Assembly (NCBI GenBank): GCA_965202585.1
Contig: OZ241830.1
Span: 69,936,001 to 70,000,000 of the forward strand
Source of the DNA: Thalia democratica
Lineage: Eukaryota
Direction of reading: 5' to 3'
DNA length: 64,000 bases
In this document: in pieces, positions 1 through 64,000 of the stretch
Layout of the letters: every line of letters starts with the position of its first letter
Numbering within the stretch: the first letter of the stretch is position 1
Notes under the pieces: model-generated
What the model saw: the letters and a program-made list of their open reading frames with translations, nothing else
What the model was told of the DNA's origin: nothing
Databases searched by the model: none
Position numbers and translations under genes: made by a program

Positions 1-177
1 AATCTTATATTGTGAACGCTTTTTTTTAATTAACGTTTGTTACTGTATACTTAAGTGCTATGAGATAAATAAAATAAATATTGTGGTCTAAGAAAAGGTA
101 AAACTTATCTATTTTTATCGTTTTTGATAATTTCAAGAACGGGTCAAATATGCTTAAAGGAACACTTTAGCACTAAG

Positions 178-620
178 GGACATATTTCTCCACGAAGACA
201 CTTTTTCACGAAAAAACATTTTTTTCACGAGGGTTACTAATACACGAGAGTACAAAAACTAAATAAATTAAATAGATAAAAAAATAAATAAATAAAAGTT
301 AGTAAAAAAACAGAAAACTTAAATAAAATAAAGTTACCGACCGAGAGTAAGGGTTAGGGGTAGCAGTGATGGTAAAACAAAAAAAAAAGGCATTTTATAC
401 AATAAAAAAAAAAAATTAAAACAAAAACTCAAAAAAATTGAAAAATCAAAATGAAAGTAAAAATACCGACCGAGGGTAAGGGTTAGAGGTAACGGTGATA
501 GTAAATATTAAAACATTAAACAAATGAAAAATAGAAACTAATAAAACAAAGTTTAAATATTTGATATTTAACCCTCGCAAAAGTTTGTTCTTGCAAAACT
601 TTCTTCGTGCAAAACTGTCC
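178..620. mobile_element. Non-autonomous TIR element (MITE-like) in intron 1 of Islet copy A
   Basis: Imperfect inverted ends: GGACATATTTCTCCACGAAG at 178 vs reverse complement GGACAGTTTTGCACGAAG at 620, both continuing to ...CGAGGG. Two internal 42-bp direct repeats at 335-376 and 464-505 contain AGGGTTAG. No clear target-site duplication. Confidence 0.55.
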
Positions 621-1060
621 TTTCGCGCTTATTTGACAACTAGCCGATAATTTTAACGTTATTTTTGTTTAGATGTAACTTAGTTTTCAAAACAATCAAA
701 CTTGTTGGTTCATTGCAGCTGTAAACTAATGTTTCGGTTTGAAAAATAATTAAATTGAAGAAATTAAATGTTTTTTTTTATCTTTTAGACCCGTATCTCA
801 ATAAGTTCTGTCCTTTAGTTGAACTCATAATTTTTTTTTATATAAGACTAATAAAATAAAATATTCTTGTTAAACACATTAAAAAAATACTAGTACATAA
901 AAACTAATTACCTCCATTTAAAAAACAAAATTAGTAAGTTTAAGGACATAAGTATAGGTATAATTTACTATTTTAATTTAAAATGACCTTAATAAAGTTT
1001 TTTTAAACGTGCTAAAACTAAAAAGTAAAAAAGAAATACTTTTACATAACAGATATTCAC

Positions 1061-1355
1061 CTCTTTTACTTTGTTTTGCGTTGTCAACATTTTTAGGAAA
1101 CTTTCCTTTTATCACAGTAAGACTTGACCTGCTCGACATCCCCTGACTCGAAACTTGTCCCTTGTTCGAGTGAAAGCATATCTCGCTTCCGGTGTTTCCC
1201 CCTTCTTGGTACCCAGGTGAGAAGTAGCCCTGAGAGCTGCTGCCCACCGAGTAGTCGTCAAAATTGTTCCAATCAAAGGTGTCCTGACTTTCTGGTGGTT
1301 TCTGACAATGTGGAAGGTTTCCTGTCAATTGGACGTCCTGCTTAGACGTTTTCAT
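1061..1355 (-). CDS. Isl: Islet-like copy A, coding exon 1 (N-terminal extension); rest of gene lies left of the window
   Basis: ATG at 1355, 98 codons + 1 nt, donor G|GTGAAT. Clear paralog of exon 1 of copies B and C ([24 protein letters not shown] motif). Confidence 0.8.
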
Positions 1356-3922
1356 CTGATATTCGATGACGCACGTTGAGTGAAATTTGGTCAAAGTTCA
1401 AATTTACTTACGACTTAGTACTGTTATAAGCTGAAAAAAGACGAGATGTAACTAGCAGTCTACTTAAGAGCTTTACAAATAAATGATGATACCATAACGT
1501 TTAATCTATTGTGTTGGTCTCATTGTGGTAGCAAAAAAATATATGTAACATTTTTTTATGTCTTAGATATTTTTTCTAAGGAGTTTATTTTCAGAATTAT
1601 AAAAAACTCACAGCTTTAATATGATGAGTTGTTTAGATAAACTTTATTTAAAAAACTTATACAACAGCTAAGTAAACAATTAAATAACTTTCTTTTACTT
1701 TACTTGAAAAGTATATAGTGTTTCTTTATAAAATGTTTTTAAATAAAAAAAATAAATTTTATTTCAGAAACAAGTACTTTAAATTATTAAAAGTTGTAAT
1801 CTTGTGTTAGTACAACTCTAACGTTTCTTTAGAAGTTTAAAGTTAAAGTAAAAGCTGAAATAAAGTAAATATTTTTGACACAGTAAACACATACACTTTT
1901 GTTTTCAAAAGCTCTTTGCACTTATCTTAAAATTTAAAACCCTCAAAACTTATTAACATTTTTAAATAATAATGTTATCAATCTTTTCAAGAGTTTTTTA
2001 ATGTATTTCTCGCTTAGTTAGTAAACTTGAGAGGAATTTTTGCCGGCAATATGGAAAAAATACAACAAAAGAGATGAAAAAATAACAAAAGACAAGTGAT
2101 AAGTAACTTGACATGTTTATAAACATAATTCTTGACAAAAGTTAAATAGTTTTATCGCTATGTATTAAGCAAACATTACAAAACCTAATCGCAAAAAACA
2201 AATTAAAAAAATGGGGATTATATTTTACCATTTTGGAAAAAAAAACTGTCGTTTACTAAGCATTTAAATATACATAAATAAGTTTGATTATGTTTTTAAC
2301 TATTTGTTGGAACAAGATGTGCTCACTAAACTTCACTATCGACAGGCTGTTTACGTCAAAACTTTGTAAAGTAAAATACATGATAAAATTTAGCAAGAAT
2401 CTCTTAAGGCTCGGAGTTTCATTATGACATCAAGACACAACAAAAGGCAAAAAAAAAGGTTTTAAAATAAAAATCTTCAGATAAAAAAAAGGAATTGTAT
2501 GTATTATATTAACTTTACTGCGCATAAAAAAAATCTTGTAATTACATTTTTTTACTATAACAAAAATAACAAAGATTTAGTTTGACACTTACTACCTAGG
2601 TAATGTCTTAATGCAAATATTTTTGTCACTTAACTGCGATAAAAATGTCGTAGAACTGCTGCTCGTATAAATTAAAGATTAATTTATTTTATTGAGCGTA
2701 AATATTTACGTTTTGTTTTGTTGCTGTAATATAACATCAAAAATGTTAGTGTCTTACCAATGAAATTATAAAAAAAATTGTTAGTTACCTCTTTTGTGTC
2801 TAAGGAAAAAAGTTACGAAAATTTGTACAAAATTGTATAACATCGTTATGAGCCGTTAATAAAAACTATCTTTTTAAGGCTGCAATTGTTCTCGTAAAAT
2901 AAAAAGAAATAAACTTTTCTCACGGCAGAAAACTAAATTACAGAAACAAACGTATTGTTAACAGTTGACACAAAACATAAAGGTTATGCTTTTAAAAGTG
3001 TGTGTCAATTAAAATTTTTAGTAGATTATAAAACTAAATGCTTGGCTTAGAAAATAAGTAAAATATACTGCAAACATAGATATTATCATTTAAAATTTTA
3101 TATATACATATGTATTTTATTTTAAACACAAAAAACCTAAATACAAAAAAATCATTGAACAGTTTTCTTTTGTACTTTACAAAGAGTACACAGATATAAC
3201 TACCACATACTGCATGCCAAATATTTCGCAATTAATCTTTCATATCGTGTGGTTTTAAATGTTTTCCAATAAACACTATTTGATTTTAAGGTATTCTCCT
3301 CTCAATACACAAACATCCCTTTTTCTTTAAGTATATAGAACAATAAAATTATACACAGCTAAAAATTCTAACTTAAAAAAAAATACATGTCATTTAAACT
3401 CTTTTTAACATAAAGAATCATAGCAATCTTGTAAGTGTTTAATTATAGCTCTTTTTAAGTTCGTTCAAATTTGTCAACAACAACAAAATGACTCACACTA
3501 AGGCCATTTAATACATTACAGTTAATTAAATTAACAACAAACGCACATACTTTACATACAGGTAGAGTTCCAGATCTGTAATCCTTTATCAAAATTGATT
3601 ACCTTAAAAACTTCCCTTCCTGTTAAGCACAAAATTGATTAGTATATATAAATTAGTTTTAATTGATGCTTTCAACAGTATAGAAAATCAACAAAATAAA
3701 ACTTCAGTTTATCGAAAATTTTTACTTGTAAAGTGAAAGTGTTTTATTATAGCAGTTGCATGACCTGTGTTAAATTATCGACATTAAATATTTGCTTCCA
3801 TTTGGTCGTAACAAAACAAGACAGAGGATTTATGTTAAACCCGCCCAGATGAAGCAAATTAGTAGTTGCTGTGTCAATTCACACAGCACTGAAATATTTT
3901 CAAAATGTGATTGATTCATGCT

Positions 3923-3965
3923 TAACGGTAGCGCCACCGGTGTGCAATCATGCGTTAAATCTGCA
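3923..3965. promoter_or_regulatory. Invariant 43-bp non-coding core (candidate enhancer), copy 1 of 3
   Basis: TAACGGTAGCGCCACCGGTGTGCAATCATGCGTTAAATCTGCA is identical at 3923-3965, 31646-31688 and, inverted, 61263-61305, inside diverged flanks. Confidence 0.55.
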
Positions 3966-4037
3966 TAGAAACGCGTTGATATTAGCAACCAGTCGCTTGA
4001 TATTTTGTTGCATTGTAAGATGAGTGTAAAAAATGAG

Positions 4038-4451
4038 GGGTGCACGACTATTCAAATTCGGACAATTTAAATTGCGACAATTCAAATTGTTTTAAAAAAT
4101 TGAAAGGGCCACAACTAAAAAAGTAATGCATGTTTGTCAAGTATAAAAATATATATGTAGGTTCCTATTAGTATCTACAAGCCATTTTTTTGGTTTTGCA
4201 AAACCTTAAACATTTTATGAGATATGGCTTGCGTAAAGTAAAAAATATAGTTGTTTCTAGTAATTTCAAAATATCGTTAAAAATATTTAAGCTTTTGCAA
4301 AAAAAAAATTGGCTTGTAGGTTTTAATAAGATCTACATACGCTTTTTTTTTTTGAATTTATATTACTGTTTTAACTTTAATGTTATACATATTTTTCAAG
4401 AGTTTGAAATGTCGGAATTCGAGTTGTCCGAATTTGAAATGTCATCTAACC
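4038..4451. mobile_element. Foldback/Mutator-like MITE with long imperfect TIRs and 9-bp TSD
   Basis: Ends GGGTGCACGACTATTCAAATTCGGAC / reverse complement GGTTAGATGACATTTCAAATTCGGAC, built from ~15-bp subrepeats. Inner arms also pair (CTACAAGCCA...TTGCAAAA). Flanks AAAAATGAG (4029-4037) and AAAAATGCG (4452-4460). Paralogous empty site with a single AAAAATGCG at 31755-31763 and, inverted, 61188-61196. Confidence 0.8.
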
Positions 4452-7400
4452 AAAAATGCGACGTAATAAACAAAATAAGTGTTGCAATATTACGTGTATA
4501 ACAATGTAATTGACATTTTAAATTTTGTTGAAATATGTTTATATTTTACATGTTAAAATTTTCTAAATACTTTCTTAGTAGATTATGAAATGGATAAAAA
4601 ATAAAATATACTTTAACTTTCTCAATTTCTAATGTATGTATTACAAATTGAACGGAAACTGTGTAATATATTGAACTGCTAAAAAACATATCAATGTTTG
4701 TCTAAAATGTTGAAAAGTGTTTTTTTTTAAATATTAAAGAGTAATTTAAAGTCGGAGACAGAAACTAGTTTGAAAAAGCTTGTTTTTAGTTGAAAGGTTT
4801 AAAAAAGATAGTTTTTTTGATACAGATAAAATTAAGTCTAAAGTAATAACAAAATTATTAAGTTTAATATTTACTAGAACGTTCGCATATCAAAATTAGA
4901 ATTATGAAGTTTGAAGATAAAACTTAAAATTAAGTTTTAAAGTTTAAATAAACTTGTTTTCATTGACTTAATTTTATGGACAGTATTGACTATTGACCAA
5001 AAATTGTTTTATCTAATATATACTCTACTCTATTTTATTTTTTAAAGCATTATTTATTAGTTTTTACTTATAACTAAAATTTATAAGTAGTCTTATATCA
5101 ATTCATAAGCTATATTCCATTATATTTTAACATCAATTTATACATAAGTATATAAAATAGTAAACGTTTGCAAATAAACAAAAACAAAAAGTTTCAGTCG
5201 TTTTTAAACCTTTCAAATATTATTTTCATTAAATCGTAACTAACCGAAATGCATGACTTTAGAAGAATAAATTAGTTTATGAATAGTACATAAATTAACT
5301 ATAGAATTTTTTTTAAGCGACATCATTTGTCTTTTTATTATCGCAAATATAATATAATTTGCTTCCGTTTCTACAAGATAATAAAACATTCAAAACTATT
5401 AGTTTTACGAGCAGTTTATATTTGAAAAGGTATTATGCTGTCGAAATTTTTTTAAAGCCTTAATAAAACAAATGCAAAATAAAAATTTTAACTCAAATAG
5501 TTTGAGCGATGTTTTTAATGATTTTTTATACCAGTTAGAAAAATTCTAAAAAATAAAAATACGGTCTTAAACTACAAAAGTCGAACATTATTATATTTCT
5601 GCAAGAATATTTTAATAAAAATATTTATCTTTACTTTAAGCCGCATTAAAATAATACAATACAAATCGAGACAGCTTAATCTTTCTAGACACGAATGGCG
5701 ACCAGCAGAGTTTAATCATGTCTACTAAAGTGTTGACAAAATCGGCAGAACAACTTTATGCTAAGAAGTTTTAGTGTATGCAAAAACAAACAAAACAGCC
5801 AACGAACTGTTCTTGCTTCAAAACGGATACTTTACTCTCTATGACGTAATAATGTCGCCTTCTAATACGTAAACAAACCTGATGTGAAATTGATTGATGC
5901 TTAATGGTCAGGATATTTTTAATGAAAATACGTGTAAAATGAAAAAAACACATTAACTTGCAACTTATTATCAATGTCCATAGTGCAACTTTTTTTTGAC
6001 TATTTTGCTTTGTTGTACTGCTTTTTATTCTAAAACCAATACAAGTTGATTTGTTTTTAAAAACTGGCTTTTTATGTAACTTTACACTAAACTTTAACTT
6101 TACTGTGCTGTCTATACACTCATTTAAAAGTCTGCATCTCTTAAACGCAAAGAAAAATAACTAAAAAACACAACACACAAATTGAAGTTTATAGTTTTTC
6201 TGTGATAAAAAAGAACACTTAATACAAAAACACGACTAATCAAACATTGCAAAGTATGTTTTGTGTTATTTTATCATTATGTAATGTAATAAAGGTACAG
6301 TTACAAAAAAAACTATAATCTTTAACACCAGAGTGAAAATGTACTTTTATAATTGCATTCGATAAAACAACTTTAAACTTTTTATTATATAACAGTGTAA
6401 TTGTTTTTAAAAATAATGGGTTCAGTTAATTTTGTACTTAAAGAGGTTTTTATAGTAGAAAAATAAAAACTAAGCTCGCCTGGTTATAAAGATTGACAGT
6501 TTTCTGTTAGTAATGTACTTTAATAACTTTCAATACGGGTTTATTTTAATAATTACTGAAAGGCTATTAAATAATTTATATAATATCTTTTTTATTTCAT
6601 AATAAAAAAGTAATTGTTTTAACCTTAATATCTTTACCACAAACGCACAGACAAATCTAAAACTTTTTATTAATGTTTTAGAATAGAATTGTCACATTTG
6701 TAACAAAAATATTAATGTGCACTATTAATAGGTTAATATTTAAACCAATTAAACAATTTCAAGCACAAATATTTTTGCCATGTTCTAAAAACATGTTTTT
6801 ATTTCTTTTCTACAACACACATACGTACTAATAGTTTATATTCGAGAAGCAACTACAATGCTAAATAATGAAATTAATAGGAAATTCAAACTAAAATATT
6901 AAATCGGTCTCATGCAGGCTAGTTTAGTTTCTGCAAAAAAACATTACAACAAGAAAGTAAGGTTATTGTTTGAAATTATTAAGTCGTCGCTATTGTGCTG
7001 CTTTAATAAAAAAACTTTTTTTTCTTGTATTTATATTCGCCTATCACTTTCTGTAAGGAATTGCTTAAAATATTTCCGAACAGTAAGCTGTCATAACAAA
7101 CACAGAAAATATCGACAAACTGCGAAACACAAACAAACATTGTTACTTTGGCAAACTATCAACTGTGACCGCACCTCATTAATATCACTGTAGATATTTT
7201 TGATAATTTGTGAATTCAGCACGCTTCATTAAAGAGTCTCAAAACAAGACTTTCACAAGTTAATCCTGGTTGTTTTAATTCACAGCTTAGTTATTAAAAC
7301 GGTTTTCGTTTTTATTTTTTAAGCCGGAAACCATAACAAACTAAGTTCTGTTGTACTTATATTACGTCCTTTTTAAAAAAAACAGCTTAATAGTTTATAA

Positions 7401-10400
7401 AAGACTTTTCGTCTAAATTAATTTCTATTTTTTAGTCGATTCAACTTAAAATAAATATTACAGTAAGTTTTCTAAAACTAAAAATATATTAAAGTACAAA
7501 CTGGTTTTGCAAGTAAATTTGAAATTGATTAAAAGCTACCTTTTCGATAAAATAAAATGCATATCAGAGAAAAAGTTTTAAGCTTTTTATTAAGTTAAAA
7601 ACAACAGATAAATTCTGTATTGACTTTGAAACATATTTTTTTTTACTACAATCGCTTTTATTGTTTACATTCTTTAAAATCTATTCTTTTAAGTAAATCT
7701 GCTATTTAGTATTCTGGTTTTTTACAGTTTTTTACAATACCTTTGATAGATTTTAATGCAAATCTGAAATTTTATTTAGTATATAAACTTCACTTTACAA
7801 GTATCTAAAAAACATACTCTCTGCAGTAAACAAGAAAACTTAGCAACTCCTGTTTAAATTAATGAAATCAATAAAATCAATACTTAACTTTTCAATTCAG
7901 ATTTCTCATCGATACATGAAACGTTTCAATCAAACGTGAGAACTTATAAATTATAACCTTGAAAAACCTGTTCAGCTGTTCAGGGTTTTATTACATATTT
8001 TGTCTTTTGATTTAAAATACAACACCTGAACACCTTTTTCTATTGTTACGTCAGCACATACTTTAACGCTTAGTTTACTTTAAAGCCGCCATTTTAAACC
8101 TTATTTCCACAACAAATTCTATGAGGTATAGTGTTTCGCTTTTAGCCCTTTTATGTACGAAACTTTCACACACCAAGCTGTTATACCGTTGAAAAGTTTG
8201 AAACAAAACTTTTTTTAATTTTTTTTCGAAAAAACGTCAATCCTAAGAGTTTAAATAAATAAATAAAAAAACACTTTCCCATGAACGACAAAAAATTAAA
8301 AACGCGCATTTTAGTTTCTAATATCTTGCTTTAAAAAAACAAAGAACACTGATTTTTAAGTCTAATAAAAATCAATAAAAGTATTAAAAAAAAGTTATAA
8401 CCTATACATTGTCTACCTAAAAAACATGACCATAAAAACTGCGATAAAGTATTTTGTTATAACAAAAACCTTAAATTATTAAAACAAACTAACTGTGGTT
8501 TTAGTTTTCAGATTAATAAAAAAAAAATTGCCTTTGATTTTACACTTTTTTGTTTGTTGCGCTTCTAATCGAGACCTAAACGCAACAGTAATGCTTTAAA
8601 TTTCGCCAAATGTTTTATCTCCTTTTTACTTTTTTTTCTTCTCTGGTTAGCTTGATTACAGCTCTTGGTCGCCGCACTTGTGGCCTTTTTAAGAAATATT
8701 AAGAATTAAATTGTAAAATAATAAATAGTAAGTTATTTTTTATTTGTATTTATTTTTTATGTTAATGCATATACAAATACAAACAATTTTTTAAAGCAAT
8801 AAAAAATTTAGTTTTCAAATAAGGATAAAAAATTTTCCTCCTTTTGTAGTTATTTTACAACATTTTCAGCAAAAGTATTAAATTTCATTTTAGTATCCAG
8901 ACCATAATGAGCAGTTTTAATACTTAAAAGTTCCAAAAAATAGTAGCTTATTTGTACTACTGCTTGCTTTTGTTTTTTAGTATCAACTAAATTTTATCAA
9001 AACTATGAAAATGTTGTCTTACATACATTAACGTTAGCTTAGTTTTTAGAAAACTAAAATTAGATCATAAGATTATTACTGAACTAAACGGTAAGGTTAC
9101 AATCTCTATAAGAGAAATATAGCTTAACATTTTAAATTTTTTGATAAAGATTTAATCAAACGCGGCATATAACTTCGAGACCTACGTTTTGTTTTTTAAA
9201 TACTTTATTTTTATTTCATCACATAATGCTTTCGTAAAGACGAAAGAAAACCTTATCATATTCAGAATAAATTGTAATTTAAAATATAACAAATTAAAAG
9301 AAATATTTTAGAGGTTTAATACAGTCGAGCTTTTTTTTATTATTATTGAAAACTATATGACGAAATACTTAACTCTTTGTAATTTTAGTATATTTCTCAC
9401 ATATTTAAACATCACCAGCAAATAAAGATCAACTTAAATAAAGTTTAAGAGATTTTATTCTGTTTAAGTTGAATTCAAACTATATCATTTCTAATCTTAA
9501 TGATTTGTTATAAGTTCTTTAATTTACAAAAATCCACTATGTAATAAATAGGTTGATTAACACCAAAAGTTCTAAAAATATGAAAAAAAAACAATTCATC
9601 TTTTGGTAATTGGCATAGATAATTTCTCGATTTAAGATAAAAAGTTTTTTATAATGATTAATGCGCGACAGTTAGTTTCTTGGTAGTAAATTTGGGTGTT
9701 AATTTTTAACAGTTGATTTTGGTATGTATCCATCAAATATTTTTTTATATTTATCTAGTGAAATTCTTGTTAGCAACTATTACACTATTTAATTTAATTT
9801 AAAAAACTAAGCTAAAATAAGAAATATTTTTATTTCTTAAAAATTAGTAAACAATTCAAATTCAGCGAAACAAAACTTAACAAACAGTTTTATTAACATA
9901 TTTTTTACAGATAACCTTTTATTATGCAATTGTATTCAAGTTTAGAATCATGCTTTAAGCTTACTAATACTGTATTTTTAGGAACTAATTTTCAACAGTT
10001 TTATTATGTTTCAGAAATTAAGTTTCCTTAAATCACTAACTTTACAATGCCTTTTTAATAATAAATGTTTAAACGGATAAAAAAATTTACACGTTTTGTA
10101 TAACTTGTTTTGATCCAGCACATACTTTTATAGCAGATATGCAATTTTAAATCGATCACAATTGTAGCTAAAATAGCTACTTTATCCACAAGTCAACAAT
10201 CATCAAACATTCAACAATTTTTGCCACCAACAAAACAGCATGAATAATTTATCAGTTGCCGAGATTCTTTTGCCGTGTTACTTGGAAGATTGATATGTCA
10301 TCAACAACAATAAGTCATAGCGCTACACTTTTCTTCCGCAATTTAAAGTTCTAAGCTCAACTGATAACCTCAGATTGATACTCGTAAGATAAGAACTGTG

Positions 10401-11670
10401 ACGTTATTTATATGTCATAAACGTGTATTTTTAGTTTAGAAGCAATTTCTATTGCTTGAAAAGATTTTAATACCATGCTTACTTCAAGTAATTGTTATTT
10501 TTTACTCTATTTTTATTATTTTAAGTTGTTTAAGCAAGGCTAATTTAATTTATTATGTATAAACTAGTATTGGTTTAGAAAAAAAAGCTAATATAGTTTT
10601 GTCTTTAAATAATAAAAAAAATGATTATCAAAAAAAAATCATAAAATGACTTAGACTAATTATAAATACGATAGTATGTTAATATTAAGACAACCAATTC
10701 TTATTAGATTTTTTATTTATATTAAATAAAAATTTTATAGGTAACAAAATATACAATCAAATGGTTATAGCTATAATAATTTTTATATTTATTAGGTAAA
10801 TTAAAACTTTATTTGCTTAAAATTTTTGGTAAGTACATATTCCATTTAACTTATCATTAAACTAATAAACTTTTTTAGCTAGTGCTACACTCATTTTTAA
10901 AATGTTATAATTTTAATCTTTCTAAAATAATTATAAATCAAAGTGTTCCATATGGTCCCAAATGGGAAACACAAGTTAGGCGGCGATAAGATGCAAAAGG
11001 ACGTGACTAGTAAAGCGGCCATAAGTAGGTTACTTAAATACAAATAAAAAAGATATTAACACTAGACACTTTCGGGTTTGTATTGAAGAACAAATAAAAA
11101 AGTTTTAGGTATTATTTACGAGAAGTTTTAAATTTGCACCAAATATTCTGGATTTACAATGAGCGGGGCAATATTTTCCTAATATTTTAATAATAATTAG
11201 TTTTTTTTAATTTTCTGAAAAAAGGCGCTTCTAGAATTGAGTTTAAAAAACAGTGATTTAAATGAGTGTAATAGTTTTAAGTATCATATCGGGATTTATA
11301 AAACTTGTTAAATTACTTGATTGTTATTTTTATTTATTTATATATAGTTCGCATTAGAACAACAACAAACTTAGGGAGATTAACTTATATAAATATTGTT
11401 TAAAATAAGTAAAAAAAAAATTCAAATAGAAACTTTTAAATTTTACGTTCTAGTTTTTACACAAAACTACTAAAAAAGTAATTTTAAAACTTTTTAATTG
11501 CAGATGTCAAGTCTTTTGAAAAAATAAATAACCGTATTGGTACATGAAACAGTTTTCCAACAAAAAGATTCAAAACAATTATTTCAAAAGCAAACTGGTA
11601 TGGTTCTAGATTTTAAAAGTGGAAAAAAAAGATTCCATTAACGCTTGATCAAGCGAGCAAAATTTCATGG

Positions 11671-11705
11671 TGACAGCCGCAAGTGTAATTTTGCATGGCA
11701 ACGAG
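11671..11705. promoter_or_regulatory. Invariant 35-bp non-coding core (candidate enhancer), copy 1 of 3
   Basis: TGACAGCCGCAAGTGTAATTTTGCATGGCAACGAG is identical at 11671-11705, 37821-37855 and, inverted, 54660-54694. Confidence 0.55.
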
Positions 11706-13959
11706 ATATCATCGTGGTTACTACGCAACATATAACCAAGATACATATCGATTCAAATGTGATTAGTACGTTAATATATTCTTTTGCGGCTTTATAATTA
11801 TTGAGTCTAATGCAAAATGTGGTAAATTTGGTTTCGTTCGCTCTCTTAAGGAGTCTAGTTTACTACGAAAATAAAGAAAGTCATAGTACTGAAAAATTGA
11901 AAACATGGAAATTTTGATAAAATTAAAACCAACAAAAAACGGATTTTATTCTATGAAATATTTTGATAATTAAATAGACTCTGCAATTTAATATCTTGAA
12001 AAAATAATGAAACAGTCAAATTAAACCGAACGTTTAAACTACTTTTAATTATAACAACTCATCATGATAAGTGATGCTAACTAAATGTAATTTTTGAAAT
12101 TTTTCATTTGCCAAACGAAAATTTTGTATTCAATTTTATTGTTTGTTTGTGATCGGTTGCTCTTAGATTTAATTTGTATGAAACTGTTAGAGTACTAATG
12201 TGACACGTAAGTAGGGATGTCGTGACAGTAAAAATAAAGGAGTCAAATTGAAACACACGGTAAAATTTATTATTTTATAAAAGCTGTTTATCAAGTCCAA
12301 AAAATAGTTTCTAAATTTAATTTGTTATTTACACTAAGATATAACTGAACTCCTTATAATAAATTGATATGCTTGATACCTTGAAGTTACCAGAGTTTAT
12401 GTCACTAGATGTGTTGATAAAAAACTCAAAATTTTGTATGGAAGAAATTATCGCATTTACGGTGAGCAAATGTTTTATAATTACTTTTATGTTTTTATTT
12501 ATGATTTAAAAAAACTACTTGCTTTTGTTTTTTTAAATATTTTTGTAAGTACAGCTATAACTGCTTGTATATTTTTTTTGCACAGAATTAAAAGTTGGAT
12601 GGCAAAATAACTGTGAAACTGGCCGACCCGCCAATGTTTAAAAAATTGAAATAGAATCAGACCCGCGAGCCTTTTAATTTTGCGCCTAAAGCTTATAATA
12701 TTTTATATTAAAATTTAGAAATCTACTGCTTGCTTGTGATTTTATTTTTTAATTTTGTTAAATAAATAAAAACTCCCGTAAGCATTGATACTGATTAAGT
12801 TTTTGAAAAATATTTTAGAACTAAAAATAAGCATTTAGAACACAACGTTTTATCTGTATATAAACGTTTTTACGGGAAGTGACTGCCTTATAAAAGCGTA
12901 TAAAAGAGAAAGATTACTGTATAACTTTTTAAATATTTGCAACTTTGAAAAGTCTTTTTTATATTAAGATTAGCAAAACTAAATTACACAAACCATTATA
13001 ACCGATCTAAAAATCTTGTTCGTAAAATTACACCTAAGATTATTTAAGGCTTTAATTGTAAATTATATTTGCGTAAAAACACTTTACACGGTATTATAAT
13101 TGAAATTTATAAGACCTAATTTTTTATTATATTTTTATTCAAAGTATTCTTAGAAAATAAAATTAATTTAAAATTAAACTTATGTCGTTTTGAAAGTGTT
13201 CTGTTGGCAACCACATATGCTTTTTAAACACATTAAATACTTATTAAGGACGTCTAAATCTTGCTTACAAATATTTTACAGCGAATTCACTTAAATTTCA
13301 TAAATAGTTTAGTAACAACTTAGGTCCAGAATAACAGTTATTTTGAAAAAAAGAAAAAACAATAATTTATTAATAAATCAAGTTATTTGATAATGAATCG
13401 TAAAACATAAATAATACTAAAAGAAAATAACTTAAAAAACTTAAACACAACTTAAACACATTTTAGAAGAAATTAAATGAATCCTTAAAGGAAAAAAAAC
13501 AGTAACAAAGCACTTTAAAGATTTCAAAAACCTTAGTTATAGTTATAAATTATCTTTTTGTTCAGGTTAAAACCTTTGTGTATACAAAAATAAAGTTTTA
13601 CCGAATATAATCTAGCAACGGTCGATAATTATTTAAAGACAAAAATGATATTTACGGTTTATTCAATTTATTAAAAGTGTTTATTCAGTTACTTAAAGTA
13701 GTGCAAAAAACTGAGAAAAACTTCAATTACTAATTTTATTGACTTATATCTTTAGATACATCTAAATGTTAATAATAAATAGCTAAAATAAACATTTTGT
13801 TATAGTAATGGATTTAAATGTAACTTAAACGAAAATAATTTTTATTGCGTATAAACTAAGAGAAGAATTACAAAATATCAAGAAACTAAAAATTACTAAA
13901 TCAATAATAAACCTACACTTGTAACTGAAATTAGATACAATAAAATAAATTTTGATTCT

Positions 13960-14934
13960 TTAAATCATTGGAACCTTAACGCAACTGATATATTCGAAAT
14001 TTTTCATCTCTATCGAAGTTTTAAAGCTAAGTAGATTGTTGTTTACATCATAACTGTGAACATTAACTTTCTTGCAATCTTTTCGGACGAAATATATCTT
14101 ATAACTAATGTTGATTACGTTATTACCTGGACTCCATCCCCATTTTGGAGTGTCTTTAACATACGTGAACTTTCTTGTAACACTATCAAACACTTCAAAA
14201 TAGTCACGACTACCTCCTATCATAAACATTTTATTGCCAATACTAATTGCAGCATGATTGCTTCTTGGTGATAACATGTTAGGAAAACAGGACCATTTAT
14301 TTTCATGAAAGTCATAACTTTCAATTATTTTGTGTTTTTGATTGAAAACAAATAAACTACGAACCGCCCGACCCTCTGCTTCAACTAGGATTTGATCGTT
14401 TTTCTTAGAACCTCCTGAAACAACTATTTTGCCTTCAAAAACTGTACAAGCTGCCCTTTCCCTACTTTTTTTCATAGATTCGGCAGAAGTCCATTGGTCA
14501 CGTTAAATATCATAAAACATACAATAACTCTTGTAACTAGTTCCACAGATAACAAACACCTTTTGCATGAAGGCACATACATAGTAAGGTGGATATAGTT
14601 TTTTTAATGCAGGTAACATTTTCCACTTTTTTGTGAATGAAGAATACTTTATAATGGCGGAGGAACTGCAATCTTCAAGCCGACCTAATACAAGAATACT
14701 AGAACCACTAGAAGTTGCTTTAAGACCATATTCAGGTATAGGGAGACTAGGAAGGTACATTTTAGTGTCAAATTTGTTCAACAAAAATGGTTTATTGTTT
14801 GATTTACCTTCGCCATACTTTTTACTACTAAACACAGCAATACTAAATTCTTCCTGATCACAATATCTATTTTGATACAAAACAGAAAACTGATCACTTT
14901 AACTTTTGCTAAGTTTTTTGAAACTGGATATAAT
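13960..14934 (-). pseudogene. Kelch-repeat pseudogene (paralog of 40150-41121)
   Basis: Collinear with the intact copy. In-frame stops TAA at 14899-14901 (TTA in the paralog) and 14503-14505 (CAA in the paralog). Start ATG and upstream TGTCAG acceptor are both mutated. Confidence 0.85.
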
Positions 14935-15529
14935 TTTTTTTGTATTGTTCACAAAAAACTTTATCAACGGTTAAAAACTGTAACAATTAAATTCTATTTT
15001 TACATATCTATATAGATATATTTGATAAAACTTAATTAGTTTAAAACTACTTAAATAACTTCATTGATTTTTATTTTTTTAATTAAGTAGGCTTAATATT
15101 ATTGAAAATATTTTTAAGACTAGACACTATTTTTTAACAGAAGTAGCATATTACTAGTTTTATTAAAACTTCAAAAAAAAAATTTACTGATTATCTACTG
15201 TTTCTTCAAGTATGTGAAAAAAACTTCAATGTATAATTCTATTAATTATCTTTTAATTCATAAAGAAAAATCTAGTTTTCATTACCTCATTTAATAAGTA
15301 ATATTAGATAAAGGTACTCATTTTAACCTTTATTTAAAAGCTGTACAAAATAAAATTGTGCTTTTATAGACAAAATATATCAACTTGATTTAGGGATATT
15401 ATAAACGGGTAATTACTTATAGTAACTTAAAATAATTTAAACTAAGTGCTGTATAAATCTTTTATTTGTTTAGATTTTATTAGCTTAATATTGTTCACCA
15501 ATTGTAAACAATATTAAACAAAAATTTGA

Positions 15530-15730
15530 TTAAAATTCTAAACTAGGAAGGTACATTTTAGTGTTAAAGTCGTTCAACAAAAAAGGTTTGTTATTTGATT
15601 TACCTTCGCCATACCTTTTACTAGTAAACACAGCAATATTAAAGTCTTCCTGATCACAATATCTATTTTGATACAAAACAGAAAACTGATCACTTAAACT
15701 TCTTCTAAGTTTTTCAGAACTAGATGGCAT
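15530..15730 (-). pseudogene. 5' fragment of a second kelch-repeat copy
   Basis: MPSSSEKLRRSLSDQFSVLYQNRYCDQEDFNIAVF...KMYLPSL, then homology stops abruptly. Confidence 0.8.
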
Positions 15731-18700
15731 ATTTTTATTTATTACTGACAAAAAAAAATAGTATTAATCAAAACTGTTTAAGTAAACTTTTACGTATGTT
15801 TTTAATTTATACTCTTTTTCAGTTTTCAAACTACGCAAGTCTTTTTTTCAACTAAGTTTAATTGAATAAGTTTTTTTATCCTAACACATTTTTTTATAAC
15901 CAATTAAGTTTTTAATTTGAATAAAGTGTATAAAAAAAGAATACAACTAAACTGTTTTGTTTTATTGAATTAAAACTATATTTCGGTTATATTTAATTGT
16001 AATCACATACTAGTTAATTACTAAAACATTAAAAGATCTGTCACAACAATTTGTTGGTACTATTTAAACAAAAATGTTTATCAAAAGCTTTTAATCATAG
16101 AATAAAGTATTTATGTTTTTGTAGAGAACGTTATATATCAACTTGATACATACATATTTAGAACAGCTTACTACTTATAAAAGTTTCAAACTATTTAAAC
16201 TGAGTGCAGTATAAGTAGCAATTTTTAATAAACTTAAGAAAATTTTTCATTGTTGATTAGTTGTAAATACTAGTAACCTAAACTAGTTTCATGAGCCACA
16301 AAATCAAAAAAATGATTTAACAACAATTACTACAATAAGTTATCATTATAGTTTAAGTTAATTAAAAACCTTTTGAAAAATTAATAACATATTTTAAATA
16401 TAGCTACTCTTTCCTAACTTATTAAACTTACTCAAATAACTTAAAATATTTATATGCCTTATACTTTATAAAGGTTGTGATACTTTAACATGCATAAACA
16501 AAAGAAGTTTACTTACTCCAAAAAAACAAGTATGTAATAATACTTTTTTTTTGATACAGACAAAAACTTTATACTACTTAATTTCATTAAGATTTTTTTA
16601 ATATGATGTATGCATTTTTAATAAGTTCTTTAAGTAAAAAGGCACATAAAAGACAAAAGTTGCTTTACTTTACTAATTGAATTAAAACTGCGACCTTTTT
16701 CAGATTTTAATTTTGAGTTTTTTAGTACGAAAAGAAGCTTTTTTATAAACTAATAAACTACAGCAAGAAAATACTTGTTTATTTCATAAATTTCTTTTGT
16801 TTTTGTCTTACACCGATATATGATATACTATTTTTCAATTTTTTTACAGAGGTTGATAGAATAAAAAAATTAAACTCGAATTTATTAATTACAAACGAAC
16901 GTAAAACAAAATGGTCAAATAAAAAGTAAAGCCAATTTGTTTTAGCTGTAAATAACATAAATTAGAGCTTTTGAGTGAAACTTTTATGTACCTCTACCTT
17001 TTTCATCTGTCAATGTAACATGAAATGAATCTAACACTAACATAAGTATCTTTAGAATCGTTTAACTTAGCACATGTTGATTCAACGATAGTTTTTTTTT
17101 TCGTACTTCGCTGGCAATCCGATTGTTTCAAAACAATTTAAAAAACCAATAACTTATCACGATTGTAACACTTTTGTTTAAGTAAATTTTATGTTTATTT
17201 TGACTCATATATTAAACTATTATACTATGATAAAATAACAAAGTTAATGTATGTTTTAATAACTTATACTATATCAACTAAAAAAAGGTTTTATTTTAAT
17301 ATCTTATTTTTTAGATTGTTAATTTGATCAATACACTTTCTGAGTTTTTAAACAACAAAATAACTGATTTTTTTTTTGTAGAAATAAAGCAGTTTAAAAC
17401 ATTCAAATTATAAAAAACCAAAAGCTCAAAGTTTTCCTATAAACTTTGAAAAAAAATTTATGAAAAATCAAAAATTAATGATTTATACTTAGTTTATCGC
17501 AAACCCTAAAATAATCTTCTACTCTTTGTTATGACAAAAAAAAATCTTTAAGAATTTTGAATTCAATATAAATTTTATAATATAAGCGCAAGAGATGACC
17601 AGAAATTTAGCTTTGACTAAAGAAAAAATAAAAGCAAGTGATCTTAATTATTTAAAGAATATAAAAAAAGACAAATAGTATCGATTATTTTTTTAATTAT
17701 CCCCATTGATTATGTGTTCACTTAATGTTTTAAATATCTTAAAAATTGGTACTATTAGCTGCCTAAAGTCTAAGTTTCAAACACTTTATAAGGTTTAACA
17801 CTTGTTTATAAATGCCTTGCATGTATCTTCAATTAAAAAACTAAAGCTTGTTTACAATATTAAAACAATTTACTTTAAAAATTTTAAATTCAATAGAGTA
17901 TGTTTACGTACTATCAATCATTATACTATAAGTATAGATTAGAAAGTCATTATATTTATCAAAATTTTAAGTACAAGATCTACTACAATTTACTTTTTTT
18001 TTAAGTAGAAATTTGTGTAATTTAGGTTGAAAATTTCTGTGGATATATAGTAACTTAATAAAAGTTTTTCTGTACTTAAACAACTTCTAATTACAAATTG
18101 TCTTAAGGCTGTTTTCTTATTGAAAATTTTTTTAAAACCAGTGCAGGTAAAGATTTTTACTCTTTTATATCACATTCAAAAACTTATGTAAAACTAGAAA
18201 TTATTATTTCTTTTGCTCCAGTGATCACACGTTATCATTACTCTGATGTCATTAATTATGCTGACTAACAATGCACCTGAGTGCTAGATGAGAGTCTTTG
18301 TAATGATATATCATTCAATTAACTCTCGACAATAACAATCATAACTATATTAAAAATCGGCACCCTTTGAAAGTTCAGTTATAAGTCTGAAGTTAAACGT
18401 CTAGATTTCCGAGTAAATAATAAAATTATGTAAACTTATGATGGCAGTGTGACAGTGTACAAAAGTTTTAATTTTGCCTTAAGATATTTATGTGTTATAA
18501 AAATAAAAAGACAGTTTTTTGACTTTTAGTCATTTATCGCAATCATTTTTGAAAGTTTATAAATAAAATAAAACTGAGTAAAATTTTGTAATTTTGTTCA
18601 AAATCTACTAGTAACTAAATCACAGTTTCCCAAATTGAGCGATTTTAACCAGTAAAGTGAACAAAATTTAACTGAGTAGTTACCTAGTAAAGTGGCGATA

Positions 18701-19991
18701 TCTAATTAAGGGACGCGATTATTTTTAAACTTTTTCTAAACTGGCGATAGTGTAAAATTATAGCTGTGGAAACCGTTATCTAGATACAAAAAACATTTTT
18801 TATAGTTTTATTTTTTAAGTATATAGTCTCTGTAAAAGCTTGTTACAAAGTAGAGTGAAATTAAAAACTACAAACAAACAACATAGTTATACTAGATTAA
18901 GAATATTGCTTCGATTTTGATGCGTCTAGAAATTAAGTTGTTTTGCGACAACACGTATTTAGTTAAAATAATTTAATATTTTTTACAACGTCTAAAAATA
19001 AATATGTAAGAATACTGAAACAGATGGGTTGTAAAAAGATAACAAGGTTGGTTGTGACGTGAACAAAAAGTTTTTTTTTGTGAAATTTTAAAGTATCTTG
19101 TTCTAAAACTTGTTTGTTAAAAATTTAGCTAACTTTTAACTAAACCAGGTCTTAACAATTACTGAAAATTAAACAAAAAAATCAAATATATTTTTTGTAT
19201 GATTTATTTAAAAATTTATAACAAAAATGAATAAAAAACAGGATGAGTCATTTTGCTAAAAGCTTTACTGCATTTTATTATTTATAATTACAACACATAT
19301 GAATTAGAATCTTTGATAGAAATAAAATATATTAAATTTTAAATATCTAAAAAAAAAAAAATAAATACTAGTTGAAAATTAAATTTAATCTAAAAATACC
19401 ACATTTTTTCTTTTTCACAACAATGTTTACGTATTATGTTTAGTAGAGCTTTTAAAAACATTATCTAAAAAGTTTACCATGAATATTTATTTAAGCATAT
19501 ATTTTTAATCTTTAAATACTCGTTGAAACTAGATTAAATAGTACTTAAAATAAATTTTCTTAAATATAAGCACAATTTAACATAAACAAGCGTTAGTTAA
19601 ATTAGATATTTAAACAATTTTGCTCAAAAATACAAAAGGTAGATCCACAAATAAAATTCAACTTATGGTCAAGCAGATTTGTGATATTTTGTTTAATTTT
19701 TTATTTATTTAAGCATTAGTTTTTAAGAAAGTTTAACAGTAAGCGAACAAAAGGATATGAGTCTAGTAATCCTCTTTTTTTAATTTGATAAAGGTCTACT
19801 TTTACTCGGTTTAATCATAAAACAATAGAAAACTATTATAAAAAGAGTGGCATACGATGTTTAATGAAAAGCAGAAACAAACAAAACAACAAAAAGAGCA
19901 AAAAAATTCATGAAATTGTCCCAAAATATGCTCAAATCAAATAAATAATGCAGTGCCAGCACCGCTTGTATTTAATATTATGACGTCACAA

Positions 19992-20144
19992 CTAGCGGCA
20001 ATATGTTTGTGAGGAATCGTAGTGGAGATAATTGGCGCAGGAGAATGTGGAGAGATCGTAGCTGTGGGAGGATACGGAGGGGATGCTGCAAACCTCCGAC
20101 AAATCAGACATCGAAGATGGAGTCTGGTCCGAGAAGTTGTTGAC
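19992..20144 (-). CDS. Isl: Islet B terminal exon
   Basis: Acceptor TTTAAG|GTC, phase 0. [27 protein letters not shown]...YCR* resembles the Isl1 C-terminus (VNFSEGG...SEVASMSS). Confidence 0.75.
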   Translation of the reverse strand, partial: VNNFSDQTPSSMSDLSEVCSIPSVSSHSYDLSTFSCANYLHYDSSQTYCR

Positions 20145-23100
20145 CTTAAAAAATGATGGTATAATTATATTGAAGTAATAAGTTAACAATAAGAAACAGT
20201 AATGAAATCACAAATTAAAACTGGATTTTGAAAAAAAATTGTTTCATTGAACACCATACATTTTGAAATAATAAGTAGCATTTGACAGAAATCAAATAAA
20301 AACTAGTAAAAAAAACAGAATCTAAGACATTTTCAAGAAATTAAGTCATTTAATAAGATAATAATTAATTTAAACTGTAGTACTACTTTATTACAAAAAA
20401 TTCAATTACACTTATTAAAACAGCTAGAAATAAACTTAAAAAATAACAAAGTTATTTTTAGCTACTTAAAGTACATTAACTGCTTTTATATTGGGAAAGC
20501 ATTTATCAAAAATCACTTACTAGTTGCTGAAAAGGGGTTTTTTCAATTTCGCTCTGCAATGCATAATCACTCAGCGCCTTCCAAGCCGGTTGCTGTCGAT
20601 GCTGGTAAATTGATTGGTCCACGTTGATGTCCGTGGACTGGTTAGAAGTTTGTCTTGGACCGTTGACATTTTGATTTGTAGCGTTAGGTCCGTCATTTGA
20701 GTTAGACGTTTTTTCCTGGATATTTTCAAAGACTTTTTTTAATCAAAGGTTATGGAACATTTGACATACTTTATATGCATTGTAAAAAATATTTAAAATA
20801 TTTATGTATAGAAAGGTTTGGAAAAGAAAAGCAAAACATTCCACCATTTATAAGTAGTTAAACTATAAATATTAAGTTCATCAAATCTCTCGCAACGTTT
20901 AGATAGTTCGATTGACTGCGCAATGAATAATCGATGGAATGCTTTTCAAATCGATAAAAGTTATCTTCTTCGCGTTTATCAATCTTTACTTGCTGATTTC
21001 CAGAGACACGCAACACACTTGTTACGTAATAATCTACTTGTGATTATGACGTCAAATTTGGCAAATGAATCGAGTATAATATTTTGTTACGTGAGATTTT
21101 AAGCTCATCACCTGATTTCGTACATAACTAGACTTTAAAGTTTATAATGAACTTTCCGATGCAGATTAACTTATTTTCAATATTTTTCTTCAGATGCGAC
21201 ACCGGTAATACAACAATTGACTTTTAAGAAATCTTTTTTTTAAATTTAGTAAGTTAAAATTTTATTTATTATATCAGTTTAAATACAAAAAGTGTAGTTT
21301 TTTCTAAAAGTATTATTGAAATGGTTATACATTGAAAAACCATAAAAGCTGATGTTAACAATGGAGCAATATTATTAAAACTATATATAAATTACTCATA
21401 TAAAACCAGCTTCACTTACATTTATTTAATAAACTGATTTGAAAAAGCGCTTTGTTATAAAAACAAACTAAAGAATAAGAAAAAACGTTTGATTTTTTAA
21501 ATAATTTACAACTAGTAATTGTTTAAATTTTTAGTTAAAACGGCAAACATTATTAAAAATTTTACCAGCAAAATACGCCATCATCTACAACAGGTAGGTA
21601 ACAAAACTAAACTTGATAAATGAAATAATTTAATATTTGTTGTATACCTTTTTATACTACTTTATATACCTGAGAGATTTCTGAAGTAGTTTGCTGATTT
21701 GTTAGGCTGAATTTTTTATGCCATTCTTAAGATTAAGTCAAAAAAAAAACACAAGATGTCACTTGCTCGTGTAAATGTATAAAAAAAATACAAATAAAAA
21801 AAATGGTAAAAAACGTTTAGTATAACAAACTACTAAATAGTGTTTTATTAGTCAGGTTAAATGACTTTTCTTCAAACCTTCAGCCTTAGTAAATGAATTT
21901 ATAAGCTGCGACTTGACTTTATCGTTGTTTTAATACTTTAGTTGAGGGTTCACGAGAAATTATACTGTGGCACTTAAGAAGAATTCTACGTATGAAAATC
22001 GAAGTCACTTCACAAAACATTCAGTTTTTTGTAATTAATTTTTAACGATAAGGTGTCAGCTGGAAACAACTTTTATTTGGTCACAATTTATATGAGTCGC
22101 ATTATCAAACATACTATATATGAGTTGCACTATCCTCAACTCATCGATTTTAGGGATTGACTGTATTTAAGATTTTTGTTTTAGAAAACAGTTTTTGGTT
22201 AGACTAATAATTTTTAAACAATTTGAGGTATTAAACTTAAGCTGAATTTTAAAAACACAATGATTTGTAAGTTGTTAAGTTATCAACTTGAATTAACAAA
22301 AATAAAAAAAAATAATAAAAAATAACGTATTATTATTTACTTTAAATGAATTTAAATTATCAATTTAGTTCGCATCTTTACAAATTAAAAATAAAATAAT
22401 GACTTTATAGCTTTCTTTACAAAACTTTAAGATAAAAAATTTAAACATTTAAAAAAATCTAGTTGAATTTGTTTACCTTAAACTATTTTATATCAAATAT
22501 TCGCAAAATCCGTGATCAACAAAAATAATGAAAACCATCAACAAGCAAAGCAATGGTATTAATACAGCCAAGACTTAATAATGCATAATCGCGAGTTAAA
22601 ACGGATAATAAACAGACAGCAAAAGTCAAAACATGAAAAAGCCAAAAATTCTTAACACTAGTGTGTTTCAACTATAAAAGGGGTATTAAGAGTAATCCTT
22701 TCAAGTTTTTTTGCGCAAAATCTGATTACATAGTGCGAGGTTATTTGTGTGAGATTAAGTAACACGTATTAACCAATTATCGCACAGTAGCCGGCAGTTG
22801 TGGAGATTTTAAAAGCATGAGTGATTTATGTTTCAGCTTCTGATATCTCATGCATTAGAGGTAAACGAGTGTTTAAAACGGTAATTTTGGATGTTAAAGT
22901 TGCATAAACCCTTCCTTTATGGCTTAAAGTATTTTATTAGCATGTTCCTTAACTGTGTTTAAACTTAGATTATCTGTTGAAAACAGTTAGATACTCTTAA
23001 AATTTATTTAAGTAAGTCTAAGTTATTCAACTGTGTTATTTGCAGGAGATAAATTCTTAAAATTATAACAATGCTGTTAAACTGTCTTTAATTTTTGAAC

Positions 23101-26100
23101 AGAACAAGCTCTTTGCTACAAAAAAGATTCTTATTAACAAAATATTAAAATCGTTAATAACTATGTTTATATACATAAGATAAATTACAAATAGCACGCA
23201 AATTTAAAATAATTTATTCAAATAAATAGTATAGTTTATGTATATAAATTGAAGATCGCTTACCACTAATATTGTTGTCATTTGTTAAGTTGTTGAAAAT
23301 TCTTTCGTAATCTCTTATGCAGTAGATGCTTCCATCTTCGTTACACACGAATGAATCTCCTGGTATCAGTTGATCGTGACAAGCGTAACATCTGTTTAGT
23401 AGTATAGAACTTTTTTTAATTACTGTCATTTAAATGTCATATATGCTCAACTACATGTAAATAGTTATATATACTAGGTTTAACATCAGTCATTGTTTAA
23501 AATCAGTTCAAACAGTTTTGTTTTAAAATCATTTGATTGTGCTTAATGTTTATTTTTATAACAATGTGCACTTTAAGAAAGTTTTGACTGTTTTGTGAGT
23601 TTCAAATTATACATTGAAATAATTTTTGATTGTTTTTACTAACCTAAAACACTGAACGTGGTACTTTTTATTTCTGACAGACATCATCAAATCCCCCTTG
23701 ACCAGTCCAAGTTTGCACTTTGCACATTTTGGCGCAAACAAGCTGATAAATAAAAATAAAACAGTTAATTTTAAAGTTAGTTGTAAATATCAATCATGCA
23801 GCTAATCACTCTTAGAAAATTTAAATTGGAAATTTTGTAATAAAAACAAAAAAAAAGCAATGAAATTGCTTTTAAAATACTTTACTTACAAGTATAAAAG
23901 CTAAAGCGTTTCGTAAACTGATATTAAAATTGCTGTTTTATAGACACAATAAAAAAGAACATATTTTTTAGTACATAAAATAACTAATTATGGGAAGGTC
24001 AATAAAATCAATATTTTTCTTTTATAAATAAACGACGTTCTATAGTTCAGTTAATAACGTTTTAAGCGTTATTTAAAAGACTTAGTGGGTGTAATATTAC
24101 TTTTGAGACTCAATCGAAAAGCTTGGGTTTTAATACTGTTAGTAACAATTAATTCAAAAAAACTCTATAAATTTTCAGCAAGTTGATAATTAATAAGTTT
24201 TTGTTAAAGTAATTTTAGTTTTGAAGTGCAAATTAAACCTAATTTTAATTATCTTAGCTTTTGCCGTTATATGTTTATACAGTTGGGCGAGTTGTCGCAG
24301 TCCAGATCGAAAGAAATCAATCTTACTGATGTGACGTTATCCGCATTACAACTTGGAAGCTGACCTCAACAGCTATTATGACGTCATAACGAGACTTGAG
24401 TTAAAGGTGTTCTTTTTAGAATTTTATTGTATAATTAATCAAATATCCATTAGTCTTGGACATGAAAACAAACTATTTATATCAAAGCTTATTTTTTTTG
24501 GGCCATGGTTGATTCTTTAAATAAGTAAGTTCATGAATGTTTAGAAATTAAAAAAAAAAAAGTCTTATGTTAAACAACATGCGCCTCTTTCTACCTGAAG
24601 TTTTTCAAAACTTTTTAAAAATTTCAATATGAAAAAATTGATATTCGGTTGACTGCAAAAAAAAGACATGTAGAATCAGTGATAAGTAAGCAGAGTTTTT
24701 TGCAATCGATAACATATGTCGGCTGTCTCGGTTCAACCAGACAAAAACCACAATTTCTTGTATTTTATGTTGTTATTACAACCCTGTTACTTTGCGGCTT
24801 TTCCTGTTTAATTTCGAATAAATTATAATAACTTTGGGCAAATACTTAAAAAGTTTTCAGGTTTTTAAATTTGTTCGAGCATTTTGTATACATTTATTAA
24901 TTCTAGTTTGTTTTTGGATATATTGAAAAGCATGAAAAATAATAAACGAATCCTAATTAGTTGCATCCACTATTAAGAAACACTATTTTTCCACAAGTCA
25001 CTACTCTACTTTTTTAATCTTATAAAAAATATCGAATTTTTCTCGCTTGTAGATTTTAATGTATTGATTACACCATCGCAAAACTAGCATATGGGAAAAC
25101 TTCGCAAACTTGAACTTACGACCTTTAGTAGACGTGGAGTCATTCAGAATGACGTCATTTGAATTTCCGACGGCAGTAAGCTGAGTTGCAAATCAAAATC
25201 CGTTTATTTATTGTTTTAGAGACTGTAAGAACAAAATAAAAACTCATTTATTTTACTCAACTTGTAATTAGTTATACAAATATCACTAAACGCTTTATAA
25301 TACTATTTTCAATGTCTTAAAATATCAAAACTGAAAACTTTTTGCTGTTGATCAATTTTCTTGTTTGCCTAAACATGCTTTATGATTTATAGTTTCGCTT
25401 TAATTGAATTTTACGTAAAATATCACAGATATAATTACCTGAATACTTAAGTAACATTATTTTATAAAATGACGTATATGATTATATGACTTTTATTAAA
25501 AATTATTGCTTTTCAATATTTTTACAGTTTGGAACCATGTTTGTATAAGTTGACATTTGACTGCTACGTGTTTTTTATATTTAACCAAAAGTGTACTTAC
25601 TGATACTTTGGCTTTATACCAAAAGCGAAAACTGCAAGCAACAATTTGGCAGCAGCATATAAGCAATCACAATCGATTGTCACATAACTATCTTCACACA
25701 TACTAATTGACAATATGGTAGGATCTCAAGCAGCATGAATCAAATTATTTCTAAGAAAAATCAATTTGTCAAATATTAGTTAAGTGGTGACACTTCACTG
25801 GTTAAGAGCCGTCAGTGTTGGTTATGACGTCATAAATACATATCAGGTAAGTTTGCAGCCTTACAATTTGTAATAGGAACTTTTAATTTGTATCACTTCA
25901 AATAACAACTAACTTTCAAATTTTATAAATATATTTTTTATCTAAGTAATGATACGATATGAGTCTAGCAAGACATTTGTTTTATTATTTCAAAGGTCGG
26001 CAAGGGGCAATTGAGACAGAGACAAGCCTCAATTCGACGTTGCAAGTTGCTTGTCGGCCGACGTCAGGTTCGTGTGTGAGATCGGAACCTTTTAATTGCT

Positions 26101-28493
26101 CCTCCCCAATTTGTAGCGAGGCTGCCTAGTAACAACCGGCAATGTTTGTGATTGACACATTCCACTGAGCGCACTCGAGTTTCCTATTTTGTTGTTAAGT
26201 CACAATAGTGGTTTGATCTTTTTGAATGGAATTCACTTTTTTGAAACTTGTAACACATTATCACAAGTCTTGCATAGGTGAGCGTAAATTAACTTAATGA
26301 CATTAAATAGCTGAAACTGAAAATTAAAAAACTAAACATAATTAATATAAAAGTAGTAAAGTAATTTATTTGTTAATGTTTTTATGTTATTATAAACAAA
26401 CTTGTGAACCTTAACAAAATTTAACAAATTTGTAAGATTTGTTCTAATATATTTATTAAAAATCAAATAAGTTTCTGTTAATATCTTTAACATTTTTACC
26501 TAAACTGCTATGCTTTTATCCAACTTAACAACAAAATAAACATACATTGAGTAAAGAAAAGTGAAAAGTGTAAGATATACAACTAAAAAAGAATTTTAAA
26601 CAGCATAAAGTATTCTTTTTTCATATTATAAAATTTTTCTTTAAAAGCAAACTTTGAAAAACTTTAAGTTTTACTCAAAAGTTCTCAGTCAGGTAATAGA
26701 TGCTGTAAATTGTAATTAGTATTGACAACTCAATAAGCCGAATGGTTATTGCCGATAACTTAACAATTAAATCATTAATAAGTCCGTTTTAAAAATGTTT
26801 TTATAATGCGCTTTTGAGTTGCTTTAAGCCGTAAACTAAATTTATGAGCCCGGAAATAATGAAACATAACTATTGTTCCTTAAAAAAATAACTTTTTTTA
26901 ACGTTTACGTTATATGATCCAAAAAGTATATAAAACACTGTAGTTTTATCCATTCGTTTAATTATTTTTTTACATGTGAGTTAATCGAACCGACAGTTTA
27001 TTAGGTCAACAAGCGAAATCAACTTAACAAATGGGGAAATTTACTTTTGTTTTGCAAACAAAAAATTTAAAAAATATATTTAAAAGGTGTTTCAAATCAA
27101 CAGTGTCAGAATTAAAAAGTTCATATCTGTATTTCTACTAAATGTTCTTTAACCGGTTATACGTCATTATCAAATTTTTTAAATTGCGTTTTCTATCAAA
27201 ATTATCTTATCATCAAAATAAAATTATTAAAAATGATGTTATGTATCAATTTTTAGATGTAACTTTATATTTTCTTTTAAAATCATAATGTTGAACTAAG
27301 AAAAACATTTTCGATTAAAATTATAAATTCTATTGTAACATATTTTATAATTTTTTTTACAAATTAATTTCTTAGAAATTTTTTATTAGTTTTATTGGTA
27401 AACTATTACTACATACATTATATTTTTAGCTTAAGAATACAATCGGCTCATGTTAAACTATAAACTTAGATGTAATGCAAACATAAACTTTAAGTTTTTA
27501 TTTTTGTATATAAGACTGTTTAAAATAAACAAACTGAAAATAGTCGTTTTTGCAGTAAGGTTTGTTGTCCCTGACAAAGCAGGTTCTCAAATCAGCCAGG
27601 TTGCCACCACATGCGGCGCACTTGAGACATTTTGAATGCCAGTCGACCCCCTGTGAGGTGCTGATGTAGGGACCGTCGATCAAGTGACCACAACCCATGC
27701 AAGATCTGGTACCAAGACCTAAAGAGTATTTTCAACAAACTATTATAAAAATTACAAAAATATCAATATGAAAACCAACCTTAGTAATTTATTGTAAATG
27801 TTTTCTTATTTGATGTGACTTGCTCGTTATATAATGACAAAATCGACATTTTAATTTAACATTATTCTTATATTTACTGTACTTAATTTTATGTTATAAG
27901 AAATTAGATACTTTAATATACAAATTAAAATATAAAATTTTAGTTTGCTATGAAACTAGCAAAAAATTTTAAGAAGATTTTATTAAATGATTGTTGATCT
28001 CTCAGACTCATATCTAGATAAGTTCTTTTTCAACTGAAGTATTTGAAAATTGAATTTATCAAATAAAATACTTATTTTAAAACACATTTAAGTAAAACAT
28101 TTACATAAACAAAAAACATATCCAGTTTAATTATTTTAGAATCTGTTAAACATCAAAACTACGGAAAAATAAAATTTTATATAAATATTACTCACCTCTT
28201 TTATTTTTTTGTGTGTCGGTATTTTTAAGGTCTTCATTTATCATAATCTGACTTGACCCGCTCGATATTGGGGTCATCCCCTGACTCGAAACTGGTTCCG
28301 GGTTTGAGTGAAAACTCATCTCTTTTCCGGTGGTTCCCCCTTCTTCGTACCCAAGTGAGAAGTAACCATGGGAACTGCTACCCACCGAGTAGTCATCAAA
28401 ACTATTCCAATCAAAAATGTCCTGACTTCCTGGTGGTTTCTGACAAGGTAGAAAGTCTCCTTTTAACTGGACCATCTGCTGAGAGGTTTTCAT
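19992..28493 (-). CDS. Isl: Islet-like copy B gene model: LIM1-LIM2 plus C-terminal Islet region, no homeodomain; predicted 370 aa from 7 exons
   Basis: join(28196-28493, 27535-27718, 23644-23742, 23264-23391, 21670-21725, 20521-20715, 19992-20144) = 1113 nt, all GT-AG, open frame to TAG. No homeobox sequence found between 20716 and 23263. Confidence 0.7.
20521..20715 (-). CDS. Isl: Islet B post-homeodomain exon (homolog of the Isl1 exon carrying the Lhx3-binding region)
   Basis: Acceptor TCCAG|GAA, donor CTA|GTAAGT, 65 codons, phase 0-0. QPAWKALSDYALQSEIEKTPFQQL matches Islet [24 protein letters not shown]. Confidence 0.85.
21670..21725 (-). CDS. Candidate 56-nt linker exon of Islet B, in place of the homeobox exon
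   Basis: T-rich tract then CTTAAG|AA..., donor CAG|GTATAT. Phase 1 to 0, stop-free (EWHKKFSLTNQQTTSEISQ), same phases as the 362-nt homeobox exon of copy C. Prediction only. Confidence 0.5.
22551..22866. promoter_or_regulatory. Conserved intronic block downstream of LIM2, shared by B and C (47145-47464)
   Basis: Long identical runs (CAATGGTATTAATACAGCCAAGACTTAATAATGCATAATCGCGAGTTAAAAC; CAATTATCGCACAGTAGCCGGCAGTTGT) in visibly more diverged flanks. Confidence 0.4.
23264..23391 (-). CDS. Isl: Islet B exon 4 (second half of LIM2)
   Basis: AAACAG|[30 protein letters not shown] (Isl1: RCVACSRQLIPGDEF...FCRADH), donor G|GTAAGC, phase 2 to 1. Confidence 0.9.
23644..23742 (-). CDS. Isl: Islet B exon 3 (first half of LIM2)
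   Basis: ATCAG|[33 protein letters not shown], donor AG|GTTAGT, 99 nt, phase 2-2. Confidence 0.9.
24560..27575. repeat. Near-identical B/C intron-2 tract (partner ~49410-52425)
   Basis: Hundreds of consecutive identical bases at a ~24.85 kb offset, versus visibly lower identity in intron 1 and around LIM2. Confidence 0.8.
27535..27718 (-). CDS. Isl: Islet B exon 2 (LIM1)
   Basis: CTTTAG|GT, CMGC-x17-H-x2-C-x2-C-x2-C...[14 protein letters not shown] (Isl1: CFVRDGKTYCKRDY), 184 nt, phase 1 to 2. Confidence 0.9.
28196..28493 (-). CDS. Isl: Islet B coding exon 1
   Basis: ATG at 28493 with an in-frame upstream stop, 99 codons + 1 nt, donor G|GTGAGT, in frame with LIM1. Confidence 0.8.
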
Positions 28494-29488
28494 CTCACGC
28501 CCGATTTGATGACATACGTTTGGTCAATTTTAAAATATTATATATACAATTTTACTATAAGCTAAAAAAACGATGTTAAGTTTGCAGACTACTTTGCGCT
28601 TTACGAGTAATCAACTTGTTATTCATTTTACAACTTCTTTACTTTTTATCTCCTACAACGAGACAAGTACGAAAAAAAAAGCTGGTTTCTTATAATGATT
28701 TACAAGTTTTGTCTAGTTGATAGTACATAACTTAATCAGTTTATTTAGAACTGAAAAGTCAAAAATGTTAAGTATTCAGTTGTGTTGATAAAATTCCTGT
28801 AGTAGGAGGCATTTTTAATAAGTTTTAATTACTTTTTCACACCTTAGTTCAGCTACATAATCGCTTTTCATAAAATATTTTTTCTCGAGCAAACTAAAGT
28901 TGTTTGATCAATCAAAAGGTTAAATTTATTTTACAGCAAGATACTTTTATAAAAAAATAAAATGATATACAATTAGTGTTTTTAATTTTGTTCTCGTTTA
29001 ACATAAACACGATTAAAATTTTAACTAGTTTTATAAGAATTAGTCTAAGCATCATTTGTTTTTTAAATATTTAAAACATTTTAAAATCAGGTTTAAAAAA
29101 TAAACTATTATCAACAAGTTTAGTAAACTTTTTACTCGTGGTTTAAGTTTTTTACTACTTTATGTTCTTACTAAAGTTTCATTTAAAACTAAATTGAAAC
29201 TAAAAAATTTCAAAACGCAACATTGTGTTGTAAAAACGTAACAAAAACAATGAATTGTTAAAATTTTTCATTTTTTTTCTGTTTTTGTTACTAAAACTGC
29301 CAATTGAACCCGTGTCTTTTAAAACCGGTATATATATCAAAACAAATTCGGTAAATATCTGCTAAAAACGATAATGATACGTTGCTTCTGTTGCAACTAT
29401 TTATTTGCACATCTGCCACTGAGAAATTTCTTTAAGAAATTTTTAAAAAATTCGACGGTTTCCTGCCAACACAAGCTCGTTATAAGTT

Positions 29489-29507
29489 GTTGCTACTAGC
29501 AACCAAT
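29489..29507. promoter_or_regulatory. RFX X-box-like palindrome abutting a CCAAT box, ~1 kb upstream of the Islet B ATG
   Basis: GTTGCTACTAGCAAC-CAAT. The inverted paralog at 63596-63614 (ATTGG overlapping GTTGCC-AGT-AGCAAC) fits GTNRCC-N0-3-RGYAAC exactly. Confidence 0.35.
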
Positions 29508-31645
29508 CAGTACCGTTTATAAAGAAAACTTAGCATTGTTGTGAAGACTTATAACATTAATAACAAAACAAGTATAAAGTAGTAAACAACATTATGACAC
29601 AACACAAACACTTCTAAGCAAACAATTCTGTTTGCAGTTATCATCGCACTTATCTTAATATTTAAAGCTTTAAACTCCTGAAAAGAAACCTTAAAGTGTT
29701 TTTTTCTTTTTTTTCTTTTTTTCTCGTGGTTTTTAGGGGCATCCCTTTTGTAGATGGAATTCTTGAGAAGGTGTTGTGACCGTAGCCAAGAAATGAAAAA
29801 CGACAGAAAAATTGATATGATATAATGAAAAACGAGCGATAAGAAACTTTAAATCGTTATTCATACAACTATTGGATAAATACTGGGTAGTTTAAAAAAT
29901 GGGAGAATAAATATTCTAAATATTATCTTCTGAGAAAATATAACGAAAATTAATTGGCAAAATTCGTGAATATGACGATTTGGTCAATTAAGAGTTTTAA
30001 CTAAAAAATAAACAGTTAAAAATACTTGATTAAACATAAAAATATTTCAACTAGCTTCTACTAAAGTGATATACTCTCTATCTTTTAAGCTTCGTTTGTT
30101 TTATCTTAACTTAAGACGTGAAAAATCAGGAACTTAGAAAACTTTTTTCTGACTACAATTAACTAGTTTGCATATTAATGTACATTTTTTTGTCATTTAA
30201 CAGCGATGAAAGTGTCGTAAAGCCAGCGCTCGTTAGATGAGGTTAAATAAAAGACAACTAAAAGAAATTTTGCAAAAATCTTTGTTTGGTTTACAATTTG
30301 TTGCTGTAATAAAACATTAACGGCTTTTAGGTAAATAAAATTTAAGTTTATTGCCACTTAAAATGATTAGGTAATTTTTATTAATTCCACAAGTTGTTCT
30401 TTTAAGCTAAATTCAAAGAGCTTTAAAAAATAGCTTGTCATATATTTATCAGCCGTAGATAAAAACAAATCTTTGAAACTCTATTTGTGTTCGTAAAAAA
30501 AAAATTCTGAATATTTTTAACAAAAGGATTAAGTTTAAGTAACAAACGCATTTTTAACAATTGTCACAAAAATGTGCTTTCAACATTATGTGTCATTCTA
30601 AACATAACAAGTTGCACAATAAATTTTCAGTTTCAAAACTTATTAAAACATATTGCGAACAGAAAAACTTTCAAGGTCTATTCATCTTATTTTTAAATAT
30701 CTAATTGAAACATGAAGATTTATGGATATAAACTCTAAATAAAACATCAAACACTTCCTTTTTTTGTACACTACCAAATAACACAATGTACATAGAAATA
30801 TTCACTAAACTTTGCATGCCAAATATTTCGCGATTATTCTTTCACATCCTGTGGTTTTAAATTTTTTAGATATAAAAACTTGATTTCGAGGTATTTTACT
30901 GTCAATACACAAGTATCTCTTTATTTATTTTTCGCATTTAAGTTTTATATCATATTAATCATTAACTGTTAAAACGTATACACAAAAAATAATAATGTCA
31001 AGAACTCTGTTATACCTAATCTTAGGTACTTTTATTATTTTTCTTATTAAAACCTTAGTAAAATGCTTAATGCAATAACGATATGTGTTTAAAATAATAT
31101 TTGAAAATAGAAATATCTAAACTAAGTTGTATGTGTTCATTTATAACTATTTCTAAATTTCTTAAAAGCTGTTTATAAGCTAATATGACTCATAAGCAAG
31201 CGAGCTAACACATTATAACTATTTTATTTTCAGCACACGCTTAATCTTTAATACAATCTTCACATGCAAGTAGAACTCCAAGTCTGTACATTTTAATTGG
31301 ATTAATAAGTTGCAATTAATTGTTCCTTCCTGTGATAGATCAATGTGATTAAAAGCTATAAATAGAACTTCAGTTGAAGCTTTAAACACAATGCAATACA
31401 ATGTTTGATACTAAAGGACAACTTCAATTTATTCGAATGTTTTAACAAAATAGTTCATATTTTTTCATATATTCCGGTTGCATTTGCTGTGTAAAAATAT
31501 CGAGGTTTACAAATTGCTTTTATTTCAGGTTTTCAAAACAAGACAAAAGATTTATATTTAACCCGCCCAGATGAAGCTAAAGTAGTAATTGCTGTGTCAA
31601 GTCACACAGCTTTGAAATATTTTAAAAATGTGATTGATTCGTGCT

Positions 31646-31688
31646 TAACGGTAGCGCCACCGGTGTGCAATCATGCGTTAAATCTGCA
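31646..31688. promoter_or_regulatory. Invariant 43-bp core, copy 2 of 3
   Basis: Identical to 3923-3965. Confidence 0.55.
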
Positions 31689-32329
31689 ATCAAACGCATT
31701 GCTGTTAGCAACCCGTCGCTCGATATTTGAATAATTGCCATGCAAGGTAAGTGTAAAAATGCGAAATAAGAAACAAAATAAGTGTTTCAATATTACGTGT
31801 ATGACGATGTAATTGACAGTTTTCAAGTTTTTTTAAAATATGTTTATTGTTTACTTGTTGAACCATGGTATTTTTTATACTTTTCTTATTAGATTCGAAA
31901 CTGTTGATGTGATACACAAAATACAGTTTTATTTTCAGTTTCAGGTTTGTGTATTTATAGTTTAACAGAATGTTGTTTTATAATATATTGAAAAGCTAAA
32001 AAACTGACAGTATGTACTTGTTTAAAATGTTATCGAATAATTGTTTTACAACATTAAAGAGTAACTTATATCGCAGTCTAAAAAAATTACATATGCCTGT
32101 TTTTAATAAAAGAGGTTTTAAAAATTTTTTTTGATATAGATAAAACTATTTATCAAGTGCTAATATATTTATTATAATCAATACTAGTTTAAACGTTTGC
32201 ATGACGAAGATTAAACTTTAGAAATTTGAAGTTTTAAGATATAACTTAAAATTAAGATTTAAAGTTTAATAAAACCTGTTTTTATTGACATCATTTAAAA
32301 GGTAGTAACTGTCAGCAGTAAAAATACAC

Positions 32330-32735
32330 TAATAAGGAGCTTTCTTGCTAATCTGGCTATGTTAGGCAAGCTTTTTTCAAAATAATAATCAGATTAGCCT
32401 TTGGCCGGATAAAAACAATTCATTGTTTTATCTTTTTATAATCTACCCTTATATATTATGTAATGCCTACAATAAAACATACACTAAATTTCCGTTAATA
32501 TATTTTAGTTTAGTTTTTGAAAGAAAGAAGCAATTAAATTGACAAAAATTAACGAAACAAAACTTTGTTAAACACATTAGAATTATGGCGTAAGTATAAA
32601 CTGCTTGCTTAGTTATAAAAATAAAATTAGAAATATATTTTAATATAACATTTATTTTAGCGGAATTAAATAAATCTGCTTCTTAGTTAAAATCTGCCGT
32701 ATAAGTGAAGACCGGATAAGCGAAGAAGCACTGTA
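32330..32735. mobile_element. Remnants of a Tc1/mariner-pogo (Tigger-like) MITE; paralog at ~60186-60630
   Basis: End reads TA-CAGTGCTTC(T/C)TCGCTTATCCGG, like pogo/Tigger TIRs, with repeated TTATCCGG/CCGGATAA motifs. These motifs are absent from the A upstream region. Boundaries uncertain. Confidence 0.35.
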
Positions 32736-35700
32736 CTAAGAAAAACGTAAGTTTATAGATAAGTAATTCATGTTTGCAAAAAAAGAAAAACTAGAACATT
32801 TTTTAAACTTTGAAACAGTAACTTTTATTACAATTGTAACTAATCGGAATTTTTAACTTGAGAAGAACAAATAGGTTTTTATTCTGTGCAAATATCCGCT
32901 ATAAAATTTTCTTAAGCGACATCATTTATATTTGTATTATTGCAAACATAATATAATTTGCTTCCGCTTCTATCAGGGTAATTAAACATTAAAAACCATT
33001 AGTTTTACAAGCACTTTATATTTGAAAAGGTATTATACTGTCATTTATAAGCCTTAATAAAACAATATAAATCTAAACTTAATCATAATGTTATCGCTGA
33101 TTTTTTGTACTATATATAATAACTCCTAAAAAATAAAATACGGGTTTAAATAACAAAAACCGAATATAAATCGTCAAAAAAAGTATTATATTTCACCAAA
33201 CGTTTTTTAATCAAAATGACAATTTTCTATTTAACCAGCAAGAAAATAATACAATTTAAATTGAGACAGTTTAATCTTTCTAGCCACAAACGGCAACAGT
33301 CAAAACTTCCATAATGTCTTTAAAGGTTTAAACGTAATCTGCAGAATAACACTATGCTAATAATGCCTTAAAACAAAGCAGAAGTAAATAAAACAGCCAC
33401 AAGCTTAATTTGCTATAGATCGAAAACTCTACACTCTATGACGTAATAACATCATTTTCTATTTTCGTTTCCGATTCTGACGTAAAATTGATTGATGTTT
33501 CATGGTCAGGACGTTTAAATGAAAACACGTGTAAAACGAAACTAAAATGTCTGTTTTGCATTTTAACTTGCCAACTTGTCATCAATGTTAATATGCAAAC
33601 TTGTTTTGATCTGTTTTGTGTTTTTTGCATTGCTTTTTATCCTTAAACATAAATTTAAAATGTCTTTTTTTAATATTGGTTTTTCAAGTTGTTTAATTTA
33701 AACTATACAGCGCTGTCTATACGCTTACTTCTAAACCTACTTTTCTATTAAACTTAAAAAGAATAAATTGATAAAGCATACATACTTAGGTTTATGTTTT
33801 TTGTGAAACAATTTTTGTTATAAAATGAGTTTTTAAACAATAACACAAGTATTGAAACAATACATAACAAATGTTTTGTGTTATTTTATTATAAATTCAT
33901 GTAATAAATGTAAATTACAAAGTTAACTGGAAGATTTAACACCAGAAGGTAAAGGTTTTTTAAATTGCATTTACAATTGTATATATAATACTTTATACAT
34001 TTAGTAGTAATTTAAAATAAGGCATATTTTTAATATTTTTAAAATGTGACTACGTTTATCTCACAGTGAAAGTAAAACGAATTATTTAAGTAACTTAATT
34101 AAAGTAACTTATCTAATCAAATTTTTCTGAAGTATTTATACCTTCTTATAACTTTCAATACGGGTCAGTTACTTACTGAAAAGCTAATAAATCATTTTTC
34201 TAACACCTTATTTTATTCCTAAGAAAAGATGGTTTTGATTATCTTAAGCTGAATACTGTTGCCACAAAAGCATATATTGATCTTAGACTTTAAGAGCTTA
34301 TTTTTACTATATTTCAAAACTGAACTGTCATAGTGGTACATACAGGTAAAACCCATCACATTACAAACTGCATTGTTAATAACAGTTTAACCAGTTTCAC
34401 AGTTAAACACTTTCTGTAATTAAAGCTTTGGTTGGAATCCGTATTCTTTTTATCTTTTTCATTTTATCTTTACACAAACGGGCTCACAGTATCCGTTGGA
34501 TCAGCAGGCAGTTTTCTGTTTAAACTTGATAAAATGTGCTGATAGATAAAAGCAGAGTGTTTAACTGATTTTATACGCGCTTGTTATGTACCGCAGGAAA
34601 ACAAAAAATTCAGAAACGTTTTTAAAAAAACATTTTTAGAAAGTGTTAAACTGTCGCTACCGTGTTGTGTTGATGAAAACAATAAGTTTGTGTTACCTTC
34701 AAAATCAACGTTAGTTTTTTCTGTAAAGAGCATACGAAATAATTTTGACCTGTGAGCGTTTATAAAAAACACAGAAAACTTTAATAAACTGCGAATTAAA
34801 TAAAACCAAATAATCATTTCTTCTTCGCCTAATTACAAATAAGAACCGTATCTAGTCAATATCATCATAATCTTGTCAACATTTTCTCAATTAAGAAGCA
34901 CTTTACAATAGAGAGTAATAAACCAGTAGAAACTCAAGAAAAAAATTTGTGATTTTAATGAACAGCTTTATTATTAAAACACAACGTGATTTTTGTTATT
35001 CTCTTCATTATTTTTGTATCAATCGATTTTTTGTTTATATTTTAGTTTATGATTTAAGTTAAATAAATATTGCATAGATTGTTCATCAAACTATGAATCT
35101 AGTAAATTACATACTAGTTTCGCAAGCTATTTTGTAGATTATTACGTAGTTACTGTTTTATTTAAAAATAGTATATCAGTGTAAGAGTTTAAATACTTTT
35201 AAACTTTAGCTTTTTGATTAGCATAGTATTTTTGGTTAAAATAAACTGATAGTTCTATACAACTTACTTTTGAAAACAACTATTTCAAATGTGCATTTTA
35301 GTTTAGTGTATGAACATTTACATGTTCAGTATCTGGATTAAATAGAAACCGCAGTGAACAGCACAACTTTGCCATTCCTGTACAAATCAATAAAATCAAT
35401 AATTAACTATTCAAGTCAGTTGTCTCATTGATACATCAAATACTTCAATCAAACGTGAGAATTGATAAACTTGTTCCATAGAAATAAACTTAAAAGCCTC
35501 TGTTGAGCTGTTCAGGGTTTTATTTTATTTCAAAAATATCATCACCTAACCTATTTTTCTATATTACGTCACGACATATTTCAACGCTTGATTAAGTTGA
35601 AGCCGCCATTTTAACCCGTATTTACACAACAATTCTATGGTGTGTAATGTTTCGCGTGTATTTCTTTTAGGTACGAAATTTTTACACACAGCTGTTATAG

Positions 35701-37820
35701 CGCTGTAAAGTCGAGTTCGAAAAGGCTATTGTGAGAGTTTAAACGTATAAAAAAAAATCAATTTCCCACCAACCACAAAAAAAAACCGAGTTTTTTAGTT
35801 TTAAACGTTTAATTATATCAAAATATGACCATTGATCCTCAAATGTAACAAATAAAAAAGTTTAAGCTTTTTTTTTTGCGTGTAGTTTTAAATAAAAAAA
35901 AATCAATAAAGCTACGGCTTAAAACAAAACGTCTAATATCTAAAAATAATTTACAGTAATTTAAGTCCTTTAGTCAATAAATCAAACACTTACTAGCCTT
36001 TCTCTATTTTTTGTCTGTTGCGTTTCTAACATAAACCTGAACGAAGCAGCAACAATAAAAAGTTTGCTGTAATTCTTTATCTCTTTCTCATTTTTTTTCT
36101 CGGTTCGCTCAATTACAGCTCCTTGTCGCCTCACTAGCGGCTCTTTTGAGTATTACAAGAAAAATTGCATTAAACACATTTTGTCATAAATATTTATTTA
36201 ACAATTATTTAAGACACACTACTACAACAGATTCAACTGTAACAAATGCATGTTCAGAAATAAGACCATGAACCATGAAATAAATACACGAAGATCTCGA
36301 TTTCACTGCTAACCTTCAGTACACTCACGATGTTTAAAGTAATTAACGTAAAAGATGTTCGTTAGTTTTTGACGATGTGCTTTTACGGGTTAAACTAGAG
36401 GTTGTATTTAAAACACTATTTAAGAACTCATTGTTTAAGGACTTAAATAGTTAGTTTTAAATACTTAAACAAAACTAATGAAGAAAATTTTTATGCGTTT
36501 TGTTCATCAGCACATACTTCTGTTTTCAAATGCAAAGCAAATAATCACAATTGCAGCTAAAAAAAAATCTAAAAGTGCTAGCAAAGTTTTCTACCCTCGA
36601 AAATCAATCAAATAAATATTAATATCAGTTGTCGTCTTAGACTCTTCTGTTGTGTTACTTTGAAGATTGATGTCTCAACAAAAGGACAAACTATCTTCAT
36701 TAAAAATTAATTGGCGCCACGTTTTCTTTGCTTCCTCAATGTAAAGTTTGAATGTCTAAGAAGGCGACTGATAACCGCAAGATAAATATTTTGACGTAAT
36801 GTTAAATCACAAACCGTTTTTTCAGTTTAGAAGAGATGTTGAATGCTTGTACAGATCTTAAGATCACAATTAATTTAAGTCAGTGTTTTTGGGTCGGTAT
36901 TTTGTATTTATTTATCATTTATTCCTCACTAAAACGAAGAAAGTTTATTCTGAGTCTGGTAAAGTACTAGATGCTAGAAACTACAGTAAACCTGACAAAT
37001 ATACGTTTCAATACGGCTTTCTTTGTTTGAAGTTTGTTTATGAGTTATAGAAAATATACATTGAACATTTTTCTGATGAACAACATAAAAGTTACATTTA
37101 AACTTACAGAAATTTAAGACAGAAAAAAGACTTTGTAAAAAAATTTAAAAAAAACTTTTACAACTAGTTATTCTAGATTAAAAACATTGAGCAATGTAAT
37201 CTTTAATTTCAATGATTTTTCGTGAGAAAAAAGTTTTTCAAAAAATTTATACTTCAATTTTTCTTATTATGCTTAACTTAGTCGATTACGTAGCAATTAA
37301 AATTTATATTTAAACATATTAGTAATAAACTTTACTAGTAACTGCTACAAATACCTTTTTTAGGATTTAAGTCTAAATTAAACCATTTGAAAATTTAAAC
37401 AACTGTAAGGTTTTAACTTGTATAAATTAGGATTTTTATAATATCAATTTTGATTATAATTTGCTGTAAAATAAATTTTTTATTCATCAAAGTTAGCAAA
37501 AGTATACAAAATATTTTAAAACAAGAACTTTTATACAAATTGTTGAAACAAAACATAGTCGAAATAAACATTTTTAATAAAAAAGGCTTAAGATTTACGT
37601 ACACGTTTCAACACCAAACTAAAAAAACCAGTAAGTTGTATGACAAGATTAATGCAGACATCATATTTTTCGACATAAAGTTTATAATCGTATTGCTACA
37701 TATAACAGAATAAAACAAAATGATACCGAGTTTATATTAAAAGCAAACTGATTGATATATTAAAAATAAAAAAATATATATAGTTTACTAAAGCTTGATC
37801 AGGCGAACAAAAATTCATAG

Positions 37821-37855
37821 TGACAGCCGCAAGTGTAATTTTGCATGGCAACGAG
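37821..37855. promoter_or_regulatory. Invariant 35-bp core, copy 2 of 3
   Basis: Identical to 11671-11705. Confidence 0.55.
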
Positions 37856-40149
37856 CATCGTGGTTACTAAGCAACATATCACTAAGCAACATATCGACTC
37901 GAATGTAATTAAGTGCATTTATGTATTCTGTTTGCTTTTTGCGGATTCAAAACTACTAAATCTAATGCAAAATGTGGTAAATATGGCTTCGTTCACTCTC
38001 TTAAGAAGTCTAGTTTACTACAAAATAAAGCAATTCTCAGTACTGAAAAATTGAAAACATTGCAATTTTGATTAAAATAAATACTTACAAAAACTAGATT
38101 TGTTTTTATAAAATATTTTGATAATTATCTAAACTCAACAGTTTAATCTGTTGAAAAAATACTGAAATAGTCAGATTAAACCGAACGTTTTAAATAATTT
38201 TAATAATAAAAACTCATTTATATAAGTGATGCTAATGAGAAAGCTATTTTTGTAATTTGTCAGTCGCCAAACGAAAATCTTTATGTAATCTTATTGTTTG
38301 TTTGTGATCGGTTGCTGTTTGATCTAATGTGGATGCAAATATACTATTAGAGTACTTATGAGATACTAAGTAGGCAATAAAAATAAACGGGTCAAATTGA
38401 AACACACGGTAAAATTTATATTTTTATAAAAGTTGTTTATCATATATTAAATTTTACTTATAAATTACACTCTGATAAAACTGAAATCTAATATTAAATT
38501 GACCTGCCGGATATTAAATTACCAGAGTCAGCCGATGTTGGATGTGTCATTACAAAACTCAAAATTTTTTATGGAAGAAATTATCACATTTACGGTGAGC
38601 AAATGTTTTATAATGACTTTTATGTTTTAATTTTTTTAAATACTTGCTTTTGTTTTTTAAATATTTTTGTAAGTACAGCTTTAACTGCTTGTATATTGTT
38701 TTACGCAGAGTAAAAAGTTGAATTTATGTCAAATGTGTAGCAGTTTTTTCCAAATTTGTTCAAAATAACAGTGAAACTGGCCGGCTCGCTAATGTTCAAA
38801 ATCAGCTCGCGAGCCTTTTAATTTTGCGCTCAAAGCTTACAATATTTTTTTATAAATTTTTAGATATCTACTGCTTGCTCGTGATTTTAATTATTGATTT
38901 TGCAAAATAATAAAAACTCCCGTAAGAATTGATACTGATTAAGTTTTTTGAAAAGTATTTTAAAACTAAAAATAAGCATTTTGAACACAACCTTTTATCT
39001 GTATAAATACGTTTTCACGGGAAGTGTCTGCCTAATAAAAGCTATTAAAGAGAAAGATTACTGTATAACTTGTTAAATATTTGCAAACTTTGAAAAATCT
39101 TTTTTATTTAAGATTAGCAAAATTAAATTATACAAACCATTATAACCGGTCTAAAAATCTACTTCATAAAATTACACCAAAGTTTATTTAAGGCTTTAAA
39201 TGTAAATGATATTTGCGCAAAAATACTTCACACTGTATTATAATTAAAATTTCTAAGACTCAATTTTCTATAAACATAGATTTTTTGTCCAAAGTAGTGT
39301 TAAAAATAGAATTTAATTAAAATTATGCTTCTGTCTTTTTGAAAGTATTCTGTTGGCAACCACATATGCTTTTTTAAAACACAATAAATACTTATTAAGG
39401 ACGTATAAATCTTGTTTACAAATATTTTAAAGAGAATTTACTTTAATTTCATTATTAGTGTAGTAACAACTTTGGTCGAGAATATCAATTCTTTTGAAAG
39501 GAGTAAAAACAACTATTTATTATTAAATCAAGTTATTTGATAAAGAATTGTATGACATAAATTATACTAAAAGAAAACAGCTTACAACTTAAAAACATTT
39601 TTAAGACTTATAGAAATTAAATGAATCCTTTAAGGATAAAAAAAAGTAACAAAGCACTTTAAAGATTTCAAGAAAGTTAGTTATAGCTAGAATTGTAATT
39701 TTATTTTAATTTTTTTTTTATTATTAGATATAATTTTTTTTTAGGATAAAACATTTGTGTATACAAAAAAAAACTTTAACGAATGTATTTTAGCAACGGT
39801 CGATAATAATTTATAGACAAAAATGATACTTACGGTTTAGTCAATTTATTAAAAGTATTTATCAGTTAATTTAAGTAGTACAAAAAGCTGACAAAAACTT
39901 CAATTACTAATTTTATTGACTCATATCTTTAGACATATCTAAATGTCAATGATAAATAGCTAAAATAAATTTAAATTCTATAAACATTTTATTATAGTAA
40001 TGTATTAAAATAAAATTTAAACAAAATATTTTTTTATTGCGTTTAAACTAACAGAGGAATTACAAAAAAACAAGAAACTAAAAGTTACAAAAATCTCTAA
40101 TAAAATTACAGTTATTGAAATTAAATACAGTTAAATTAAATTTTGTTTT

Positions 40150-41121
40150 TTAAATCATTGGGACCTTAACGCATATGATATATTCGAAATTTTTCATCTT
40201 TATCGGAGTTTTCAAACTAAGTAGATTGTTTTTTACATCATAACTGAGTACATCAACTTTCTTGTAATGGTCTTGGAAGAAATATACCTTATAAATAATG
40301 TTGATTACGTGATTACCTGGACTCCATCCCCATTTAGGAGTGTCTTTAATATACTTAAACTTTCTTGTAACACTATCAAACACTTCAAAATAGCCACTAC
40401 TACCTCCAATCATAAACATTTTGTTGCCAATACTAATTGCAGCATGATTGCTTCTTGGTGATAACATGTCAGGAAAACAGGACCATTTATTTTCATGAAA
40501 GTCATAACTTTCAACTGAATTTTGTTTTTTGATAACAAATAAACTACGAACCGGCCGACCCTCTGCTTCAACTGAGATTTGATCGTTTTTCTTTGAACCT
40601 CCTGAAACAATAATTTTGCCTTCAAAAACTGTACAAGCTGCATTTTCCCTACTTTTTTTCATAGATTCTACAGAAGTCCATTGGTCACGTTGAATATCAT
40701 AAAACATACAATAGCTCTTGTAACTAGTTCCACTGATAACAAACACCTTTTGCATGAAGGCACATACATAGTAAGGTGGATATAGTTTTTTTAATGCAGG
40801 TAACATTTTCCACTTTTTTGTGAAAGAAGAATACTTTATAACGGCGGAGGAACTGCGATCTTCAAGCCAAGCTAATACAAAAATATCAGAACCACTAGAA
40901 GTTGCTTTAAGACCATATTCAGGTATAGGCAGACTAGGAAGGTACATTTTAGTGTCAAATTTGTTCAACAAAAAAGGTTTATTGTTTGATTTACCTTCGC
41001 CATACATTTTACCACTAAACACAGCAATACTAAAGTCTTCTTGATCACAATATCTATTTTGATACAAAACAGAAAACTGATCACTTAAACTTCTGCTAAT
41101 TTTTTTGAAACTGAATACCAT
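40150..41121 (-). CDS. Intronless kelch-repeat (beta-propeller) protein, 323 aa, no BTB/BACK domain visible
   Basis: Uninterrupted ORF with kelch motifs: SMKKSRENAACTVFEGKIIVSGG...VESYDFHENKW; DMLSPRSNHAAISIGNKMFMIGG...FEVFDSVTRKF; FMQKVFVISG...FYDIQRDQW. Confidence 0.85.
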   Translation of the reverse strand: MVFSFKKISRSLSDQFSVLYQNRYCDQEDFSIAVFSGKMYGEGKSNNKPFLLNKFDTKMYLPSLPIPEYGLKATSSGSDIFVLAWLEDRSSSAVIKYSSFTKKWKMLPALKKLYPPYYVCAFMQKVFVISGTSYKSYCMFYDIQRDQWTSVESMKKSRENAACTVFEGKIIVSGGSKKNDQISVEAEGRPVRSLFVIKKQNSVESYDFHENKWSCFPDMLSPRSNHAAISIGNKMFMIGGSSGYFEVFDSVTRKFKYIKDTPKWGWSPGNHVINIIYKVYFFQDHYKKVDVLSYDVKNNLLSLKTPIKMKNFEYIICVKVPMI

Positions 41122-41820
41122 TTTTTCAATATAATGCTGACAAAAAACTTTATCAACAGTTAAAACCTGTAAAAGTTAACTTGTATGTTTACATAAATAG
41201 ATTTAATAAAATTTTATTAGTTTAAAACTACTCAAATAAATTAAATGATTTGCTTTTTGAATTAAGTAAGTTTAATATCATAGAAAATACTTTAAGTCTA
41301 AAGATAATTTTTTTTAAAGGGGTAGCACATTATTAGTATTTTAAAAACGTAAAAATAAAACATTTTTATTGTTTAGCTACAGTTTCTTTAAGTATGCGAA
41401 AAAAGATTTGAATGTAAGTTTCTTTTAATATTTCATTTATTGATAAAGAAAATATCCAAATATTTGTAACTTCCTTAAAAAATTATTAATATATTAAGGC
41501 ACTTATCTTTTAAACTTAATTTTAAAGCTATAAAAAAAAATGTAATTTGTAAAAAAAAATCAACTTGTTTTAGAAATAACATAAAAGGTTACTACTTATA
41601 AAATCTTAAGATAATTTAAACTGAGTGCTGTATAGTTTTTTATTTGTTTATTTTTATGAATATAATACTAACCATGAGTTGTTAACAATAAAAAAAATCA
41701 TAAGCTAAGAAGTAATAAAATAGTAGCAACATAAATATATAAGCTTATCATTATTGATTGAGTGCATTTAAATCTTTGTAAATATTTCAGCAATCTGGTA
41801 CAAAAATATTAAGTTATTAT

Positions 41821-42200
41821 AATGGGCGAACTAAACTTACTCAAAGGCCGCAGGCCTGATTCGATCCTTGGAAAGAAACTGACCATCCCGCCAATGATTA
41901 CAAACCTAAAGAGAAATCCGACCTTAAAAACATAAAAATACAGCCTGCGTTTAAATCTGGACTGATGAACTAAAGTTTGAGGTTTACACTAGATATCCTG
42001 GAATTAAAGAAAAGAAAAAAATCTTTTTAAAATAGATATCGGGAAACTTGAAACTTACTTTACATATAGTAAACAAAAGATTACATATAATTAATATATA
42101 ATAATTTAATAATATTTGTGAGTTCAATAAGATTGAAATGCTTCAAACAGCCAAATATTTTTTACATCTGGACCGCCGACTAAAAACGTTGCCAGCTCGA
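41821..42200. mobile_element. Possible decayed hAT-type MITE
   Basis: GC-richer ends (ATGGGCGAACT...GGCCGCAGGCC; reverse complement GAGCTGGCAACGTTTTTAGTCGGCGGTCC) loosely resemble hAT MITE termini. No TSD seen. Confidence 0.25.
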
Positions 42201-44117
42201 ATACCAATATTTACATTAGTTTTAGCTAATCAATCCATCATTTTTGTTAATAAGTCTTTGAATTAGTATGTAAAAAAACTATTTCATTTTTTTATTAAGT
42301 TTCATAAAAGATATTTCACTACAGATTATTATGATTATATGATAGATAACTTAGAAATTTATTCAATTATTATATATATTAACTATATCTGATCTTTTAT
42401 TTTAAACAATTTATACTTTTCTAGCTTATTCAATGAAAGTGTAGTTTTAAAAAAAGTTTCTTTATAATTCAAAATTTTTATTGATTTATTTTGTAAAAAC
42501 AACAAAAAAAGATTAGTTTTCTGAAACTGAAACGAAAATTAATTTAACATAATAGATTGTTTTGATTTATCATTTACTTAACTTTTATTAATTTTCATTA
42601 ACTAAAGTCATTTAACAGTCTAGGTTTCGTAAAAAGATATTAAAAGACTTTTGTGAAAAAGATTTCAAGAAACCCTGACAAACTGCTTAAAATATACGTT
42701 GCTTTTGTAATTGATTGTGTTTAATAAATTTATTCAGTACGCCTAAGTTGTAATAAATACTTTATGCTGTGTTATGCTGATCATTTTAAAATGTTTAAAT
42801 TTATACAGGCAAAGAGCTTTTATAGACAATACAAGCAGCTCGTCAATAACTCTAAAACTTTAATATCCAGCTGCAGCATCGAAACTGGGCGATATATTTA
42901 TTTATATTACATTCTAAAACTAAAGTAAAATCAGAAATCATTAATCTTCTCGCTTTAGTTAACACATGTTATCAATCATTCGGGTGTCATTAATAATGTT
43001 GTCTAAAAATGCACCTAAGTGCTAAATGACAGTCTTTGATATGATATATAATTCAATTAACCTTCGACAAAAATAATCGTAACGATATTTCAGCCATCCT
43101 ATGAAAGTTTAGTACTAAATCTTAAACTTAAACTTGAAATTTTTTAGTATATTTTAGACATATGAACTGCTATTAAAAAACAGGTTTGAGTGTCAAATAA
43201 ATATAAAACTTAAAATTTTTGCAAGTTTGTGAAACAATTTTTTTTAAAGATTTTCTCTTATTTAGCTGACTTTAACACCAAAAATATTAACTTTAAGGAA
43301 TTTTCAATCTAGGTAATACTATATGTGATATTTATATATTTTCAAAAACATTACAAAAAAATATGATAAATCAGAGTTATTGTAAGGTATTTACTTTGTA
43401 CTGCATTTCTATATTATTAATCGTAATACATATGTATGATTTAAATAATAAAAAGCAAAACAGACAGAATAACTTTAAATACTCAAAGAAAAAATCACAC
43501 GTACTGGTTGCTCATTTTCATTAAAAAATACTATTACTTTTCTTTTTGCAAAAATTTCACCTATTAAGTTCGTAAAACTTTAAGAAAAAATAAACTAAAT
43601 TTTGTGTTAGAATATATTTCATTTTATGTTATTTTATCTTAAAATTTGTAAGAAACTGTTGCTTAAGTAATTATTTTCAAATAAAGTAAATCGTATGTAA
43701 AACAACTTCTTCTAAATATAAGACAATCTAATGAAAACAAGTGTCATTTGAATTATTTAAATAGCTTTTTAAAGGTTTTGCCAAAAAGTAGTTGGAAATA
43801 AAAGTTAAAATTTATCTACAAGCTGTTTTATAGTCTTTTATTGAAAACTTGATTTAATTTATTTTTCATTAACAGGTTAGTTAATTCTGTAAATTAGCTT
43901 AAAAGTAATGAATTATAATTTATAATTTTTATATTTTACAATCTAGTTGTGTTTTTTCACTTAAGTATATAAACTAAATTGAAATATTTTTAAAAGAGCG
44001 ACAAAAGCTGTCGAATGAAAATTCCTAATTCGAAAAAGAGCAAAAAAAAAATCATTCAAAGCAAAATATGTGACAATCAAATAAAAAATGCAGTTCCAGC
44101 ATTGCTTCTCAAACATA

Positions 44118-44238
44118 TTATGACGTCACAACTAGCTGCAAATCGTGGTGGAGAAGAGTAGCGCAGAAGATTGTGGAGAGATCGTAGTTGTGGGAGGATA
44201 CGGAGGGGATGCTGCAAACCTCCGAGCAATCAGACAAA
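44118..44238 (-). CDS. Isl: Islet C terminal exon (5'-truncated, altered C-terminus)
   Basis: Acceptor TACTAAATAG|T, phase 2. [22 protein letters not shown] matches B. The first ~11 codons of the B exon are missing, and a 14-nt deletion shifts the end to DLQLVVTS*. Confidence 0.6.
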
Positions 44239-47200
44239 CTATTTAGTACAGCTAGCTACTTAAATTATAGCTGATTTAGTATATAGTTTAATGCACATAC
44301 TACTTATGAAAAAAAGTTAAAAAGGAAAAACTTAATTAAGTCATTTATTACAAATTATTGAATATTACGCATCAAAAATAACGCACATAGTGACATTATA
44401 AAACTTAGTAAAGCTTGAACCAATTTTATAAAATAAAAGTGGTTTTAATAAAACAAAAAAAAGAATAGCTTTTTTGACAAGCTACTTAAGTTGAAGATGC
44501 ACAACAAACGTTTTTAGCTTTCTACTGAATACGAGTATTAAATGAAGCTTAAAAAATTATAGTTTTTAAAATATCATCTACAAGTCTGATGCTATCCTTT
44601 TTTGTTTATTTTAGTAAACAAACTTTTTTTTATAATTTTCTTTATACAACAAACTGTGGTATCAGATCGCGTGTGATGAAATAAGAATTGATCAGTTTAC
44701 TCTGTTTCTAGCTTCATGAAAATTGAGCACTTTGTTTGCTTCTTAGTTAGTTTTTACCAAGAAATTTCGTGCAAGAAATGTGAAAAGATTAAAGGTCAAA
44801 CGTGGCAAATCATTAAGAATAAGAAATTCAACATCTCAGTTGTTGAACACTGATCGATAATATCATTAATACTTAAAAAGGTTAAATCGCCAACTATTAT
44901 TCTGCTCTGTTTTAAAGCCATTAACACAAAAAGGCGTTTTAGTACATTTTGCTTTTTGGCGTAATGTAGTGTTTTTCAGCCACTTTTTTCCATACAAGAT
45001 ATAACTAAACCCAAGTTAACTACTTCCGTAACCCTTTTATCTTTGTAATCAACAACTTATTGAGACAAGTGGTTTAGATTGTTATTTAAACTTAAATGTA
45101 AAAAACATAGGCATAAATTATTACTGCTAAATTTAAAAGTAATTACTACTTCTGTAACTATTCTAAGACCACTTTAACTTGTTTGATCTGTTTGGTTTTG
45201 CCTGCTACTGATAAAATTTTTAAACACTTTTATTTCATAGTTATGTTAATAATTTAAATTTACTTGTTTTTAAAATGATTATCAACCATCAAGCCTGCTG
45301 CTTTTGTTGCTCGCAACTCTGCTGCCCTCTTAACAACAAGATTAATAATGTTACTTTTTTCCAATATATTTTTCATAATGAATATAAGTGTTTTAAATTT
45401 GGTTTAACTATTTTAAGCTATCTGGTTTGTATGAAGTATAATATGTATTAACAAAAAGTATATTATTTTTATCTTTAAATCTACAAAATTATACAGTCTT
45501 AATTGTGTGAAATATCCTTAACAACTTTTATATATTTAAAATAATCATCAAGCTAACCTGCTGCCTTTCTTCTTCGCCGTTCTTCATCTTCTGCTTCTGC
45601 TGATGCTTCATAGCGATCTTCTTGTCCTTGCACCGCTTGTTCTGGAACCACACCCTGATGACTCTTTGAGGAAGTCCCGTCATCGTGGTCAGCTGCTCCT
45701 TCATGATGGCGTCGGGTCTGCAGTTGTTCTCGTAGAAGGTGTGCAGCACCGTCAGCTGCTTCTCGTTCAGCACCGTCCTCTGTCTCGTCGTCTTCCCCTT
45801 GTTCTTGTTCGATCTTGCTGAGTGTCCTGATTCCTTGCCGATGTGTCCTCCCCTGTTTATGCAACCTGAGTGCTCTGAGTTGATGTTCTGTCCTAGAATT
45901 AAATGGTCCGGGTAGGCATCTGTAAATTTTAAGTAGTTAAAGTTTAGGTAACTATAAAACAGTCTATAAAATTTAACTTGAGATAAGCTTTTATGCTTTT
46001 GTCTGTAGGTTATTTTATAAAATAACTTATTTTGTTAAAATAAGAAGTACACGTTAAAACTATTTCTCTGTTGTAAAAGCACTATAAAACTGTTGTTTAA
46101 AACATGGATGTCTAATAACTAAAAAAAGTATACTTAAAATTACTTTAAAAAAACAGAAGAACCGGTGCATATTAGCTCAACTTTTTCACGTAGAAAATGG
46201 CGTATAACGATTAAAGCATATTTTGAATTTCATCATAATCAATTTGAAACTTAAAATATACTTTGGCACAAATTTTAACAAATTAAAAACTAATTTTAGC
46301 TTTGTATTCTTTAATACTCTGTAATGGTTTAAATAAGTATTTTTGTAAACAAAGCTATTAGAAATCAAAGATATATATTTTCATTAGCAAAAAGCCAAAA
46401 ATCCAACCTTTTGTATAAATAAGTTTAATTTGATCTAAAATTCCGATAAGTCCAATTGTTTCGACTGCAGCAGTTAACCAGGTTAAATGACTTTTCTTTA
46501 AACCTTTACCCATAGCAAGTTACTTTATAAGCTGCGACTTGATTTTATCTTTGTTTTAATAAATTAATTGCAGTTCAACGAGAAACTTTACTACTGTACT
46601 TAGGATGACATCTAAGTATGACAGCAAAAGTCACTTTATAAAACATTCACTTTTGTTGTAATGAATCTTTAAAGATGAATAGATAGGTGGGAACAGCATT
46701 TATTAGGTAACACTTTATGTGAGTTGCACCATTCTCAATTCATCGATTTGAGGTATTGAAGGTATTTAAGTTTTTTGTTTTAGAAAACCGCTTTTGCTTA
46801 GATTTTTAGTTTATAAACAATTTGAGGTTGTAAACTTTGGCTGAATTCAAAAAATAACAACGGTTTGTAAATGGAAAATAAAAAAACTCAAAATAACAAA
46901 AACTTAAATTTAATAATAAAATATTGCGTGCTATTATTTACTGTAACCTAAATTTTTAGAGTAATTTGTATCTTTGCGAATTGAAAAAAATAACAACTAT
47001 ATAGCTTTGTTTATAAAACTTTATGATAAATATTTTAAAACATTTATAAAAATCTAGTCGAATTTAAGTTCTATAAACTGTTTATTATCAAGTTTTCTCA
47101 AATATCGTGATTGAGAAAATAATGCGAACCTTTAATAAGCAAAGCAATGGTATTAATACAGCCAAGACTTAATAATGCATAATCGCGAGTTAAAACAGAT

Positions 47201-50200
47201 AATAAACAAAATGCAAAAATCAAAACATGAAAAAGCCAAAAATTCTTAACACTAGTGTGTTTCAACGATAAAAGGGGTATTAAAAGAGTAATCCTTTCAA
47301 GTTTTTTTTTGCGCAAAATCTGATTACAGAGTGCGAGGTTATTTGTGCGAGGTTAAGTAACAAAGATTATCCAATTATCGCACAGTAGCCGGCAGTTGTA
47401 GGAATTTTATATGCATAAATGATTTATGTTTCAGCTTCTAATATCTCATGCATTAGAGGTAAACAAGTGGTTAAAACGGTAACTTTGTATGATAAAGTTA
47501 CACAAACCCTTACTTTGTGGCTTAAAGTATTTTAATAACATGTTTCTAAACTGTATTTAAACTTAGATTATCTGTTCAAATTAGCTAAAAAATCTTTAAA
47601 TTTTTTAAATTAAGTCTAAATTATTTAACTGTATTTTTTGCAGAGGATATATTCTTAAATAAAAAACAACGCTGTTGAACTGTCTTTAAGTTCTAGGTAG
47701 AACAAGCATTTTGCTACAACTTGTTTTTTATTCACAAAACATTTTAATGCGGTAATAACTATGTTTATATACATAAAAATAAATTAAAATAACACGCTGA
47801 ATTAAAATAATTTTATCAATTAAACTGTATAATGTATGAATATAAATTAGAGATCGCTTACTAATAATTCTGTTGTCATCTGTTGAACTGTTAAAAATTC
47901 TTTCGTAATCTCTTATGCAGTAGATACTTCCATCTTCGTTACACACGAATGAATCTCCTGGTATCAGTTGATTATGACAAGCGTAACATCTGTTTAGTAG
48001 TAAAAAACATTTATTAATTACTGTCATTAAAATTTCATATATGCTGAACTACATTAAAAATAATATTATATATACTAGGTTTAACATAAAACAAGAATCA
48101 GTTTCAATAAAACTTTGTTTTAAAATAATTTGATTCTGGATAATGTTATATTTTATAATTATATGCACGTTATGGAAGTCTTGACTGTTTTATGGGTTAC
48201 AAAATATAGACTAAAATAGTTTTTAATAGTTCTCACTAACCTAAAACACTGAACGTGGTACTTTTTATCTCTTACAGACATCATCAAATCCCCCTTGACC
48301 AGTCCAAGTTTGCACTTTGCGCATTTTGGCGCAAATAAGCTGAAATTAATGATTGATTTTTAAGTTAGTTGTAAATATCGATCATGCAGCTAGTAACTCT
48401 TAAAAAATTTAAATTGGAGTTTTTATAATAAAAAAAAGCAATAAAATTGCTTTTAAAATACTTTAATTACAAGTATAAAAGCTAAAGCGTTTCGTAAACT
48501 GATATTAAAATTGCTGTTTTATAGACACAATATAAAAAATATAATCATTGTACATAAAATAACTAATTATGGGATGGTCCATAAAATCAAAGTTTTTCTT
48601 TTATAAATAAACGACGTTCTATAGTTCATTTAATAAAGTTTTAAGCGTTATTTAATAGACATAATTAGTGACATATTATCTTTGAGACTTTATTGAAAAG
48701 CTTAGGTTTTAATACTGTTACTAACAGTTAATTTAAAAAAACTCTACAAATTTTAAGCAAGTTGATAGTTTTTATAGTAACATTTTTGTTTAAGTAATTT
48801 AAGTTTTTAAGTGTATATTTAGGTTAATTTAGTTTTTCCTAACTTTTGCTTTATATGTTTTTACAATTGGGCGCTAAATGCTCAATATTTTTTTGGTATC
48901 AAAACTATATTATTAACACTCCCAGAAAAACTCATGTTAACCAGTTAAGTGAAATAAATACAAAGCATTAATACACTATTATGACGTAACAATACGCCAT
49001 TAGGTGCTTCTCTAAGCTTCCTGATAATGAGCTCCCGTAAGATTTCCTTGCTGCAACAAATGGCGACATTTTTACTTCTCCGGTGACGTTTTGTTACTTT
49101 GTACAGTTCGTTGAGTCTGTCTGCTTGTATTTGAAGGCACAAGTGTCGCAGACCGAATTAATAGAAATCAATCTTACTGATGTGACGTTATCCGCATTAC
49201 AACTTGGAAGCTGACCTCAACAGCTATTATGACGTAATAGTAAGACTTGAATTCAAGCTTTTCTTTTTAAAATTTTATTGAATAATTAATCAAATCTCCA
49301 TTAGTCTTGGACATGAAAACAAACTCTTTATAATTAAAGCTTATTTTTTGGGCCATGGTTTGACTCTTTAAATAAGTAAGTTCATGAATAATTAGAAATA
49401 AGAAAAAAAGTCTTATGTTAAACAACATGCGCCTCTTTCTACCTGAAATTTTTCAAAACTTTTAAAAAATTTCAATATGAAAAAATTGATATTCGGTTGA
49501 CTGCAAAAAAAAGACATGTAGAATCAGTGATAAGTAAGCAGAGTTTTTTGCAATCGATAACATATGTCGGCTGTCTCGGTTCAACCAGACAAAAACCACA
49601 ATTTCTTGTATTTTATGTTGTTATTACAAACCTGTTACTTTGCGGCTTTTCCTGTTTAATTTCGAATAAATTATAATAACTTTGGGCAAATACTTAAAAA
49701 GTTTTCAGGTTTTTAAATTTGTTCGAGCATTTTGTATACATTTATTAATTCTAGTTTGTTTTTGGATATATTGAAAAGCATGAAAAATAATAAACGAATC
49801 CTAATTAGTTGCATCCACTATTAAGAAACACTATTTTTCCACAAGTCACTACTCTACTTTTTTAATCTTATAAAAAATATCGAATTTTTCTCGCTTGTAG
49901 ATTTTAATGTATTGATTACACCATCGCAAAACTAGCATATGGGAAAACTTCGCAAACTTGAACTTACGACCTTTAGTAGACGTGGAGTCATTCAGAATGA
50001 CGTCATTTGAATTTCCGACGGCAGTAAGCTGAGTTGCAAATCAAAATCCGTTTATTTATTGTTTTAGAGGCTGTAAGAACAAAATAAAAACTCATTTATT
50101 TTACTCAACTTGTAATTAGTTATACAAATATCACTAAACGCTTTATAATACTATTTTCAATGTCTTAAAATATCAAAACTGAAAACTTTTTGCTGTTGAT

Positions 50201-53200
50201 CAATTTTCTTGTTTGCCTAAACATGCTTTATGATTTATAGTTTCGCTTTAATTGAATTTTACGTAAAATATCACAGATATAATTACCTGAATACTTAAGT
50301 AACATTATTTTATAAAATGACGTATATGATTATATGACTTTTATTAAAAATTATTGCTTTTCAATATTTTTACAGTTTGGAACCATGTTTGTATAAGTTG
50401 ACATTTGACTGCTACGTGTTTTTTATATTTAACCAAAAGTGTACTTACTGATACTTTGGCTTTATACCAAAAGCGAAAACTGCAAGCAACAATTTGGCAG
50501 CAGCATATAAGCAATCACAATCGATTGTCACATAACTACCTTCACACATACTAATTGACAATATGGTAGGATCTCAAGCAGCATGAATCAAATTATTTCT
50601 AAGAAAAATCAATTTGTCAAATATTAGTTAAGTGGTGACACTTCACTGGTTAAGAGCCGTTAGTGTTTGTTATGACGTCATAGATACATATCAGGTAAGT
50701 TTGCAGCCTTACAATTTGTAATAGGAACTTTCAGTTTGTATCACTTCAAATAAAAACTTACTTTCAAATTTTATAAATATATTTTTTATCTAAGTAATGA
50801 TACGATATGAGTCTAGCAAGACATTTGTTTTATTATTCCAAAGGTCGGCAAGGGGCAATTGAGACAGAGACAAGCCTCAATTCGACGTTGCAAGTTGCTT
50901 GTCGGCCGACGTCAGGTTCGTGTGTGAGATCGGAACCTTTTAATTGCTCCTCCCCAATTTGTAGCGAGGCTGCCTAGTAACAACCGGCATTGTTTGTGAT
51001 TGACACATTCCACTGAGCGCACTCGAGTTTCCTATTTTGTTGTTACGTCACAATAGTGGTTTGATCTTTTTGAATGGAATTCACTTTTTTGAAACTTGTA
51101 ACATATTATCACAAGTCTTGCATAGGTGAGCGTAAATTTACTTAATGACATTAAATAGCTGAAACTGAAAATTAAAAAACTAAACAGAATTTGTATAAAA
51201 GTAGTAAAGTAATTTATTTGTTAATGTTTTTATGTTATTATAAACAAACTTTTGAACCTTAACAAAATTTAACAAACTTGTAAGATTTGTTCTAATATAT
51301 TTATTAAAAATTAAATAAGTTTCTGATAATATCTTTAACATTTTTACCTAAACTGCTATGCTTTTATACAACTTAACAACAAAATAAACATACATTGAGT
51401 TAAGAAAAGTGAAAAGTGTAAGATATACAACTAAAAAAGAATTTTAAACAGCATAAAGTATTTCTTTTTCATATTATAAAATTTTTCTTTAAAAGCAAAC
51501 TTTGAAAAACTTTAAGTTTTACTCAAAAGTTCTCAGTCAGGTAATAGATGCTGTAAATTGTAATTAGTATTGACAACTCAATAAGCCGAATGGTTATTGT
51601 CGATAACTTAACAATTAAATCATTAGTAAGTCCGTTTTAAAAATGTTTTTATAATGCGCTTTTGAGTTGCTTTAAGCCGTAAACTAAATTTATGAGCCCG
51701 GAAATAATGAAACATAACTATTGTTCCTTAAAAAAATAACTTTTTTTAACGTTTACATTATATGATCCAAAAAGTATATAAAACACTGTAGTTTTACCAA
51801 CACGTTTTTATTTTATTCACTTGACATGTGAGTTAATCGAACCGACAGTTTATTAGGTCAACAAGCGAAATCAACTTAACAAATATAAAATTTACTTTTG
51901 TTTTGCAAACAAAAAATTTAAAAAATATATTTAAAAGGTGTTTTAAATCAACAGTGTCAGAATTAAAAAGTTCATATCTGTATTTCTACTAAATATTCTT
52001 TAACCGGTTATACGTCATTATCAAATTTTTTAAATTGCGTTTTCTATCAAAATTATCTTATCATCAAAATAAAATTATTAAAAATGATGTTATGTATCAA
52101 TTTTTAGATGTAACTTTATATTTTCTTTTAAAAGCATAATGTTGAACTAAGAAAAACATTTTCGATTAAATTTATAAATTCTATTGTAACATATTTAATA
52201 ATTTTTTATACAAATTAATTTCTTAGAAATTTTTTATTAGTTTTATTGGTAAACTATTACTACATACATTATATTTTTAGCTTAAGAATACAATCGGCTC
52301 ATGTTAAACTATAAACTTAGATGTAATGCAAACATAAACTTTAAGTTTTTATTTTTGTTTATAAGACTGTTTAAAATAAACAAACTGAAAATAGTCGTTT
52401 TTGCAGTAAGGTTTGTTGTCCCTGACGAAGCAGGTTCTCATATCAGTCAGGTTGCATCCACATGCGGCGCACTTTAGACATTTTGAATGCCAGTTGACCC
52501 CCTGTGAGGTTCTGATGTAGGGACCGTGGATCAAGTGACAACAACCCATGCAAGTTCTGGTAAGAAGACCTAAAGAGTATTTCCAACAAGCTATAAATTA
52601 TAAAAAGATCAATTTGAAAACCAACCTTAGTAATTCATTGTAAATGTTTTCTTATTTGATGTGACTTACTCGTTATATAATGACAAAATCGACAGTTTAA
52701 TTTATCATTATTCTTATATTAACTGTACTTAATTTTAGGTTATAAGAAATTAGATACTTTAATATACTAAATAAAATATTAAAATTTTAGTTATCTATGT
52801 AACTAGCAATAGATTTTAAAAGATTTTATAAAATAGTTGTTGATCTCTCAGACTCATATCTAGACAAGTTCTGCATTTAACTGAAGTATTGAAAAAAATT
52901 AAGTTTATCAAATAAGATACTCATTTTAAAACACATTTGAGTAAAACATTAACATAAACAAAAAGCATATCCAGTTTAATTTTTTTTTGAATTTGTTAAA
53001 CATCGAAAGTACGTAAAAAGAAAGTTTTATAAAAATACTACTAACCTCTTTTACTTTTTTGTGTGTCGGTATTTTGAAGATCATCATTTATCATAATCTG
53101 ACTTGACCTGCTTGACATTGGGGTCATCCCCTGGCTTGAAACTTGTCCCTGGTTTGAGTAAAAACTAATTTCGCTTCCGGTGATTCCCCCTTCTTCGTAC

Positions 53201-53338
53201 CCAGGTGAGAAGTAGCCCTGAGAGCGGCTGCCCACCGAGTAGTCGTCAAAACTATTCCAATCAAAAATGTCCTGACTTTCTGGTGGTTTGTGACAAGGTG
53301 GAAGGTCTCCTGTCAACTTGACCATCTGCTGAGAGGTT
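44118..53338 (-). CDS. Isl: Islet-like copy C gene model: LIM1-LIM2-homeodomain, lacking the post-homeodomain WKxLSD exon; ~418 aa if exon 1 equals that of B
   Basis: join(53046-53338+, 52386-52569, 48241-48339, 47862-47989, 45558-45919, 45264-45328, 44118-44238), all GT-AG and frame-consistent. By alignment to B the ATG would fall ~5 nt into the N gap. Confidence 0.75.
45264..45328 (-). CDS. Candidate 65-nt linker exon of Islet C
   Basis: TTGTTGTTAAG|AGG...AAC AA|GTAAAT. GC-richer island, stop-free ([21 protein letters not shown]), phase 0 to 2, which joins the homeobox exon to the truncated last exon in its conserved frame. Prediction only. Confidence 0.5.
45558..45919 (-). CDS. Isl: Islet C homeobox exon
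   Basis: TTTACAG|AT...CAG|GTTAGC, 362 nt, phase 1 to 0. [14 protein letters not shown]...[30 protein letters not shown] is diagnostic of the Islet class. Confidence 0.95.
47862..47989 (-). CDS. Isl: Islet C exon 4 (second half of LIM2)
   Basis: 128 nt, same splice sites and phases as B exon 4. Confidence 0.9.
48241..48339 (-). CDS. Isl: Islet C exon 3 (first half of LIM2)
   Basis: 99 nt, [32 protein letters not shown]. Confidence 0.9.
52386..52569 (-). CDS. Isl: Islet C exon 2 (LIM1)
   Basis: 184 nt, all zinc ligands retained, same splice sites as B. Confidence 0.9.
53046..53338 (-). CDS. Isl: Islet C coding exon 1 (5' end cut by gap)
   Basis: Paralog of A and B exon 1, donor G|GTTAG. Confidence 0.8.
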
Positions 53339-53438
53339 NNNNNNNNNNNNNNNNNNNNNNNNNNNNNNNNNNNNNNNNNNNNNNNNNNNNNNNNNNNNNN
53401 NNNNNNNNNNNNNNNNNNNNNNNNNNNNNNNNNNNNNN
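53339..53438. other. Assembly gap (100 N, likely placeholder size)
   Basis: Run of exactly 100 N. Confidence 0.99.
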
Positions 53439-56400
53439 ATAATCTTTTTCTTTTATACGCTTTTATTATGCAGACACTTTCCGTGAAAACACAATTATAC
53501 AGATAAAACGTTGTTTTTAAAATACTTGTCTATAGTTTTAAACTATTTTCCAAAAAACTTATCAGTAACGATTTTTAAGGAAGTTTCTGAATTACATAAT
53601 AAAATTAAAAATAAAATCACAATCAAGCAGTGGATATCTAAATATTTATATAAGATATTATAAGCTTTTGGCGCAAAATTAAAAACTCTCGGGCCTGATT
53701 CTGTTTGATTTTTTGAAAATTAGCGGGCAGGCCAGTTTCACAGTTATTTTGAATAAATTTAAATGAAGAGGTTTAACTGCTACACATTAGACATAAGTTC
53801 AACTTGTTTTTATTCTGTGAAAAAAAACATATACAAGCAGTTATAGCTATACTTTAAAAATATTTGAAAAAAAGGAAGTAATTAAAAAAAAAGTATAAAA
53901 ATAATTATATAACATTTGCTCACCGAAAATGCGATAATTTTTTCCGTGCAAAATTTTGAATTATGTATTGACACATCCAACATCGGCTAACTGTGGTTAA
54001 TTCATATGCGGAAGGTCAATTTAATATTAGATATCAGTTATATCAGAGTAATTTATAAGTTAAATTTAATATTTTTTTATTTTGATTTGATAGACAACTT
54101 TTATAAAAATATAAATTTTACCGTGTGTTTCATTTTGACCCGTTTATTTTTATTGCCTACTTACCGGCCACATAAGTACTCTAATAGTATATTTGCATCA
54201 ACATTATATCAAAGAGCAACCGATCACAAACAAACAATAAGATTACATAAAATATTTACCTTTGGCGACTGACAAATTTCAAAAATAGCTTTCAGTTAGC
54301 ATCACTTATCAAAATGAGTTATTATTATTAAAAGTGATTTCTGACTATTTCACCATTTTTTCAATAGATTAAACTGTTAAGTTTTAATAATTATCAAAAT
54401 GTTTTATAAAAACAAATCTAGTTTATGTAAGTATTTATTTTAATCAAAATTGCAATGTTTTCAATTTTTCAGCACTAAGAATTGCTTTATTTTTGTAGTA
54501 AACTAGACTTCTTAAGAGAGTGAACGAAGCCATATTTACCACATTTTGCATTAGACTTAGTAGTTTTGAATCTGAAAAAAATAAACAGAATACATAAACG
54601 CACTTAATTAATTTCGAGTCGATACGTTGCTTGGTGACATGTTGCTAGTAACCGCGATGCTCGTTGCCATGCAAAATTACACTTGCGGCTGTCAGCATGA
54701 AATTGAGTTTGCCTGATTAAGCTTTAGTTAACTATATATATTTTTTTATTTTTAATATATCAATCAGTTTGCTTTTAATATAAACTCGGTATCATTTTGT
54801 TTTTATTCTGTTATATGTAGCAATACGATTATAAACTTTATGTCGAAAAATATGATGTCTGCATTAATCTTGTCATACAACTTACTTGTTTTTTTAGTTT
54901 GGTGTTGAAACATGTACGTAAATCTTAAGCCTTTTTTATTGAAAATGTTTCTTTCGACTATGTTTTATTTAAACAATTTGTATAAAAGTTCTTGTTTTAG
55001 AATATTTTGTATACTTTTGCTAACTTTGATGAGCAAAAGATTTATTTTACAGCAAATTATAATCAAAATTAATATTATAAAAATCCTAACTTATACAAGT
55101 TAAAACCTTACAGTTGTTTAAATTTTCAAATGGTTTAGTTTAGACTTAAATCGTCAAAAAGGTAACCAGTTACTAGTAAAGTTTGTTACTAATATGTTTA
55201 AATATAAATTTTAATGCCTACGTAATCGACTAAGTTAAGCATAATAACAAAAATTGAAGTATAAATTTTTTGAAAACCTTTTTTTCTCACGAAAAATCAT
55301 TGAAATTAAAGATTATATTGCTCAATGTTTTTAATCTAGAATAACTAGTTGTAAAAGTTTTTTTTAAAGTTGTTTACAAACTCTTTTTTCTGTCTAAAGT
55401 TTCTGTAAGTTTAAATGTAACTTTTATGTTGTTCATCAGAAAAATGTTCAATGTATATTTTCTATAACTCATAAACAAACTTCAAACAAAGAAAGCCGTA
55501 TTTAAACGTATATTTTTCAAGTTTACTGTAGTTTCTAGCATCTAGTAATTTACCAGACTCAGAATGAACTTTCTTTGTTTTAGTGAGGAATAAATTATAA
55601 ATAAATACAAAATACTGACCCAAAAACAGTGACTTAAATTATTTGTCATCTTAAGATCTGTACAAGCATTCAACAAATCTTCTAAACTAAAAAAATTGCT
55701 TACCACTACGTCAAAATATTTATCTTGCGGTTATCAGTCGCCTTTTTAGACATTCAAACTTTACATTGAGGAAGCAAAAAAAAACGTGGCGCCAATTAAT
55801 TTTTAATGAAGATAGTCTGTCCTTTTGTTGAGGCATCAATCTTTAAAGAACACAATAGAAATGTCTAAGACGACAACTGATAAGAAACTCATGCAGTTTC
55901 GATCGTAGAAAACTTCGTTAACACTTTTATATTTGTCATTATAGTTGCAATTGTGATTTATTTGCTGTGCATTTGAAAATAGAAGTATGTGCTGGGTTCA
56001 AAATAAGATGAACAAAACGCATAAATTCTTTCATCATTAATTTTGTTTAATTTGTTTAAAACAAACCATTTAAATTCTTTAAGAATGACATCTTAAATGG
56101 TATTTTTAAATATTACCTCAATTTTAACCCGTAAGAGCATATCTTCAGAAACTAACGGACATCTTTTACGTTAATTACTTTAATCATCGTAAGTGTACTG
56201 AAGACTAGCAGTGAAATCAAGATCTTCGTGTTTTTTTTTCATGATTCATGGTTTTATTTTTTAACATACTTTTGTTATAGTTGAATTGTTGTAATAGTGT
56301 TTCTTAAATAATGTTAAACAAATATTTATGACAAATAGTGTTTAATGCAATTTTTCTTGTAATACTCAAAACAGCCGCTAGTGAGGCGACAAGGAGCTGT

Positions 56401-59400
56401 AATTGAGCGAACCGAAAAAGAAAAAATGATAAGGAGATGAAGAATTTCAGCAAATTTTTTATTGTTACCTCTGCGTTTAGAGTTTTTGTTAGAAGCGCAA
56501 CAGACAAAAAATAGAGTAAAAGCTAGTAAGTGTTTGATTTATTGACTGAAGGAGTTAAATTACTGTAAGTCTTTTTTAGATGTTAGACGTTTTGTTTTAA
56601 GCAGGAGTTTTGTTAATTTTTTTTATTTAAAGCTGCACACAAAAAAAAAAACTTGAACCATTTTTTTTATTTATTTTTAATTTTTTTTACATTTGAGGAT
56701 TAATGGTCATACTTTGACTTAAATAAATGTTTAAAACTAAAAAGCTCGTTTTTATTTTTTTTTTGTGGTTCGTGGGAAATTTATTTATTATTCATAAGTT
56801 TAAATCTCACAATAGCCTTTTCAAACTCGACTTTACAGCGCTATAACAGCTGTGTGTGTAAAAATTTCGTACATAAATATAATACACGCGAAATATTATA
56901 CCTCACAGAATTTGTTGTGTTAATACGGGTTAAAATGGCGGCTTCAACTTAATCAAGCGTTGAAATATGTGGTGACGTAACAACCGAAAAAGAGGTTAGG
57001 TGATGAAATTTTGAATTAAAATAAAACCCTGAACATCTGAAAAGAGGCATTTAAGTTTATTTCTATGGAATAAGTTTATAAGCTCTCACGTTTGAATGAA
57101 GTATTTGAAGTATCAATGAGACACCTGACTTGAATAGTTAATTATTGACTTTATTGATTTGTACAGGAATGGCAAAGTTGTACTGTTCACTGTAGTTTCT
57201 ATTTAATCCAGAAACTGAACACGTAAATATTTATACACTAAACTAAAATGCAGATTTGAAATAGTTGTTTTTAAAAGTAAATTGTATAGAATTATCAGTT
57301 AATTTCAGCTCAAACTACTATGCTAAACAAATAGCTAACGTTTAAAAGTATTTAAACTCTTACACTTATATACTGTTTAAATAAAACAGTAACTACGCAA
57401 TCATTTACAAAATAGCTCGCGAAACTAGTATGTAATTTACTATATATATAGTCTGATGAACAATCTATGCAGCATTTTTTTAACTTGAACGATAGACTAA
57501 AATATAAACAAAAAATGGTTTGTTACAAAAATGTTGAAGCGAATAATAAAATTCTTTTGGTGTTTTAATAATAAAGCTGTCCATTTAAATCACAAAATGT
57601 TTGCTTGAGTTTCTACTGGTTTATTACTCTCTATTGTAAAGTGCTTCTTAGTTGATAAAATTTTGACAAGAATACAATGAAATTTACTAGATACGGTCCT
57701 TATTTGTAATTAGGCGAGGAATGAATGATTATTTGGTTTTATTTAATTCGCAATTTGTTAAAGTTTTTTGTGTTTTTTATAAACGCTCACTGGTCAAAAG
57801 TATTCCGTATACTTTTTACGAAAAAAAACTAACGTTGATTTTGAAGGTGACACAAACTTATTGTTTTTATTAATACAACACGGTAGCGACAGTTTAACAC
57901 TTTCTAAAAGTGTTTTTTTTTTAAACGTTTCTGAATCTTATGATTTCTTGCGCTAATATAAAAAGCGCGCATAAAATCGATTAAACACTCTGCTTTGATT
58001 TGTCAGTACATTTTATCATGTTTAAACAGAAAACTGCCTGCTGATCCAATGAATACTGTGAGCGCGTTTGTGTGATGATAAAATGAAAAAGACAAAAAAA
58101 CGGATTCCAACCAAAGCTTTGATTACAGAAAGTGTTTAACTGTAAAACTAGTTAAACTATTATTAACAATGCAGTTTGTAATGTGATGGGTTTTTTCTGT
58201 ATGTACCACTATGACAGTTCAGTTTTGCAACAAAAGTAAAAATAAGCTCTTAAGATTAATCTATGCTTTTGTGGCAACTGTATTCAGCTTAAAATAATCA
58301 AACCTTCTTTTCTTAGAAAAAAATAAGTTGTTATAAAAATGATTTATTAGCTTTTCAGTAAGTAACTGACCCGTATTGAAGGTTATAGGAAGTTATAAAT
58401 ACTTCAGCAAAATTAGTTTAATTAAGTTACTTAAATAATTAGTTTTACTTTTACTGTAAGATAAACGTAGTCACATTTTAATACATAAATATTAAAAAAA
58501 ATACCTTATCTTAAATTACAATTGAATAGGTGTATATAAAAGAATTTTATATACAATTATAAATGCATTTAAAAAAACCTTTACACTCTGGTGTTAAAAC
58601 TCACAGTTTATTTTGTAATTTACATGTATTACATTAATTTAAATTTAAGTAAAAAATGACACAAAACATTTGCTAAGTATTGTTTGAATATTTCTGTTAT
58701 TGTTTAAAAAATCATTTTCTTTCAAAAATTGTATCACAAAAAACATAAACCTAAGTATGTTTGCTATATCAATTTATTCTTTTTTAGTTTAATAGAAAAA
58801 CAGATTTAGAAGTAAGCGTATAGACAGCACTGTATAGTTTAAATTAAACAACTTAAAAAGCTGATATTAAAAACAGTATCTTTAAATTTTCGTTATAGGA
58901 TTTAAAGCAATGCAAATAATACAAAACAGATCAAAACAAGTTTGCATATTAACATTGATGACAAGTTGGCAAGTTAAAATGCAAAACATACATTTTAGTT
59001 ACATTTTACACGTGTTTTCATTCAAACGTCCTGACCATCAAACATCAATCAATTTTACGTCAGAATCGGAAACGAAAATAGAAAGTGATGTTATTACGTC
59101 ATAGAGTGTAGAGTTTTCGATCTATAGCATAATAAGCTTGTGGCTGTTTTGTTTACTTCCGCTTTGTTCTAAAGCATTCTTAGCATATAGTTACTTTGCC
59201 GATGACGCTTAAAACTTTTATAGAAATTCTTCAAGCTTTGCTAGTCGCCATTCATATCTAGAAAGATTAAGCTGTTTTGATTTAAATCGTATCATTTTTA
59301 TGCTGACTAAAGTTAAGATTGTTACTTTTATTTAAAACTATTTGGGTTAATTTATAAATATTTGAGTTACTCTTTTTAGGCGGTTAGTATTCTATTTTGT

Positions 59401-62400
59401 GATCTAAACCCGTATTTTATTTTTTAGGAGTTATTATAAGTACTATGAGAAATCAGCGATAACATCGTTTTAACTTTTTAAGTAAATATTTATATGTTAC
59501 ATTTATTTTATTAAAGCTTTAACATGGCCTTTTCAAATATAAACAGCTTATATACCGGTAGTTCGTACTTAGGAAATGCGTACCTAGTTGGCAGGTTTAC
59601 TGTATTTAAGTTTAAATTTATTATCTACATTCGTTTTATTAAGGCTTAAAAGTGACGGTATAATATCTTTTTAAATATAAACGACTTGTAAAACTAATGG
59701 TTTTAATTGTTTTATTACCCTAGTAGAGACGGAAGCAAATTATATCATATTTGAGATAATAAAAACATAAGTGATATCGCTTAAAGAAAAACTTGTAGCG
59801 GATATTTACACAAAATAAAAACATTATACTCTCTTCAAATTACACAATCTAATAAGATAAAATTGTAATGTAAATTATTGTTTAAGAGTTTAAAATACGA
59901 TAAAAAGCTTGTTGTTTTTCTTATTTTTGCAAACATGAACTACTTATCTATAAACATTTAATAATAAAGTTAAGTGTTGCTTATAAACAGATAGAAGGCT
60001 ACTTATAATATTTTGATTTTTTTTTGTTTAAAACTAGTGTATAGTGCGCTAGAAAACAAATTAGATTACAAATTACATATCAGATAAAATAATATTTAGT
60101 CAATAATCTATACTTTATTTTTAATAAAAGGTAATGACTGAATTATCTATTATACAAATAAAAAAATAGAACAAGTTTTTCATAGTACAGTGCTTCCTCG
60201 CTTATCCGGTCTTCGCTTTTTCAGCTCCTTGCTAATCCGGCAGGCTTTAACTAAGAAGTAGATTTTTTAAAGAAGTAGAATTATTTAATTCAGCTAAAGT
60301 CATGTTTAATTAAAGTTATGTTTCTTATATTATTTCTATAGCAAACTTATTATTAGCAAGCAGTTTATACTTACGTCATAACTATAGTGTATTTAAAAAA
60401 AATTTGTTCCATTTATTTATGTCGAGTTAATTGCTTTTTTCTTTAAAAAAATAATTAAAATAAATAAACAGAAAATTTAGTGTGCGTCTTATTGTACGCA
60501 CTTCATAATGTAAAAGGGTAGATAATACATGAAAAAAAAATATTTGCTTATATCCGGCCAAAGGCTAATCGGGCTGTTATTTTTAAGCTTGCCTAACATA
60601 GCCGGATAATTGAGAAAGTTCCATATTAGTATATTATTACTGCTGAGAGTTACTATCGATCAAATAATATCAATGAAAAATGTTATATTAAACTTTAAAA
60701 CTTACTTTTAAATCTTGAAACTTAATAAATTCTAATTTTGATGTTCAACGTGCGAACTTTCCATTAACTATTAAACTTAATAATTTTGTAGGTACTTTAC
60801 ACTCAGTTTTATCTGTATCAAAAAAAAAACTACAAAAACCTCTATTATAAAAAACAGGCATATTTATTTTTTTTTTAATTTTTGATATTAAATTACTCTT
60901 CAATGTTGTAAATCATTTATTCAATAAGATTTTAAACAAATATTGTTATGGTTTTTAGCTTTTCAATACATTATAAAATAACTTTCTGTTAAACTTTTAA
61001 TACACAAACTGGAAACTGAAAATAAATTGTACTTTATGTGTTTAATCATTTATTTCGAATTTATTAAGAAAACTATAAAAAATACCATGATCTAACACGT
61101 AGACAATAAACACATTTTAACAAAACTCTAAGCTGTCTTTTACATCGTAAAACACGTAATATATAACACTTATTTTGTTAATTACCTCGCATTTTTTCAC
61201 TCTACTTTCATAGCAATAATTCAAATATAGAGCTAATGGTTGCCAACAGCAACGCGTTTCAATGCAGATTTAACGCATGATTGCACACCGGTGGCGCTAC
61301 CGTTAGGCTTGAACCAATCAAATTTTGAAAATATTTCAAAGCGTGTGACTTGACACAGTAATTACTACTTTAGCTTCATCTAGGCGGGTTTACTATTAAT
61401 CCTTTGTCTTGTTTTGAAAACCTTAAATGAAAGTAATTTGTAAACCTCGATAATTTCACAAAGTAAATGCAACCGTAATATATCAAATTTTTTTTATTGT
61501 ATTTGTTAAAACAATCGAATAAATTAAAGTTGTCATTTACTAATCAAACATTGTATTGCGTTGTGTTCAAAGCTTCAACTGAAGTTCTGTTTATAGCTTC
61601 TAATCACATTGATCTAAAACAGGAAGGAACAATTAGCTGTAAGTTATTAATCCAATTAAAACTTACAGATTCGGAGTTCTATCTGCATGTGTTGAAGCTT
61701 AAATAATTATGCTGTGTTAGATCGCTTGCTTATGAGTCATATTGGCTTACGAACAATTTTTGAGGAACTTAGAAATGGTTATAGATGAATACTTTCAAAT
61801 TAGTTTAGATATTTTCATTTTAAATATTGTTTTAAATACATATCGCTATTTAGTTAAGCATTTTACTAATGTTAGAATAAATAATATGATAAAAGTACCT
61901 AAAATTAGGTATAACAGAATTCTTGAAATTATCTATTTTGTGTAAACGGTAGAGCAATTATAAATTTAATATGATAAAAAAATAGAGCAAAACAAAAAAT
62001 AGCGATACTTGTGTGTTAACAGCAAACTACCTAAAAATCAAGTTTTTATTTGAAACACATTTGAAACCACACGATATAAAAGATTGATTGCAAGATATTT
62101 GGCATGCAAAATGTAGTCAATATATCTGCGTACTTCGTGTTATTTGGTAGTGTACAAAAAACGAAGTGTTTGATGCTTTATTTTAAATAAAGAAAAAAAA
62201 TATGTTTCAAATTAAATATTAAAAATACAATGAAAAGACATTAAAAGCATTTCTGTTGGCAGTATGTTTTAATAAGTTTCGAAAATAAAAATTTAATATA
62301 CAACTCCACATGTTTAGAATGACAAATAATTTTAGAAGCATTTTTTTTGTGTCAATTGTTAAAATGCGTTTGTTTCTGAAACTTAATCCTTCTGTTAAGA

Positions 62401-64000
62401 TATTCAAAATACTTCTTAACAGAGACAACTAGAGTTTTAATCATGATTTTTTTCAACGGCTCATAAAAACATGATAAATTATTTTTACAGCTCTTGAAAT
62501 TTAGCTTTAAAAGTATAGTTGCTAAAATTAATAGATTTAACTAATCCTTTTAGGAGCAATAAACTTAATTTTTATTTACTTAAAAGCCGTTAATGTTTTA
62601 TTACAGCAACAAATTGTAAATCAAACAAAAAACTCTTTATGCTCGTCAAAGATAAGTTGTCTTTAAATTATCTAAAATTCAAATTAATCTAACGAGTGCT
62701 ACTTTACGACACTTTCATAGCTGTTGAATGACAGAAACATATGCATTAACATGTAAGCTAGTTAATTAGAGTCAGAAAAAAAGCTTTCTAAGTTCCTGAT
62801 TTTTACGTCTTGAACTAATTGAAACATATGTAGCTATAAGATTGTAATTTTTTATGCGCAATAAAGATAATGGAAGGAAACCAAACATATTTTTAATTTG
62901 TCAGCAGGTTTTATCTAATCTCTTTTGTATTTGCTTCTCGTTGTTTTATTCCATGAGAAAGCTACGAACCTCGAAAGCTTCCTTCTAAATTTGTTATACA
63001 TATTACGTAACAAAAATTTACTTTAAAAGTTTTCTAGTTCTTTAAAGATAAAAAGTATCTGATTCCGGTACAACTCAGTTGAAATATTTTAATGTTCAAT
63101 TATGTATTATTATTTTTTTTTTAAACTTTTAATTGACCAAGTCGTCATAATCACGAACTTTTACCGATTAGTTTTTGTTATACTTGTTTAGAAGAAAGTA
63201 TTAAAAATATTTAACTTGCAGTGTTTAAAATGCAATGTACTAATCCAATAGTTGTATAAATAAAGTTGTAAAGTTTCTTATCGCTTATTTTGATTGAAAA
63301 ATTTCAATTTTTATGTCCTCTTTATTTCATGGCGCCGGTCACAAGTTTTCTACAAAACGGATGCCCCTTACAAGCACAAGAAAAAAGGAGTAAGATGTTT
63401 TACATTTTAAGGGTTCTTTTCAGGATTTTAAAGTTTAAAGTGATAAAAGCGATGATAACTTCAAACAAAATTGTTTGCTTAGAAATGTATGTGTTTGTGT
63501 TGTGTCATAATTTTGTTTACTACTTTGTACTTGTTTTGTTATTAATCTTTAAAGTTTTTACAACAATGCTAAGTTTTTCTTTATAAACGGTACCGATTGG
63601 TTGCCAGTAGCAACAACTAATAACGAGCTTATGTTGGCAGGAAACCGTCGAAATTTTAAAAATTTCTTAAAGAAATTTCTCCGGTGGCAGATGTGCAAAT
63701 AAATAGTTGCAGCAGAAGCAACGTATCATTATCGTTTTTAGCAGATATTTACCGAATTTGTTTTAAAAGACATGGGTTCAATTGTCAGTTTTAGTAATAG
63801 AATAGAAACATAAAAAAATGCGTATTTTATTATTTCATCGTTTATGTTACGCTACAGTGTTGCGTTTTATAGTATTTTACTAGTTAAGTTATGAATAATG
63901 TTTCAGTAAAGACTTATGTAGTAAAACGGTTAGACAAAGAAGAAAAAAACGTGTTTAGTTTACTAAACTTGTGACTACTAGTTTATTTTTTACTTACTAG
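53439..64000 (-). repeat. Inverted third copy of the Islet upstream region (about the reverse complement of 29090-39060)
   Basis: 53439 aligns to ~39060 and ~12915; 63790 aligns to ~29290; 64000 aligns to ~29090. Contains both invariant cores in reverse orientation. Confidence 0.9.

Follow-up and report, generated by a model that had tools for sequence, protein, structure and literature searches.

The window, which is the whole 64-kb stretch of Thalia democratica DNA analyzed here, is a slice of a ~440-kb row of repeated units on contig C6. The unit is ~25-28 kb in length. It contains an Islet-class LIM-homeobox gene with seven exons, a downstream intronless kelch-propeller gene, and a ~10-kb non-coding block, which is the upstream region of the next Islet gene; the repeating order is non-coding block, kelch, Islet. 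In the self-comparison of the window, the units are direct repeats with start-to-start distances of 27,138 and 24,850 bases. The constant order of Islet, kelch and upstream blocks noticed in the initial annotation is borne out, and Pfam finds LIM, Homeodomain and Kelch_1 domains. Two Islet gene bodies and three first exons are present (Table 1). A plus-strand reading of the genes was rejected, since the frames of all LIM, homeobox and kelch genes of the window are on the minus strand. When the 64-kb window was scanned with Rfam and for tRNAs and tandem repeats, no matches were obtained. A transposon-borne unit was considered as a source of the amplification, but neither a transposase-like ORF nor a terminal repeat was seen among the window ORFs of at least 55 aa.

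Table 1. Features of the window and of the adjacent Islet copy, in window coordinates.
Feature	Position	Strand	Remarks
Unit A	~998-28130		length 27,138
Islet Z exon 1	1129-1355	minus	ATG at 1355, followed by GT donor; conserved open frame
Non-coding block, unit A	2846-12916	none	upstream of Islet Z, downstream of kelch A
Kelch A	13963-14898	minus	intronless kelch-repeat ORF; in-frame TAA at 14505-14503
Islet A	19992-28493	minus	exon 1 28493-28258 (ATG 28493), LIM1 27705-27535, LIM2a 23742-23644, LIM2b 23391-23264
Islet A 3' exons	20715-20521 (C-terminal exon), 20144-19992 (last exon)	minus	homeobox exon absent
Near-identical tract	24600-27600	none	in LIM1-LIM2a intron; Islet A vs Islet B/R1 97-100% identical
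Unit B	28131-52981		length 24,850
Non-coding block, unit B	29094-39060	none	upstream of Islet A, downstream of kelch B
B/R1 twin part	37477-53338	none	R1 at 107439-91553, inverted in scaffold
Kelch B	40153-41121	minus	intact intronless ORF, 323 aa from first Met; TAA 40152-40150
Islet B	44142-53338	minus	exon 1 visible 53338-53108, LIM1 52556-52386, LIM2a 48339-48241, LIM2b 47989-47862, homeobox exon 45919-45558
Homeobox core	45618-45794	minus	177 nt, 59 codons; GC3 0.88; apparently homogenized across copies
Third unit	from 52982		cut at 53338 by 100-N run
Assembly gap	53339-53438		100 N; hides join to next contig
Start of contig R	53439-64000	plus	non-coding block, inverted as scaffolded, upstream of plus-strand Islet copy C
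Islet copy C	exon 1 64605, LIM1 65398-65574, homeobox 71843-72127	plus	beyond window end

Exon 1 of Islet had been reported at 1355, 28493 and about 53343. The first two positions are indeed minus-strand ATGs. The third ATG, expected at 53343, is hidden in the run of 100 N, which covers codons 1 and 2 of Islet B; only the remainder of this exon is therefore visible. The gene body of Islet Z precedes the window start, its LIM1 exon having the window coordinates -604 to -780.

Neither of the two Islet genes lying wholly in the window is complete, because Islet A is devoid of the homeobox exon and Islet B of the C-terminal exons. In Islet A, AG and GT are present at every exon boundary and all frames are open. 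Relative to copy C, its homeobox exon has been lost with a clean ~2.8-kb deletion at 21848/21853, and the genome-wide search for the homeobox core gave no match in unit A. The frame reaches a stop four codons after the frameshift. The predicted product would be, at best, a LIM-only protein of ~215 aa. Owing to the deletion of the homeobox exon, Islet A is an Islet-derived gene and not a LIM-homeodomain gene. In the gene models, AG and GT flank the exons, and one frame runs through from ATG to stop. In Islet B, the splice sites were checked, and a comparison with copy C shows a deletion between 44749 and 44236, which has removed the C-terminal exon. What is left of the last exon (44240-44142) is without its acceptor and first ~13 codons and contains a 14-nt deletion. 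The predicted product of Islet B would end directly after the homeodomain.

Pfam LIM models match the LIM1, LIM2a and LIM2b exons of both genes, and the Homeodomain model matches Islet B with 4.6e-16. The pattern of Cys/His/Asp ligands of the LIM domains is kept in 10 of 10 copies. Among solved structures, ISL-1 is the best match of the homeodomain (89 bits; Lhx4 52, LMX1A 40, Lhx9 40) and also of LIM1 (59 bits; Lhx3/Lhx4 35-36). By these best matches, obtained with exons searched singly, the genes can be assigned to the Islet subfamily of the LIM-homeodomain family. A homeodomain C-terminal to the LIM domains is present in Islet B and 23 other copies and absent in Islet A. The same layout, with a pair of LIM domains at the N-terminus and a homeodomain behind them, is seen in vertebrate ISL1/ISL2, Drosophila tailup and C. 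elegans lim-7. The array genes differ from known Islet genes in having an additional N-terminal coding exon of ~78 residues, which has no family match in Pfam, and an intron inside LIM2. After the homeodomain, the array copies have a conserved C-terminal exon. This exon, present in A, Z, C and others, has no match in Pfam or among solved chains; it may be similar to the Lhx3-binding part of vertebrate Islet and its surroundings.

LMO proteins, which compete with the LIM-homeodomain proteins for Ldb as a cofactor, contain two LIM domains without a homeodomain. This is the same architecture as that of the predicted Islet A product, if it is expressed. Islet A differs from LMO genes in its origin: a LIM-homeobox gene has recently lost an exon, and there is no relation to LMO by descent.

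The kelch gene of unit B is intact. Its open frame of 341 residues is matched in Pfam by Kelch_1 (4.6e-18), Kelch_2 and the KLHDC2/KLHL20/DRC7 propeller models; only kelch-type models are found, with neither BTB nor BACK. Its neighbors in the ESM Atlas are kelch clusters of the KLHL type. Kelch A (Kelch_1, 6e-13) shows 86% amino-acid identity to kelch B and contains one stop. The 5' part of kelch A is partly duplicated at 15539-15736, where 15542-15755 is 88% identical to 14746-14958. Several kelch motifs are common to these genes and the KLHL/KLHDC propeller proteins, whereas the array kelch is kelch-only, intronless and ~323 aa in length, unlike the BTB-BACK-kelch proteins of KLHL. The kelch family is very large in this genome, in which a first look gave 4,971 candidates and >120 matches were scored.

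The non-coding blocks of units A and B align with each other in patches, at 66-81% identity. The block of unit A is 83% identical to an inverted copy at 103201-114589, and the comparison of ORFs revealed no long conserved ORF in it. The block of unit B has an inverted copy at 53440-63992: the region 53439-64000 is the reverse complement of 39060-29094 with 76-86% identity.

The tandem array of Islet genes recognized in the initial annotation is confirmed, but its count of at least three is too low. Genome-wide, 24 copies of the Islet homeobox core are found, 11 over ~440 kb of C6 and 13 over ~540 kb of C4. The corresponding numbers are 14 on C6 (3 partial), 12 on C4 and 1 on C899 for LIM1, 11 on C6 and 12 on C4 for the C-terminal exon, and 11 on C6, 10 on C4 and 1 further for exon 1. 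The copies on C4 are known from search matches alone, and C4 is apparently a sister array without the kelch gene. For all exons, A or B is approached more closely by each of the copies on C6 than by any of those on C4. In the tree, whose input was six exon-region alignments set side by side, the copies fall into two clades or subtypes, each with 100% bootstrap support. Whole-unit repeats in head-to-tail orientation are seen in contiguous sequence for Z, A and B in one stretch and for C, R1 and R2 in another. L1, L2, one relic, Z, A and B, all six, are found in one N-free stretch. In fly and worm, each LIM-homeobox subfamily has one gene, and in mammals it has two; Hydra is without Islet and thus an unlikely source of this DNA (PMC2828406 for the gene counts and Hydra). 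Six-frame searches for the GH6 and cellulose-synthase domains, which are marks of a tunicate, gave no match, although a gene split by introns could escape such a search. Compared with the single Islet gene of fly and worm and the two unlinked genes of mammals (PMC2828406), ~24 copies in two tandem rows are unusual, as had been presumed for the local expansion from the window.

In the ten copies read, six types of exons are open wherever they are retained, and the indels in retained exons are in multiples of three only. The frame of exon 1 is also kept in 11 copies on C6 and 10 on C4, with in-frame indels only. Between copies, the pairwise pooled dN/dS is 0.25-0.52, the synonymous divergence is 0.12-0.37, and the identity of introns is 66-88%. 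Judged from these substitution patterns, the copies appear to be old, and most of them appear to have kept their exons open under moderate purifying selection. The lineage-private omega is 0.76 for A and 0.61 for B, and 0.24-0.31 for L1/L2. Since the values of A and B exceed those of L1/L2, several copies may be drifting, although the counts are small.

Islet A and Islet B/R1 are nearly identical in the tract at 24600-27600. In its flanks, the identity in 200-base windows drops to 82-91%, and the other copies show 65-93% in this tract. The homeobox core is 99-100% identical among the 11 copies on C6, and 94-96% identical between these and the 13 copies on C4. Its pN is 0 and its pS is 0.039, against a pS of 0.11-0.27 for the other exons. 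We infer gene conversion as the cause of these near-identical tracts. The higher likeness within than between arrays and the local tracts of near-identity are both features of concerted evolution.

Quite likely, the window lies in the interior of a multigene array of Islet and kelch units that has existed for long, has been amplified and diverged, is still converting, and has partly decayed. The unit was amplified on C6 up to 11 homeobox-bearing copies plus relics, probably by repeated unequal crossing-over or segmental duplication. The copies probably still exchange sequences via gene conversion. Single units have decayed, as seen in the loss of the homeobox exon in Islet A, the loss of the C-terminal exons in Islet B, and the stop codon in kelch A.

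There is close to an even chance that part of the array is an artefact of assembly: B and R1 would be one locus represented twice, contig R would be a graph loop of arbitrary orientation and copy number, and one Islet copy or more, as well as the inverted block, would have come from assembly and scaffolding. Contig R corresponds to 53439-147532. In unit coordinates, its first base is exactly adjacent to its last base, that is, the contig is a circular permutation of whole units. B and R1 are 97.9% identical over the last 15.9 kb of the left contig, with 100% identity in its final 1,501 bases; their Islet exons are identical and their kelch proteins are one residue apart. Given the circular permutation of contig R and the R1-like end of the left contig, a single locus may have been counted twice as B and R1. 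Three N gaps occur in the 354 kb that were read, and all of them are located at switches of gene orientation. If contig R were flipped, one can reason, the array would be uniformly on the minus strand, with unit-consistent joins at both ends. At many sites where B and R1 differ, read-derived contigs have the letter of R1 only. The unit-C and R1 versions of variable sites are both seen in read-derived contigs (Logan), which show the presence of versions and cannot count loci. These contigs come from one sample and from one run under a different organism label, which contains pieces with a likeness of at least 95%.

On the other hand, B and R1 are ~2% apart over 14 kb and their flanks are just 70-84% alike, which argues against the same reads simply having been assembled twice. 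From L2 to Z, the orientation changes within a stretch that has no gap, which shows that inverted units exist. Moreover, such an artefact would touch one or two copies and their orientation, not the existence of the array, which is seen in both the Z/A/B and the C/R1/R2 contigs with differences of 5-30%. Unit order and orientation near the window come from scaffolding alone. The fourth copy suspected beyond 64000 does exist, with its exon 1 at 64605, whereas the inverted orientation after the gap is doubtful. For genome annotation, this local assembly is a warning: it contains a loop-like contig and a 98% twin, so the present scaffold is no safe source for copy number and orientation at the locus.

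It is also conceivable, but rather unlikely, that function is limited to one or a few of the Islet copies and that the rest, including both genes in the window, are pseudogenes which look intact through gene conversion. The exons missing in A and B point in this direction. So do the relics with just one to three exons (at -29032 and 185208-197087), the loss of the exon-1 GT donor in copies R2 and S, the private omega of 0.57-0.76 across A, B, C, Z and T, and the conversion evident in the intron tract and the homeobox core. However, the retained exons of ten copies are free of stops and frameshifts despite a dS of 0.12-0.37, the pairwise omega is only 0.25-0.5, and the N-terminal exon has kept its frame through indels of 9 and 15 nt. 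The exons outside the homeobox core are 3-12% different at non-synonymous sites, indicating that conversion has not simply overwritten them.

Islet is a neuronal and cardiac selector gene, involved in nerve-cell fate. The approximately two dozen Islet genes could form an expanded LIM code whose members, each with its own ~10-kb upstream block, are regulated separately and have diversified in function, and in which LIM-only variants of the A type and C-terminus-less variants of the B type would modulate complexes of LIM-homeodomain proteins and cofactors. We regard this as improbable. If true, a selector gene of which other invertebrates have one copy would have become a multigene family for the diversification of cell types or stages.

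It is hardly credible that A and B represent one locus in two uncollapsed haplotypes, because the two units follow each other in a single contig without gaps and show differences of 4-34% (mostly 66-82% identity, with 95.6% confined to a single stretch of 4.2 kb, up to 96% overall), and they are also unequal in length and carry different lesions, the homeobox exon in A and the C-terminal exon in B. Near-identity at the allelic level is absent between A and B and is seen only between B and R1.

The preferred reading, a converting and partly decayed multigene array, has counterparts among other homeobox genes. These are the ANTP-class mega-array in the anemone Actinernus (PMC10598428), the homeobox duplications in Lepidoptera (PMC9977156), and the LEUTX array of rabbit with gene conversion among ETCHbox genes (PMC8208926). 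In the abstracts of these papers, a developmental homeobox gene is likewise found in many local tandem copies, with divergence, loss and conversion. The genes described there are of the ANTP class or PRD class, whereas Islet is of the LIM class. Arrays of Islet, or of LIM-class genes, were not the subject of any paper found in our literature search. In copy number, LIM-homeobox genes belong to the most stable developmental regulators. A family of ~24 Islet genes with open exons, a dN/dS well below 1 and signs of concerted evolution is an unusual natural experiment. The array shows a possible fate of a selector gene amplified together with its regulatory surroundings. The variants without the homeobox or the C-terminus could be used for asking how LIM-domain dosage and competition for cofactors are tolerated. 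Unlike in the ANTP and PRD arrays, as far as the abstracts describe them, the repeat unit here is a whole ~25-kb locus, including the kelch gene and the upstream block.

Self-comparison of the window (C6:69936001-70000000, where C6 is the contig holding it in the 802-Mb assembly) reveals two direct repeats, units A and B, followed by the start of a third. Units A and B share 66-82% identity across most of their length and 95.6% over 24293-28488 versus 49144-53338. GC content is ~26% across the whole window. Six-frame scans place every gene of the window on the minus strand, and the Pfam matches are to LIM domains, the homeodomain and kelch repeats. These three analyses agree with the initial annotation, which proposed a tandem Islet array co-duplicated with a kelch gene. 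It also placed exon 1 at 1355, 28493 and ~53343. A conserved open frame starts with ATG at 1355 and 28493, and the third is expected at 53343 inside the N run, so these coordinates are exact.

Repeat units and predicted genes in the window
Feature	Position	Strand	Remarks
Unit A	~998-28130		Direct repeat (self-comparison)
Unit B	28131-52981		Direct repeat (self-comparison)
Third unit, start only	52982-53338		Then N run (self-comparison)
N run	53339-53438		100 N
Inverted block	53440-63992		Reverse complement of 39060-29094, 76-86% identity (self-comparison)
Exon 1	Islet A 28493-28258; Islet B 53338-53108	-	Visible part in Islet B
LIM1 exon	Islet A 27705-27535; Islet B 52556-52386	-	
LIM2a exon	Islet A 23742-23644; Islet B 48339-48241	-	
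LIM2b exon	Islet A 23391-23264; Islet B 47989-47862	-	
Homeobox exon	Islet B 45919-45558	-	Deleted in Islet A
C-terminal exon	Islet A 20715-20521	-	Deleted in Islet B
Last exon	Islet A 20144-19992; Islet B 44240-44142	-	Remnant in Islet B
Kelch B	41121-40153	-	Intact intronless ORF, 323 residues

The gene model was obtained by aligning each exon plus its flanks across ten copies. The predicted Islet gene has seven exons that read through in one frame from its ATG to the stop, every boundary being AG..GT. Domain and structure searches used single exons, not a joined protein. Against solved structures, the homeodomain scored 89 bits with ISL-1, 52 with Lhx4, and 40 with both LMX1A and Lhx9, while LIM1 scored 59 bits with ISL-1 and 35-36 with Lhx3 and Lhx4. 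This comparison supports placing the predicted genes in the Islet class. Exon 1 and the C-terminal exon have no match in Pfam or PDB.

Copies were counted by searches of the whole assembly. The 177-nt homeobox core is found at 11 places on C6 and 13 on another contig, C4, which exceeds the "at least three" copies initially annotated. The C-terminal exon is found at 11 and 12 places, respectively, the LIM1 exon at 14 (three partial) and 12, and exon 1 at 11 and 10; LIM1 and exon 1 each occur once more on C899. The places lie across 69.82-70.26 Mb of C6 and 36.17-36.71 Mb of C4. All C6 copies resemble A or B more closely than any of the C4 copies does, indicating that the arrays grew after two founders separated or that each was homogenised internally. 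C899 is a short unplaced contig (G000:C899:1-10038), on which the Islet exon 1 and LIM1 are accompanied by a weak homeobox-exon match at the very end. By identity its copy resembles the C4 type, and the contig could represent a haplotig or else a unit that was left unplaced.

The intronless, kelch-only gene has a huge number of relatives in the assembly: 127 matches were scored, and first-look candidates number 4,971. Among the scored matches, close relatives (60-100% identity) are seen in the C6 array only, and none of the 127 lies in the C4 array. Other long kelch arrays are present at C5:67.7-70.1 and 81.2-81.3 Mb and at C1:13.5-14.9, 20.6-22.2 and 87.9-90.5 Mb.

In the 354 kb read around the window, ten Islet copies (L1, L2, Z, A, B, C, R1, R2, S and T) and two relics were mapped; negative coordinates and those above 64000 lie outside the window. 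Copy Z begins with the exon 1 at 1355; its LIM1 lies at -604 to -780 and its last exon close to -15000. The fourth copy suspected beyond 64000 is copy C, with exon 1 at 64605, LIM1 at 65398-65574 and the homeobox at 71843-72127. One relic is a partial LIM1 alone (-29032 to -28910); the other contains a LIM2a fragment, the C-terminal exon and the last exon (185208-197087).

Three N gaps interrupt the 354 kb, at 53339, 147533 and 198588 (C6:69989339, 70083533 and 70134588), and Islet orientation switches at all three. A fourth switch, from L2 to Z (between -43240 and -29032), is in gap-free sequence. The contig between the first two gaps, here R (53439-147532; C6:69989439 to C6:70083532; 94,094 bases), holds C, R1 and R2. 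It starts at the equivalent of unit position 39061 and ends at that of 39062, its end '...GATTAT' being continued by its start 'TGTATAACTT...'. Start and end thus abut exactly in unit coordinates, the pattern to be expected of a linearised loop or circular path of the assembly graph. The next contig (147633-198587) ends within ~1.9 kb of its starting unit position. The final 15.9 kb of the left contig (37477-53338) are 97.9% identical to R1, and the final 1,501 bases 100%; R1 is inverted in the scaffold relative to this contig. Because of the circularly adjacent ends and the near-identity of B and R1, neither the inversion after the gap nor the existence of B and R1 as two loci is established. 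If R were flipped, the array would be minus-oriented throughout, and its joins would be consistent with the unit. Z, A and B are on one contig, and are untouched by the doubt over R and R1.

Logan contigs from four runs, three of one sample and one labelled as another organism (X3), were compared with 34500-40499. Variant letters left of 37477 mostly agree with the unit C block, and those from ~38800 onward with R1, indicating that both versions are present in read-derived contigs. X3 contigs are at least 95% identical to 38623-40411 and carry R1 letters at several variable sites. The unit thus exists in a close relative or a differently labelled sample. Two six-frame searches for cellulose-synthase domains of the tunicate type, which could miss an intron-split gene, gave no match.

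The Islet-class genes make up a genuine tandem array, large and old, in which a kelch gene was amplified along with them. One gene per LIM-homeobox subfamily is present in C. elegans and Drosophila, and two in mammals (PMC2828406). Full-text searches of the literature returned no description of an Islet array. The closest published parallels found are arrays built from other classes of homeobox gene (PMC10598428, PMC9977156, PMC8208926), and the Islet array belongs among such lineage-specific homeobox arrays.

The sequence points to moderate constraint on the Islet copies and to continuing exchange between them, and individual copies are decaying piece by piece. In each of the ten copies the retained exons have open frames, with indel lengths divisible by three. 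Pairwise dN/dS is 0.25-0.52 at dS 0.12-0.37 (counts summed over exons). No amino-acid change separates the homeobox cores (pS 0.039), while the 5' part of the homeobox exon is neutral (pN 0.099, pS 0.095). Private-lineage omega, from small counts, is 0.76 for A, 0.61 for B, 0.68 for C and 0.24-0.31 for L1 and L2; among kelch copies omega is 0.4-0.7. The tree of exon regions and flanks of the ten copies has two clades, (L1,(Z,(S,(L2,R2)))) and (T,((B,R1),(A,C))), each with 100% bootstrap. In R2 (116634-116855) and S (159446-159652), the exon-1 GT donor is changed to TT, yet all exons are open.

At 24600-27600, in the LIM1-LIM2a intron, A is 97-100% identical to B/R1, with flanks at 82-91%; other copies are 65-93% alike here. 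The homeobox core (45618-45794, minus strand) is 99-100% identical in the 11 C6 copies and 94-96% in the 13 C4 copies, and its GC3 is 0.88 within a 26%-GC region. The intron tract and the homogeneity of the core are consistent with gene conversion within the arrays.

Neither of the two Islet genes wholly in the window is complete. Compared with copy C, a stretch of ~2.8 kb containing the homeobox exon is cleanly deleted from Islet A at 21848/21853, and the genome-wide search found no homeobox-core match in unit A. When LIM2b is joined to the C-terminal exon, the frame shifts and TAA follows four codons on; with this frameshift and early stop, Islet A could encode at most a LIM-only product of ~215 residues. 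Islet B lacks the C-terminal exon, and its last exon has lost the acceptor and the first ~13 codons and carries a 14-nt deletion; its predicted product would stop shortly past the homeodomain. Kelch A is interrupted by an in-frame TAA at 14505-14503. Its 5' part (14746-14958) is doubled ~800 bases upstream at 15542-15755 with 88% identity, and this partial duplicate has an open 77-codon frame (15533-15763, minus strand).
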